Shown here: positions 1 to 36,057 of the stretch, piece after piece
Layout of the letters: each line of letters opens with the position of its first letter
How positions within the stretch are numbered: the first letter of the stretch is position 1
IMG/VR virus record: IMGVR_UViG_3300012971_000043
Location: 1-36,057 of that record
From: a virus
Lineage: Duplodnaviria > Caudoviricetes
Reading direction: 5' to 3' (one strand)
DNA: 36,057 nt
Made by a program: the position numbers and the translations under genes
The notes under the pieces: model-generated
The model's database searches: none
Seen by the model: the letters and a program-made list of their open reading frames with translations, nothing else
Told to the model about the DNA's origin: nothing

Positions 1-121
1 CCCATTCGTCGAACGACATCTCGACTTCGTCGCTGTCAGGCAGTGACGTCACGATCGCGCCGACGTCTTGATTGTGCGCGAGCCACGGCAGCGCATCGCG
101 ACAGATGAACTCAGCGCTCAT
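1..121 (-). CDS. Methyltransferase-like protein, N-terminal part only (runs off the window edge)
   Basis: Not in the ORF track. The ATG at 121 overlaps the upstream TGA (ATGA). Reads MSAEFICRDALPWLAHNQDVGAIVTSLPDSDEVEMSFDEW; C-x-DAL-x-WL...IVTSLPD resembles the start and motif IV region (TSPPY variant) of beta-class amino-MTases. Confidence 0.6.
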   Translation of the reverse strand, partial: MSAEFICRDALPWLAHNQDVGAIVTSLPDSDEVEMSFDEW

Positions 122-1029
122 GGCTTGACGAAGATCAGCGCATATTCGTGCCGCTTCGGCAGAATCTTCTGCGACAGCACTTGCGAAGCGAACGACGCGC
201 GCATCGACGTTCCGAGATCAGTGATCGCGATGTCGTGCTGTTTGAAGCCAGCGTCGCGCAGGCAGCGAATCATGTCGCCGTGGTAGTTGTAGAACCTGCC
301 GTCGAATCGAAAATCATTGACGCACCAGACTGCGAAGCTGCCGCTCTTCAAGCAGCGAAAGTTCTCTTTGCAGACGTTCGTCAGCTTGTGCAGGAAAGTC
401 GGATAGTCATTCTTGCCGAGCTGCTGCATCTCGTCGCCGTAGTCTTCGAGACACCAGTAGGGCGGTGACGTGATCGTGAAGTCGCCTGCATTGTTCTTCA
501 CTGGCATGTGCTGCGAATCGCACTCGTGCAGATCGATCGTCGCGTTGTTCAGTCTGAACATCATGTCGTCCTGTTCTTTCAGCAGTCGATCGCGCAGCTC
601 GAAGTTCGCTTTCATGAATTTCTTCGAGAGATCGCAGCCGATGTAGTTGCGACGCTCGCGCCAGCACAGTTCCATGCGCGAATTGTGCCCTGCAAAAGGG
701 TCGACGACAGTCATCCCTGCGTCAGTGTAGAGCCGCAGCAGAATGCGCCCGACGTTCTGCGGGAAGCGCGAGAGCGCACCCCAGCGCGCGCCAGCCCCGC
801 TGAGCATGAACATGTCGTAGTCGCGCACGTCTTCGCTCGTCACGAGCTGCTTGTCTTTTCCCCAGCCCGTGTCTGTGTAATTGCGTCCCTGCTCTTCGAC
901 GAGCAGATCAGTCGCTTTGTCTGCGAGACTGTAGCGCAAGATCGATTCGGGCAGCTCGCCGCCGAACAGTCTGATGATCTTTTCGCGTCGCTCTCTGCTG
1001 TCGCCTACGTCATCAAGATTCTTCGGCAT
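118..1029 (-). CDS. DNA amino-methyltransferase (N4-C/N6-A type)
   Basis: SAM-binding motif I VVDPFAGHNS, motif IV ITSPPYW, then CLKSGSFAVW and a C-terminal HEYALIFVKP. Confidence 0.85.
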   Translation of the reverse strand: MPKNLDDVGDSRERREKIIRLFGGELPESILRYSLADKATDLLVEEQGRNYTDTGWGKDKQLVTSEDVRDYDMFMLSGAGARWGALSRFPQNVGRILLRLYTDAGMTVVDPFAGHNSRMELCWRERRNYIGCDLSKKFMKANFELRDRLLKEQDDMMFRLNNATIDLHECDSQHMPVKNNAGDFTITSPPYWCLEDYGDEMQQLGKNDYPTFLHKLTNVCKENFRCLKSGSFAVWCVNDFRFDGRFYNYHGDMIRCLRDAGFKQHDIAITDLGTSMRASFASQVLSQKILPKRHEYALIFVKP

Positions 1030-1093
1030 GACTATTGACTCTATACCAAGGGAAAAACCCTTTCCAGCGCTATTTTGAGCGTCCTACGGGCAC

Positions 1094-2134
1094 TCAGAGA
1101 AGCTCGCCACGAGTCGCAGACGCTGAGTGTCGCTTTGCTGCACGTTCGTCGAGCGCCTGCATGATGTAGTTCCAGTTCTCCTCTTTCATGAACTCAGTCA
1201 CGCGCGCTGCTGGAATCTTGTCGAACGCACCCTGCTCGGCGTCAATCCAACCCTCGTCAAGTGCGAGCTTCACGAAGTCTTGCGGCGTGCAGTTGCCGAC
1301 AGCGAGCAGATCAGTGAAGCGCTGATGCGGACTTTTCTCAGTAGGGGCCGAAGGGGCCGGGCGGCTCTTTCTTTGCAGGTCTGGCGGCGGCGCTACTGCT
1401 TCGCGCGGCTTCGTCTCTTTTTTTTTCGGCTCTTCGATGACTTCAGCTTTCACAGGCACAGCTTTATCAGCTGCAGCTTTCTCACCGTCAGTCGTCGTCG
1501 TTTCTTGAAAGACGGGTCGCGCGATCTCGCCTTGAGGCGTCGCCGTCATCTCTTCATTCGTGTAGAGGCCGCCGAGCATTGTAGGAAAGCTCGATCGCAG
1601 CGCGTCGGCTTCTGCGCATTTTGTGATCATGCCAGCTGGGTCGTCTCTCCAAACGCCGAATTGCTTGTTGAAACGCGAGAGTCGCAGTCTGCGAGTGATC
1701 GGATGTGTGCGATGCTTGAAATGCACTACCGCCCAGCCGCCCAAGATTGTGTCGTTCTGCAGATGAAAATCGCTGACGAGATCGATGATCTTGCCTTCGC
1801 GCATTACGATCACGCCTGACTCCATTCCATCGAACTCAGGATGCACCTCTGCGCGTTTCAAGAACGCTTGATGCGCAGTGATCAAGCTGAACGTCGGCCC
1901 GCTCTGTGAATCGTAACCGATCAAGAACGCATCTCCCTCGAATGGATTGAGACGACGCGCTTGACACAGCAGGATGAACTTCAGCACGTCATCGTCATTC
2001 GGGCTTTTGCCTGTCTTGGTTTTTACTGCGATCAGTCGACGCACAACTTCGATCGACAGTTGAATTTTCTGATCACTGCCGAACGGCGTGAACGAAACGA
2101 TGCTCTTATCTTCAGTGTTCTCAGTCTTCGCCAT
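1094..2134 (-). CDS. bet: Bet/RecT-family single-strand annealing protein
   Basis: FILLCQARRLNPF, LKRAEVHPEFDGMESG, GGWAVV, W-x3-P-x2-M-x2-KCAEADALRSSFP; Pro/Lys-rich linker and C-terminal domain. Start moved to ATG 2134, which follows GGAGAG. Confidence 0.9.
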   Translation of the reverse strand: MAKTENTEDKSIVSFTPFGSDQKIQLSIEVVRRLIAVKTKTGKSPNDDDVLKFILLCQARRLNPFEGDAFLIGYDSQSGPTFSLITAHQAFLKRAEVHPEFDGMESGVIVMREGKIIDLVSDFHLQNDTILGGWAVVHFKHRTHPITRRLRLSRFNKQFGVWRDDPAGMITKCAEADALRSSFPTMLGGLYTNEEMTATPQGEIARPVFQETTTTDGEKAAADKAVPVKAEVIEEPKKKETKPREAVAPPPDLQRKSRPAPSAPTEKSPHQRFTDLLAVGNCTPQDFVKLALDEGWIDAEQGAFDKIPAARVTEFMKEENWNYIMQALDERAAKRHSASATRGELL

Positions 2135-2435
2135 TGTCGCTCTCCGTTTTGACGCGCAAATCGTCTTTTCCATGTTTAAGGACACAAATCAGATCGTCAT
2201 GCCGATAGACGATCGTGCCATCTTTGTCAGCGCCGATCTTGTCGCTGTAACCACGCAGCGCGTTGATCAGCTTCACTTTCGCTTCAACCTCTTTCTCGGT
2301 GCACGCCATGCGCGCATCGCGGGCTTTCACATATTTGTCGATCAGCGTGTCGACTTCAAGAATCGCAACGCGCTCGACGCCTTTCCCGGTCATGCCGGGC
2401 AGCTCTGAACTTTTCTTCGCAACAGTCATGTTCAC
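2121..2435 (-). CDS. Hypothetical protein
   Basis: 104-aa ORF packed in the operon, AGGAGG upstream. Confidence 0.7.
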   Translation of the reverse strand: MNMTVAKKSSELPGMTGKGVERVAILEVDTLIDKYVKARDARMACTEKEVEAKVKLINALRGYSDKIGADKDGTIVYRHDDLICVLKHGKDDLRVKTESDNGED

Positions 2436-2599
2436 TCAGCCTCCTTCTCATGTTTGATGTCTGCCTGCAAGGCATCGATCTTTGTTTCGACATCGCTCTG
2501 AATCTCTTCGAGATCATCGAGCGTGACTTGTTTCTCGACGCTCGTGTCACCGAAAAGCTCATCGAGCGCGTCCCTTACTGCTTCGCCTTTTGTTGTCAT
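2432..2599 (-). CDS. Small acidic hypothetical protein (55 aa)
   Basis: Not in the track. MTTKGEAVRDALDELFGDTSVEKQVTLDDLEEIQSDVETKIDALQADIKHEKEAE fills the gap with 4-bp overlaps at both ends. Confidence 0.7.
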   Translation of the reverse strand: MTTKGEAVRDALDELFGDTSVEKQVTLDDLEEIQSDVETKIDALQADIKHEKEAE

Positions 2600-2874
2600 A
2601 GTCTCTTGCTCGGCGCGTCGAAGCCGAAGTCGCCTCTCAGCCAGTAGGCAACGAGCGTCAGCTCGCTGTGCAGATCATTGTCACCCTCTTCAAACTCGTC
2701 GCTCGTTTCGTCGACGTAGTAGTGCGCATCGATCTGATCGATCGTCATGCGCTTCTGCAACACTTCAATCGTTTCTTTGAGCGTCTCGCGCGCGCGATCG
2801 TTCCAGCGATCTTGCTTTGAGAGCGCGTTTTTCAACGCGACGATCTCATTGCCGATCTCAGTGTCACTTCGCAT
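2596..2874 (-). CDS. Hypothetical protein
   Basis: 92 aa, tight overlaps with neighbours. Confidence 0.7.
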   Translation of the reverse strand: MRSDTEIGNEIVALKNALSKQDRWNDRARETLKETIEVLQKRMTIDQIDAHYYVDETSDEFEEGDNDLHSELTLVAYWLRGDFGFDAPSKRL

Positions 2875-3232
2875 CGTCGGTCTTTTTCTTTTCGAACGCG
2901 CTTGGTGTCAAGTTCGCTCTGCGCAGATCGAAGCAGCAGCCGTTGTTGAAGCTGACGCGAATTTTTGTGTCAGCGATGCCAGCAATGATGCGATGCAGCT
3001 CAGGACGCGGGATGCCTTCCCACGGCCAGTTTCTGCGAAAGTAACACATGCCGCTCTCTTCGTTTCGCTCGCGCCACCAGTCGTCAGATTTCACAAGCTC
3101 GACGTTCTCTTTGTCGACGACGATTGAGTGCGCATAGTCGCGACCGCGAATCACAAGCCAAACCCCGTCCTTGCCATTGAAGATGCCTTCGAGCATCTGC
3201 AGCTGATCGTTGAACAATGTCTCACTGCTCAT
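2864..3232 (-). CDS. Hypothetical protein
   Basis: 122 aa, ATGA overlap with the upstream gene. Confidence 0.65.
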   Translation of the reverse strand: MSSETLFNDQLQMLEGIFNGKDGVWLVIRGRDYAHSIVVDKENVELVKSDDWWRERNEESGMCYFRRNWPWEGIPRPELHRIIAGIADTKIRVSFNNGCCFDLRRANLTPSAFEKKKTDDAK

Positions 3233-4140
3233 TCAGTCGCTCCGTTGTTGCTCTTGTCTTTCAGCGGTTTCGCCCAGACAACTATATCGCCCTCAACTTC
3301 GACTACTGTGCGTCCATAATCTTTCATCGCAGCTTCAGCGATCTTGAGGCGTTTCTTTTCAGCGCGCTTCGCGATTGCGACGAGTTTGCTGCGACCGATC
3401 TCTTCGTCGAGCACGTAGATGAACTCTTGCAACCCAGCTCTTGGACCCAAAATCGAATTGAAGACACCCCTCAGGCCTTTCGGCACCGAATGACAAGGCT
3501 GCTCGCGAGCAGTAGGAACACTGCCTGACGTTCTTTGTGTTTCGAGTGCAGCCAGCTGATCTTGCTCTCTCTGCCGACCGGCGCGCAGCGATTCGAAAAC
3601 AGTGCTGACTCTGCTCTTGCCGTCACGAATGCTCTTCAGTTTTTCAGGCGCGTGCTTGATGATCTTGCGCGCATTGCTGACTGTGTTATGGCTGACGCCA
3701 AGCAGCTTCGCAGCATCGTTTATTTTCATCGGCAATTCAGCTGCAATCAGTGCGAGCTGATCTTTCGAGCATTCTTTCTTGAGCTTCTCGATCTGTTCAG
3801 TCGACATCATGCTGGCGGGTGGTGCTTGCATTGTTTTCTTCGGTCTATTGAGCAATCGATAGGCATCGCTCAAATCCGTCACATTGACGGATTTCAATTC
3901 ATCGCGTCGCTCAAAGCATGACATATATCGTTGCGGCGTTCGCCCACGCAGTTGTGTGTTCGCTTCTAACCACGAAAGAAATTCACCGTGATCGAGCTGC
4001 GCCTTGACATTGCAGAGCAATTCGCCGATGCGAATCGCCTTGCTGAGCGACGTGCGCGCAGCGCTCATGATCTCGCTGTGCAGTTCAGCGATCTCACGAG
4101 CGGCTGCGCTGAGTTTCTGATCAGGCTGCGACAGCTTCAT
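3229..4140 (-). CDS. DUF3102-like domain plus ParB-type HTH protein
   Basis: AIRIGELLCNVKAQLDHGEFLSWLE...RTPQRYM (DUF3102-like) and INDAAKLLGVSHNTVSNARKI (HTH). Probable start is ATG 4140. Confidence 0.7.
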   Translation of the reverse strand: MKLSQPDQKLSAAAREIAELHSEIMSAARTSLSKAIRIGELLCNVKAQLDHGEFLSWLEANTQLRGRTPQRYMSCFERRDELKSVNVTDLSDAYRLLNRPKKTMQAPPASMMSTEQIEKLKKECSKDQLALIAAELPMKINDAAKLLGVSHNTVSNARKIIKHAPEKLKSIRDGKSRVSTVFESLRAGRQREQDQLAALETQRTSGSVPTAREQPCHSVPKGLRGVFNSILGPRAGLQEFIYVLDEEIGRSKLVAIAKRAEKKRLKIAEAAMKDYGRTVVEVEGDIVVWAKPLKDKSNNGATE

Positions 4141-4666
4141 CAGTGAAGATTTTGCTGCGCACTTTCTCGTAGTTGCGAATCCCATCAGTGCGATGAAATG
4201 ATGGGTTGATAGCACGCTTGCCGCGCGGCTTCACTTCGCGCTTGCGTGGCTTGCGCGGTTTGCCGTTGCTCTTGCGCTCTTTCAGCGCAGTCACTGTCGC
4301 ATCTTTCACCGCGAGTTTGAAAGGAATCTCTTCTGCGACGTGCTCTGCGATCTCGCCCTTGTCGTTGATCACATTGCCTCTGTCGTATTCCTTGACGAAT
4401 GCGAGCAGCGTGAGAGGTGTGCGCCAGACAAGTTTTTGGCCCTTCTCTGTGTCGACGATGATCACTTCAAATTCGTCAACAAGTATGCTGCGCCATTGCT
4501 TGCCGTGGGTTTTGCCATAGACCTTGATCGCACGTTTGCCTGCGCAGTGCGCTGCATCTTTTCTGAACGCATTGCGAATGTGATCGTGCGTGATCACTGG
4601 CGTGTAGACTTCTGATCTCCGAGGCGCAGTGCCCTCGGCCGTTGCGGTATTGGTTTTGTTTACCAT
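4121..4666 (-). CDS. Hypothetical protein with basic C-terminal tail
   Basis: 181 aa with KPRKPRKREVKPRGKR tail; promoter-like sequences upstream. Confidence 0.7.
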   Translation of the reverse strand: MVNKTNTATAEGTAPRRSEVYTPVITHDHIRNAFRKDAAHCAGKRAIKVYGKTHGKQWRSILVDEFEVIIVDTEKGQKLVWRTPLTLLAFVKEYDRGNVINDKGEIAEHVAEEIPFKLAVKDATVTALKERKSNGKPRKPRKREVKPRGKRAINPSFHRTDGIRNYEKVRSKIFTDEAVAA

Positions 4667-4682
4667 AAAATGCGCTGAGATG

Positions 4683-4772
4683 TTCTACGAAAACTAGGTG
4701 TCAAAGTTTCAAAATATTTTGCGATGAGGCGAACATTCTGACACTTCAATTTCGCGTGTGCAAGTAGAAACT
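4683..4772 (-). promoter_or_regulatory. Promoter/operator region with GTAGAA boxes
   Basis: Minus strand TTGCAC-N17-CAGAAT and a second TTGACA (4699-4704). 4753-4772 matches 24155-24174 at 19/20 positions. Confidence 0.6.
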
Positions 4773-5584
4773 CAAATCTTTTTTCGCAGCGCTCGACGTT
4801 GACGTTCTTCGCGTTTCTCGATGACTGCGAGTGGCTCAGTCAGCAGCGCGCGCAGCTTCGCTTCGAGCAGCTCGACGATGAGACGCTGACTGAGCGCTTC
4901 AGTCTCAACTGCTTCGTGACGGCCGCTCTTGCGCGTGTAGCGACGATCAGTCTTGATGATTCGCGGCAGATCGTAGCGCACGACCTGATCTTCCGTGAGC
5001 GCGACACGCTCCCAGTCGAGGGCGCCGACTTTCTGCTCAAGAACGCTGCGCGTGTTCGATTCGATTTGATTGCCGCACAGATCAAAGTCGCCAAGATACA
5101 AGACGCGCGATGCGACTGCGCTCTGCAGCAGCGGCGCGATCTGCGTGTGCAGAAACCCTCCGCACTGCCCGTTCGTCGATGCGATGCGCACGCGGTATTG
5201 AAACGCGATCGAGCGCAGAACGCCAGCAAGCGATCGACTCTCAGTCAGCACGAGCACAGTCTCGCCGCCCCACGCATCGAGTCGCGCGTGTGGTAGATAA
5301 TCGATCAGCGCGTTCTTGATCGATGACGCGCCTGAATAGTTGTCGAGCACTCGCGTCTCGTCGACGATGTCACCCCACGGAATGATTCCCTTCTCGCGCA
5401 GCTGCTTTGACGCGTCGATGACGATCTGATCAGGACGACGCTTGCTCGTCTTTTCTTTGCTGATGATCGCGCGTGCGACCAGCTCGTAGAATAGAAACCT
5501 GACGCTCGTAGGAAGTGCGTCGTCGCGCTCGTGTTCGCGCATCAGTTCAATCAGTGCATCTCGGACTCTCGATATTTTGCTCAC
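4772..5584 (-). CDS. Topoisomerase VI-A/Spo11-like WHD-TOPRIM protein (Mini-A-like)
   Basis: TSVRFLFYELV (WHD with Arg and candidate catalytic Tyr), REKGIIPWGDIVDETR, TOPRIM Glu in VLTESRSL, DxD in LYLGDFDLCG, RVALTEDQV, ETEAL. Confidence 0.75.
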   Translation of the reverse strand: MSKISRVRDALIELMREHERDDALPTSVRFLFYELVARAIISKEKTSKRRPDQIVIDASKQLREKGIIPWGDIVDETRVLDNYSGASSIKNALIDYLPHARLDAWGGETVLVLTESRSLAGVLRSIAFQYRVRIASTNGQCGGFLHTQIAPLLQSAVASRVLYLGDFDLCGNQIESNTRSVLEQKVGALDWERVALTEDQVVRYDLPRIIKTDRRYTRKSGRHEAVETEALSQRLIVELLEAKLRALLTEPLAVIEKREERQRRALRKKI

Positions 5585-5643
5585 GCATCGTTCTACGACA
5601 TCTGCGAAGCGAGGTTCTCAGAAAATGCGTTCGTGAACGCAAA

Positions 5644-5862
5644 TCAGGCAGCAGCTTGCTCGCCGTCAGCAGACATGATGAACTTTTCGTAGGCTTTCTC
5701 TTTCAGCCCGAAGTTCAGTAGACCTTCGATGAACTCCTGCATCGGCATACGCTTCTGAACAGAGAGCACTCGAATGCGATGATGAAGGACGTCGCTGATT
5801 TTAACAGTTCTCGTCATCGGCAGCTTTGCCGGAGCCGGTGCGGTTGTCTTTTTGGTCTTCAT
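5644..5862 (-). CDS. Ribbon-helix-helix (Arc/ParG-like) DNA-binding protein
   Basis: TRTVKISDVLHHRIRVLSVQKRMPMQEFIEGLL fits the beta-alpha-alpha pattern; sits at a divergent promoter. Confidence 0.7.
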   Translation of the reverse strand: MKTKKTTAPAPAKLPMTRTVKISDVLHHRIRVLSVQKRMPMQEFIEGLLNFGLKEKAYEKFIMSADGEQAAA

Positions 5863-5872
5863 TGCGATTGCG

Positions 5873-5904
5873 AGCTTGACACGATTCTACAAGTGCGCAA
5901 GTCT
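5873..5904. promoter_or_regulatory. Overlapping divergent promoters and candidate operator (26-bp repeat copy 1)
   Basis: Plus strand TTGACA(5876)-N17-AAGTCT; minus strand TTGCGC-N16-CAAGCT. 5877-5902 is identical to 25431-25456. Confidence 0.7.
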
Positions 5905-5912
5905 TTTTTTCG

Positions 5913-6356
5913 ATGAAGCGCAAAGGGATTGAGATGACGCTCGAACAAGTCATCGCGCATCAACGCAAACACGGCTTCGAAGCGCCAGCGCCATTCAGCA
6001 GCGAGACAGTGCGCATCGCAGAGAAGAAACTGCGCAAGCTGCGAATCGGTCGACGCAAGATGACGCAGACAGAACTCGAATTTCAAGCACTGCTCAGCGC
6101 TCAAAAAGAGCAAGGGATGATTCTCGATTTCAAATTCGAAGGCGTGCGACTGCCGTGGGGTGACGGGATGCTTTTCAAGTCTGACTTCGCAGTGCAGCAG
6201 CTCAACGGCGCGATCGCGCTCATCGAAGTCAAGGGCAAGCACATTTGGAAGCACGCGATCGTGCGCTTCAAAGGCTGTCGCGCTGAGTGGAAAGATTGGT
6301 TCTGCTTCGAGTTCTGGCAGAAAGATTCAAACGGTTTATGGCATCAACTAGCTTGA
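5913..6356 (+). CDS. DUF1064-like PD-(D/E)XK endonuclease
   Basis: MTQTELEF...FKFEGVRL...FKSDFAV...LIEVKG...VRFK motif order. Confidence 0.75.
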   Translation: MKRKGIEMTLEQVIAHQRKHGFEAPAPFSSETVRIAEKKLRKLRIGRRKMTQTELEFQALLSAQKEQGMILDFKFEGVRLPWGDGMLFKSDFAVQQLNGAIALIEVKGKHIWKHAIVRFKGCRAEWKDWFCFEFWQKDSNGLWHQLA

Positions 6357-7489
6357 CAGTCAAACGGTCGACAACGTCGCCATCTAACCTTGAGCGACGC
6401 TGGCTCTGTCCCGGTAGCGCGCAGCTCGAAGCGCGCGTGTCAGTCGCAGCTGATGAAGAGGAATCGACTGACGCGGCGAAAGGCAAGCTGTTTCATCGCT
6501 ACTGGGCGAACCCGAACTACGATCGCAGCTTTCTCAGTCCGAACGATCGCGATCTGCTCGATCTCAGTGATCGACTCTGCGACGACGTGCTGAACAAGCT
6601 CGCGTTCGAAATGCAGCACGAGATTCATGTTGAACATTTCATGACGGGTCGTGACAATCGGTTTCCCGGTCGACCTGATCGCGTCTACTTTTGGCCACAG
6701 CGCAAAGCTGCGCTCGTCGTCGATCTCAAGAGCGGCTGGGCTGTTGTCGAAGGCGCGAATCTGAACTTTCAGCTGCGCGGCTACGCGCTGCTCGTCGCTG
6801 ACAATTTCGACGTCGAGCAAATTTTCGTCGCGATCTTGCAACCGCGCTTGTGGTCGCCGTCTGAACGCATTACTCTTGCGCGATATGAGTCGAAGGACAT
6901 CGAAAAAGCACGCGAGCAAATCGCAGCGATCATCGACGCCAGTGAAGCGAAAGATGCGCCGCTCAAAGCAGGCGAAGCGCAGTGCCGCTACTGCAAAGCA
7001 AAGCTCAACTGCACAGCGTTCCGATCTGCGGTCGCTCTCCCAGTAGCCGCTTTCGCAAGCAACGCTGAGCTGACGAAAGCTGCGCGCGAAGCGTTCATCG
7101 AAGAGCGCGTCAAGCAGTGCAACGACGAGCAGCTTGAGCAGGTGCTCGAAGCGTGCGCGCTCGCAGATCACGTTGCTGAGCCAGCGCGCGACGAAGCGCG
7201 TCGACGCATCCGCGACGGGCAGTTCAACAAATATTTTCTCGGCAAGGAATACGACGCGCGCTCGATCTCGAACGTGCGCCGTGCGATCGCGATGCTCGCG
7301 CTGAGCGGTATCGCGTCGCGCGAAGACATCCTCGACATCTGCAAGCTGTCGATCGACGCAGTCGAAAAGCGCTGGCGCGACAAGAACAAAGGCATGACGT
7401 GGCAACAGGCGCGCGACAAGATCAATCGCGTGCTCGCGTCTGTGATCGAGCGCGAAGCGCGCAAACCAAAGATCATCCGCAAAAAATGA
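6338..7489 (+). CDS. DUF2800-like (Cas4-like) PD-(D/E)XK exonuclease
   Basis: SPS...WLCPGS, G-x2-FH, GRPD, VVDLKSG, NFQLRGYA, ILQPR, CRYC-x5-C. Start placed at ATG 6338. Confidence 0.85.
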   Translation: MASTSLTVKRSTTSPSNLERRWLCPGSAQLEARVSVAADEEESTDAAKGKLFHRYWANPNYDRSFLSPNDRDLLDLSDRLCDDVLNKLAFEMQHEIHVEHFMTGRDNRFPGRPDRVYFWPQRKAALVVDLKSGWAVVEGANLNFQLRGYALLVADNFDVEQIFVAILQPRLWSPSERITLARYESKDIEKAREQIAAIIDASEAKDAPLKAGEAQCRYCKAKLNCTAFRSAVALPVAAFASNAELTKAAREAFIEERVKQCNDEQLEQVLEACALADHVAEPARDEARRRIRDGQFNKYFLGKEYDARSISNVRRAIAMLALSGIASREDILDICKLSIDAVEKRWRDKNKGMTWQQARDKINRVLASVIEREARKPKIIRKK

Positions 7490-8589
7490 AAGACTGGCAG
7501 CACGGCTACGACATCGACTTTCTGAAAGCGCTCGAAGCGCGATTTGATCGATTCAATTCGTTCGCGTTCGGCCCGTTCGCAGAGATGAAAAAGCACACGA
7601 TCGCTGCAGCACTGCACGACGGCGAGCTTGAGTTCACTGATGACTACGTGATCGAGACATCGATCGCGAAGACGAGCACGCCGATCAAGGCCTACCTTGA
7701 CGTCGAGATCGCGCAGAAGCTGAAAGGCGACCGCGTCGTCTCAGCGTTCACTGCAGAAAATCACGTCGCGCTGATCAGGCGTCTCGAAAGTTTCGTCGAA
7801 CCGACGTGGCTCTGGGTCTGGCAAGAGGACGCAGATCAAGTCAACATCGCGACAGCTGCAGGCTTCAAGTTCATCGCGAGCAAGGTCACGTCCTTCTCAG
7901 AGATCAAGGGACTCTATTTCAATTTCAAAGACGGCTTGCTTGCGCGCGAGTTTCCGCCGCTGCTGCCAGCAGAGCGACTCGGTCTGTCGAAGTGCGCGCG
8001 AAAGTTCGACGTCGCGCAGGCACGTGATGAGTTGGGCAAGCTCGCAGTCGATTACACGAATCACTATTCGAACTATAACAAGGACAAATCGTGGAGCGCC
8101 CTTGCGCTGCGCGGCTACAGCAGCGACCCGAAGTTCATCATCAAGCCGAGCGAGATGCCGAAGAAATGGCAAGACGAGCACAAAGAACCGTTCATGCTGC
8201 AGGATACTGCGCTCAGACGGCAGCTGCCGCACATCGACAAGGTGCACGAGCAGATCACGCGCTTGAGCAAAGCGCATCGCATTCGCTTGATGCGTCTCGC
8301 ACCCGGTGGCGGCGAGCTGCAGCGTCACACTGATCAAGTCGACAAAGATTCAGGCGTCGAAGACGGCAAGCTGATGCGCTTTCACTTTCCGCTCGTCACG
8401 AACGACAAGGTGTTCTTCACGAGCTGGGACATGCTCGGTCGAGAATGCACAGTCAACATGCAATGCGGCGAGGCGTGGTACCTTGACACGCGCAAACCGC
8501 ATCGCGCAGTGAACGGCGGCGACAGCGAGCGCATTCATCTCGTCGTCGACATCGAAGCGAACACAGCAGTCAGACTTTTGCTACAGTGA
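7486..8589 (+). CDS. Two-domain protein: unknown (possibly GNAT-like) N-terminal domain fused to an Asp/Asn beta-hydroxylase-like 2OG-Fe(II) dioxygenase
   Basis: RIRLMRLAPGGGELQRHTD (HxD), RFHFPLVTN, GEAWYLDTRKPHRAVNGG (distal His), RIHLVVD (2OG-binding Arg). ATG 7486 overlaps the upstream stop. Confidence 0.8.
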   Translation: MKDWQHGYDIDFLKALEARFDRFNSFAFGPFAEMKKHTIAAALHDGELEFTDDYVIETSIAKTSTPIKAYLDVEIAQKLKGDRVVSAFTAENHVALIRRLESFVEPTWLWVWQEDADQVNIATAAGFKFIASKVTSFSEIKGLYFNFKDGLLAREFPPLLPAERLGLSKCARKFDVAQARDELGKLAVDYTNHYSNYNKDKSWSALALRGYSSDPKFIIKPSEMPKKWQDEHKEPFMLQDTALRRQLPHIDKVHEQITRLSKAHRIRLMRLAPGGGELQRHTDQVDKDSGVEDGKLMRFHFPLVTNDKVFFTSWDMLGRECTVNMQCGEAWYLDTRKPHRAVNGGDSERIHLVVDIEANTAVRLLLQ

Positions 8590-8593
8590 AAGG

Positions 8594-8941
8594 ATGTTCA
8601 AAGTGAGCCAAGAACCTGTCGTGCAACCAGACCCGATGAAAGTCGAGCAGCAGCGCTTCGAGAATCTGATCTTCGAAGCGAAGAAAACAATGCAACCGCT
8701 TGAGCTGCTCGACTACGTGATCAAGCTCTACGGCGAGCAGTTCGTCAAAGCGAACGCTGAGATCGCGCGACTGAAAGGCGCGAACGATGAGATGTTCAAG
8801 ATCAAGCAGAAAGTGGTCATTCTGAATCGCGAGATTCTCGAAAAAAATCTCGAACTCGTGCGCGAGAACGAAGGACTGCAGGCGCGTCTGAAAGTGATGA
8901 CTGACACGCTCGAAAAATCTGCGAGACAGCAAGGCAGATGA
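8594..8941 (+). CDS. Coiled-coil hypothetical protein
   Basis: 115 aa with a heptad-like C-terminal half. Confidence 0.7.
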   Translation: MFKVSQEPVVQPDPMKVEQQRFENLIFEAKKTMQPLELLDYVIKLYGEQFVKANAEIARLKGANDEMFKIKQKVVILNREILEKNLELVRENEGLQARLKVMTDTLEKSARQQGR

Positions 8942-9105
8942 ACAATCTCAATCTTCGAGAAGCGCGTCGCATCGTCGAGCGCAGAATGATCATGCAAGCG
9001 CTCAAACGATACTACGGCAACGTCACCTATGCAGCGCTCGATCTCGGCATCAGTCGTCCGGCACTTTACGATCTGATGCGCAAGCTGAACATTCGGAATC
9101 GATGA
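8938..9105 (+). CDS. Stand-alone Fis-type HTH protein (55 aa)
   Basis: Not in the track. MNNLNLREARRIVERRMIMQALKRYYGNVTYAALDLGISRPALYDLMRKLNIRNR; ATGA overlaps at both ends. Confidence 0.85.
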   Translation: MNNLNLREARRIVERRMIMQALKRYYGNVTYAALDLGISRPALYDLMRKLNIRNR

Positions 9106-9371
9106 ATGAACCGCCACCGGAAATTCTAAAAGCTGCCGATCGGATTCATCAGTGGGCGGTCGTCAACGGTCACAAGCACTGGAGAATCGGCGCAGTCGCG
9201 AGTCGAAAATATTGCGAGCGGTTGATGGGCGAACTGCACAAAGCGCGTGCATTGCTGCACAAGTTTGCCACACGCTACGCTGGCGCCGAGCACGCACAGC
9301 TCGACAAGGCACAAGCCGAGGCGCTCGTGAAAGCCATCGACAAACTACTGCGCGATGATGATCTGGGTTGA
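9102..9371 (+). CDS. Hypothetical protein
   Basis: 89 aa, coupled to the upstream gene. Confidence 0.65.
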   Translation: MNEPPPEILKAADRIHQWAVVNGHKHWRIGAVASRKYCERLMGELHKARALLHKFATRYAGAEHAQLDKAQAEALVKAIDKLLRDDDLG

Positions 9372-9633
9372 GACACGTCTGATCGAACCGCCTGAGCACA
9401 CTGTCAGCGGACGCTTCGGCGGCAGCGTGATGTTCGTCGGTTATTTCAAATGGCTCAACGAATGGCGCTGGCTGCAACCGGGCGGCATCGAAGAGCGAAT
9501 CGCAGAGCCCGAGATGATTTTCGTCGACGAAGAATGGGTGCGTGATCACACACTCAAACAGCCGCGAGCAATGCGTGAATCAAAGAACATTCATCGCTCC
9601 AAATCCGCGGAACAATTCCTGCTCGGGTTGTGA
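9355..9633 (+). CDS. Trp-rich hypothetical protein
   Basis: 92 aa within the operon. Confidence 0.65.
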   Translation: MMIWVETRLIEPPEHTVSGRFGGSVMFVGYFKWLNEWRWLQPGGIEERIAEPEMIFVDEEWVRDHTLKQPRAMRESKNIHRSKSAEQFLLGL

Positions 9634-9777
9634 GATCGCTCCACCGTAAGGCGGCCACGTCGTCTGCGTTCTTTCATGACGTGAAAGCCAATGTTTTTGA
9701 ACAAGCGCGATGTGAATATCTTCAGTTGTTCTCCAGTTCGGCTTGCGCTTTTTGCGTCGACGTTTGCGTCGTTTCAT
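9580..9777 (-). CDS. Possible small Arg/Lys-rich protein, antisense to the operon
   Basis: MKRRKRRRKKRKPNW... fills an otherwise empty gap and overlaps the 3' end of 9355-9633. Confidence 0.35.
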   Translation of the reverse strand: MKRRKRRRKKRKPNWRTTEDIHIALVQKHWLSRHERTQTTWPPYGGAISQPEQELFRGFGAMNVL

Positions 9778-9896
9778 CGCTGTGAACAACATGCGCACAA
9801 GTCGACTGAAAGAAAAATAGAAAAATTTCTTGCAAGCAGTGCGAACGCGAGTCGATGATGAAAATGATGTCACCGTTGAGCGCAACGCAATCTTCC

Positions 9897-9963
9897 ACTC
9901 TGCGGTCAGGTGCTGGTGTTGGAGTCGCTTCCTACGTCAGGCTCAACCGCTTGATCGCAGAGT
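9897..9963 (+). ncRNA. Candidate structured RNA (C4/CI-like antisense architecture) in the helicase leader
   Basis: 16-bp stem 9897-9912/9948-9963, inner stems 9913-9919/9934-9940 and GGAG/TTCC, 7-nt bulge GCTCAAC. The six non-Watson-Crick pairs within these helices are G-U on the plus strand. Confidence 0.6.
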
Positions 9964-9993
9964 CGAGGGTTGCAACCCTCTGAGCGCGCCGAC

Positions 9994-11667
9994 GTGTCGA
10001 TCTCAGACGACGACTTCAAAGCTCGACTTGCCGCGTCGAAGGCGAAGTTCGAAAAGCAGCAGCACAATCACACAGACGAGACTACTGCGGCCCCCCAGAC
10101 GCGAACGTCGAGCGATTCTGCGATCGTTGTGCCGACGACGTGGAGCGGCGAAAAGCCCCGCAAGCGCGGACAAAAACAGCAGACTGTCGACATTCAGAAG
10201 CTGCCGCCTCACAGTGTCGAAGCTGAGCAGGGCGTCATCTCTTCGATCATGCGCGACTGTCAGCGCGGTGGAACGAGCGTCATCGCTGAAGTCAGTCAGA
10301 TGATCAACGAAAACTATTTCTATGTGCCAGCGCACAAGACGATCTACGAGACGATGGTGTCGCTCTGGCACGCGAGTCGCCCTGTCGATCTGATCAGTCT
10401 CACTGAATATCTGCGCAACAAAAAGCTGCTCGACGCTGTAGGCGGTGCTGCATTCGTGACGCAGTTGCATGGCTACATCGAACAGCTGACGAACTTTGTT
10501 CCAACTGCTGGCAATGTTCTATTCTACGTCGAGATCGTGCGCGAGAAATTTGCGCGTCGCGAGATCATCGCTGATGCGACGCGACTCGTGCGCAGCGCTT
10601 ACGGCGTCGACTTCGATGAGTTCGCGCCTGTCGTGCAGCGATTGACGAATCGCATGGCGCACATCGGCAACGCGATCAACGGGCAATTCCCGCAGCTGCT
10701 CGAAACGTCTGATTTTTTCACGACTGACGACCCGCCGATGCCGCCGCTCGTGATTCATCACCTGCTGCATCAAGGTAGCAAAGCGCTGATCGGTGGCAAT
10801 TCAAAAGGGCGAAAGACGTTCGCGCTGATCGATGTCGCGATCTCTGTCGCATGTGGCGTTGACTGGTGGGGATTTCAATGCCGACGCGGCGCTGTGTGCT
10901 ATATCAACCTCGAAATTCAGCCGCAATTTTTCAGAGAGCGCTTCAAAAAAATCTGCGAAGTGAAGCAAGTGCAGCCTGAGCGCGGCATGTTCTACGTGTG
11001 GAACCTGCGCGGCTTTGCGAAGCCGATGCAACAGCTCGTCAAAGACCTGCTCGGCTTTCTGCAGCAGCAGCGATTCTCGCTGATCATCATCGACCCGATC
11101 TACAAGACGCTGCCGCCATTTCGTGGCAGTGAGAATGACAGCGCGATGATCACGCAGCTGCTGAACGAAGTCGAATCGATCGCAGTCGAGACGGGCGCAG
11201 CCGTGTTGTTCTGCTCGCACTTCAGCAAAGGCGATCAAGCCGACAAAGAATCGATGGACAGAATCAGCGGCAGTGGCGCGTGGGCGCGCGACCCTGATTC
11301 ACTGCTCACGATGACGCCGCATGAAGAAAGCGAATGCTTCACAGTCGACGCGACGCTGCGCAATCTCGCACCGATCTTTCCATTCGTCGTCAAATGGGAC
11401 TATCCTCTTTTTGTGCGTCAAGACGAGCTGTCGCCTGAGCGATTGAAGCGACGCGGGCCGAAGGGCGTTTCGCCTGATAAGCTGCTCGACGTGCTCAGCG
11501 AGTTCAACGGGCAAGAGCCGAAGGACGTCGTCAGAATCATGGGCGAGCAGCATGGCGTCACGCGCTCCACCGTCTATCGCATGAAAGAAAAACTCGAAGA
11601 GCGCAAACAGTTCATGACTGACGAAGAGGGCAAATGGCTGAAAAAGAAACCTGAGACAGAACAATGA
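9994..11667 (+). CDS. Replicative helicase: DnaB N-terminal domain + AAA_25/RepA-like ATPase + C-terminal HTH
   Basis: LPPHSVEAEQGVISS...AHKTIY...VDLISL...VGGAAFVTQL...PTAGN (DnaB-N); Walker A GNSKGRKT; YINLE; Walker B IIIDP; SHFSK; GSGA; GVTRSTVYR HTH. Start is GTG 9994 or TTG 9970. Confidence 0.85.
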   Translation: MSISDDDFKARLAASKAKFEKQQHNHTDETTAAPQTRTSSDSAIVVPTTWSGEKPRKRGQKQQTVDIQKLPPHSVEAEQGVISSIMRDCQRGGTSVIAEVSQMINENYFYVPAHKTIYETMVSLWHASRPVDLISLTEYLRNKKLLDAVGGAAFVTQLHGYIEQLTNFVPTAGNVLFYVEIVREKFARREIIADATRLVRSAYGVDFDEFAPVVQRLTNRMAHIGNAINGQFPQLLETSDFFTTDDPPMPPLVIHHLLHQGSKALIGGNSKGRKTFALIDVAISVACGVDWWGFQCRRGAVCYINLEIQPQFFRERFKKICEVKQVQPERGMFYVWNLRGFAKPMQQLVKDLLGFLQQQRFSLIIIDPIYKTLPPFRGSENDSAMITQLLNEVESIAVETGAAVLFCSHFSKGDQADKESMDRISGSGAWARDPDSLLTMTPHEESECFTVDATLRNLAPIFPFVVKWDYPLFVRQDELSPERLKRRGPKGVSPDKLLDVLSEFNGQEPKDVVRIMGEQHGVTRSTVYRMKEKLEERKQFMTDEEGKWLKKKPETEQ

Positions 11668-11918
11668 TCGACACATCAATGACTTACAACTTCACAGCGC
11701 TGATCGTCTCAAGTTTCATGCTCAAGAAACGTGAGACAGCGCTGGCAAATCGACTGTCTCAATTTGTTTTCAGCTGTCTCGTATTAAATCTTGAGACGCG
11801 CTTGAAGGCTGTCTCATGTTCACACACATCTCCGATGTGTTTGTGTGTGAAGACACACCCAGAACATAGAGACAGCTCATCAAAGCGCTACTCAATTTGA
11901 GACGATGAAAGTGAGACG
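11652..11918. repeat. Cluster of ten (T)GAGAC(A/G) repeats with a central inverted repeat; candidate replication origin
   Basis: Copies at 11652+, 11705-, 11732+, 11755-, 11775-, 11792+, 11810-, 11868+, 11898+, 11912+. Inverted repeat TTCACACACA (11819) / TGTGTGTGAA (11842). Confidence 0.7.
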
Positions 11919-12197
11919 ATGAAGTTCGACGAATCACAGATCAGTGAACGCAAGCGCGCAGAATGGGCGCGAGCTGAGCGCGACTACATCGCGAGCAATC
12001 CGCCAGCAGTCGGTGCGCCCGTCACGTTTCGCGGCGAGCCGATGATTTGGTTCAACAAAGACGAGATTCACGTTGATCTGTCGATCTGGGCGAACTGCTA
12101 CGACTTTCCGATCGAAGCTGAACCAAAAGAGATCGTCGCGCACATCAACAAGCTGCTCGGCGACGTGAAGATTGTTTTTGAAGGGAAACTCTTATGA
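11919..12197 (+). CDS. Hypothetical protein
   Basis: 92 aa, coupled to the next gene. Confidence 0.7.
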   Translation: MKFDESQISERKRAEWARAERDYIASNPPAVGAPVTFRGEPMIWFNKDEIHVDLSIWANCYDFPIEAEPKEIVAHINKLLGDVKIVFEGKLL

Positions 12198-13819
12198 CTG
12201 AGAAAGAACGCAAAGATCGGCACGAGTTCATGGAGGGCTACCGCAAGATGACGCTCGCGCAGCAGCACGAATTTTGGAAAGAGAAGATGGTCGCGCCCGG
12301 CAAGCGCTTCAAGATCGTGCGCGACATCTGGCTTGTGAGCGACCCGCCGCGCGCTGACAAATACAGCAGTGATGAGACGGCAATCGCGCACATTCCGAGC
12401 GGGCTGTGGTGCACGCAAAAGATGTCGTTCGACGATGTCGTGACGAAGCTCGAAACAGAGGCGCAGTTTGATGAACAGCTGCTGCAGATGATGCAGAAAA
12501 TGGATGCAGACTACGAGAAGGGGCCGATGCACATGACTGATCAACAGATCGATCTTGAAGTGCAGCGGCAAGTTCACAAGGTGCTGTCTGGCGTGCGCGA
12601 TCAAAACAGCGAGGGTGTTGCGATGACGCACTTCCCTGACAAGGCCACGTATGACGCCTTGCACGGTGACCAGTCCTATTCGTTCGAAGATTGGCAGACC
12701 ATCAATCGTCGCGCGATCGCAGAGATCAACAAAGCTGGCTATGAGGTCAAACCACGCACGATCAACATCGAAGACTACCACAAATTCCTCGCAGAGCAGG
12801 GTGTGCCGAACTGCTCAGACGCGCGCGAGTTTTTCATCGGCAAGGTGCTCACTGAAGAGGGCGAGGAGGTAAAACATCAAGGTGTCCCGAGCGAAAACGA
12901 TCAGCGCATCGATCATCATCTGCGCTTGTTGCAAGAGAGCGAGCTGCTCAAGCGCTACTACGGGCACATGCAGCGCGGCGAGCTGAACACGCGACCAGAG
13001 CACGCGTTCGGCGCGAAGCTCTACGCATCGATGATCTGCTTCTCAGCCGCGCGCGGTCACATTCCTGTCGTCAACGGCGCGCTTCAGCAGTGGCCTAGCG
13101 AAAAGCGCAGAAAAGAAATTGCGTTTCGTCTCGGCGCTGCAGTGCATCTCAGCGAGATTTACTTGTGGGCGAGTCAGACTGAACGAATCGCTGATGAGTG
13201 TCCACTGCCTGAGCACACGGTGAGCCATCAGGTGCTGAATGACTCGGTCATGTTCTGGGTGCATGAAGGCGCGCTCAGAGACACGAACAACGGTGCTGTC
13301 TCAAGCTGGATGCTGCTACTGAATCAGCCCGATTCGAACTCGATGCTCGTCGCGACTGACTGCTTCGGCACTGACGACGACCCGACCTACAAGCTCGTCG
13401 TGATGTTGTTCGACTACGGCAAGCTGTGGCCGCGTGATTACAGCGCGCACTTCGGGCAGATTCTGAAGCGCTGCGCGTTCTTGCGCTCGCCGTATGTGAC
13501 GACTGCGCGACAGCGCTTGCCGCACCACATTCGCAGACAGATCGAGCGCGGGCAGATTCAAGCAGGCGAGAATGCGCTCGAAGATCAGATTCGAGTCGTG
13601 ATGCTGCGACGCGCGCAAGTGCGACCAGCGCAAGAGCGATCAGATCAGCCCGTCGAACCGCGCGAAGTCGAATGGCAGCATCAGTGGTGGGTCAAACGAC
13701 ACTATCGCGCGCAGTGGTATCCGAGCGAGCAAGCGCATCGCGTGATCTACATCGAAAGCTACTTGAAGGGGCCGCGCGACAAGCCTATTCTCGAAAAAAT
13801 CTACTCAGTTGTGCGGTGA
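12194..13819 (+). CDS. Large multidomain hypothetical protein with C-terminal W-V-x-x-H-x-R...KGP module
   Basis: 541 aa ending HQWWVKRHYRAQWY...YIESYLKGPRDKP. Confidence 0.8.
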   Translation: MTEKERKDRHEFMEGYRKMTLAQQHEFWKEKMVAPGKRFKIVRDIWLVSDPPRADKYSSDETAIAHIPSGLWCTQKMSFDDVVTKLETEAQFDEQLLQMMQKMDADYEKGPMHMTDQQIDLEVQRQVHKVLSGVRDQNSEGVAMTHFPDKATYDALHGDQSYSFEDWQTINRRAIAEINKAGYEVKPRTINIEDYHKFLAEQGVPNCSDAREFFIGKVLTEEGEEVKHQGVPSENDQRIDHHLRLLQESELLKRYYGHMQRGELNTRPEHAFGAKLYASMICFSAARGHIPVVNGALQQWPSEKRRKEIAFRLGAAVHLSEIYLWASQTERIADECPLPEHTVSHQVLNDSVMFWVHEGALRDTNNGAVSSWMLLLNQPDSNSMLVATDCFGTDDDPTYKLVVMLFDYGKLWPRDYSAHFGQILKRCAFLRSPYVTTARQRLPHHIRRQIERGQIQAGENALEDQIRVVMLRRAQVRPAQERSDQPVEPREVEWQHQWWVKRHYRAQWYPSEQAHRVIYIESYLKGPRDKPILEKIYSVVR

Positions 13820-13898
13820 CTCGTCTCGTTGCAATACTCGTCGGCGTAGCATTCATTCTGCTCTGGGCGCTGTTCGTCTGGTGGGCGCTCACAGTGCA

Positions 13899-14099
13899 AT
13901 GAATGTTTCTGACGGCTTGATTCTGTTTGCAGCGTGCGCGCTCAGCTTCACGCTCGGCTACATCATCGGCTGCGTGCGCGTCGCGCGATTTGTCAGCAAG
14001 CAGCTTGACAGCATCAAGGTGAACGTGCTCAACATTGAAGAACACAGCCGACAGATTCAGGCGATCTACGCGAAGCTCGGTGAGAGCAATGACAAATGA
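13899..14099 (+). CDS. Small membrane protein
   Basis: MNVSDGLILFAACALSFTLGYIIG hydrophobic N-terminus; preceded by another short hydrophobic ORF (about 13816-13902). Confidence 0.55.
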   Translation: MNVSDGLILFAACALSFTLGYIIGCVRVARFVSKQLDSIKVNVLNIEEHSRQIQAIYAKLGESNDK

Positions 14100-14269
14100 A
14101 ACTCTGCGACTACAAAGACTGCACGAACGAAGCGAAGTGGGGCATCGTCTTTGAAGAGGACGCTGCACGCGATTCGATGCTCGTGTGCGACGAGCACAAG
14201 AAAGAGATGCAGCTGCTGCACAAGGACACGCCCGACAAATCGATCATCGCAGTGTTCGAGCTGCACTGA
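14096..14269 (+). CDS. Small Cys/His protein (possible Zn finger)
   Basis: Not in the track. MKLCDYKDCTNEAKW...LVCDEHKKEM; ATGA overlap. Confidence 0.6.
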   Translation: MKLCDYKDCTNEAKWGIVFEEDAARDSMLVCDEHKKEMQLLHKDTPDKSIIAVFELH

Positions 14270-14375
14270 CCAATGAACGCGGCGACTCTGTTCTGCATCA
14301 TCGTGCTCGCGATCATCGCGGTCTTCGAGATTGCAAAGCGACGTCGGAAGTGATAAACGCTGCGCAAGATGCGCG

Positions 14376-14441
14376 GTCACGCCGCTCGAAAATTCGTTGA
14401 GTTAAGGCAGCGAGCTTCCGTGCCGGATAGGGCGGCGTGAC
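14376..14441 (+). ncRNA. Candidate three-way-junction RNA or terminator
   Basis: GTCACGCCGCTC/GGGCGGCGTGAC closing stem enclosing TTCGTTG/CAGCGAG and TCCG/CGGA hairpins, followed by ACTTTT. Confidence 0.4.
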
Positions 14442-14497
14442 ACTTTTCGCGAAAAAGTTTCTTGACTACTGGTAGAAGATTCTGCGAATATCGCGCA

Positions 14498-14647
14498 TTG
14501 AAAATCACGGTCACTGTTGAAGTCGATGAAGCGCAGGTGTCGCAAGAGCTTGAAAAAGCAGAGAAGGAACTAGCGGCGGCGATTCAACGCGTCGACGACA
14601 AGGTAGCCGACCAACGCAACGAAATTAAAATGGAGGTCACATCATGA
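14498..14647 (+). CDS. Small coiled-coil protein
   Basis: Probable TTG start 6 nt after TTGACT-N18-GAATAT; MKITVTVEVDEAQVSQELEKAE. Confidence 0.55.
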   Translation: MKITVTVEVDEAQVSQELEKAEKELAAAIQRVDDKVADQRNEIKMEVTS

Positions 14648-14913
14648 CGGATGCAGAAATGGTTGTAGAGATTCAGAACCTGACAGCGCAGGTTGAGAAG
14701 ATCGGCGGTGAGACCGATGCACTCAAAGCCGAGATCGCGACGCTCAATCAGAAAGTCGCTGATCTTGAAGCAGCACTCGCAGCGAGCGGCAATGTCGCGC
14801 CTGAAGTGCAGACAGCATTCGACGCGCTGAAAGCGCAAGTCGCAGTCGTCGACGGCAAGGTCACAGACATCACGCCGCTCGGCAAAAAGGCAGCGCCGCC
14901 CGAGAAGACATGA
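14644..14913 (+). CDS. Coiled-coil hypothetical protein
   Basis: GGAGG RBS, long heptad pattern. Confidence 0.8.
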   Translation: MTDAEMVVEIQNLTAQVEKIGGETDALKAEIATLNQKVADLEAALAASGNVAPEVQTAFDALKAQVAVVDGKVTDITPLGKKAAPPEKT

Positions 14914-15062
14914 ACGACGATTTCGCAAAGCAACATCTCAAACTTCAGCGTCAGCACACGCGCGATCTCTGCGTCGCATTCAGCTCGATCATTCTCGGCG
15001 TGCTGCTGACGGGCGGGGGTATCGGCTGGGTTCTCTGGCACGCGCTCTCGCACGCGCATTGA
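14910..15062 (+). CDS. Small membrane protein
   Basis: MNDDFAKQHLKLQRQHTRDLCVAFSSIILGVLLTGGGIGWVLWHALSHAH; last gene before the strands converge. Confidence 0.5.
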   Translation: MNDDFAKQHLKLQRQHTRDLCVAFSSIILGVLLTGGGIGWVLWHALSHAH

Positions 15063-15110
15063 GCGCTGAGCGCTCTCTCGTGCGCGGGGAGTGTCAGCAG
15101 TCAGCTCGAC

Positions 15111-15365
15111 TCACTGCGGCCCTTCTGGGGGGCTTCCAGAGCGTCGAATCACGCCGAATTTGATGACTCCGAGTCGAACCAGCTCATCTGCGCAGCTGAA
15201 GTGAAAGCGCGCGATGTCGACAGAACCTTTCCCAGAGCGCTCTGAGCGCGGGCGAAAGAGCATCAGCGGCACTTCGTCTTCAGCGATCGTCTTCAAACAC
15301 AGCGAGCAGGTGTCGTCGCCGATGATCTCGTTGTCGTCGTCTGTGAACCAAGTGAACGCGCTCAC
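15111..15365 (-). CDS. Small Zn-finger-like protein
   Basis: CSLC...HFSC. Confidence 0.6.
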   Translation of the reverse strand: MSAFTWFTDDDNEIIGDDTCSLCLKTIAEDEVPLMLFRPRSERSGKGSVDIARFHFSCADELVRLGVIKFGVIRRSGSPPEGPQ

Positions 15366-15616
15366 TGCGTCTCGTGATTGTCTTCGTGCCCGAAGTGTTC
15401 GTCAGCGCACTGCTCGCAGAACCAGAGGCCGCAGTGCCAGCAGCGAAACATCAGCTCGATCGATCGCGCTCGACCGCAGCTGCACTCGATGACTGCTGAA
15501 TGCGGATGCTGCGCTTGCTCCCATTGCTTTGTGAGCAGCGATGCTTCGTGACGATAAGCGGCTTCCCTGCCGGTTGCTCTGCCGATGTAGTGATCAATCT
15601 TTCCGCTGTTTGCCAT
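15362..15616 (-). CDS. Small Cys-rich Zn-finger protein
   Basis: CSC...CWHC...FCEQCADEH. Confidence 0.7.
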   Translation of the reverse strand: MANSGKIDHYIGRATGREAAYRHEASLLTKQWEQAQHPHSAVIECSCGRARSIELMFRCWHCGLWFCEQCADEHFGHEDNHETQ

Positions 15617-15674
15617 TTTAGTTGTTTCTAATCAGTCGAGAGTGTCGCGCGTTGTGCGCGTTTCGAGTGATCGC

Positions 15675-15762
15675 TGAAGACGAGGGCGAGTGTTCAATGA
15701 AAGCGTGAATCGTCGCTTCGTGCGCGGTTCTCCCACGCCTCTATTTCTCGTCCTCGTCTTCA
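15675..15762. other. Long intergenic inverted repeat / hairpin
   Basis: TGAAGACGAGGGCGAG (15675-15690) versus CTCGTCCTCGTCTTCA (15747-15762), 15/16 complementary, with further internal pairing. Confidence 0.65.
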
Positions 15763-15981
15763 AAAATCAATATCATCTTCGAGCAGCACGCCTTTGATGC
15801 GCAGTTCAGCGCGCAGCTTCGTCGCACGCATTCGCAAGCGCTTCAAGTAGGTCTCGTCCTTGCCCGTTTCATGCCACCATTTCATGAGCGCATTCGTCAT
15901 CTCATAGCGATCGAGAGTTTTCTCGATGCTGCGCTTCGAGCGCTTGCGCTCAGCATTCGTGTTTTTGGGCGTCGCAGTCAT
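15760..15981 (-). CDS. Hypothetical basic protein
   Basis: 73-aa ORF in the minus-strand array. Confidence 0.6.
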   Translation of the reverse strand: MTATPKNTNAERKRSKRSIEKTLDRYEMTNALMKWWHETGKDETYLKRLRMRATKLRAELRIKGVLLEDDIDF

Positions 15982-16177
15982 CTTGCATGTAGATTCGCGG
16001 CGAGTTGAATCGCTGCAAATAGACGGCGAGCAAAGGCACGCGTCGCACGAGCAGCTTTCGTCGTCGTCGAAAGATCAGGCTGAAGAGTTTCATGGGAGCT
16101 TCGCGCATTGCACGATGAACATGACCAAGAACGCTGCGAGCAGAGGGAAACAAAGCAGCGCAATCTTGCGCCAGCGC

Positions 16178-16360
16178 TCACGACTGAGCAACATTTTTTC
16201 GAGTTCGTTCATTGCGTGTCTTTCGTCCAAGCTCGAACGCTTCAACGATCGCGCAGATCAGCTGCGCGTTGTGCGCGTCAGCGAGCTGCTTTGTGATTCC
16301 GTTCGCGCGCTTCCAGCGGTAGCCTTGCAGCAGTGCATTCAGTTTTTCGTTCATGATCAT
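16178..16360 (-). CDS. Hypothetical protein
   Basis: 60 aa, tightly packed. Confidence 0.55.
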   Translation of the reverse strand: MIMNEKLNALLQGYRWKRANGITKQLADAHNAQLICAIVEAFELGRKTRNERTRKNVAQS

Positions 16361-16363
16361 GAT

Positions 16364-16651
16364 TTACAATGCTGCGCGATACGCAGCGCGTCTGTTGAGC
16401 CAAGTCTCCATCTGCACTTTCACGTCATCAGCGCCGCCGAAGTAGTAGCGCGGGAAGCCGTCTTGCTCATCGAGATCGCCGTTGTGACACTCGACGAAGA
16501 TCAGCCAATCGCCGCGATCGCAGTAATGAGGGCGCGGCACGATGTGAATCTCGTAGTCGCCTTGACCGCGCTGCGTCAAGATTGGCGCAGTCAGCACCCA
16601 CTCGCGAAACGAGCTGAACTGCCAGTCAAGCTGTGGGTGCGTCTGCGTCAT
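16364..16651 (-). CDS. Hypothetical protein
   Basis: 95 aa, GGAGG RBS; PRPHYCDRG...DGFPRYYF. Confidence 0.75.
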   Translation of the reverse strand: MTQTHPQLDWQFSSFREWVLTAPILTQRGQGDYEIHIVPRPHYCDRGDWLIFVECHNGDLDEQDGFPRYYFGGADDVKVQMETWLNRRAAYRAAL

Positions 16652-16652
16652 C

Positions 16653-16841
16653 TTATTCGGGCCTCCCTTCGATCGGTCTGATTCTGATCAGTCGCGGCGG
16701 TCGCTTGCTGAAGCGCACTTGCAAGCCGCGCTTCTCGCGAGCGTCGATATATTTCTGCTCATCTTCATCGCTCATCGCTTCGCGAGACCAGCCGTCGATG
16801 TAGGGGTGCGTGCGCACGCTAGGATGGCGCAAGCGACTCAT
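16653..16841 (-). CDS. Hypothetical protein
   Basis: 62 aa, GGAGG RBS. Confidence 0.6.
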   Translation of the reverse strand: MSRLRHPSVRTHPYIDGWSREAMSDEDEQKYIDAREKRGLQVRFSKRPPRLIRIRPIEGRPE

Positions 16842-17014
16842 GGCAGCCTCCCTTCGACAATCTTCACAGTCAGCGCGCCATCGCGCGACGTCTGATCTTT
16901 GTTGTTCATCGCTTTGCCGACTTGATACTCAAGCGCGTCGTGATCGAGCACGACTTCAAAGCGAATGAAGACGCCGCAGATGTAGCGCGAACCTTTGTGA
17001 ACGACGCTCGTCAT
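16838..17014 (-). CDS. Hypothetical protein
   Basis: MTSVVHKGSRYICG..., GGAGG RBS, ATGA overlap. Confidence 0.6.
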   Translation of the reverse strand: MTSVVHKGSRYICGVFIRFEVVLDHDALEYQVGKAMNNKDQTSRDGALTVKIVEGRLP

Positions 17015-18456
17015 GCGAGCCTCCCTTCGCGTGTCGCTTGCAGCGCGACTGCAGCGATGTGCGTGAGCGCGTCGTTGTAGCCTTTGCTCAAGTGATTCGC
17101 TTCGAGTTCGTGCCCAAGCTCGTGAATGATCAGGTCTTCGATCGCGACACGATTCTTGTCGAGATTGAACCATTTCTCGCCGCCGAGGTTGCGCACGTTG
17201 AACGACATCGTCTTGCTGCCGTAGCTTGCAGCTTCGATGCTCGCTTGCTTGCAGAAGCGCACACTGATGTTGATGCCGAGCGTGATGCGCGCGAATTTCT
17301 TCGCGTGCTCAGCGACTCGCAGCATCGCGTCAGTCGGCGTGACGGGTTCGCTCATGATGAACGTGTCAGGGTTCGTCGGGAACACTTGCCCTGCGGGCTT
17401 GATCGCTTCGCAGCGTCTGAGATTCTCCCAGACAGCAGCGCTCGCAGAACCACCGCGCACGACATTGAAGTCATCAGCGAAAGCAGCGTTGTTCGCTTCG
17501 CGATCGCTCATGTCGAAGCTGACTCGATTCTCACCGAATCGCTTCGTCGCGTAGTCAGTGACGGCTTCACGCGTGACGTCAGGATGCTCCATCGCAGTCT
17601 GCACCCACTCGTGATTCATGTCTTCAGTCGTGAGCTTGTCATGCGTCGCGTTGAACACTTCGAGACGCAGCGCGCGCAAGAAACGTTCTGAGACGTTCTG
17701 ACGATCGAGCGTCAGCTCGACCTTCTGCTGAATGTCGCAGTGAAACGCGCAGTCGTGCTCGACAACCGGAATGCCCATCTCGTAGATCAGCGGCTTCTCG
17801 CCGTCGATCACGTCGTAGCAGTTGATCGTCGTCTTGCGACGCGAGTGTCTGAGATCGCCGTGCTCATCGCCGAGCACTGTCGGCAGAGTCGCCTCGATCT
17901 TGAATCGCGGCGTCATGCGCTTCAGCTCTTCGCCGTTGAACGTCGTCGTGATGTTCGCAGGCGAGATCAGCTTCTGCACTTCGCGCTCGATTGACGCGCG
18001 ATCTTTCTTGCTGAGTCTGATTAGCGCGTTGAAGATCGAGCCTGCTTGCGTGCAGCGATCGTTGTGCTCGTAGCGCTTGCCTTCAGCGCCGAAATGCACA
18101 GTGCCTTTCGTCGTCTTGATTGACGCATGAATGCACTGCGACAGCACGAGCTTCTCGCCGATGTTGAATCGACCGCGTTGCTTCGGGTTGCCTTTCTTTG
18201 CGCTCTCTGCGAACAGCGTGTAGGCATGACGCAGATCAGCGAATCCGTTCGGCGCGTCGTCGCTGACTGTGAGTTCAGCGGCGAGGATGCCGTCTTGTTC
18301 AGGTTTCAGGGTTACGTCAACGCGCGAGACGCCTGCTTCATCCCATGCGTTCTGTATCAGCTCAAAAATCGCGAACTCGATGCCGCGATCGGCAAGCAGT
18401 TTCTGCAAGCCTTTCTTGTCGACATCGAACCACGGTTTCGATTCAGTTTTTCTCAT
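17011..18456 (-). CDS. GHKL (Hsp90/Topo VI-B-like) ATPase with C-terminal HExxH zincin-like domain
   Basis: N box ELIQNAWDE, G1-like VSDDAPNGF, G2 RGRFNIGEK, G3 GSIF; C-terminal IIHELGHE-x3-H. Start reassigned to ATG 18456 after the promoter. Confidence 0.8.
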   Translation of the reverse strand: MRKTESKPWFDVDKKGLQKLLADRGIEFAIFELIQNAWDEAGVSRVDVTLKPEQDGILAAELTVSDDAPNGFADLRHAYTLFAESAKKGNPKQRGRFNIGEKLVLSQCIHASIKTTKGTVHFGAEGKRYEHNDRCTQAGSIFNALIRLSKKDRASIEREVQKLISPANITTTFNGEELKRMTPRFKIEATLPTVLGDEHGDLRHSRRKTTINCYDVIDGEKPLIYEMGIPVVEHDCAFHCDIQQKVELTLDRQNVSERFLRALRLEVFNATHDKLTTEDMNHEWVQTAMEHPDVTREAVTDYATKRFGENRVSFDMSDREANNAAFADDFNVVRGGSASAAVWENLRRCEAIKPAGQVFPTNPDTFIMSEPVTPTDAMLRVAEHAKKFARITLGINISVRFCKQASIEAASYGSKTMSFNVRNLGGEKWFNLDKNRVAIEDLIIHELGHELEANHLSKGYNDALTHIAAVALQATREGRLA

Positions 18457-18463
18457 AGATTCA

Positions 18464-18491
18464 ACCATAGCACATCGTAGAAAACTGTCAA
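18464..18491 (-). promoter_or_regulatory. Leaderless-type promoter
   Basis: TTGACA-GTTTTCTACGATGTGC-TATGGT-7 nt-ATG. Confidence 0.8.
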
Positions 18492-18511
18492 AATGTTTTT
18501 TTTCACTCGTG

Positions 18512-18760
18512 TCAATCGCGATCTTTTTCGACGCGCGTCTTGAACTCGCGCAGCTGCTTCTCGATTTTCGCGAGCAGTTTGATCGCATCATCCTCAGGCA
18601 GCGTCGTCACGCTGAGCAAGTAATAGTAGATCACTGCTACGGCTGCGAACCACACACGTCGACTCTCACGATACTGCGTCGAGGTCTCTGCGACTGTTGG
18701 ATTCACTTTGCGCATATACGACTCGAACGCGTCGTCGAGGTCGAGCTGCGGGAAGTTCAT
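18512..18760 (-). CDS. Hypothetical protein
   Basis: 82 aa, AAGGAA RBS. Confidence 0.7.
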   Translation of the reverse strand: MNFPQLDLDDAFESYMRKVNPTVAETSTQYRESRRVWFAAVAVIYYYLLSVTTLPEDDAIKLLAKIEKQLREFKTRVEKDRD

Positions 18761-18871
18761 GTTGTCGTTCCTTTCGTTGTTGCTGCCATTTCTCGATGTG
18801 CACCAAGATCATGACGATCGCGAGCAGCGCGACGTCGACTGCGACAATGTCGTAGATGAGATGCAAGATTT

Positions 18872-19819
18872 TCATGATGCTGTGAGTGTGCAGACGCCGT
18901 CATCGTCGACCGGGTCCAAGATTCGATAGATTTGTTTGCCGCCGCCATCGAGCCATTCTTTCGGCCCACACCACGCTTGACGCACCCATCGAGTCGAGCC
19001 GCGCGCATAGATGTAGCGCGCGTGTCGATACGTGCGCCAGTGTCCGCGACGATCATGCGACATGCGCTTGATCTCTTCGTCGCGATTGACTGCGACGCGC
19101 GCGTGTTCAGTGACGTCTTTCTTGTTCGCAGGATGCCCGTGCGCGATCAGCGTGTAGTGCGTGCGCGCGCGAGTCCATTCGACTGACTTGCCTTGCTTGT
19201 TCGGGCGCACAGTCGCGATGTGAGTCGTCGGCATGTTCGCGTCGAACAAGAACGCAGCGATCGCGCCAATCGCGCCGCTGACGAGCTGCGCAAGCCCGCG
19301 ACCGATCATGCGATCGAGCAGCTGCCATTTGCCGTCGAGCCAGAGCGCGCTGTTGTAGAAATACGCGCCTTGATCTTTCCCGTTCGGGTCGTGACGCATG
19401 TTCGCGATCATCAAGTAGAGCGGCAGCGGCATGTGAACGCCGCTCGCGCCTTTGTCCCACAGTTCTTTGATCTCGACGACGACGAACATCTCATTGAACG
19501 CGCGCGCGATGATCATGTTCGTGCGGTAGGTGCCGTGACCGATCTCGTCGTGACCGTCTTTCCACGGCACAGCTGTCTCAGTCACTGCGAGTCGAAATTT
19601 CTCGAACGGCATCTGCGTCTCTTCGAGCGGTTGAGCGTCCTGCTTCCAATTTTCAAGCGTGCCCATCTCGCGCGAGATCAAATCTTTCTCGTGCTCGTAT
19701 GTCGTCACGTAGTCGAACAGCGGAGCTGACTGCCAGCCGTCGAACACGCGCAAGTGAGCGCGATGCGGAAACGTCGCAAGTGCGCGTTCGAGACCGTCGT
19801 TGAAAGTCACAGGGTTCAT
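18872..19819 (-). CDS. Hypothetical protein with C-terminal H-x-RRGHWR...W-V...W-x-GP module
   Basis: 315 aa; SHDRRGHWRTY...RWVRQAWCGP. Confidence 0.8.
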   Translation of the reverse strand: MNPVTFNDGLERALATFPHRAHLRVFDGWQSAPLFDYVTTYEHEKDLISREMGTLENWKQDAQPLEETQMPFEKFRLAVTETAVPWKDGHDEIGHGTYRTNMIIARAFNEMFVVVEIKELWDKGASGVHMPLPLYLMIANMRHDPNGKDQGAYFYNSALWLDGKWQLLDRMIGRGLAQLVSGAIGAIAAFLFDANMPTTHIATVRPNKQGKSVEWTRARTHYTLIAHGHPANKKDVTEHARVAVNRDEEIKRMSHDRRGHWRTYRHARYIYARGSTRWVRQAWCGPKEWLDGGGKQIYRILDPVDDDGVCTLTAS

Positions 19820-20112
19820 TTCAAGCCTTTCTGAATTTCACTCCACTTTTTGCTCCAGCACTTGTCAGTCGGCTCTTCGAGAAAGCCGATCGAGTGAAAG
19901 AACTGCAGCTGCAGATCGCGCGCGCCTCGACACAGCAGCGATCGCTTGCCCGTGCGATAGTTGATCGCGTTGCTGCCAGTCGAGTGACAGATGCGCGACG
20001 CGTTGCTGAGCGCTGACATGCTGAGCAATTCGCGCAGCTCGCCGTATTTCGAGTCCTTGCGAAACGGGCACGTCGCGCACTGCGTCTTTCTGACTTTTTG
20101 AATGCGCTTCAT
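19816..20112 (-). CDS. Cys-rich protein (CxxCPF...CH...C; DUF6283-like)
   Basis: CATCPFRKDS...RICHSTG...LLCRGA. Confidence 0.65.
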   Translation of the reverse strand: MKRIQKVRKTQCATCPFRKDSKYGELRELLSMSALSNASRICHSTGSNAINYRTGKRSLLCRGARDLQLQFFHSIGFLEEPTDKCWSKKWSEIQKGLK

Positions 20113-20170
20113 TGTGACAAGATCGCCACGAGCAGTCGCATGTAGGCGAGATTGATTCGTCGATTCTTTT

Positions 20171-20500
20171 TCATCTGATGCCTCTCTTTCGTAGTTCGCG
20201 CAGCACGATCAGTCTGATGCGCTGCTCGGTCTTTGGGTCGAGTTCTTCATCGTGCGCGTCGAAATATTCGTTCGCCTTGTCGATGAGCTTGACGAGTCGC
20301 GGGCTGTTGAGCGTGAACACAGCTCGATGCGTGCCGTGAATCAGATCAGTCAGCAGCTTGCCCATGTCCCACCATGGCGGCGCTGAGATCGCGACGAGTG
20401 ATGTCTGACGATTTTCGATGTCGAGGTGATACTCGATGCCGTGATCTTCGACAGTCCAACACTCCCAGTCTTTGCCGTGCGGTTCGTCGTTCATTCGCAT
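20171..20500 (-). CDS. Hypothetical protein
   Basis: About 109 aa in the array. Confidence 0.65.
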   Translation of the reverse strand: MRMNDEPHGKDWECWTVEDHGIEYHLDIENRQTSLVAISAPPWWDMGKLLTDLIHGTHRAVFTLNSPRLVKLIDKANEYFDAHDEELDPKTEQRIRLIVLRELRKRGIR

Positions 20501-21051
20501 GAAATGTTTTCGAGCGCGCTCGTGACTTCGCTCCAGACCTCGTCAGCTTTCTCTTGCTTGAGGTCGACGAGTCGCTCGTCTTTCTCTTCGTCGCTGAGCT
20601 TGTCGAACTTGTCGCTCTCGTCTTCGTCGAGCGTGTCGCGATATTCGTCGCGCAGCTCATCGATGTCGGGCACATTGATGCCGTCGAGTTCACTCTCGAC
20701 GTCTTGCATCGCGTCGACGCGACCTTGCAGCATCTCGCCCGTAGGCCCCTGCTGCAGCGAGTCAGGCATGTTGCTCAGACTGCTCTCGCATTCGCTGCCG
20801 ATGTTCTGCAGCTCGCTCTTGATGTCGTCGATCTCGCTTTCGAGATCATCGAACGACGGTTGCTCGCGCTCTTGCAGCGCGTAGACAGGCGCCCAGAAGG
20901 CGCTCTGTGTCAGCTGCGACGCTTTCGGTGCAGTCTTGCTGCATTGTTTGCGACCGCCCTTGAACTGCCACCAGTAGTAACTGTCTCCCGCTTTGATGTC
21001 AGTGCCAGCGACGTCTTTGCGTGCTTTCTTGACGAAATGTGATCTAGCCAT
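20491..21051 (-). CDS. Hypothetical protein, basic N-terminus and very acidic helical C-terminus
   Basis: 186 aa, AAGGAA RBS. Confidence 0.8.
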   Translation of the reverse strand: MARSHFVKKARKDVAGTDIKAGDSYYWWQFKGGRKQCSKTAPKASQLTQSAFWAPVYALQEREQPSFDDLESEIDDIKSELQNIGSECESSLSNMPDSLQQGPTGEMLQGRVDAMQDVESELDGINVPDIDELRDEYRDTLDEDESDKFDKLSDEEKDERLVDLKQEKADEVWSEVTSALENISCE

Positions 21052-21207
21052 TTTTCTTTGATTCCTTTCTCATTGGTTGCTTGTTGTTTTTTCTGACTAC
21101 GCAATCAGCAGCGCGCGAAGCGCCGATGATCGAGTATTTCTTGCCCGTCTCGCGCTCCCTCATCAGGAGCGCGATTCGAGCTTTGAAGTCTGCGACTGAT
21201 TCAGTCA

Positions 21208-22248
21208 TCACAGTAGTCCTGCGTGATATTCTTCCATCAAGTAGTCATCGCGTTCGCGACGACGACGATCTTCAGCGACTTGCGCTCTGATCTCAGCGAA
21301 CTCGCGATTGAGTTCTTCAGTCGCTTTGATCTGCTCAGCTGTCGGAGGCTCCCAGTCGTAGCTTGCCTTGCGTTCTTCCTTCGCGTCGCAAAGAGCTTGG
21401 TCGTGCTTGTAGTCTGCGAGCGTGAAAATGCCATAGAGCGCCCAGTGCTCAGGCTCTTCAGCGAGAATGCCAGCCCAGCGATCTTTGCCAGCGGCCATCC
21501 AGCGACGCGAGACTTCGTTCTCGTCTTTGATGTGATCGAGCAGCTCTTGCGAGACTTTGTGCGCGTTCGCTTTCGCGTCGTCGAGTCGCTTCTGCCAAGC
21601 TGTCTTCTCGCCTTCTGCGACGGGCGCAGTCTCGCGCTCGAACTCTGCGCGCTCAGCAGCGTCATCGGCAGCAGCAGCCGCCCCTTTCGAGGCGGCGCTG
21701 TCGTGATCTGCACAAGCGTTGACGTGACTGCTGCCCTTGAAATATTTCGCGCACACAGGCCCGATCGCACCAGCAACGCTCTTCGCTGCTTTCAAGTGAC
21801 GACCGCACACGATGCACTTCGAGAACTTCGTGAGCCAATCTTTGGCGTCTTCGAGATCGAGTCGATCAGCTTCAGTCAGATCGAAGATGACGCCCGGGCG
21901 ATAGACTGCTTCGAAGTCGACGACTTCGCCATTCTCAGTCATGCGCGGCTGCGATGCGACGATCTCTTTCGCGTAGACGCGAGTCTTCTCACGGTTCGGT
22001 TTCACAACGTAGACGCGATCATCTTTTCTGAAGACGCCCATCGTCACGCTGACTTGCTTGTCTTGCACAGCTTGAGGCGGCACGACTTTCTTGAACACGT
22101 CGTGCTTCTGAGCTTCGCAATGATTGACGCAGCGCACGCCAGCGCCACGAGTCCACACACACCGCGCGCCTGACGGGATTACTCTTCCGCAGCGCGTGCA
22201 GCGACCGCTGAATTTAGCGGTGATTTGTTTCGATTCAGTTTCGTTCAT
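21208..22248 (-). CDS. Multidomain Zn-finger protein with DUF6011-like domain
   Basis: AKFSGRCTRCG...C and CIVCGRHL-x3-KS-x3-IGPVCA. Start ATG 22248 follows the promoter. Confidence 0.8.
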   Translation of the reverse strand: MNETESKQITAKFSGRCTRCGRVIPSGARCVWTRGAGVRCVNHCEAQKHDVFKKVVPPQAVQDKQVSVTMGVFRKDDRVYVVKPNREKTRVYAKEIVASQPRMTENGEVVDFEAVYRPGVIFDLTEADRLDLEDAKDWLTKFSKCIVCGRHLKAAKSVAGAIGPVCAKYFKGSSHVNACADHDSAASKGAAAAADDAAERAEFERETAPVAEGEKTAWQKRLDDAKANAHKVSQELLDHIKDENEVSRRWMAAGKDRWAGILAEEPEHWALYGIFTLADYKHDQALCDAKEERKASYDWEPPTAEQIKATEELNREFAEIRAQVAEDRRRRERDDYLMEEYHAGLL

Positions 22249-22254
22249 GAGTGT

Positions 22255-22282
22255 AGATTCGCACAAGTAGAAAAGAACACAA
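22255..22282 (-). promoter_or_regulatory. Leaderless-type promoter
   Basis: TTGTGT-TCTTTTCTACTTGTGC-GAATCT-ACACTC-ATG. Confidence 0.7.
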
Positions 22283-22334
22283 GCACTTTTTGAAAGATTT
22301 TGAAAATATTTTTTCACGTTCAGCTGAACATGTT

Positions 22335-23018
22335 TTACAGCTCGTCGAAGCAGTGCTCTTCGCAGAAGCGCATCGTCTCGCTGACGAGCTGTTCCCACTG
22401 TGACGTGCTGTCAGTCTCGACCTCAGCTGCGACCTTTCTAGGGGCATCGTCGCGCGATTGAACGTGATTCTCGCTTGCGATCACAACACCGTTTCGCAGC
22501 AGCTCGCACTTGTCGCCTGTTGCGCGCCAGCTCAGCTCGTCGAGCGGCACAGCGCCTGTCTTCGTCTGATGCCACTGCTCGCAGAACCCGCACTGATACG
22601 CGCGACAGCCGATCATGAACTGCTCAGCTTCAGCTTGCGTCGCGTAGGCAGCTTTGCGCAGACAGCTGCGCCAGAACATCCACGCGATGCCCGACACGTT
22701 GTCAGGTTTGACTGAGATCGTTGGCGTCTTGCCAGCGCGCCATGCTTTTCGCACGATCTCGCGGATGCGCATGATCTGACTGACTTGTCGATCGTAAGGA
22801 TTGATGTAGGGCAGCTCAGGCTCCCACTCGATCGCAGCGCGCTTTTTTTCTGCGACGTGAAAGTGAATGTCATCGCGCTCGCTGTATTGACACTTGTATG
22901 CGTAGCGCTCGCCGTTTGTCGCAGCGAGCGCCTGCGCCATCGAATTATATTTGACCTTGCTCAAGCAGGCGCGTTCTCGATGCTCTTGTTCTTGCTTCCT
23001 TGTTCGCCCTGTGCTCAT
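22335..23018 (-). CDS. Protein with two C-L-x-K-x2-Y...AY-x-C...H Zn-finger-like repeats
   Basis: CLSKVKY...YAYKCQYS...HFH and CLRKAAY...RAYQCGFCEQWH. Confidence 0.7.
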   Translation of the reverse strand: MSTGRTRKQEQEHRERACLSKVKYNSMAQALAATNGERYAYKCQYSERDDIHFHVAEKKRAAIEWEPELPYINPYDRQVSQIMRIREIVRKAWRAGKTPTISVKPDNVSGIAWMFWRSCLRKAAYATQAEAEQFMIGCRAYQCGFCEQWHQTKTGAVPLDELSWRATGDKCELLRNGVVIASENHVQSRDDAPRKVAAEVETDSTSQWEQLVSETMRFCEEHCFDEL

Positions 23019-23290
23019 TGCTTGTCCTCTTTCTGCAGTCGAGCGATCTCGTTCCAAATCGCGTCATGCGCTTCGCGATCGTGCTGTTGTTCGAGTTCAC
23101 GCTGACGCTTTGCTTCGAGCGCAGCGTTCGCTTCAGCAACGCGCGCAGCTTCGCGCTTCGCGAACATTTCATGCGCTTCAGCGACAGCCTCGCCAGCTGC
23201 TGCGCCGTCTTGCGTGCTGATGAAGCGATGCGTCGCGAACGAGCCTGCGCTCAACATCGCGATCGCTGCGAGAGTGATGAACTTGTTCAT
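23015..23290 (-). CDS. Small exported or membrane-anchored helical protein
   Basis: Signal-peptide-like MNKFITLAAIAMLSAGSFA; GGAGG RBS. Confidence 0.7.
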   Translation of the reverse strand: MNKFITLAAIAMLSAGSFATHRFISTQDGAAAGEAVAEAHEMFAKREAARVAEANAALEAKRQRELEQQHDREAHDAIWNEIARLQKEDKQ

Positions 23291-23589
23291 CGAGCACCTC
23301 CGACGATCTCGTTGAGCGCTTTGATCACGTCTTCGATCGAGCGGTAAACGCCGTCGAGCTTTGATTCGAGACGCCCGTGTGCCTGAATCACGATGAACTT
23401 CGGGCCGTAGTATTGCAGATGCGCATCGAGCAGTCGCGCAACGCCGAACGTGATTGACTTGTGCTTGCGACCGCTCTTGCTGACGCCGCTGCCTTCGATC
23501 ACGCCGTAGGGCGCGCTGAACGTGCGACGATTCTCGTGCAAGTAGTGAACGAGATCAGAGAAGTGCATCCGCCATTCGATCTCAGTCAT
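23287..23589 (-). CDS. Hypothetical protein
   Basis: 100 aa, AGGAGG RBS. Confidence 0.75.
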   Translation of the reverse strand: MTEIEWRMHFSDLVHYLHENRRTFSAPYGVIEGSGVSKSGRKHKSITFGVARLLDAHLQYYGPKFIVIQAHGRLESKLDGVYRSIEDVIKALNEIVGGAR

Positions 23590-24131
23590 GACGCACCTCC
23601 TTGCACACGACTGATTCGCGCGCGTTGCGTTTCTGAACCGAACATGACATGCGGCGCGAGCTTCTGAATGCGTCGCAGACGAGCGACGCCCGTCTCATTG
23701 ACGCCTTTGTTCACATCGTCGCTGCATAGCTTGATGTGAACGCCGACACCACCGAAGTCGATGCTATTCCCTGAGTGGTCGTATCCGTTCACGCGATAAG
23801 CGCGCATCTTCAGGCTCTTCGGGAATTTCGCAGCGTATTGCTGCGCGAGTTCTTCAGTCGTGAAGTAGGCTTTGATGTCGATACCCCAGCCAGAGTTCAC
23901 CATGATCAGCGTGACGTTGTCGACGCTGTCGTTGCGCGGCGCCGGCATCACTTCGCGATAGATGTCTTCATTGTCGCGCGGCTGCTCAGTGCGCACTTCG
24001 TAGCCGGGCACGTTCTGGTAGCTGTGCTTCTCGCCAGCAATGACGCGCACGACCCATGTCAATTTCAGTGTCTCGTTTGCGAGCTTGCACGCTGCGTCGA
24101 CTGCTTGATCTCTTGTCAATTCAATTTTCAT
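23586..24131 (-). CDS. Hypothetical protein
   Basis: Start reassigned to ATG 24131 (MKIELTRDQ), 6 nt after the promoter. Confidence 0.75.
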   Translation of the reverse strand: MKIELTRDQAVDAACKLANETLKLTWVVRVIAGEKHSYQNVPGYEVRTEQPRDNEDIYREVMPAPRNDSVDNVTLIMVNSGWGIDIKAYFTTEELAQQYAAKFPKSLKMRAYRVNGYDHSGNSIDFGGVGVHIKLCSDDVNKGVNETGVARLRRIQKLAPHVMFGSETQRARISRVQGGAS

Positions 24132-24137
24132 GACTCT

Positions 24138-24174
24138 ACAATCGCACAAGAACACGCGTGCGCAAGTAGAAACT
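24138..24174 (-). promoter_or_regulatory. Leaderless-type promoter with upstream TTTCTAC box
   Basis: GTTTCTAC-TTGCGC-ACGCGTGTTCTTGTGC-GATTGT-AGAGTC-ATG. Confidence 0.75.
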
Positions 24175-24229
24175 GCAAGATTTTTGAAGAAATTTCGCGA
24201 GTCGAACTAGATCGCTCAAAATCAAGGAC

Positions 24230-24487
24230 TTACGCGCGTTTATGCTTGACCATGTGACATGATCTGCAGAGATGATGCACATCGAGCGGCTTTGAATAGT
24301 CGTCGTGGTGCATGTCAGTCTTGAGCGTGTAGCACTCTTCGCAAGGTTCACGTTTCAGCTCACCATCGCGCACTGCTCGATTCGCTCGACGATGCACCGC
24401 AGCTCTGATGAGTCGTTCGTCTGATTCTTTCGCTTTGCGCTTTTTCTCGCGCCATTCAGCAGCGATCTGTTGAATGCGAAGCATCAT
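24230..24487 (-). CDS. HNH-like Zn-binding protein
   Basis: AVRDGELKREPCEEC...HHDDYSKPLDVHHLCRSCH-x3-H. Confidence 0.75.
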   Translation of the reverse strand: MMLRIQQIAAEWREKKRKAKESDERLIRAAVHRRANRAVRDGELKREPCEECYTLKTDMHHDDYSKPLDVHHLCRSCHMVKHKRA

Positions 24488-24556
24488 GTTGATCTGATCA
24501 CAAGTAGAAAAGTATTGCAAGCATGAATGGCTTCGCGCGAAGCTATTTGAGCAAAG

Positions 24557-24590
24557 AAAAAACGCGCTGCCCGATTTCTCGAACAGCGCG
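24557..24590 (-). terminator. Intrinsic terminator after the DUF932 gene
   Basis: Minus strand CGCGCTGTTCGA-GAAA-TCGGGCAGCGCG-TTTTTT. Confidence 0.8.
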
Positions 24591-24628
24591 CAATTCTCTC
24601 AGTCGATGACTGACGTCAATGTAGACGT

Positions 24629-25420
24629 TCAGCTCAGACTGTTCAAGCCCGCGTAGTTGTCGAAGAGCCCGTGCATCGCGAGCGTGCGATTCGGTAGCAC
24701 TCCGAGCGAGCCCTTGAGCACTTCGGTGAAGCAGTTCATCATGCTCCACACGGTGCGCGGCGCGAACTCTTCGTGACGAGGCTTGCGCCAGTCTTGAAGA
24801 ATGTGCGGAATCTGCGTCGACGTGCAAGCGCCGCAGTCGAGCGCGCGAATCACGAGATCGTGAGCGTCGCGATCGTTGAGCGCTGTGTTCTTGTAGGCGT
24901 CGATGCGCTGATCTTGCGAGTGCCAGTGCTGCATCAGCTGCCCGATGCCGCGTTGAACGACGTAGGGCATATCGCGGAAGATGTGAACAGTGTGCTTGCG
25001 AAACACACGCACTTCACCGCTGAAGCTGAGATTGTCGCACACGAAAACTTTCGCGCCGGCGACGAGGCCAGCTGGGAAGCTCTTGTCGTGCGAATTGCGC
25101 GCACCTAAAATCCACGCATAGTCATCGTGGGTCGCGCCGTTCTGAACTTGAAAGAGTCCGAAGTAGCGCGCGCCAGCTTTCGAGAGACTGTGCGCTTCGC
25201 CGACGACAGTGAGATTGTTGTTGCGAAGCGCAAGCTCGATTTGATCGATGAGCGCTGTGTGCGGGATTGGTTGCCACGTCTCTGTGCGCTCAGGCGTGAT
25301 CACGCGATCGAGATCAGCGCGATTGCACGCGTTCGCACCACAGTGAAGCGTGAGCTTGTGACTGATATCCTGACGCGCATTGCCGTCAGCCGTTACTGCT
25401 GTTTGGTTCATGTCTTGCAT
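24629..25420 (-). CDS. DUF932-family protein
   Basis: WQPIPH, GARYFG, GARNSHDKS, GAKVFVCDNL, RKHT, TVWSMMNCFTE. Confidence 0.85.
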   Translation of the reverse strand: MQDMNQTAVTADGNARQDISHKLTLHCGANACNRADLDRVITPERTETWQPIPHTALIDQIELALRNNNLTVVGEAHSLSKAGARYFGLFQVQNGATHDDYAWILGARNSHDKSFPAGLVAGAKVFVCDNLSFSGEVRVFRKHTVHIFRDMPYVVQRGIGQLMQHWHSQDQRIDAYKNTALNDRDAHDLVIRALDCGACTSTQIPHILQDWRKPRHEEFAPRTVWSMMNCFTEVLKGSLGVLPNRTLAMHGLFDNYAGLNSLS

Positions 25421-25426
25421 GACGCT

Positions 25427-25456
25427 ACAATGACACGATTCTACAAGTGCGCAAGT
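25427..25456 (-). promoter_or_regulatory. Leaderless-type promoter (26-bp repeat copy 2)
   Basis: TTGCGC-ACTTGTAGAATCGTGT-CATTGT-AGCGTC-ATG. Confidence 0.75.
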
Positions 25457-25521
25457 TTTTATTTAACTTTTTTTTCGCCCTTCTGAAAGCTCACTTTCGA
25501 GCTATCTGAGCCTTGCAAGAT

Positions 25522-25737
25522 TCAAGGCTGCGTGCGAGCGAACTTGAGCGCTCGCAGAATGATCGACTTCGCTTTCGCTTTCTCGCGTTCGCTCAGCTCG
25601 CGCGAATCGTAGAAAATCTCTTGCACGAGACGCTCGAAAAGCGCCTCAGCGAGTTCTTGCTCGTTCTGCGCGTCTTGAATGTCGCGTCGAGGTCGCTCGC
25701 CGAGCACATCTTCGCCTTGATCAGGTTCGCCGTTCAT
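25522..25737 (-). CDS. Hypothetical protein
   Basis: 71 aa, GAGG RBS. Confidence 0.6.
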   Translation of the reverse strand: MNGEPDQGEDVLGERPRRDIQDAQNEQELAEALFERLVQEIFYDSRELSEREKAKAKSIILRALKFARTQP

Positions 25738-25851
25738 TCAACAACCTCGTGATTGCTTGCCTTTGCGATAGCCGCGAGCGTAGCCGCGCTTGTAGATCAC
25801 GCTCTTGCGCTTGCGCACACGTTTGCAGCGTCGTTGTTTGTTCGCCATGAC

Positions 25852-26283
25852 TCAGTGACCGCGCACGCCGACGACGTTGTTGCCTTCGAACATCAGGCCG
25901 TTCGGATAGATGTCGATCTCGCGGCGACCAATGATCATGCGCGATGTCGGCACGCCTTGCACAGCACCGATCTGTTGTCGCTCGATGATGTAGTTGTGCA
26001 GCTCGCGTCGCTCGCAGCGATCGCGATGACGATCGTCAGCTTGCGCTGTTGCGAGAAGCGCGAACGTCAGCATCAGCACGACTGCGAGCTGTCGCAGCGC
26101 GATCTTGATTCGCTCAAGATGCGTCAGCGCGAAACTCGCGCGCTTGTATAGATGCGACACATCAGGCTGCATCGCGCGCAAGAGCATCTGCTCGATGTTG
26201 TCGAAGCTGCGCTTGACGGTGAATCCCTTAGGGAGTGTCGTCGATCTCAGCTGACGACGTGGCTGGTTCTTTGTTGTGCTCAT
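25852..26283 (-). CDS. Hypothetical protein with an internal hydrophobic segment
   Basis: 143 aa; LAVVLMLTFALLATAQA. Confidence 0.6.
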   Translation of the reverse strand: MSTTKNQPRRQLRSTTLPKGFTVKRSFDNIEQMLLRAMQPDVSHLYKRASFALTHLERIKIALRQLAVVLMLTFALLATAQADDRHRDRCERRELHNYIIERQQIGAVQGVPTSRMIIGRREIDIYPNGLMFEGNNVVGVRGH

Positions 26284-26293
26284 GTGATGATGT

Positions 26294-26557
26294 TCACTTG
26301 ACTCGTGCAGCGTTCAATCGCTCGACGATGCCGTTGAGATCAGTCAGCGATCTGCTCGCGCGACGATACAATGACGACTGCTCTTTCATCGCTTTGAGAG
26401 CGTGCTGCATCACTCGCTGCAGGCAGAGTTCAATATATTTGACCTCTTGCTCTACAGGATACGGCGACGGCCTGCTCACGCGCTTCAGCACGATGATGTT
26501 GTTCGACTCAGACTTCGTGAGCTGCTGAGTCTTCAGCTGTGAGGTTGCTTTTCTCAT
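26294..26557 (-). CDS. Hypothetical protein
   Basis: 87 aa. Confidence 0.6.
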   Translation of the reverse strand: MRKATSQLKTQQLTKSESNNIIVLKRVSRPSPYPVEQEVKYIELCLQRVMQHALKAMKEQSSLYRRASRSLTDLNGIVERLNAARVK

Positions 26558-26626
26558 AGTGTTCAGAGTCGCAGCGTCTCAACGCGCAGAAAGGGACGCA
26601 TCGTGACGCTGCTTGCTCTGATCAGA

Positions 26627-26806
26627 TCATGATTTCAGTTCGCTCTTCAGTTCAACAATCAGCTGACGCAGACGCTTGCGCTCGAAAGCGCGTTGCGCTG
26701 CACAGTCGCGAATGCTTTTCTCAAACGTGACTGAGTCATCGAGCTGCTGCTCATAGCGACGCAGAGATCGCTTGATCTGAGCTTTTGTTCGATTCGATTT
26801 GTTCAT
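26627..26806 (-). CDS. Small basic protein
   Basis: ATG 26806 lies 7 nt after TAGAAT. Confidence 0.55.
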   Translation of the reverse strand: MNKSNRTKAQIKRSLRRYEQQLDDSVTFEKSIRDCAAQRAFERKRLRQLIVELKSELKS

Positions 26807-26876
26807 GCAATACATTCTACGCAAAAAAGCGATCGAAGTTTCTATTTTTCTCTCTGTGTGATCAGTTAGACTCGCA

Positions 26877-27149
26877 TCATGTTGACTGCGAACGAGTTCT
26901 GCTGCGAACTTTTTTCTCAGTCGTCTCGTCGTGAATCTTCAGACATCGATCGATGAACTTCTCAGCGCGCAGTCGATAGTCGCGATTCTTGTGATCTTGA
27001 ACGCTCTGCTGACAGCAAGGACAGACTGCGAACTCGCTTGAGCCGAACACGATCTTGAGCTGCGCAGTCTCGTGCTGACGCTCATGCGTGATGAACTGCT
27101 TGCAGACTTTGCATTCGAGCGCTTGCGTGAGCTGCAGTTGAAAGTTCAT
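26877..27149 (-). CDS. Zn-ribbon protein
   Basis: CKVC...CPCC; start ATG 27149. Confidence 0.6.
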   Translation of the reverse strand: MNFQLQLTQALECKVCKQFITHERQHETAQLKIVFGSSEFAVCPCCQQSVQDHKNRDYRLRAEKFIDRCLKIHDETTEKKVRSRTRSQST

Positions 27150-27343
27150 CGCAGCAATGTCAACGCTTTCGCTCGTTCGCGCGCGTGCGCTTTGACCTTG
27201 TCGCTCGCTGCGCACTTCAACAAACACGCGCGCACATACGAGGGCGCGAAATATTCAAGCGTCTCACTGTCAGCGCACGGATGCTCGCCGTCGCCGAAGT
27301 GATTGATCGCAAAGCAGCGCAGCTGATCGTCAGTCATGCTCAT
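27146..27343 (-). CDS. Hypothetical protein
   Basis: 65 aa, 4-bp overlaps at both ends. Confidence 0.6.
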   Translation of the reverse strand: MSMTDDQLRCFAINHFGDGEHPCADSETLEYFAPSYVRACLLKCAASDKVKAHARERAKALTLLR

Positions 27344-27618
27344 CGCTGTGCCTCGATTGCGTCAGCTGCGCGCTTGACTGCTTTGTCATGCTCAAGGGTG
27401 CGCTCGGTCGACTTGATCGCTTCGTCCATCAGTCTGCGATGCGTCAGCTCAGCTTCGACATCTCGATCGAACTGCGATTTCTCGCGATCGATCTGATGCG
27501 CAGTGCTCGGCGCTGCAGGCATTGCATCGACATAGTCAGCGGCTCGCTTGAGCATGACGACGCCAAAGAGGCTGATCGCGACAAGCAGGATGATGAATTT
27601 TTTTGCGTCATATTTCAT
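27340..27618 (-). CDS. Membrane-anchored helical protein
   Basis: MKYDAKKFIILLVAISLFGVVML; AGGAGG RBS. Confidence 0.7.
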   Translation of the reverse strand: MKYDAKKFIILLVAISLFGVVMLKRAADYVDAMPAAPSTAHQIDREKSQFDRDVEAELTHRRLMDEAIKSTERTLEHDKAVKRAADAIEAQR

Positions 27619-28034
27619 ACGCGACCTCCTGCTTGTGTGATCGCACGCTCGCATTGCTGCGAGAGCGCGACGCAGTTGATGCACTCAGCGTCTGCTTGCT
27701 GCTTGATGTGTCGCAGCGCATCGAGCGCGATCACGAGATTGTCGCGCAGAGGCGCGTCAGGTTGTGTCTCAGTGAGATCAAACTCGCTGATGAACACGCG
27801 ACGATCGCTGCCCGCTTCGCTGTCGAGGTAGCGCTTCAAATTGTCGCTCACAGCTTGCGCGATCGCGCGTTCGCCGCACTCGTAGTCATCCCAGCGCTTT
27901 GTGATCTTCACTTGCGCGACGCCTTTGAAGCGCTTGTTGAACTCCCAGTCGCTCATGCCGGTGCCGCCTTGCTTGTTCGTGAACGCGAACGATTTCACGC
28001 TCACTGTCTCTCCTTTGTTCAATTCACTTTTCAT
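27615..28034 (-). CDS. Hypothetical protein
   Basis: 139 aa. Confidence 0.7.
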   Translation of the reverse strand: MKSELNKGETVSVKSFAFTNKQGGTGMSDWEFNKRFKGVAQVKITKRWDDYECGERAIAQAVSDNLKRYLDSEAGSDRRVFISEFDLTETQPDAPLRDNLVIALDALRHIKQQADAECINCVALSQQCERAITQAGGRV

Positions 28035-28060
28035 GTTTTTGTTCTTTCTAGGTTGTTGGT

Positions 28061-28336
28061 TCAGTTGTTGAAGTAAATTTTCAGCGCATCGAAAAACTCT
28101 TCGCTGTTGCCGTCAGCAAGACTCTTCGCAGTGCTGACTGCGCGCTCAGCTTGCTCGTCGCTGATGTCATGCTTGAGAATGTCGCGTGCGACTGTGTGCG
28201 CGAGCTTGAGATCACGCTCATGCTCGTTTTGCAAGATTTGCTCAGCAGTTGGCGCTGACGCAGCGCGCTTGAGCGCGCTCAGCAGATCGCGCGAATTTTT
28301 CGCGTTCGCGATGTTTGAATAGATGTCGTGTTTCAT
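28061..28336 (-). CDS. Hypothetical helical protein
   Basis: Start reassigned to MKHDIYSNIANAKN. Confidence 0.65.
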   Translation of the reverse strand: MKHDIYSNIANAKNSRDLLSALKRAASAPTAEQILQNEHERDLKLAHTVARDILKHDISDEQAERAVSTAKSLADGNSEEFFDALKIYFNN

Positions 28337-28338
28337 GT

Positions 28339-28557
28339 TCAAGCCCCTTTCGGGAAGTGCGCTTTGCAGCGCGGGTGAAAGCCGTCGAGCAGGCTGCACT
28401 TCGCAGGCTTGTAACAGACGTGAAACTCGAAGTGACCGCCGTGCGCTCTGCGAACAAGCCAATCGCAACGATATTTCGAGACTGGTTTCCAAGCATTGTG
28501 ACCGCGAATCAAGTCAATGACTGACTCGATCTTTGGTGCTTTCGATTCAATGTTCAT
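28339..28557 (-). CDS. Hypothetical protein
   Basis: MNIESKAPKIES..., 6 nt after the promoter. Confidence 0.65.
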   Translation of the reverse strand: MNIESKAPKIESVIDLIRGHNAWKPVSKYRCDWLVRRAHGGHFEFHVCYKPAKCSLLDGFHPRCKAHFPKGA

Positions 28558-28563
28558 GAGTGT

Positions 28564-28591
28564 AAAGTAGCACAAAGTAGAAAAGTGTCAA
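28564..28591 (-). promoter_or_regulatory. Leaderless-type promoter
   Basis: TTGACA-CTTTTCTACTTTGTGC-TACTTT-ACACTC-ATG. Confidence 0.8.
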
Positions 28592-28860
28592 GCAACAAAT
28601 TCTTCTGCGTTGTCTTGAACCCAGCGCACTGCAGCTCTGCGATTCTTCAGATGCGTTTCGAGCGGCCACACTTGCTCGCCTTCGAACTTGTAGACGATGA
28701 AGTTGCCGTCGCCGTAGAGATCGATGATCATGCCGACCATCACGCCTTTGTAGTTGATCGCCCACTTCGCCGGCACGAGACGATCGCCGCAGCGAAACGC
28801 TTCAGTGTATTGAGTGAACGTGAAGTCAGTGAGTTTGATGTCTGATTCAGTATTTTTCAT
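28588..28860 (-). CDS. Hypothetical protein, first gene of the leftward array
   Basis: MKNTESDIKLTDF..., 6 nt after the promoter. Confidence 0.7.
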   Translation of the reverse strand: MKNTESDIKLTDFTFTQYTEAFRCGDRLVPAKWAINYKGVMVGMIIDLYGDGNFIVYKFEGEQVWPLETHLKNRRAAVRWVQDNAEEFVA

Positions 28861-28866
28861 GACTAC

Positions 28867-28894
28867 ACAATCGCACAAAAACACTTGTGCGCAA
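28867..28894 (-). promoter_or_regulatory. Leaderless-type promoter
   Basis: TTGCGC-ACAAGTGTTTTTGTGC-GATTGT-GTAGTC-ATG. Confidence 0.75.
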
Positions 28895-28957
28895 CAAAAA
28901 TCTTCATTTTTTTTCAAAGCGCAGAGTGCTGATTTTCAAGCACTTACGAATGAACAC

Positions 28958-28985
28958 TTGCCATCGCTGTGTGAAAGTGTATGCT
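28958..28985 (+). promoter_or_regulatory. Rightward sigma70-like promoter for the pre-terminase genes
   Basis: TTGCCA-N16-TATGCT at the strand switch. Confidence 0.6.
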
Positions 28986-29015
28986 TCGCGCAATGAGCGA
29001 GTGAGGTGATGAATC

Positions 29016-29198
29016 ATGGGGAAAGTCAGCGCAAAAGTGAAGCGATTTCGCAACCGCGCTCGACCGGGTGCGATCATGAGCAGAGCAACGTTCAACAAGA
29101 TCGCGCGCACATCACGCGGCGGCAAAAAAGCAGCAGGCGCCGCCTACTGGCGCGCAGCGAAGCGTCGAGCAGCAGGTCATCCGAAAGGCAAGCGATGA
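29016..29198 (+). CDS. Small highly basic protein
   Basis: GAGG RBS; 60 aa, Arg/Lys/Ala-rich, no Asp or Glu. Confidence 0.7.
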   Translation: MGKVSAKVKRFRNRARPGAIMSRATFNKIARTSRGGKKAAGAAYWRAAKRRAAGHPKGKR

Positions 29199-29322
29199 AA
29201 CACGACGAGATCGTTGAGCGACCAGTCGGCGCGATGAAAGTCGTCGCGCTCATCTTCATCGGTGACATCTTCGTCATCGCGTGCATCATTGCAGCCGTGC
29301 TGCACAGCTGTCACCGCATCGC

Positions 29323-29691
29323 ATGAAAGCATGGCGCGTCGACATGAACGATCAAGTCGCAATCGATCTCAAAGCGCAAGAGAAGTTCGCTGAAGATTTG
29401 CTCTCACTGATCGAGACCACTTTCTTGCGCGCTTACAATTCGCGCGTCGCAGGCATGACAATCGATGAGATGCTGATCTATCACGACATCGAAGCTGCAG
29501 CGAGCAATGTCGACAAGAGCGTCATCGACACTTGTCGTCGCACAATACAGACAGCAGTGAAAGCTGTTGATTGCCAAGTAGCATACGATGACGCACACGC
29601 TTACCTCGTCGACCAATTACAATCGAGACTCAGCAAACTTCTCAAATCAAACGAACGCAAACAACGTCGCCGCAACAATGCCCTGGACTAA
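29323..29691 (+). CDS. Hypothetical protein
   Basis: MKAWRVDMNDQVAIDL...; start uncertain. Confidence 0.65.
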   Translation: MKAWRVDMNDQVAIDLKAQEKFAEDLLSLIETTFLRAYNSRVAGMTIDEMLIYHDIEAAASNVDKSVIDTCRRTIQTAVKAVDCQVAYDDAHAYLVDQLQSRLSKLLKSNERKQRRRNNALD

Positions 29692-29830
29692 GACCAACAA
29701 ACGTAACAGCAGAGGGCAGCGCCTCTATAGATCGCCATCAGGTAAGCTCTGGACAAAGCGCAGCATCGCTGCGTATAAAGCGACGAAAGGTTTCAAGCGA
29801 CCTGTTCGCTCAACACGACGACGCCGATGA
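29678..29830 (+). CDS. Small highly basic protein
   Basis: MPWTKTNKRNSRGQRLYRSPSGKLWTKRSIAAYKATKGFKRPVRSTRRRR. Confidence 0.65.
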   Translation: MPWTKTNKRNSRGQRLYRSPSGKLWTKRSIAAYKATKGFKRPVRSTRRRR

Positions 29831-29869
29831 TCAAAGCCCTGCAAAGAAATTTGGGCACTAAGTTTTATC

Positions 29870-29881
29870 GGGCGCCGTCCT
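29870..29881 (+). other. Candidate cohesive-end (cos) site
   Basis: GGGCGCCGTCCT matches lambda cos GGGCGGCGACCT at 10/12 and lies just upstream of terS. Confidence 0.5.
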
Positions 29882-29919
29882 GCCTGCGCGTGCAGAGACG
29901 CCCCAAATCCATTTAGGAA

Positions 29920-30534
29920 ATGAAGCCGAAAAAGCGAATCGTTGGCGCGTCTGTGCCTGCTCATGCAGCGTCAGAATCGAACGGCGCGAGTCGTGTGCGG
30001 CCATTGGAACTTGCCCGAATCCTAGTGCTTTCACAGAATGAAGTTGCTGAATTGACGCAGTCGGGCGTTTTGAAGCGCATGATTGTGAAGCAAGGCAAGC
30101 AGTCGCTGATCTACTACGACAAGGATGAGAACATTGAGCGCTACATCAGGCACATGCGCGAGCCTGAGCGACGCGCGCGCGAAGAATGGCTTCAAGAGAA
30201 GCGCGACACAGCTCGAATTGTGCGCGAACACAAAGAACTCGATCTCGCGATCGCGCGCGGCGACGCTGTGATGCGCGAACCGATCACGACAGCAGTCGTC
30301 AACGCAGTCTCGGTGATGAAGAACAACTTGCTCGCACTGCCAATTCGGCTGCCGCGACTGCTGCAAGGACAGAGCGATCCGGCGAAAATTCGCGTGATCT
30401 TGAAGACGCACGTCATGCTTTGCTTGCGCGCAGTCGAAAATTTGAGTGTTGATTCGATCGAAAAAGCGAGCAAAAACGGGCACGATGTCGAAAGGAAACG
30501 GCAAACTCGTATTGCTGCCAGGTTTCGATCGTGA
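29920..30534 (+). CDS. terS: Terminase small subunit (Nu1-like)
   Basis: wHTH-like ELARILVLSQNEVAELTQSG, then coiled coil KELDLAIARGD; directly upstream of terL. Confidence 0.8.
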   Translation: MKPKKRIVGASVPAHAASESNGASRVRPLELARILVLSQNEVAELTQSGVLKRMIVKQGKQSLIYYDKDENIERYIRHMREPERRAREEWLQEKRDTARIVREHKELDLAIARGDAVMREPITTAVVNAVSVMKNNLLALPIRLPRLLQGQSDPAKIRVILKTHVMLCLRAVENLSVDSIEKASKNGHDVERKRQTRIAARFRS

Positions 30535-32449
30535 GCTTTTCGCAGCTGCACTTGCTGCTGCGCACCCTCCGAGCGAGCGATCGCTGACTGAATGGGCTGA
30601 CGAGTTCAGAGTTCTGTCATCTGAGAGCAGCGCTGAGCACGGCGCGTGGCTGACCGCAACTGCGCCCTACGAGAAAGACATTCAAGACGCGATCAGCGAC
30701 CCTGAAGTGCCGCGTGTTGTCGTGCAGAAAGCAAGTCAGATGGGCATCACTGACTGCGCGATCGTGAACTCGATTGGCTACTTCGCGACTGAAGACCCGT
30801 GCCCGATTCTCGTCGTGCAACCGACGATCGAGATTGCAGAAGCGTTCTCGACTGATCGACTCGCGCCGATGATTCGCGACTCGCCGCATGTGCGCGAGCG
30901 ATTTGCTGATGCGCGATCGCGCGATGCGAGCAACACGCTGCGCAGAAAATCGTTCAAGGGCGGCTATGTCGCGATTGGCGGTGCGAACAGCGCAGCGAGC
31001 TTGAGCGGTCGACCTGTGCGCGTCGTGCTGCTCGACGACGTTGATCGGTATCCACCCTCGGCGGGCACTGAAGGCAACCCGCTGCAGCTTGCGATTGCGC
31101 GCACGTCAGCGTTCTACAATCGCAAGATCGTGATTGTCAGCTCGCCGGGACTTGTTGGCGTGTCGCATGTCGAGCGCGAAATGCAGCAGTCGACGTGTGA
31201 ATTTTGGTACCTGCCGTGCGCGCATTGCGGCACCTATCAGATTCTCGAATGGGACCGCGTGCGCTTCGATGATCTGACGCATCGCTGCGTGCAGTGCCAA
31301 GAATATTCTGAGAAATATCTGTGGCTCGCCGGAGATGGCGAGTGGCGCGCGCACCGCCCGATCGATGAGCGCGGCAACAAAGTGCGCACGCGCGGTTTCT
31401 TTCTCGGCGGGCTTTACAGTCCATGGGTTGAATGGGACGTGCTTCGCGACGAGTTCGTGCGCGCAGTTCGCGCGAATGAAGAGGGTGACGTCGAGCTGTT
31501 GAAGGCGTTTCGCAATACGCGACTCGGTCTGCTGCATCAGGACGAAGGCAATCAAGTGAAGATTGATCTGTATCAGCGCAGAGAAGTCTTCGACTGCGAA
31601 GTGCCAGACGGCGTCGTCGTGCTCACTGCAGGCGTTGACGTGCAAGATCAATCGATCTTCGCAGAGGTGACGGGCTGGGGAAAAGGTCGCGAATCGTGGG
31701 GCATCGACTACATCACAATTCCGGGCGACCCGCGCACAGCTGAACCGTGGCAGGCGCTCGACGCTGCAGTCTACAATCGCGTCTTCGTGACAAAGGACGG
31801 CAAGAAAATGCGCGTGCGCCGCATCTGCATCGACTCATCGTTCGCGAGCGATCACGTCTACGCATACACGAAACCTCGGCAACCGCGCTGCATTGCGATC
31901 AAGGGCATAGGCGGGCTTGGCAAGGCCCCGATCACAGCGATCACGTTTTCGAAGAGCAATCGCTGCTTGATCGCGTCACTCGGCGTTGACACGCTGAAAG
32001 AGGAGATCATGAACCGACTGAACGTGACAAAGTTCGGCGCTGGTTTCTGTCACTTCCCGCGCACTGATCAGTTCGACGTCGCGATGCAGGCGCACGAACC
32101 CGAGCGCGGCTACGATGTGAACTACTTCGAGGGCTTGCGCGCAGAGCAGCGCATCGTCAAGCACAAGTTCGGCTTCAAGACCTACATCTGGAGCAAGCGC
32201 GCATCGCAGCGCAACGAGTCATGGGATTGTCGCGTTTATTCGCTCGCGGCGCTGCAGCTGCCGCACACCGGGATTCGTCTCGATACGATGAAGCGTGACA
32301 CGATCACGATCACTGACGACGAAAAGAAAGTGACGACGACGCATTTCGGCGCGCAACAGATGCAGACACCGTTCACTGAGACGCGCAGAGTTCAAGGCGA
32401 GCAGGCGCGATCGAAGTTCGGCGCGCAGAATCGTCCGCTCGACTACTGA
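30485..32449 (+). CDS. terL: Terminase large subunit, lambda GpA family
   Basis: LTEWAD, KASQMGIT, VVQPT, LLDDVDRY, EGNP, CAHC/CVQC, NTRLG, LTAGVDVQ, RNESWDCRVY. Confidence 0.95.
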   Translation: MSKGNGKLVLLPGFDRELFAAALAAAHPPSERSLTEWADEFRVLSSESSAEHGAWLTATAPYEKDIQDAISDPEVPRVVVQKASQMGITDCAIVNSIGYFATEDPCPILVVQPTIEIAEAFSTDRLAPMIRDSPHVRERFADARSRDASNTLRRKSFKGGYVAIGGANSAASLSGRPVRVVLLDDVDRYPPSAGTEGNPLQLAIARTSAFYNRKIVIVSSPGLVGVSHVEREMQQSTCEFWYLPCAHCGTYQILEWDRVRFDDLTHRCVQCQEYSEKYLWLAGDGEWRAHRPIDERGNKVRTRGFFLGGLYSPWVEWDVLRDEFVRAVRANEEGDVELLKAFRNTRLGLLHQDEGNQVKIDLYQRREVFDCEVPDGVVVLTAGVDVQDQSIFAEVTGWGKGRESWGIDYITIPGDPRTAEPWQALDAAVYNRVFVTKDGKKMRVRRICIDSSFASDHVYAYTKPRQPRCIAIKGIGGLGKAPITAITFSKSNRCLIASLGVDTLKEEIMNRLNVTKFGAGFCHFPRTDQFDVAMQAHEPERGYDVNYFEGLRAEQRIVKHKFGFKTYIWSKRASQRNESWDCRVYSLAALQLPHTGIRLDTMKRDTITITDDEKKVTTTHFGAQQMQTPFTETRRVQGEQARSKFGAQNRPLDY

Positions 32450-32673
32450 GCGCCGAATGGCGAGCTGCTGACGTTTCTGCCTGCGGTCTGATTCGCCCAA
32501 GTGCAGAGAATGCGCGCTGCGATGCGTGTGCGGTAGCCGTGCCCTGCGCGTTCTTGCTGAATGAGCAGCTGCATCACGGTGCGCGGCACTGAGCACTCGA
32601 TTCGACACGTATCAGCTCGCGGGCGACCGCGACCACGTTTGATTTGCGTCTCTGCTTTAATCAGCGCCGCCAT
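32443..32673 (-). CDS. AT-hook plus RHH-like small DNA-binding protein
   Basis: KRGRGRPR followed by RIECSVPRTVMQLL...RTRIAARIL; fills the terL-gpW gap in reverse orientation. Confidence 0.6.
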   Translation of the reverse strand: MAALIKAETQIKRGRGRPRADTCRIECSVPRTVMQLLIQQERAGHGYRTRIAARILCTWANQTAGRNVSSSPFGAQ

Positions 32674-32787
32674 GAAGCATCGCTTGAACTGTTAGTGCAA
32701 GCACTGCTGGAGGCGCAAGCATTTTCGCGAGTATTTTATTCCGCCACGTTGACAGATCGCGTTCTCGCGCTCAAAGCTGGGCGCTGA

Positions 32788-33114
32788 ATGGAAGTTGCCG
32801 TCGTCGCCCGTCCTCTGCCAAAAAATGTTGTGCTGTTTGATCTTGACGGCACACCACCGAACGGTTTCGCAACGTGGTGCGACTGGGCAAGATCAGGTCT
32901 TGCGAATGCGCTTGATGGCATGAACAAGGCGGGCGGCGGCGTCACCGAGTATCACATTGGCTCGCGCGGTCTGCATCGCAGCGGCCCCGCTGATCAGATC
33001 AAGAACGTCGACTACTGGAACCAGATGGTGCTCTTGTGCTGCGGCGTTGAAGTGCTGCCGTCGTCGCTGACTGGTCGCGATCAAGCGTGTCGAATCATCC
33101 CGAGGGACGTCTGA
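32788..33114 (+). CDS. gpW-like / DUF6148-like head completion protein
   Basis: EYHIGSRGLHR...VDYW...RIIPRDV; located between terL and portal; TTGACA upstream at 32749. Confidence 0.7.
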   Translation: MEVAVVARPLPKNVVLFDLDGTPPNGFATWCDWARSGLANALDGMNKAGGGVTEYHIGSRGLHRSGPADQIKNVDYWNQMVLLCCGVEVLPSSLTGRDQACRIIPRDV

Positions 33115-33115
33115 T

Positions 33116-34903
33116 GTGAACGCGACACTCAACGGTCACGCGAAGCGCTTCCCGAACGGCGTGCTGCTCGGTCCCGACGGCAAGATGATCAATGCGCGCA
33201 CGTTTTTCGATCCGAAGAATCAGTTCTTGAGCTACGGTTCGAGCGGCTACGCGCACTATGGCGCGAACTTGACGAAGAACTCTCTCGCAGGCTGGCTCTG
33301 GCGCGGCGGCGACGCCGACAAAGACATCGGTCTCAACGTGCAAGTGCTGCGCGAGCGATCGCGCGACGCGTTCATGGGAATTCCGCTTGCTGCAGCTGCG
33401 ATCGAGTGTCTCGACACGAACGTCATAGGCGAAGGACTTTTCCCGGCGCCGAATGTCGACGGCGATGTGCTCGGTCTCGACGAGCAAGAAACGTCAGACT
33501 TGAACAAAGAACTCGCTGACAAATTCAACTGGTGGGCGAACGATCCGCGCGAATGCGACTTCGAATCGAAACATTCTTTCTACACGCAGATGCACGTCGC
33601 GTTTCAATCGATGCTGCTCTCTGGCGACTGCCCTGTGCTCTTTCCGCTGAAGGCGCGACCGCTCACGATGTTCGAGCTGAAGCTGCGCGTGCTTGAAGCT
33701 GATCGCGTGATGAACCCGTCAGTCGCAGAAGTCGCGCCGAGTGTCGGGCTGAATCTTTTCAGCGGCGTCGAGCTGAACGCTGAAGGCGAGCTTGTCGCGT
33801 ATCACATCAGCGATCGACACCCGCTTGCGAGCGCGCGCGCTGTGTTTCCGACAGCGCCGAAGTCGTTTCGCATCACGCCATTTGGCGACGCGAGCGGTCG
33901 ACGCAACATGGTGATGCTGATCAAGCCTGAGCGACCTGAGCAGCGCAGAGGCGTCCCGATCTTGGCAGTCTGTCTTGAGCTGCTGAAGCAGCACGGTCGT
34001 TTCATCGACAGCACAGTCGTCGCTGCTGTGATTCAAAGCTACTTCACGGCGTTCATCACGAGCGAATTTCCTGATCCGAATATTTTCGATTCGCTGCTCA
34101 CTGACGAGCAGAAGCAAGAGATCATGAATTTGAACCCATACAACGTTCAGCTCGGGCCGGGAATTGTTAATTTCATGCGCCCGGGTCACGCGGTGAACTT
34201 TGCGCACCCGACGCAGCCGCAGTCTGTGTTTGGCGAGTTCACGATCTCAGTCGCGAAATTCATCGGTGCAGCGCTGGGGATTCCCTACGAAGTGCTCTTG
34301 AAACAGTTCAACGCGAGCTATTCGGCAAGCCGCGCAGCGCTGCTCGATTTTTGGAAGCGCGTGCGCAAATATCGCGCGCAGATGATCGATCAATTCTGTC
34401 AGCCCGTCTACGAAGAATGGCTCGCAGACGCGATCGCACTTGGTCGCATCGAGAAGTTCAAGGGCGGCTTTGACGATCCGCTGATTCGTCACGCGATGCT
34501 CGGCTGCATCTGGACCGGCGCGAGCGCTGGCAGCCTCGACCCGCAGAAGGAAGTGATCGCAGCTGACATGAAAGTGAAGTGCGGTTTCTCGACGACTGAA
34601 CGCGAGAGCGCAGAGCTGAACGGCTCGAACTATCGCGACAACATCCGTCAGCAATCAATCGAGCAGCAAGAGTTCAGTGAAGCTGAGCTGATCTTTCCGC
34701 CTTATCGACCGACGCAGATCGGCGGAACGTTCTTGGGCGGGGCTGGTGGCGAACCTGCGAAGCCTGAACCTGCACCAGCTGCGCCGCCCAAGACTGCACC
34801 GCCTGCAGCGCCGCCAGCGCCGAAAAAAGCAGCGCGCACACGCAGCAAAACAAAGAACAGAGTCGCTCTTGCGAGCGGCTTGAGCGGGAGGTTCGAACGA
34901 TGA
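33116..34903 (+). CDS. Portal protein, lambda family
   Basis: LRERSRD, NVIGEG, LRVLEADR, GVE, ERPEQRRGVP, YSASRAALL, LDPQKE; Pro/Ala-rich tail. Confidence 0.95.
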   Translation: MNATLNGHAKRFPNGVLLGPDGKMINARTFFDPKNQFLSYGSSGYAHYGANLTKNSLAGWLWRGGDADKDIGLNVQVLRERSRDAFMGIPLAAAAIECLDTNVIGEGLFPAPNVDGDVLGLDEQETSDLNKELADKFNWWANDPRECDFESKHSFYTQMHVAFQSMLLSGDCPVLFPLKARPLTMFELKLRVLEADRVMNPSVAEVAPSVGLNLFSGVELNAEGELVAYHISDRHPLASARAVFPTAPKSFRITPFGDASGRRNMVMLIKPERPEQRRGVPILAVCLELLKQHGRFIDSTVVAAVIQSYFTAFITSEFPDPNIFDSLLTDEQKQEIMNLNPYNVQLGPGIVNFMRPGHAVNFAHPTQPQSVFGEFTISVAKFIGAALGIPYEVLLKQFNASYSASRAALLDFWKRVRKYRAQMIDQFCQPVYEEWLADAIALGRIEKFKGGFDDPLIRHAMLGCIWTGASAGSLDPQKEVIAADMKVKCGFSTTERESAELNGSNYRDNIRQQSIEQQEFSEAELIFPPYRPTQIGGTFLGGAGGEPAKPEPAPAAPPKTAPPAAPPAPKKAARTRSKTKNRVALASGLSGRFER

Positions 34904-36000
34904 ACGAGTTCTGGAGATTCACGAATGACGCGGGCGATGAGCCTGAAAGCGCGCAGCTCGACATCTATGACGTCATCGGCAACTGGGAGGAGATCGGTGA
35001 GATCAGCGCGAAAGCGTTCGCGCGCGACCTCGCGAAGCTGCCGTCGAGCGTGAAGCGTCTCGACATTCACATCAATTCGCCCGGCGGTTCAGTGTTCGAC
35101 GCTCAAGGCATCTACTCGCGACTCGCAGATCATCGCGCACAAAAGCACGTCTACATCGACGGACTTGCAGCGAGCGCAGCGTCGATCGTCGCGATGGTCG
35201 GTCACAAGGTCTTCATTCGCGCGAACGCGAACATGATGATCCATCTGCCGAGCGCGATGACGATGGGCGACAAGAACACGCATGAGAAAGCGCGTCGCGC
35301 GCTGCAGTCGATTGAAGATTCGATGATCAACACCTACACGAAAAAGACTGCGCTCAGTCGTGACGAGATCGCTTCGATGCTCGCAGACGAGACGTGGCTC
35401 AACGCAGAGCAGGCTGTCGAGAAAGGATTCGCTGATGAAGTGCGCGGCGTGATCAAGGCAGCTGCGTCATTCGATCTTTCGCAGTTCAAGTTCAAAAATG
35501 TCCCGGCGTTCACCGCCACCAAAACAACAAAGGAAGAACCCATGAGCAAAGCAAACATCAAAGCAACGGCGGCAGAGGAGACGCCGCCGGCAAAAGACGA
35601 ACCGAAAAAGGAAGAGACTCCGCCCGCGACAGAGCAGGAGCCGAAGAAAGACGAGCAGCCACCGAAGACAGGTGACGCTGCGACTGACGCAGCTGCGAAC
35701 GCAGTGAAACAAGAGCGCGCACGCGTCGCAGCGCTGCTCGAACTCGATCGCCCTGCAACGCATGACATCGTGCAGGCAGCGATCAAAGACGGCAAGCAGG
35801 TCGCTGACGTCATCAAGGACGTCATGTCGGCGATGGACAAGGCGAGCACGCAGAACGCTCGACGCGCTGATGCGTCGCAGCTCGACGGAATCCCTGCATC
35901 GCAAGATGACAGTGACGGCAAGAAAGAGTTTGGCGCGAAAATCAAAGAGAAAGTGCAGGCGCGCATGAAGCGCGGCAACGTTCGCGTCACGCGCAGCTGA
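34900..36000 (+). CDS. ClpP-like head maturation protease with C-terminal scaffold region
   Basis: HINSPGGSV, IDGLAASAAS (Ser), MMIH (His), ETWLNAEQAVEKGFAD. Confidence 0.92.
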   Translation: MNEFWRFTNDAGDEPESAQLDIYDVIGNWEEIGEISAKAFARDLAKLPSSVKRLDIHINSPGGSVFDAQGIYSRLADHRAQKHVYIDGLAASAASIVAMVGHKVFIRANANMMIHLPSAMTMGDKNTHEKARRALQSIEDSMINTYTKKTALSRDEIASMLADETWLNAEQAVEKGFADEVRGVIKAAASFDLSQFKFKNVPAFTATKTTKEEPMSKANIKATAAEETPPAKDEPKKEETPPATEQEPKKDEQPPKTGDAATDAAANAVKQERARVAALLELDRPATHDIVQAAIKDGKQVADVIKDVMSAMDKASTQNARRADASQLDGIPASQDDSDGKKEFGAKIKEKVQARMKRGNVRVTRS

Positions 36001-36035
36001 CAACAATCAAATCGAAGAAAGGAACAACAAGCAAT

Positions 36036-36057
36036 ATGGCAATCAAAGATTCAGTCA
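36036..36057 (+). CDS. Start of the next head gene (truncated; head decoration or capsid by synteny)
   Basis: AAAGGAA RBS followed by ATG GCA ATC AAA GAT TCA GTC. Confidence 0.5.

What the first reader, a model, noticed from the sequence alone, without database searches (positions are those of the whole stretch)
1..36057. Window-wide purge of CC/GG dinucleotides with abundant GATC/TCGA/CGCG/GCGC/AGCT palindromes
Seen: despite GC above 50%, CC and GG are scarce. 26596-27018 (423 bp) has none, and elsewhere they mostly occur where Pro, Gly or Trp codons force them. Ala and Thr use GCG/GCA/GCT and ACG/ACT/ACA rather than GCC/ACC. Four-base palindromes lacking CC/GG are very common, the opposite of ordinary restriction-site avoidance. 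Inference: strong selection on a CC/GG-containing target. Options are PAM avoidance (NGG for Cas9-type, CC for type I-F), a CC/GG-directed host nuclease or modifier, or a phage base modification that protects other contexts but is absent or harmful at CC/GG.
Basis: partly seen in the sequence, partly recalled or inferred. Interest (0 to 1): 0.85.

Follow-up and report, generated by a model that had tools for sequence, protein, structure and literature searches.

The report
Phage purges the CC it marks
This soil phage has removed most avoidable CC/GG and TA steps from its DNA, yet keeps some restriction sites only where they overlap CC/GG, which likely means that its own methyltransferase marks the first C of CC as a shield and that each mark likely carries a small cost.

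Summary
The depletion is real: CC/GG odds ratio 0.38; at synonymous positions CC/GG is disfavoured about 14-fold on both strands. The 'abundant palindromes' are a by-product, and classical restriction-site avoidance is strong. The window is part of a ~56-kb soil phage; its likely hosts (Chthoniobacterales) are far less biased (0.64-0.97). New here: the window's few surviving GTAC, GAATTC, GTGCAC and GATATC sites (8 of 8) overlap CC/GG. Across phages carrying its SPPY amino-methyltransferase (118-1029), 45 of 47 GTAC do. Non-carriers show no such sparing, except one partial record. The position fits the known GTA(m4C) block. Carriers are the most CC-poor, with sister contrasts in two phage families; one carrier is shielded but not depleted. 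Substitutions look like weak selection, not hypermutation. Best reading: a phage-written mark, probably m4C on the first C of CC, shields restriction sites but costs a little per site. The source of the cost and the TA purge are unexplained. PAM avoidance and the hydroxylase are not supported. Earlier notes of this scan saw CC/GG avoidance and CC/GG-spared sites in other phages, without a writer.

The parts
1..36057 (.). Window-wide depletion of CC/GG (odds ratio 0.38) and TA (0.25), in coding and non-coding DNA, both strands
118..1029 (-). Orphan amino-methyltransferase, 303 aa; motif I (DPFAG) before motif IV (TSPPY); candidate writer of the mark on CC
   Evidence: Pfam PF01555 E 2e-14; motifs invariant in 53 homologues; co-occurs with sparing of CC-flanked restriction sites
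1..121 (-).
   Evidence: translation; no tblastn match in the loci held
1094..2134 (-). RecT-like annealing protein, directly upstream of the methyltransferase here and in the family carriers examined
7486..8589 (+). 2OG-Fe(II) hydroxylase (Asp_Arg_Hydrox); tested and not required for the bias
   Evidence: not found in 10 of 10 relatives; present in two other carriers, G444 and G448
8477..8482 (.). GGTACC: one of only two GTAC sites, CC/GG on both sides
31206..31211 (.). GGTACC: the other GTAC site, CC/GG on both sides
33377..33384 (.). GGAATTCC: the only GAATTC site, CC/GG on both sides
2298..25370 (.). The four GTGCAC (2299, 8242, 12409, 18798) and the single GATATC (25364): each overlaps CC/GG on one side
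10192..10605 (+). DnaB N-terminal domain of the helicase gene (10129-11667); the host lead
   Evidence: 54-59% identity to DnaB of one Chthoniobacterales family, at most 39% in the other lineages tried
15100..28900 (-). Leftward module of small genes; strongest CC/GG penalty in the window
   Evidence: relative odds of a new isolated CC/GG 0.032 (95% CI 0.024-0.041) vs 0.071 and 0.081 in the other two modules
26595..27019 (.). 425-bp CC/GG-free tract holding a whole Gly/Pro/Trp-free ORF (26627-26815, minus strand) and its upstream region
   Evidence: no comparable tract in 18 relatives, longest 179 bp
30485..36000 (+). GpA terminase, lambda-type portal and ClpP head protease; family markers

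Best explanation
The phage's few surviving GTAC, GAATTC, GTGCAC and GATATC sites all overlap CC/GG, likely because its orphan methyltransferase (118-1029) marks the first C of CC, probably as N4-methylcytosine, and each marked site likely costs a little fitness, so avoidable CC/GG has been purged. Steps. (1) Shown: depletion on both strands, in all flanking contexts, far beyond the likely host. (2) Shown: some restriction-type words ending in C survive almost only when followed by C, more so with both ends flanked. (3) Shown as correlation: this sparing follows the methyltransferase across three kinds of phage. (4) Inferred: the enzyme writes the mark, incompletely, and the mark is m4C; the footprint fixes only the base pair (first C of CC, or its partner G). 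(5) Shown: substitutions are selection-like (scaled penalty about 2-2.5 per site). (6) Inferred: the cost comes from the mark itself and depends on host or time since acquisition; most likely a host modification-dependent nuclease or a rare damaging side-reaction; not identified. TA depletion is a separate, unexplained pressure.
For: GTAC in 12 carrier records: unflanked 2 of 457 expected, one flank 34 of 164, both 11 of 17.4; 42 of 44 non-homologous sites flanked. In 11 non-carrier records: 5 of 412, 6 of 273, 1 of 50. GAATTC 0/50, 0/8, 4/0.3; GTGCAC 7/67, 17/24, 2/2.1; GATATC 0/20, 3/3, 1/0.1. Words starting with C are not clearly spared (CTAG+G 29 of 128 vs 21.7). The spared C is the cognate m4C position of M.RsaI, GTA(m4C), while unspared GAGCTC and CCWGG have inner-C cognate marks (PMC3287169 Table 1, PMC6256690 Table 1). 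Enzyme: SPPY motif, sequence matches to 2ZIE (E 9e-12) and the N4-cytosine MTase 8S9M (E 2e-4). Among the genes compared it is the only one shared by the window's family, G442 and G448. Sister contrasts: G442 (carrier) 0.43 vs G447 (complete, none) 0.74; G444 0.45 vs G010 0.90. In the family, 10 carrier-clade records 0.38-0.65 vs 4 with no modification gene found 0.79-0.90. It is mutually exclusive with a FolE/QueD/QueE deazaguanine cassette in the records examined. Loss-only hypermutation fits worse than selection by 38-181 log-likelihood units in three data sets.
Against: No direct methylome. G448 carries the enzyme and spares 22 of 24 GTAC but has CC/GG 1.00: the mark is not sufficient for depletion. 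Distant homologues (33-48%) sit mostly in phages with CC/GG above 1 and show no sparing of GATC (15 of 78 vs 16.1). Carriers G006 and G444 have no GTAC at all, and G006 has another bias pattern. G009 has no such enzyme yet 0.58; deazaguanine carriers are intermediate (0.58-0.74). G449 (34% complete, enzyme not found) has 6 of 9 GTAC flanked. GGCC stays under-represented (36 vs 57) although a plain CC mark would cover its inner C. G004 was counted with carriers although its gene slot is not covered. Podovirus contrast is weak: carriers 0.50 and 0.62, others 0.58-0.88 among the close relatives. A model with CC loss by mutation type fitted the 86 differences of the close pairs better than selection (5850.7 vs 5879.1), though far worse in the mid pairs (6319 vs 6216). 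Records are related, so group tests are not independent. The fold's best matches are tRNA m2G methyltransferases. McrC was found in 0 of 151 host-family genomes. TA is unexplained.
Confidence: 0.55

Rival explanations
1. A host defence reads unmodified CC/GG. The phage purges the step to escape it, and the methyltransferase was gained to shield the amino-acid-forced remainder; sparing of restriction sites is a side benefit.
For: Explains selection-like dynamics, the stronger purge in the leftward module and the 425-bp tract, and G448 (mark without depletion, another host). Earlier unchecked notes report CC/GG-free cassettes in many other phages.
Against: Relatives with no modification gene found should then be the most purged; they are the least (0.74-0.92), although they avoid GTAC too. 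DUF4007/SspB in 5 of 151 and Cas1 in 10 of 151 host-family genomes; no full-length homologue of the enzyme in 301. Exact hosts are unknown, so differing hosts could hide the effect.
Confidence: 0.2
2. Same scheme, but the mark is on guanine: N2-methylguanine on the second G of GG, the partner of the first C of CC. A minor-groove methyl would slow polymerases and so explain the per-site cost directly.
For: The footprint cannot tell C from its partner G. Best structural matches of the model (pLDDT 87.7) are tRNA m2G enzymes Trm11 (Z 18.9, rmsd 3.0, 180 aligned), TrmN (18.5) and Trm14 (17.7). It alternates with another G-modifying cassette.
Against: Generic methyltransferases score within 1 Z unit (17.9); beta-class DNA MTases are circular permutations and would rank low in an order-dependent alignment. 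Sequence matches are to DNA amino-MTases, and SPPY is listed for beta-group amino-MTases. The spared position is a known m4C position.
Confidence: 0.08
3. An amplified host signature plus the summed avoidance of many CC/GG- and TA-containing restriction sites; no special mark.
For: Likely hosts lean the same way (CC/GG 0.64-0.97, TA 0.32-0.64); many sites are purged; CC/GG and TA vary together across the family.
Against: A new isolated CC is penalised about 5-30-fold in nearly all contexts; host penalty x0.9-2.6 vs x14.5; cannot explain why purged words survive precisely beside CC/GG. The true host may be unsampled.
Confidence: 0.07
4. The methylated C is hypermutable, as at one Salmonella m4C site, so CC decays by mutation and not by selection.
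For: Precedent of about 500-fold C-to-A at an m4C motif (10.1101/2021.01.19.427316); CA/TG and AG/CT are raised relative to hosts; the by-type loss model fits the close pairs best.
Against: Transitions involving a CC/GG allele are fewer than normal rates predict (17 vs about 38 in close pairs, computed); loss-only models are rejected in three data sets; the raised steps follow from compensation (96% explained by two penalties).
Confidence: 0.06
5. CRISPR PAM avoidance (CC for type I-F, NGG for Cas9).
For: Context-free, both-strand, selection-like depletion is what a 2-base PAM predicts.
Against: Cas1 in 10 of 151 host-family genomes, subtypes not determined; published effects about 0.3 log2 (PMC4246573); does not explain the spared sites.
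Confidence: 0.04

Closest known systems
Promiscuous orphan phage amino-methyltransferases (Hia5, Hin1523, Nma1821; M.EcoGII; Mu Mom as functional analogue)
   Same: Phage-borne, no partner nuclease, target of about two letters, protection against many restriction enzymes (PMC3299994 and PMC12707154, passages read).
   Different: Those mark adenine; here the inferred mark is on a C:G pair in CC/GG, and the genome has purged the target 10-20-fold, which the passages read do not report.
M.CviPII (CCD, 5mC; chlorella virus) and M.NgoMXV (relaxed m4C enzyme)
   Same: Short CC-containing targets (both motifs recalled, not from a call; that M.NgoMXV is an m4C enzyme is from PMC2890505). The reduced cost of a third C fits a one-site-per-run motif such as DCC or CCD.
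   Different: No sequence comparison could be made with either; CviPII is a C5 enzyme paired with a nickase (recalled).
Classical restriction-site avoidance
   Same: GTAC, CTAG, CCWGG, GGATC and several 6-mers are purged.
   Different: The main signal is two letters long and context-free, and purged words are kept where they overlap it.
CRISPR PAM depletion in phages (PMC4246573)
   Same: Short motif lost on both strands beyond codon bias.
   Different: Effect several times larger on a log scale; CRISPR rare in the likely host family.
Phage 7-deazaguanine modification (CAjan, iggy; PMC7544227, PMC10484667, listing and start of abstract only)
   Same: Post-replicative mark at short motifs that shields against restriction; four relatives carry the precursor genes.
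   Different: Those genes are absent from the window and were not found in the carriers, including 98%-complete G002.

Membership tests
DNA amino-methyltransferase (N4C/N6A, PF01555) | Motif I (FxGxG-like) and motif IV (S/D/N)PPY on a SAM-dependent fold | tested here: met
   DPFAG and TSPPY conserved in 53 homologues; Pfam above cut-off; Rossmann MTase fold
N4-cytosine methyltransferase | Produces m4C in DNA | not testable with these tools
   Indirect only: SPPY, match to 8S9M, spared position equals GTA(m4C)
Promiscuous orphan phage MTases (Hia5/EcoGII kind) | No cognate restriction nuclease beside it | tested here: met
   Neighbours are RecT and a tail gene or an unknown ORF; the window's downstream ORF is truncated
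Promiscuous orphan phage MTases (Hia5/EcoGII kind) | Target of about two bases, protecting against several enzymes | tested here: inconclusive
   Footprint on four different words, with all four bases seen after CC; no biochemistry; GGCC not protected
Promiscuous orphan phage MTases (Hia5/EcoGII kind) | Adenine target | tested here: not met
   Spared position is a C:G pair; TA-forming flanks spare nothing (0 vs 35 expected)
Trm11/TrmN/Trm14 guanine-N2 methyltransferases | Closest fold, and m2G product | tested here: inconclusive
   Top Z 18.9 but tied within 1 with generic MTases; product untested
CRISPR PAM avoidance | Host carries a CRISPR type with CC/GG PAM | tested here: inconclusive
   Cas1 in 10 of 151 genomes of the likely host family; true host and subtypes unknown
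Ssp phosphorothioate defence (CC-linked; recalled) | Host sspB (DUF4007) | tested here: inconclusive
   5 of 151 genomes, 4 over the cut-off
7-deazaguanine-modified phages | folE, queD, queE and dpdA in the genome | tested here: not met
   Cassette confined to G007, G008, G009, G252 and L449; not found in the window or in carriers; the window lacks about 20 kb
m4C-linked hypermutation (Salmonella type III site) | Raised loss rate with normal gain rate | tested here: not met
   Gain reduced to x0.15-0.42, loss raised only x1.8-2.3 in the free model; one sub-model disagrees for the close pairs

The most novel reading that the evidence does not exclude
A mobile family of phage amino-methyltransferases writes a two-letter mark on CC/GG (m4C, or even N2-methylguanine, which I do not know as an enzymatic DNA mark). 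The mark shields restriction sites but is itself penalised by a host reader of modified CC/GG, and phages answer by recoding the whole genome 10-20-fold away from their own target. This enzyme would then be the first named writer behind the CC/GG avoidance seen in many phages.
Probability: 0.35. Interest if true: 0.87.

Novelty: new variant of a known kind. Interest (0 to 1): 0.72.

Why it matters
It turns an odd composition into a testable enzyme-target claim: one 303-aa gene, predicted target CC, predicted protection pattern (RsaI-, EcoRI-, ApaLI-, EcoRV-type sites yes; SacI-type no). A phage that removes its own modification target genome-wide shows a cost of anti-restriction methylation that is hard to see otherwise, and points to an unidentified host reader or lesion. 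It also offers a candidate writer for the CC/GG avoidance noted elsewhere in this scan, a way to read methylation motifs of uncultured phages from spared restriction sites, and possibly a CC-specific m4C enzyme as a tool. The likely hosts are uncultured-type soil Chthoniobacterales.

Tried and rejected
Hydroxylase as cause: not found in 10 relatives incl. CC-poor G001, G002. Prophage-based host call: best genome hits of the terminase only 33-46%; cluster members gave no host names. Enzyme family as a general CC-depleter: distant homologues do not deplete or spare. Second-C mark: the CTAG+G signal vanished with a better background; GAGTTG+G 4 of 8 vs 1.2 remains a weak hint. TA as a protective m6A mark: no sparing, and GT(m6A)C would block RsaI (PMC2588503). 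McrBC as reader: McrC 0 of 151, and TCC, not RCC, is the most penalised. mRNA-level or Shine-Dalgarno cause: penalties equal on both strands and codon positions, also intergenic. Conserved CC/GG-free end cassette: not in 18 relatives; promoter scan found nothing in the tract. First model fit timed out; the second had a flat-gradient fault in several models and was redone. No RNA holder listed. No DNA MTase among the top 50 fold matches. Literature searches found no report of a phage CC-directed m4C enzyme or of a genome-wide CC/GG purge; the library lacks most subscription journals, and no supplements were read. One paper on m4C MTase evolution was not held. Look-ups of earlier findings by place and by sequence were empty.
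Full report
Observation. The window is 55.5% G+C with a CC/GG odds ratio of 0.38 and a TA ratio of 0.25; CG and GC are 1.49 and 1.47. In 42 genes, 62% of CC/GG are forced by Pro, Gly or Trp, and at codon junctions CC, GG and TA are 0.22, 0.29 and 0.13 of a synonymous-shuffle null. A model of synonymous choice with only two penalties, CC/GG (x14.5) and TA (x9.3), captures 96% of what all dinucleotides explain; the penalties are about equal on both strands and at both codon positions and intergenic DNA shows 0.38 too, so the target is DNA. The five 'abundant' palindromes are at 0.99-1.10 of an order-2 Markov expectation, whereas GTAC, CTAG and five 6-mers are purged. The 425-bp tract at 26595-27019 exceeds all 300 simulations. 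Contigs from other runs agree with the part laid, 16500-36057.

What the DNA is. GpA terminase, lambda-type portal, ClpP protease, RecT, a Cas4-like exonuclease and a DnaB-N/AAA helicase mark a tailed phage; holders are soil metagenomes. Complete relatives are 55-58 kb, so about 20 kb are missing. Across 54 terminase loci of the family CC/GG runs from 0.36 to 0.99, with values under 0.5 in three parts of the tree. The DnaB N-terminal domain scored best against a Chthoniobacter genome among 27 genomes tried, and 54-59% against one family of that order; this is a lead from one domain, not a proof. In 77 stretches from 61 genomes of the order CC/GG is 0.64-0.97; in 16 stretches of 20 kb the synonymous penalty is x0.9-2.6. 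Three short loci (G209, G271, G396) and the tallies include genomes flagged unpublished; the extremes quoted do not come from them.

Fine structure. In seven CC-poor phages a new isolated CC is penalised in nearly every context (median relative odds 0.06-0.08; control contexts 1.0), but extending an existing CC costs much less (about 0.3-0.7); TCC and CCT are hit somewhat harder. This is not the pattern of a few 4-6-base sites. In near-identical pairs, transitions involving a CC/GG allele number 17 where control rates give about 38. Fitted on three sets of pairs, selection beats loss-only mutation by 42, 181 and 38 log-likelihood units; gain-only is close to selection; a model of CC loss by mutation type is better for the close pairs (86 differences) and much worse for the mid pairs (1,233 differences). 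I read this as weak per-site selection; a biased repair process would look the same.

The footprint of a mark. Earlier notes on marine phages (e1-5884896, e1-5763493) suggested testing whether purged sites survive beside CC/GG. They do. All 26 GTAC in 16 CC-poor records overlap CC/GG. In the final count, 12 carrier records (G004 included by clade, its gene slot not covered) have 2 unflanked GTAC of 457 expected, 34 of 164 with one flank and 11 of 17.4 with both; 11 non-carrier records have 5 of 412, 6 of 273 and 1 of 50, and 9 of those 12 sites lie in one 34%-complete record. GAATTC, GTGCAC and GATATC behave alike; GAGCTC does not (0 of 125), GCATGC not clearly. In the window all 8 such sites are flanked. 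Words that begin with C are not clearly spared, so the protected pair is the first C of CC with its partner G. Published cognate marks fit: GTA(m4C) for M.RsaI, inner C for M.SacI and M.BstNI (PMC3287169, PMC6256690; passages with tables). GGCC, still under-represented, does not fit a plain CC mark.

The candidate writer. Gene 118-1029 encodes an amino-methyltransferase with motif I before TSPPY, 527 homologues at E 1e-30, mostly viral clusters at the top. It is present in G001-G003, G005, G006, G444, G442, G445, G446, G443 and G448, G451, and not found in complete G007-G010 and G447. G007, G008, G009 and G252 carry FolE, QueD and QueE genes instead. CC/GG falls in three tiers: carriers 0.38-0.65 (10), deazaguanine cassette 0.58-0.74 (5), neither found 0.79-0.90 (4) (values; test, records not independent). 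In a second phage family G442 (carrier) is 0.43 and spares GTAC, its sister G447 is 0.74 with no GTAC. G448, a third kind of phage sharing little but this gene and the hydroxylase, spares 22 of 24 GTAC yet has CC/GG 1.00: the mark follows the gene, the purge needs something more. Distant homologues show neither trait. By sequence the enzyme resembles DNA amino-MTases including an N4-cytosine enzyme; by fold, tRNA m2G enzymes rank first but narrowly.

Why purge a protective target. Relatives with no modification gene found are the least depleted, which favours a cost of the mark over a reader of bare CC/GG. A scaled penalty near 2.5 needs only a very small cost per site in a large population (inference). 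The cost is about twice as strong in the leftward small-gene module of the window and of G442 (intervals overlap there), slightly so in G002, not in G001, G004 or G005. I did not find the agent: McrC 0 of 151, DUF4007 5 of 151, Cas1 10 of 151, full-length enzyme homologue 0 of 301 host-family genomes (32 half-domain matches). Phage hypermodification creating targets for modification-dependent nucleases, and toxicity of non-specific MTases, are stated in a review (PMC12707154, passages). TA stays depleted outside GTAC and CTAG (relative odds 0.12) and spares nothing; it is unexplained.

Comparison and verdict. It works like the promiscuous orphan phage methyltransferases (PMC3299994, passages) but on a C:G pair, with a genome-wide purge of the target that my searches did not find in print (open-access library only). 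Other papers: PMC4246573 passages; 10.1101/2021.01.19.427316, first of two parts of the text; PMC2890505 and PMC2588503 passages. M.CviPII and M.NgoMXV motifs and the CC link of Ssp systems are recalled. My odds: a mark on CC/GG exists 0.85; this gene writes it 0.75; m4C 0.6; the mark causes the purge 0.55. New variant of a known kind; interest 0.72.

Noticed in passing
window 1-36057: TA is purged as strongly as CC/GG (x9.3 at synonymous sites), tracks it in this family (fitted penalties nearly equal in four sets of pairs) but not in podoviruses G443/G446, and shows no protective footprint.
   Followed up: partly
L217:13784-18527 (G009); L438, L449, L458: A sub-group of the family has a FolE/QueD/QueE cassette, with ParB-like and glycosyltransferase-like genes in two members, near the slot where others have the methyltransferase; G007 and G009 also spare some purged words beside GG/CC (GGATC+C 18 of 32, AGCTC+C 13 of 15, CAGCTG+G 8 of 8), a possible motif footprint of a guanine modification.
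   Followed up: partly
L207-L209 (G006): Carrier with a 66%-identical enzyme but a different bias: GA/TC 0.75, ACC and CCC low, GCC high; spares GTGCAC beside CC. Possibly a changed specificity.
   Followed up: partly
L357-L358 (G444): GGCC survives mainly when followed by C or G (42 of 56), ATTT/AAAT is purged (29 vs 100), TA penalty x20; suggests a CCS-type variant.
   Followed up: no
window 26595-27019 and 28061-28336: Local CC/GG deserts with Gly/Pro/Trp-free or -poor small ORFs, 1-3.5 kb left of the small terminase gene; resembles the end cassettes of earlier notes but not conserved in relatives.
   Followed up: partly
L354:932-1735, L195:16056-16823, L197:12911-13729: Unannotated 255-272-aa protein directly downstream of the methyltransferase in G442 and G001, elsewhere in G002; no Pfam match, no NCBIfam match for the one tested.
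   Followed up: partly
window 10129-11667: Helicase fused to a host-like DnaB N-terminal domain; useful as a host marker for this family.
   Followed up: yes
window 17011-18456: 481-aa protein with an N-terminal GHKL/sacsin-like ATPase domain and a C-terminal HELGH metallopeptidase-like motif, patchy in relatives.
   Followed up: no
G002 vs G007, G008, G010, G251, G254 orthologues: Gly+Pro+Trp content is 0.5-2.2 points lower in the CC-poor phage in all five comparisons: the bias may reach the proteins.
   Followed up: partly
L369-L373: Cas1 matches in the host family lie in open frames of 600-800 aa, suggesting fusions.
   Followed up: no

Follow-up and report, generated by a model that had tools for sequence, protein, structure and literature searches.

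Introduction

In plasmid R1 (CopA/tap/repA), production of the initiator depends on a short leader peptide whose translation is blocked by an antisense RNA, and the antisense RNAs of both R1 and the I-complex plasmids are separate counter-transcripts with long complementarity. For the I-complex system (RNAI/repB/repA), it has been described that the antisense RNA blocks a leader peptide which is needed for the initiator, and that the origin adjoins downstream (PMC10286972).

A second group of antisense RNAs is known from phages. The CI RNA of P4 is a same-strand hairpin RNA that resides in the leader of the replication operon and pairs with a site close to the 5' end of the very transcript that contains it (PMC4825925, PMC3632133). 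Together with the C4 RNA of P1/P7, it represents a type of same-strand antisense RNA that acts through a bulge (PMC4825925, PMC3632133, PMC8198154, PMC2864571, PMC5499578), and processing by RNase P has been described for CI/C4 (PMC5499578). In the case of C4, two antisense segments are described, and the functional targets lie downstream of the RNA, before icd-ant (PMC8198154).

The element reported here is located in the window, by which we mean the whole analysed stretch of 36,057 nt (IMG/VR virus record IMGVR_UViG_3300012971_000043). A sequence-only reading had proposed that the leader of its replicative helicase gene is a C4/CI-like antisense switch. After comparison with related loci, one part of this likeness holds, namely that an unpaired bulge matches a site upstream on its own transcript, whereas the two targets and two antisense segments of C4 have no counterpart.

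Materials and Methods

Leaders were collected by helicase-based scans, by RNA pattern searches and by a scan with the gene upstream of the element. After removal of duplicates (L032, L046, L116 and L124 equal L031; L043 equals L042; L120 and L122 equal L029; L033 and L034 equal the window) and of the near-duplicates L138 and L139 (close to L137), 14 distinct leaders remained, namely those of the window, L001, L029, L030, L031, L035, L037, L038, L039, L041, L042, L123, L137 and L140. Chance matches were discarded from the three RNA pattern searches (20 of 22, 5 of 12 and 2 of 9). L137 and L140 were found via the upstream gene and hence independently of the RNA; the model R1 of this leader RNA, which contains neither of them, scores 110 bits on L137 and 70 bits on L140.

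R1 gave no match on loci with 36-47%-identical helicases, and a helicase scan of genome contigs for prophage copies returned no relative. The RNA pattern matched 97 times on genome contigs, and the 30 matches that were scored with R1 all stayed at or below 14.5 bits. One RNA-pattern match among the genome contigs was inspected and sits in the 3' end of a coding gene.

Results

The window, a virus record with a completeness of 63%, belongs to a tailed phage and encodes a lambda-type terminase, a portal and a Clp-type protease as well as an exonuclease, RecT and a nuclease of resolvase-like type. A contractile tail is encoded in one complete relative (PHROG scan, G003), and no close cultured phage or plasmid was found in our searches. 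The leader element, which is single-copy per genome, is flanked by a small conserved gene upstream and the DnaB_N + AAA_25 helicase gene downstream; no tRNA-like element was found. The features are:

9355-9633: small conserved gene upstream of the leader element, function unassigned
9830-9859, plus strand: predicted sigma70-type promoter with an A-tract before it, -35 box TTGCAA (9830-9835), 18-nt spacer, -10 box GATGAT (9854-9859)
9867-9983, plus strand: leader ORF (P0123), near-leaderless, 38 codons (39 from the ATG at 9864), stop TGA at 9981-9983, spanning the whole hairpin
9875-9881, plus strand: target site GTTGAGC, exact complement of the bulge
9887-9973, plus strand: long RNA hairpin composed of lower stem, 1x1 mismatch, middle stem and a variable upper stem-loop (9913-9940)
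9887-9895/9965-9973, plus strand: lower stem, 9 bp, using the 5' half of a palindrome
9896/9964, plus strand: invariant 1x1 mismatch between lower and middle stems
9897-9912/9948-9963, plus strand: middle stem, 16 bp
9913-9919/9934-9940, plus strand: 7-bp stem
9921-9924/9929-9932, plus strand: 4-bp stem
9941-9947, plus strand: antisense bulge GCTCAAC (7-9 nt in relatives; eight 7-mer types)
9994-11667, plus strand: putatively controlled gene, with a DnaB N-terminal domain (PF00772), an AAA_25 helicase domain (PF13481) and a probable C-terminal (winged) HTH
11652-11917: iteron-like cluster of short repeats, predicted replication origin, with TGAGAC in both orientations (8 of the 26 TGAGAC matches of the window within 266 bp)

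The promoter TTGCAA-N18-GATGAT, which had been pointed out in the sequence-only reading, recurs as a pattern (TTG-N3, 17-18 nt, NANNNT) in 14 of 14 leaders, with A2 and T6 of the -10 box invariant (alignment A3), and transcription is predicted to start near 9866-9867. In the leaders, the AUG thereby comes to lie within a few nucleotides of the predicted transcription start. A generic promoter scan called neither this promoter nor any other one on either strand.

The best fold in the window is an 87-nt hairpin of -47 kcal/mol with a single 7-nt bulge, and the hairpins of the leaders range from -42 to -56 kcal/mol. Folding is specific to the plus strand (z -3.5, matched by 0 of 200 shuffles, compared with z -0.2 on the minus strand). 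The 16-bp, 7-bp and 4-bp stems are confirmed, as are the six G-U pairs that had been reported to work on this strand only; the lower stem had been overlooked. Within the lower and middle stems (25 pairs, 14 leaders), 334 of 350 cells are paired, 54 of them as G-U, and 9 of the 25 pairs show double-sided changes (12 sequences). The 1x1 mismatch is unpaired in all 14 leaders, with both bases varying and five base combinations being used. If the stems and the bulge-target pairing are taken together for 12 leaders, 97.1% of 384 cells pair and 13 of 32 pairs carry double-sided changes, a level that was reached by 0 of 500 shuffles, which ignore relatedness, and that compares with 30-43% in slid controls. 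The caveat of relatedness is addressed by the slid control and by the two later sequences, L137 and L140. The hairpin is unbranched in the single folds and in the consensus, and the alignment contains no conserved 3' CCA or NCCA for RNase P after the stem. There is strong comparative support for a structured RNA family that is both real and new.

The exact complementarity of the bulge to the upstream GTTGAGC, also noticed from the window alone, extends to the relatives and covaries: the two segments pair at seven of seven positions in each of the 14 leaders, 97 of the 98 pairs being Watson-Crick, and this in eight different 7-mers. Among 12 sequences, 84 of 84 cells are paired and four of the seven pairs have changed on both sides, while the first three are invariant; L140 adds a new 7-mer with three compensated changes. 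Neither the stem nor the upstream complementarity has been lost in any of the 14 leaders, and identical 7-mers occur in different clades of the helicase protein tree, which is poorly resolved. The target lies 25-30 nt upstream of the middle-stem anchor and always reads G-UUNR. This corresponds to a YUNR-type motif, a common RNA-RNA recognition motif (PMC4737173), though outside any conserved loop.

In the full fold, the bulge has an unpaired probability of 0.74-1.00 (12 leaders). Nested cis pairing with the target is favoured, in most leaders, only as long as 0-2 nt past the bulge are exposed, and has dropped to 0.00 in 14 of 14 leaders at 19 nt. The energies of the lower stem (-6 to -14 kcal/mol) and of the bulge-target duplex (-8 to -13 kcal/mol) are similar. 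Heterologous combinations of bulge and target mostly contain 1-4 mismatches, and, counted over both strands, a record contains 15-31 copies of its own 7-mer.

Further partners of the bulge or of the apical loop were not found. In the apical loop, the best complements of the 14 leaders measure 2-7 nt, are scattered and share no register, and downstream of the bulge the longest complements reach 3-5 nt at varying positions. The letters TGAGC that had been proposed as a downstream target are indeed present at 9981-9985, but their pairing in the homologues is at chance (39.5% of cells in 12 sequences, with 109 of 500 shuffles as high), so that covariation supports the stems and the upstream site but not the downstream one. 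This TGAGC opens with the leader stop codon. Likewise, the 16-bp palindrome at 9965-9980 exists, but its conservation is at chance (45.8%, 71 of 500 shuffles, 12 sequences). Across eight records, matches of the own bulge to other gene starts or promoters were no commoner than those of foreign bulges, and among promoter-like sites a 7/7 match to the bulge was found only at the leader's own.

The leader had been described as non-coding, and here the comparison leads to the opposite view. From 9864/9867 to 9983 an ORF runs through the hairpin, and this frame is open in 14 of 14 leaders over 34-38 codons, with its stop 4-10 nt past the hairpin base. The other two frames have stops inside the hairpin, or a first stop after it that is scattered from 29 to more than 600 nt. 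In 13 of 14 leaders, the target begins with the last base of the ATG and thus comprises this G and codons 2-3; the window has CCG at this place and in-frame ATGs at 9864 and 9867. Leader start and bulge are 69, 72, 75 or 78 nt apart, and the leader stop precedes the helicase start by 9-24 nt. Insertions and deletions in the 5' linker and/or the apical part are found in eight lineages and in all eight net to a multiple of three, for which we estimate a chance of about (1/3)^7 to (1/3)^8. In three of them (L037, L038 and L140), the loop restores a frame that had been shifted in the linker, and the first half of the peptide is consequently read in another frame. Since the peptide sequence shifts while frame and stop stay, these patterns suggest that translation as such, and not the peptide, is what selection has maintained. 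The leader hence appears to be a translated short ORF whose frame and stop are under selection. The peptide matches no Pfam family and is not hydrophobic, and the near-leaderless arrangement is also seen in other early genes of the phage group. A programmed fusion of leader and helicase was considered and rejected, as the helicase is in frame 0 in 7 of 14 leaders and in frame +1 in the other 7.

The GTG that had been named as the probable start of the helicase is supported by the protein alignment (A2) and lies 10 nt after the leader stop in the window. No Shine-Dalgarno-like site is present at this start in the window (anti-SD duplex -1.9 kcal/mol), and no conserved structure covers the helicase start (no consensus pairs in 11 sequences). 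The protein is likely an initiator-helicase. Its C-terminal HTH is probable but weakly supported, with HTH_IclR above the cut-off in one of six C-termini scanned, weak HTH/wHTH matches in four more, including that of the window, and none in the remaining one. The leader is kept, together with the first dozen helicase residues, also before other helicase subtypes (L123, L137). Repeats with lineage-specific units follow the gene in L001, L029, L030, L031, L035, L037, L038, L039 and L041; such repeats are doubtful or missing in L042, L123 (L134) and L137, and the contig of L140 ends earlier. Leader, putative initiator and predicted origin therefore look like one replicon cassette. A Rho site after the hairpin, where the C/G ratio is 0.85-1.54, is suggestive at most.

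A 15th syntenic locus, L040, shares the upstream gene and a promoter-like site and has a diverged hairpin (19.5 bits, E 0.035; z -2.1), behind which a primase-fused helicase is encoded. It is the only one of the 15 syntenic loci in which the upstream bulge match and an ORF spanning the hairpin are both missing; the frame of its upstream ATG ends inside the hairpin. It may be a decayed copy or represent a further variant, and the one short complement to its bulge that was noticed is located downstream, ahead of the GTG.

An RNA-based lysogenic immunity, which had been suggested earlier, is at odds with the gene content of the group. Tyrosine integrase (PF00589) was found in 0 of 9 records, three of which are at least 98% complete, and resolvase (PF00239), HTH_3 (PF01381) and ParA (PF13614) each in 0 of 5 records, while the positive controls matched. 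In the complete relative G003, a PHROG scan of 86 ORFs (75 aa or more) detected no integrase, repressor or ParA. On these grounds, classical lysogenic immunity is unlikely, with unrecognised families being possible.

No match to C4, c4-a1b1 or isrK was obtained in the window (E<=5) or in 11 related loci (E<=10), nor did any other Rfam family match the leader element in this set, in agreement with the earlier idea of a possibly new family. As a positive control, the same search recovered C4, isrK and c4-a1b1 and scored P4 with 74.9 and P1 with 68.8 bits; conversely, R1 does not recognise P1 or P4 (best 7.3 bits). Elsewhere in the window, at 18999-19144, there is a weak match to Rfam Chloroflexus-1, far under its cut-off. 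In the literature searched, mostly openly accessible papers, the element is undescribed. A c4-2 motif is mentioned in PMC5737381, and no Rfam match to it was found here; a list of 8,495 anonymous candidate RNAs from IMG/VR is given by PMC10690425, and a 14-mer of the leader had no match in six of its supplements.

Discussion

The 7-nt match between the bulge and the leader start is kept in eight spellings across 14 leaders, which makes an RNA-only brake on phage DNA replication likely. Our working model, which we hold tentatively, is that the leader provides a self-made antisense brake on the helicase by repressing the leader start in trans. A ribosome that loads on the near-leaderless AUG would read through the leader and keep the hairpin from forming, end 9-24 nt ahead of the helicase start and re-initiate there, and it would also shield the RNA from Rho or a double-strand nuclease; the initiator-helicase would then be made and the downstream iteron origin would fire. 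Without a ribosome, the RNA would fold into a stable hairpin of about 90 nt with an exposed bulge. Such hairpins, perhaps trimmed by RNase III or RNase P, would accumulate and pair in trans with the AUG and codons 2-3 of new transcripts, so that translation is blocked and more hairpins arise. Early in infection, helicase would thus be made in a burst, until a dosage-dependent shut-off sets in, which would also silence co-infecting phages carrying the same 7-mer.

With the AUG and two codons buried in the duplex, a block of leader translation would be the simplest consequence. A translating ribosome and the hairpin should be mutually exclusive, and each transcript would hence serve either as helicase mRNA or as hairpin. 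With no conserved structure over the helicase start, we infer that the coupling rests on re-initiation or polarity and not on unfolding: blocked leader translation could silence the helicase either by lost re-initiation, for which orf45-anrP provides a precedent (PMC4825925), or by Rho polarity (PMC12360218). It fits this model that the leader is kept before different helicase subtypes, that it is single-copy, that, in eight records, no other gene start and no other promoter tracks the bulge type, and that further early genes of the group are near-leaderless. The missing conserved 3' CCA for RNase P, the absence of a conserved structure at the helicase start and the one deviating locus among 15 (L040) speak against it.

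The question arises whether the pairing acts in trans or within one transcript. In a cis version, the bulge would pair with its own AUG region while the lower stem is open, as a pseudoknot or a kinetic switch, so that each mRNA silences or delays itself; leader translation would still gate the helicase, without a diffusible RNA and without effect on other phages. A 7-bp helix is ample at intramolecular concentration, the absence of a second recognition site is easily accommodated, the pairing is the favoured fold in most leaders as the bulge emerges, and the invariant 1x1 mismatch may be a hinge. The balanced energies of lower stem and duplex fit such an exchange as well as they fit action in trans. 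As to geometry, a linker of 13-18 nt could span the 16-bp middle stem once the lower stem is open, whereas with the lower stem closed the 3-8-nt linker probably cannot span about 25 bp. However, the lower stem is itself conserved with compensatory changes and sterically excludes the pseudoknot, the middle stem would need to be wound around a strand that is fixed at its two ends, and cis pairing is predicted to be lost once 19 nt are out, with the bulge exposed in the final fold. In addition, eight almost G-U-free 7-mer types, diversified so as to mismatch one another, are easier explained by selection for distinct specificities, and the G-UUNR target is what would be expected of a YUNR-type recognition site. 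Against action in trans stands that a single site of 7-9 nt offers little specificity when the own 7-mer is common, and that C4 uses two sites. From our point of view, the cis version is somewhat less likely than the trans model and is its main rival.

It appears quite unlikely that the pairing activates the helicase instead, by opening the lower stem or by admitting ribosomes, as is known in trans from IsrK, which switches on a coupled ORF located upstream on its own long transcript (PMC4825925), and in cis from the I-complex plasmid pseudoknot. Although cis pairing indeed requires an opened lower stem, the target takes in the G of the AUG together with codons 2 and 3 in 13 of 14 leaders, and pairing there would keep ribosomes from starting. 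Opening of the lower stem would set free a purine run, but this run is 24-35 nt away from the helicase start, and its variation is that of a stem partner and not that of a Shine-Dalgarno sequence; a conserved inhibitory structure over the helicase start that could be relieved is missing. Very unlikely, in our opinion, is a canonical C4/CI lysogenic immunity RNA with upstream and downstream targets, although the bulge is formed on the same strand, 3' of a 16-17-bp stem, ends in AAC before the closing stem as does that of the Rfam C4 consensus, and lies ahead of a replication gene as in P4. This model is largely refuted by the absent covariation of the downstream target; moreover, there is no P2 arm, second site or downstream target, Rfam fails on the window and 11 relatives while scoring P1/P4 at 69-75 bits, R1 in turn misses P1/P4, and no integrase, resolvase, HTH_3 or ParA was found. 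Hardly more can be said for the leader peptide itself being the product, as a toxin or ribosome-stalling peptide with the hairpin as its antitoxin, which we rate lowest. The ORF length is conserved and the 3' half always has N-R at the bulge/stem junction, but these two residues are dictated by invariant RNA, the 5' half is read in three frames among relatives, most changes in the 3' half alter the residue, and the peptide is neither hydrophobic nor a member of a Pfam family.

Within about 130 nt, this covariation-supported RNA, which is uncatalogued in Rfam, would combine the bulge-type antisense of P4/P1, encoded on the same strand, with the leader-peptide coupling of plasmids, and its antisense element is part of the ORF that it is predicted to silence. 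Its presence in phages without recognised lysogeny genes suggests RNA-only control of the timing or copy number of replication outside the classical temperate phages. The eight natural and mostly mismatched bulge/target pairs offer allele-specific tests and possibly a compact set of orthogonal riboregulators. One could further speculate, as an unlikely extension, that these tailed phages, in which no integrase, repressor or partition gene is recognisable, have a replicon of plasmid style under copy-number control by nothing but RNA: each time the leader ORF escapes translation, its coding sequence would turn into the antisense repressor of this same ORF, and the fast-changing 7-mers would define incompatibility or exclusion groups. 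This would allow a low-replication carrier state in slow-growing hosts, from which superinfectors of the same type would be excluded without a protein repressor.

Among the known systems, P4 CI with seqA and seqC (Rfam C4, RF01695; isrK, RF01394) resembles the present leader in being a same-strand hairpin with a site on its own transcript in the leader of a replication gene, and the P4 origin is annotated with short repeats in both orientations, like the repeats found here. The differences are that the present RNA has no match to CI in sequence or structure, is unbranched, has one site and no downstream target, occurs in phages whose relatives lack an integrase, and is directed at a start codon whose ORF extends across the hairpin. 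With C4 of P1/P7 it shares a 7-nt bulge 3' of a long closing stem, the AAC end of the Rfam consensus and a 7-nt target; C4, however, is a three-way junction with a tetraloop side arm, whereas in the present case a helicase gene follows and the single target lies upstream. IsrK and orf45-anrP of Gifsy-1 have in common with it that one transcript yields small RNA and mRNA with coupling via an upstream ORF, but IsrK is an activator that arises from termination ahead of the ORF (PMC4825925), and no isrK Rfam match exists here.

The I-complex and R1 plasmids are alike in having a short translated leader ORF just before the initiator gene, as deduced here from frame and stop in 14 of 14 leaders, and the iteron-like clusters after the gene in the window and nine relatives may correspond to the origin that adjoins rep in these plasmids. 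In contrast to these plasmids, the antisense segment is a bulge of 7-9 nt within the leader ORF's own coding sequence, the carrier is a tailed phage, and no conserved hairpin or pseudoknot covers the helicase start (11 sequences). As for a counter-transcript, the covarying element is on the sense strand and the minus-strand fold is like that of shuffles; a promoter scan detected nothing on the minus strand, yet it missed the conserved plus-strand promoter as well. Overall, the leader fails defining features of both families and hence belongs to neither of them, and it works like C4/CI crossed with plasmid leader-peptide control.

Surroundings of the leader and its diverged version

Directly 5' of the leader promoter lies the gene for a 92-aa conserved protein, which adjoins the promoter in nearly all related phage loci and matched no Pfam or PHROG family. 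Compared with these relatives, the window holds about 150 nt extra between this gene and the promoter (within 9634-9829), possibly a recent insertion, and the 51-codon ORF in this stretch matched no family.

Features of the window
9355-9633, +, 92-aa conserved protein
9630-9785, 51-codon ORF
11664-11900, 78-codon ORF
7399-8589, +, 396-aa protein, aspartyl/asparaginyl beta-hydroxylase domain (PF05118)
8938-9105, +, Fis-type HTH_8 protein, small DNA-binding candidate
5644-5862, -, 72-aa protein at a divergent promoter, small DNA-binding candidate
22242-22305, 24125-24188, 25414-25477, 28854-28917, 4753-4783 and 5860-5912, -, promoter-like repeats of about 60 bp (family D2/D5)

A diverged version of the leader was observed at the syntenic locus L040 (1880-2075), 5' of a zinc-finger/Toprim primase fused to an AAA_25 helicase. 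This version has neither the upstream target nor the hairpin-spanning ORF; instead, 6 nt immediately 5' of the GTG are a possible match for its bulge. P0008, P0011 and P0014 are similar at the N-terminus and may mark the same variant clade.

Repeats and other genes

Immediately 3' of the helicase gene, iteron-like TGAGAC repeats cluster in both orientations (11652-11917); the 78-codon ORF overlying them is probably spurious. Among relatives the unit varies, its forms including TGTCAC, TGCACA, TGAGAG and ACTGCC, and there may be covariation between this unit and the C-terminal HTH of the helicase. In the related phage record G004, a homologue of the beta-hydroxylase-domain protein lies directly 3' of the helicase gene.

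The 72-aa protein, without a family match, resembles ribbon-helix-helix proteins on visual inspection. The D2/D5 elements follow the pattern TTGCGC-N17/18-CANNNT on the minus strand, with an ATG within about 6-10 nt after the element at both places checked (24629-25420 and 5644-5862), and are probably phage early promoters for near-leaderless genes.
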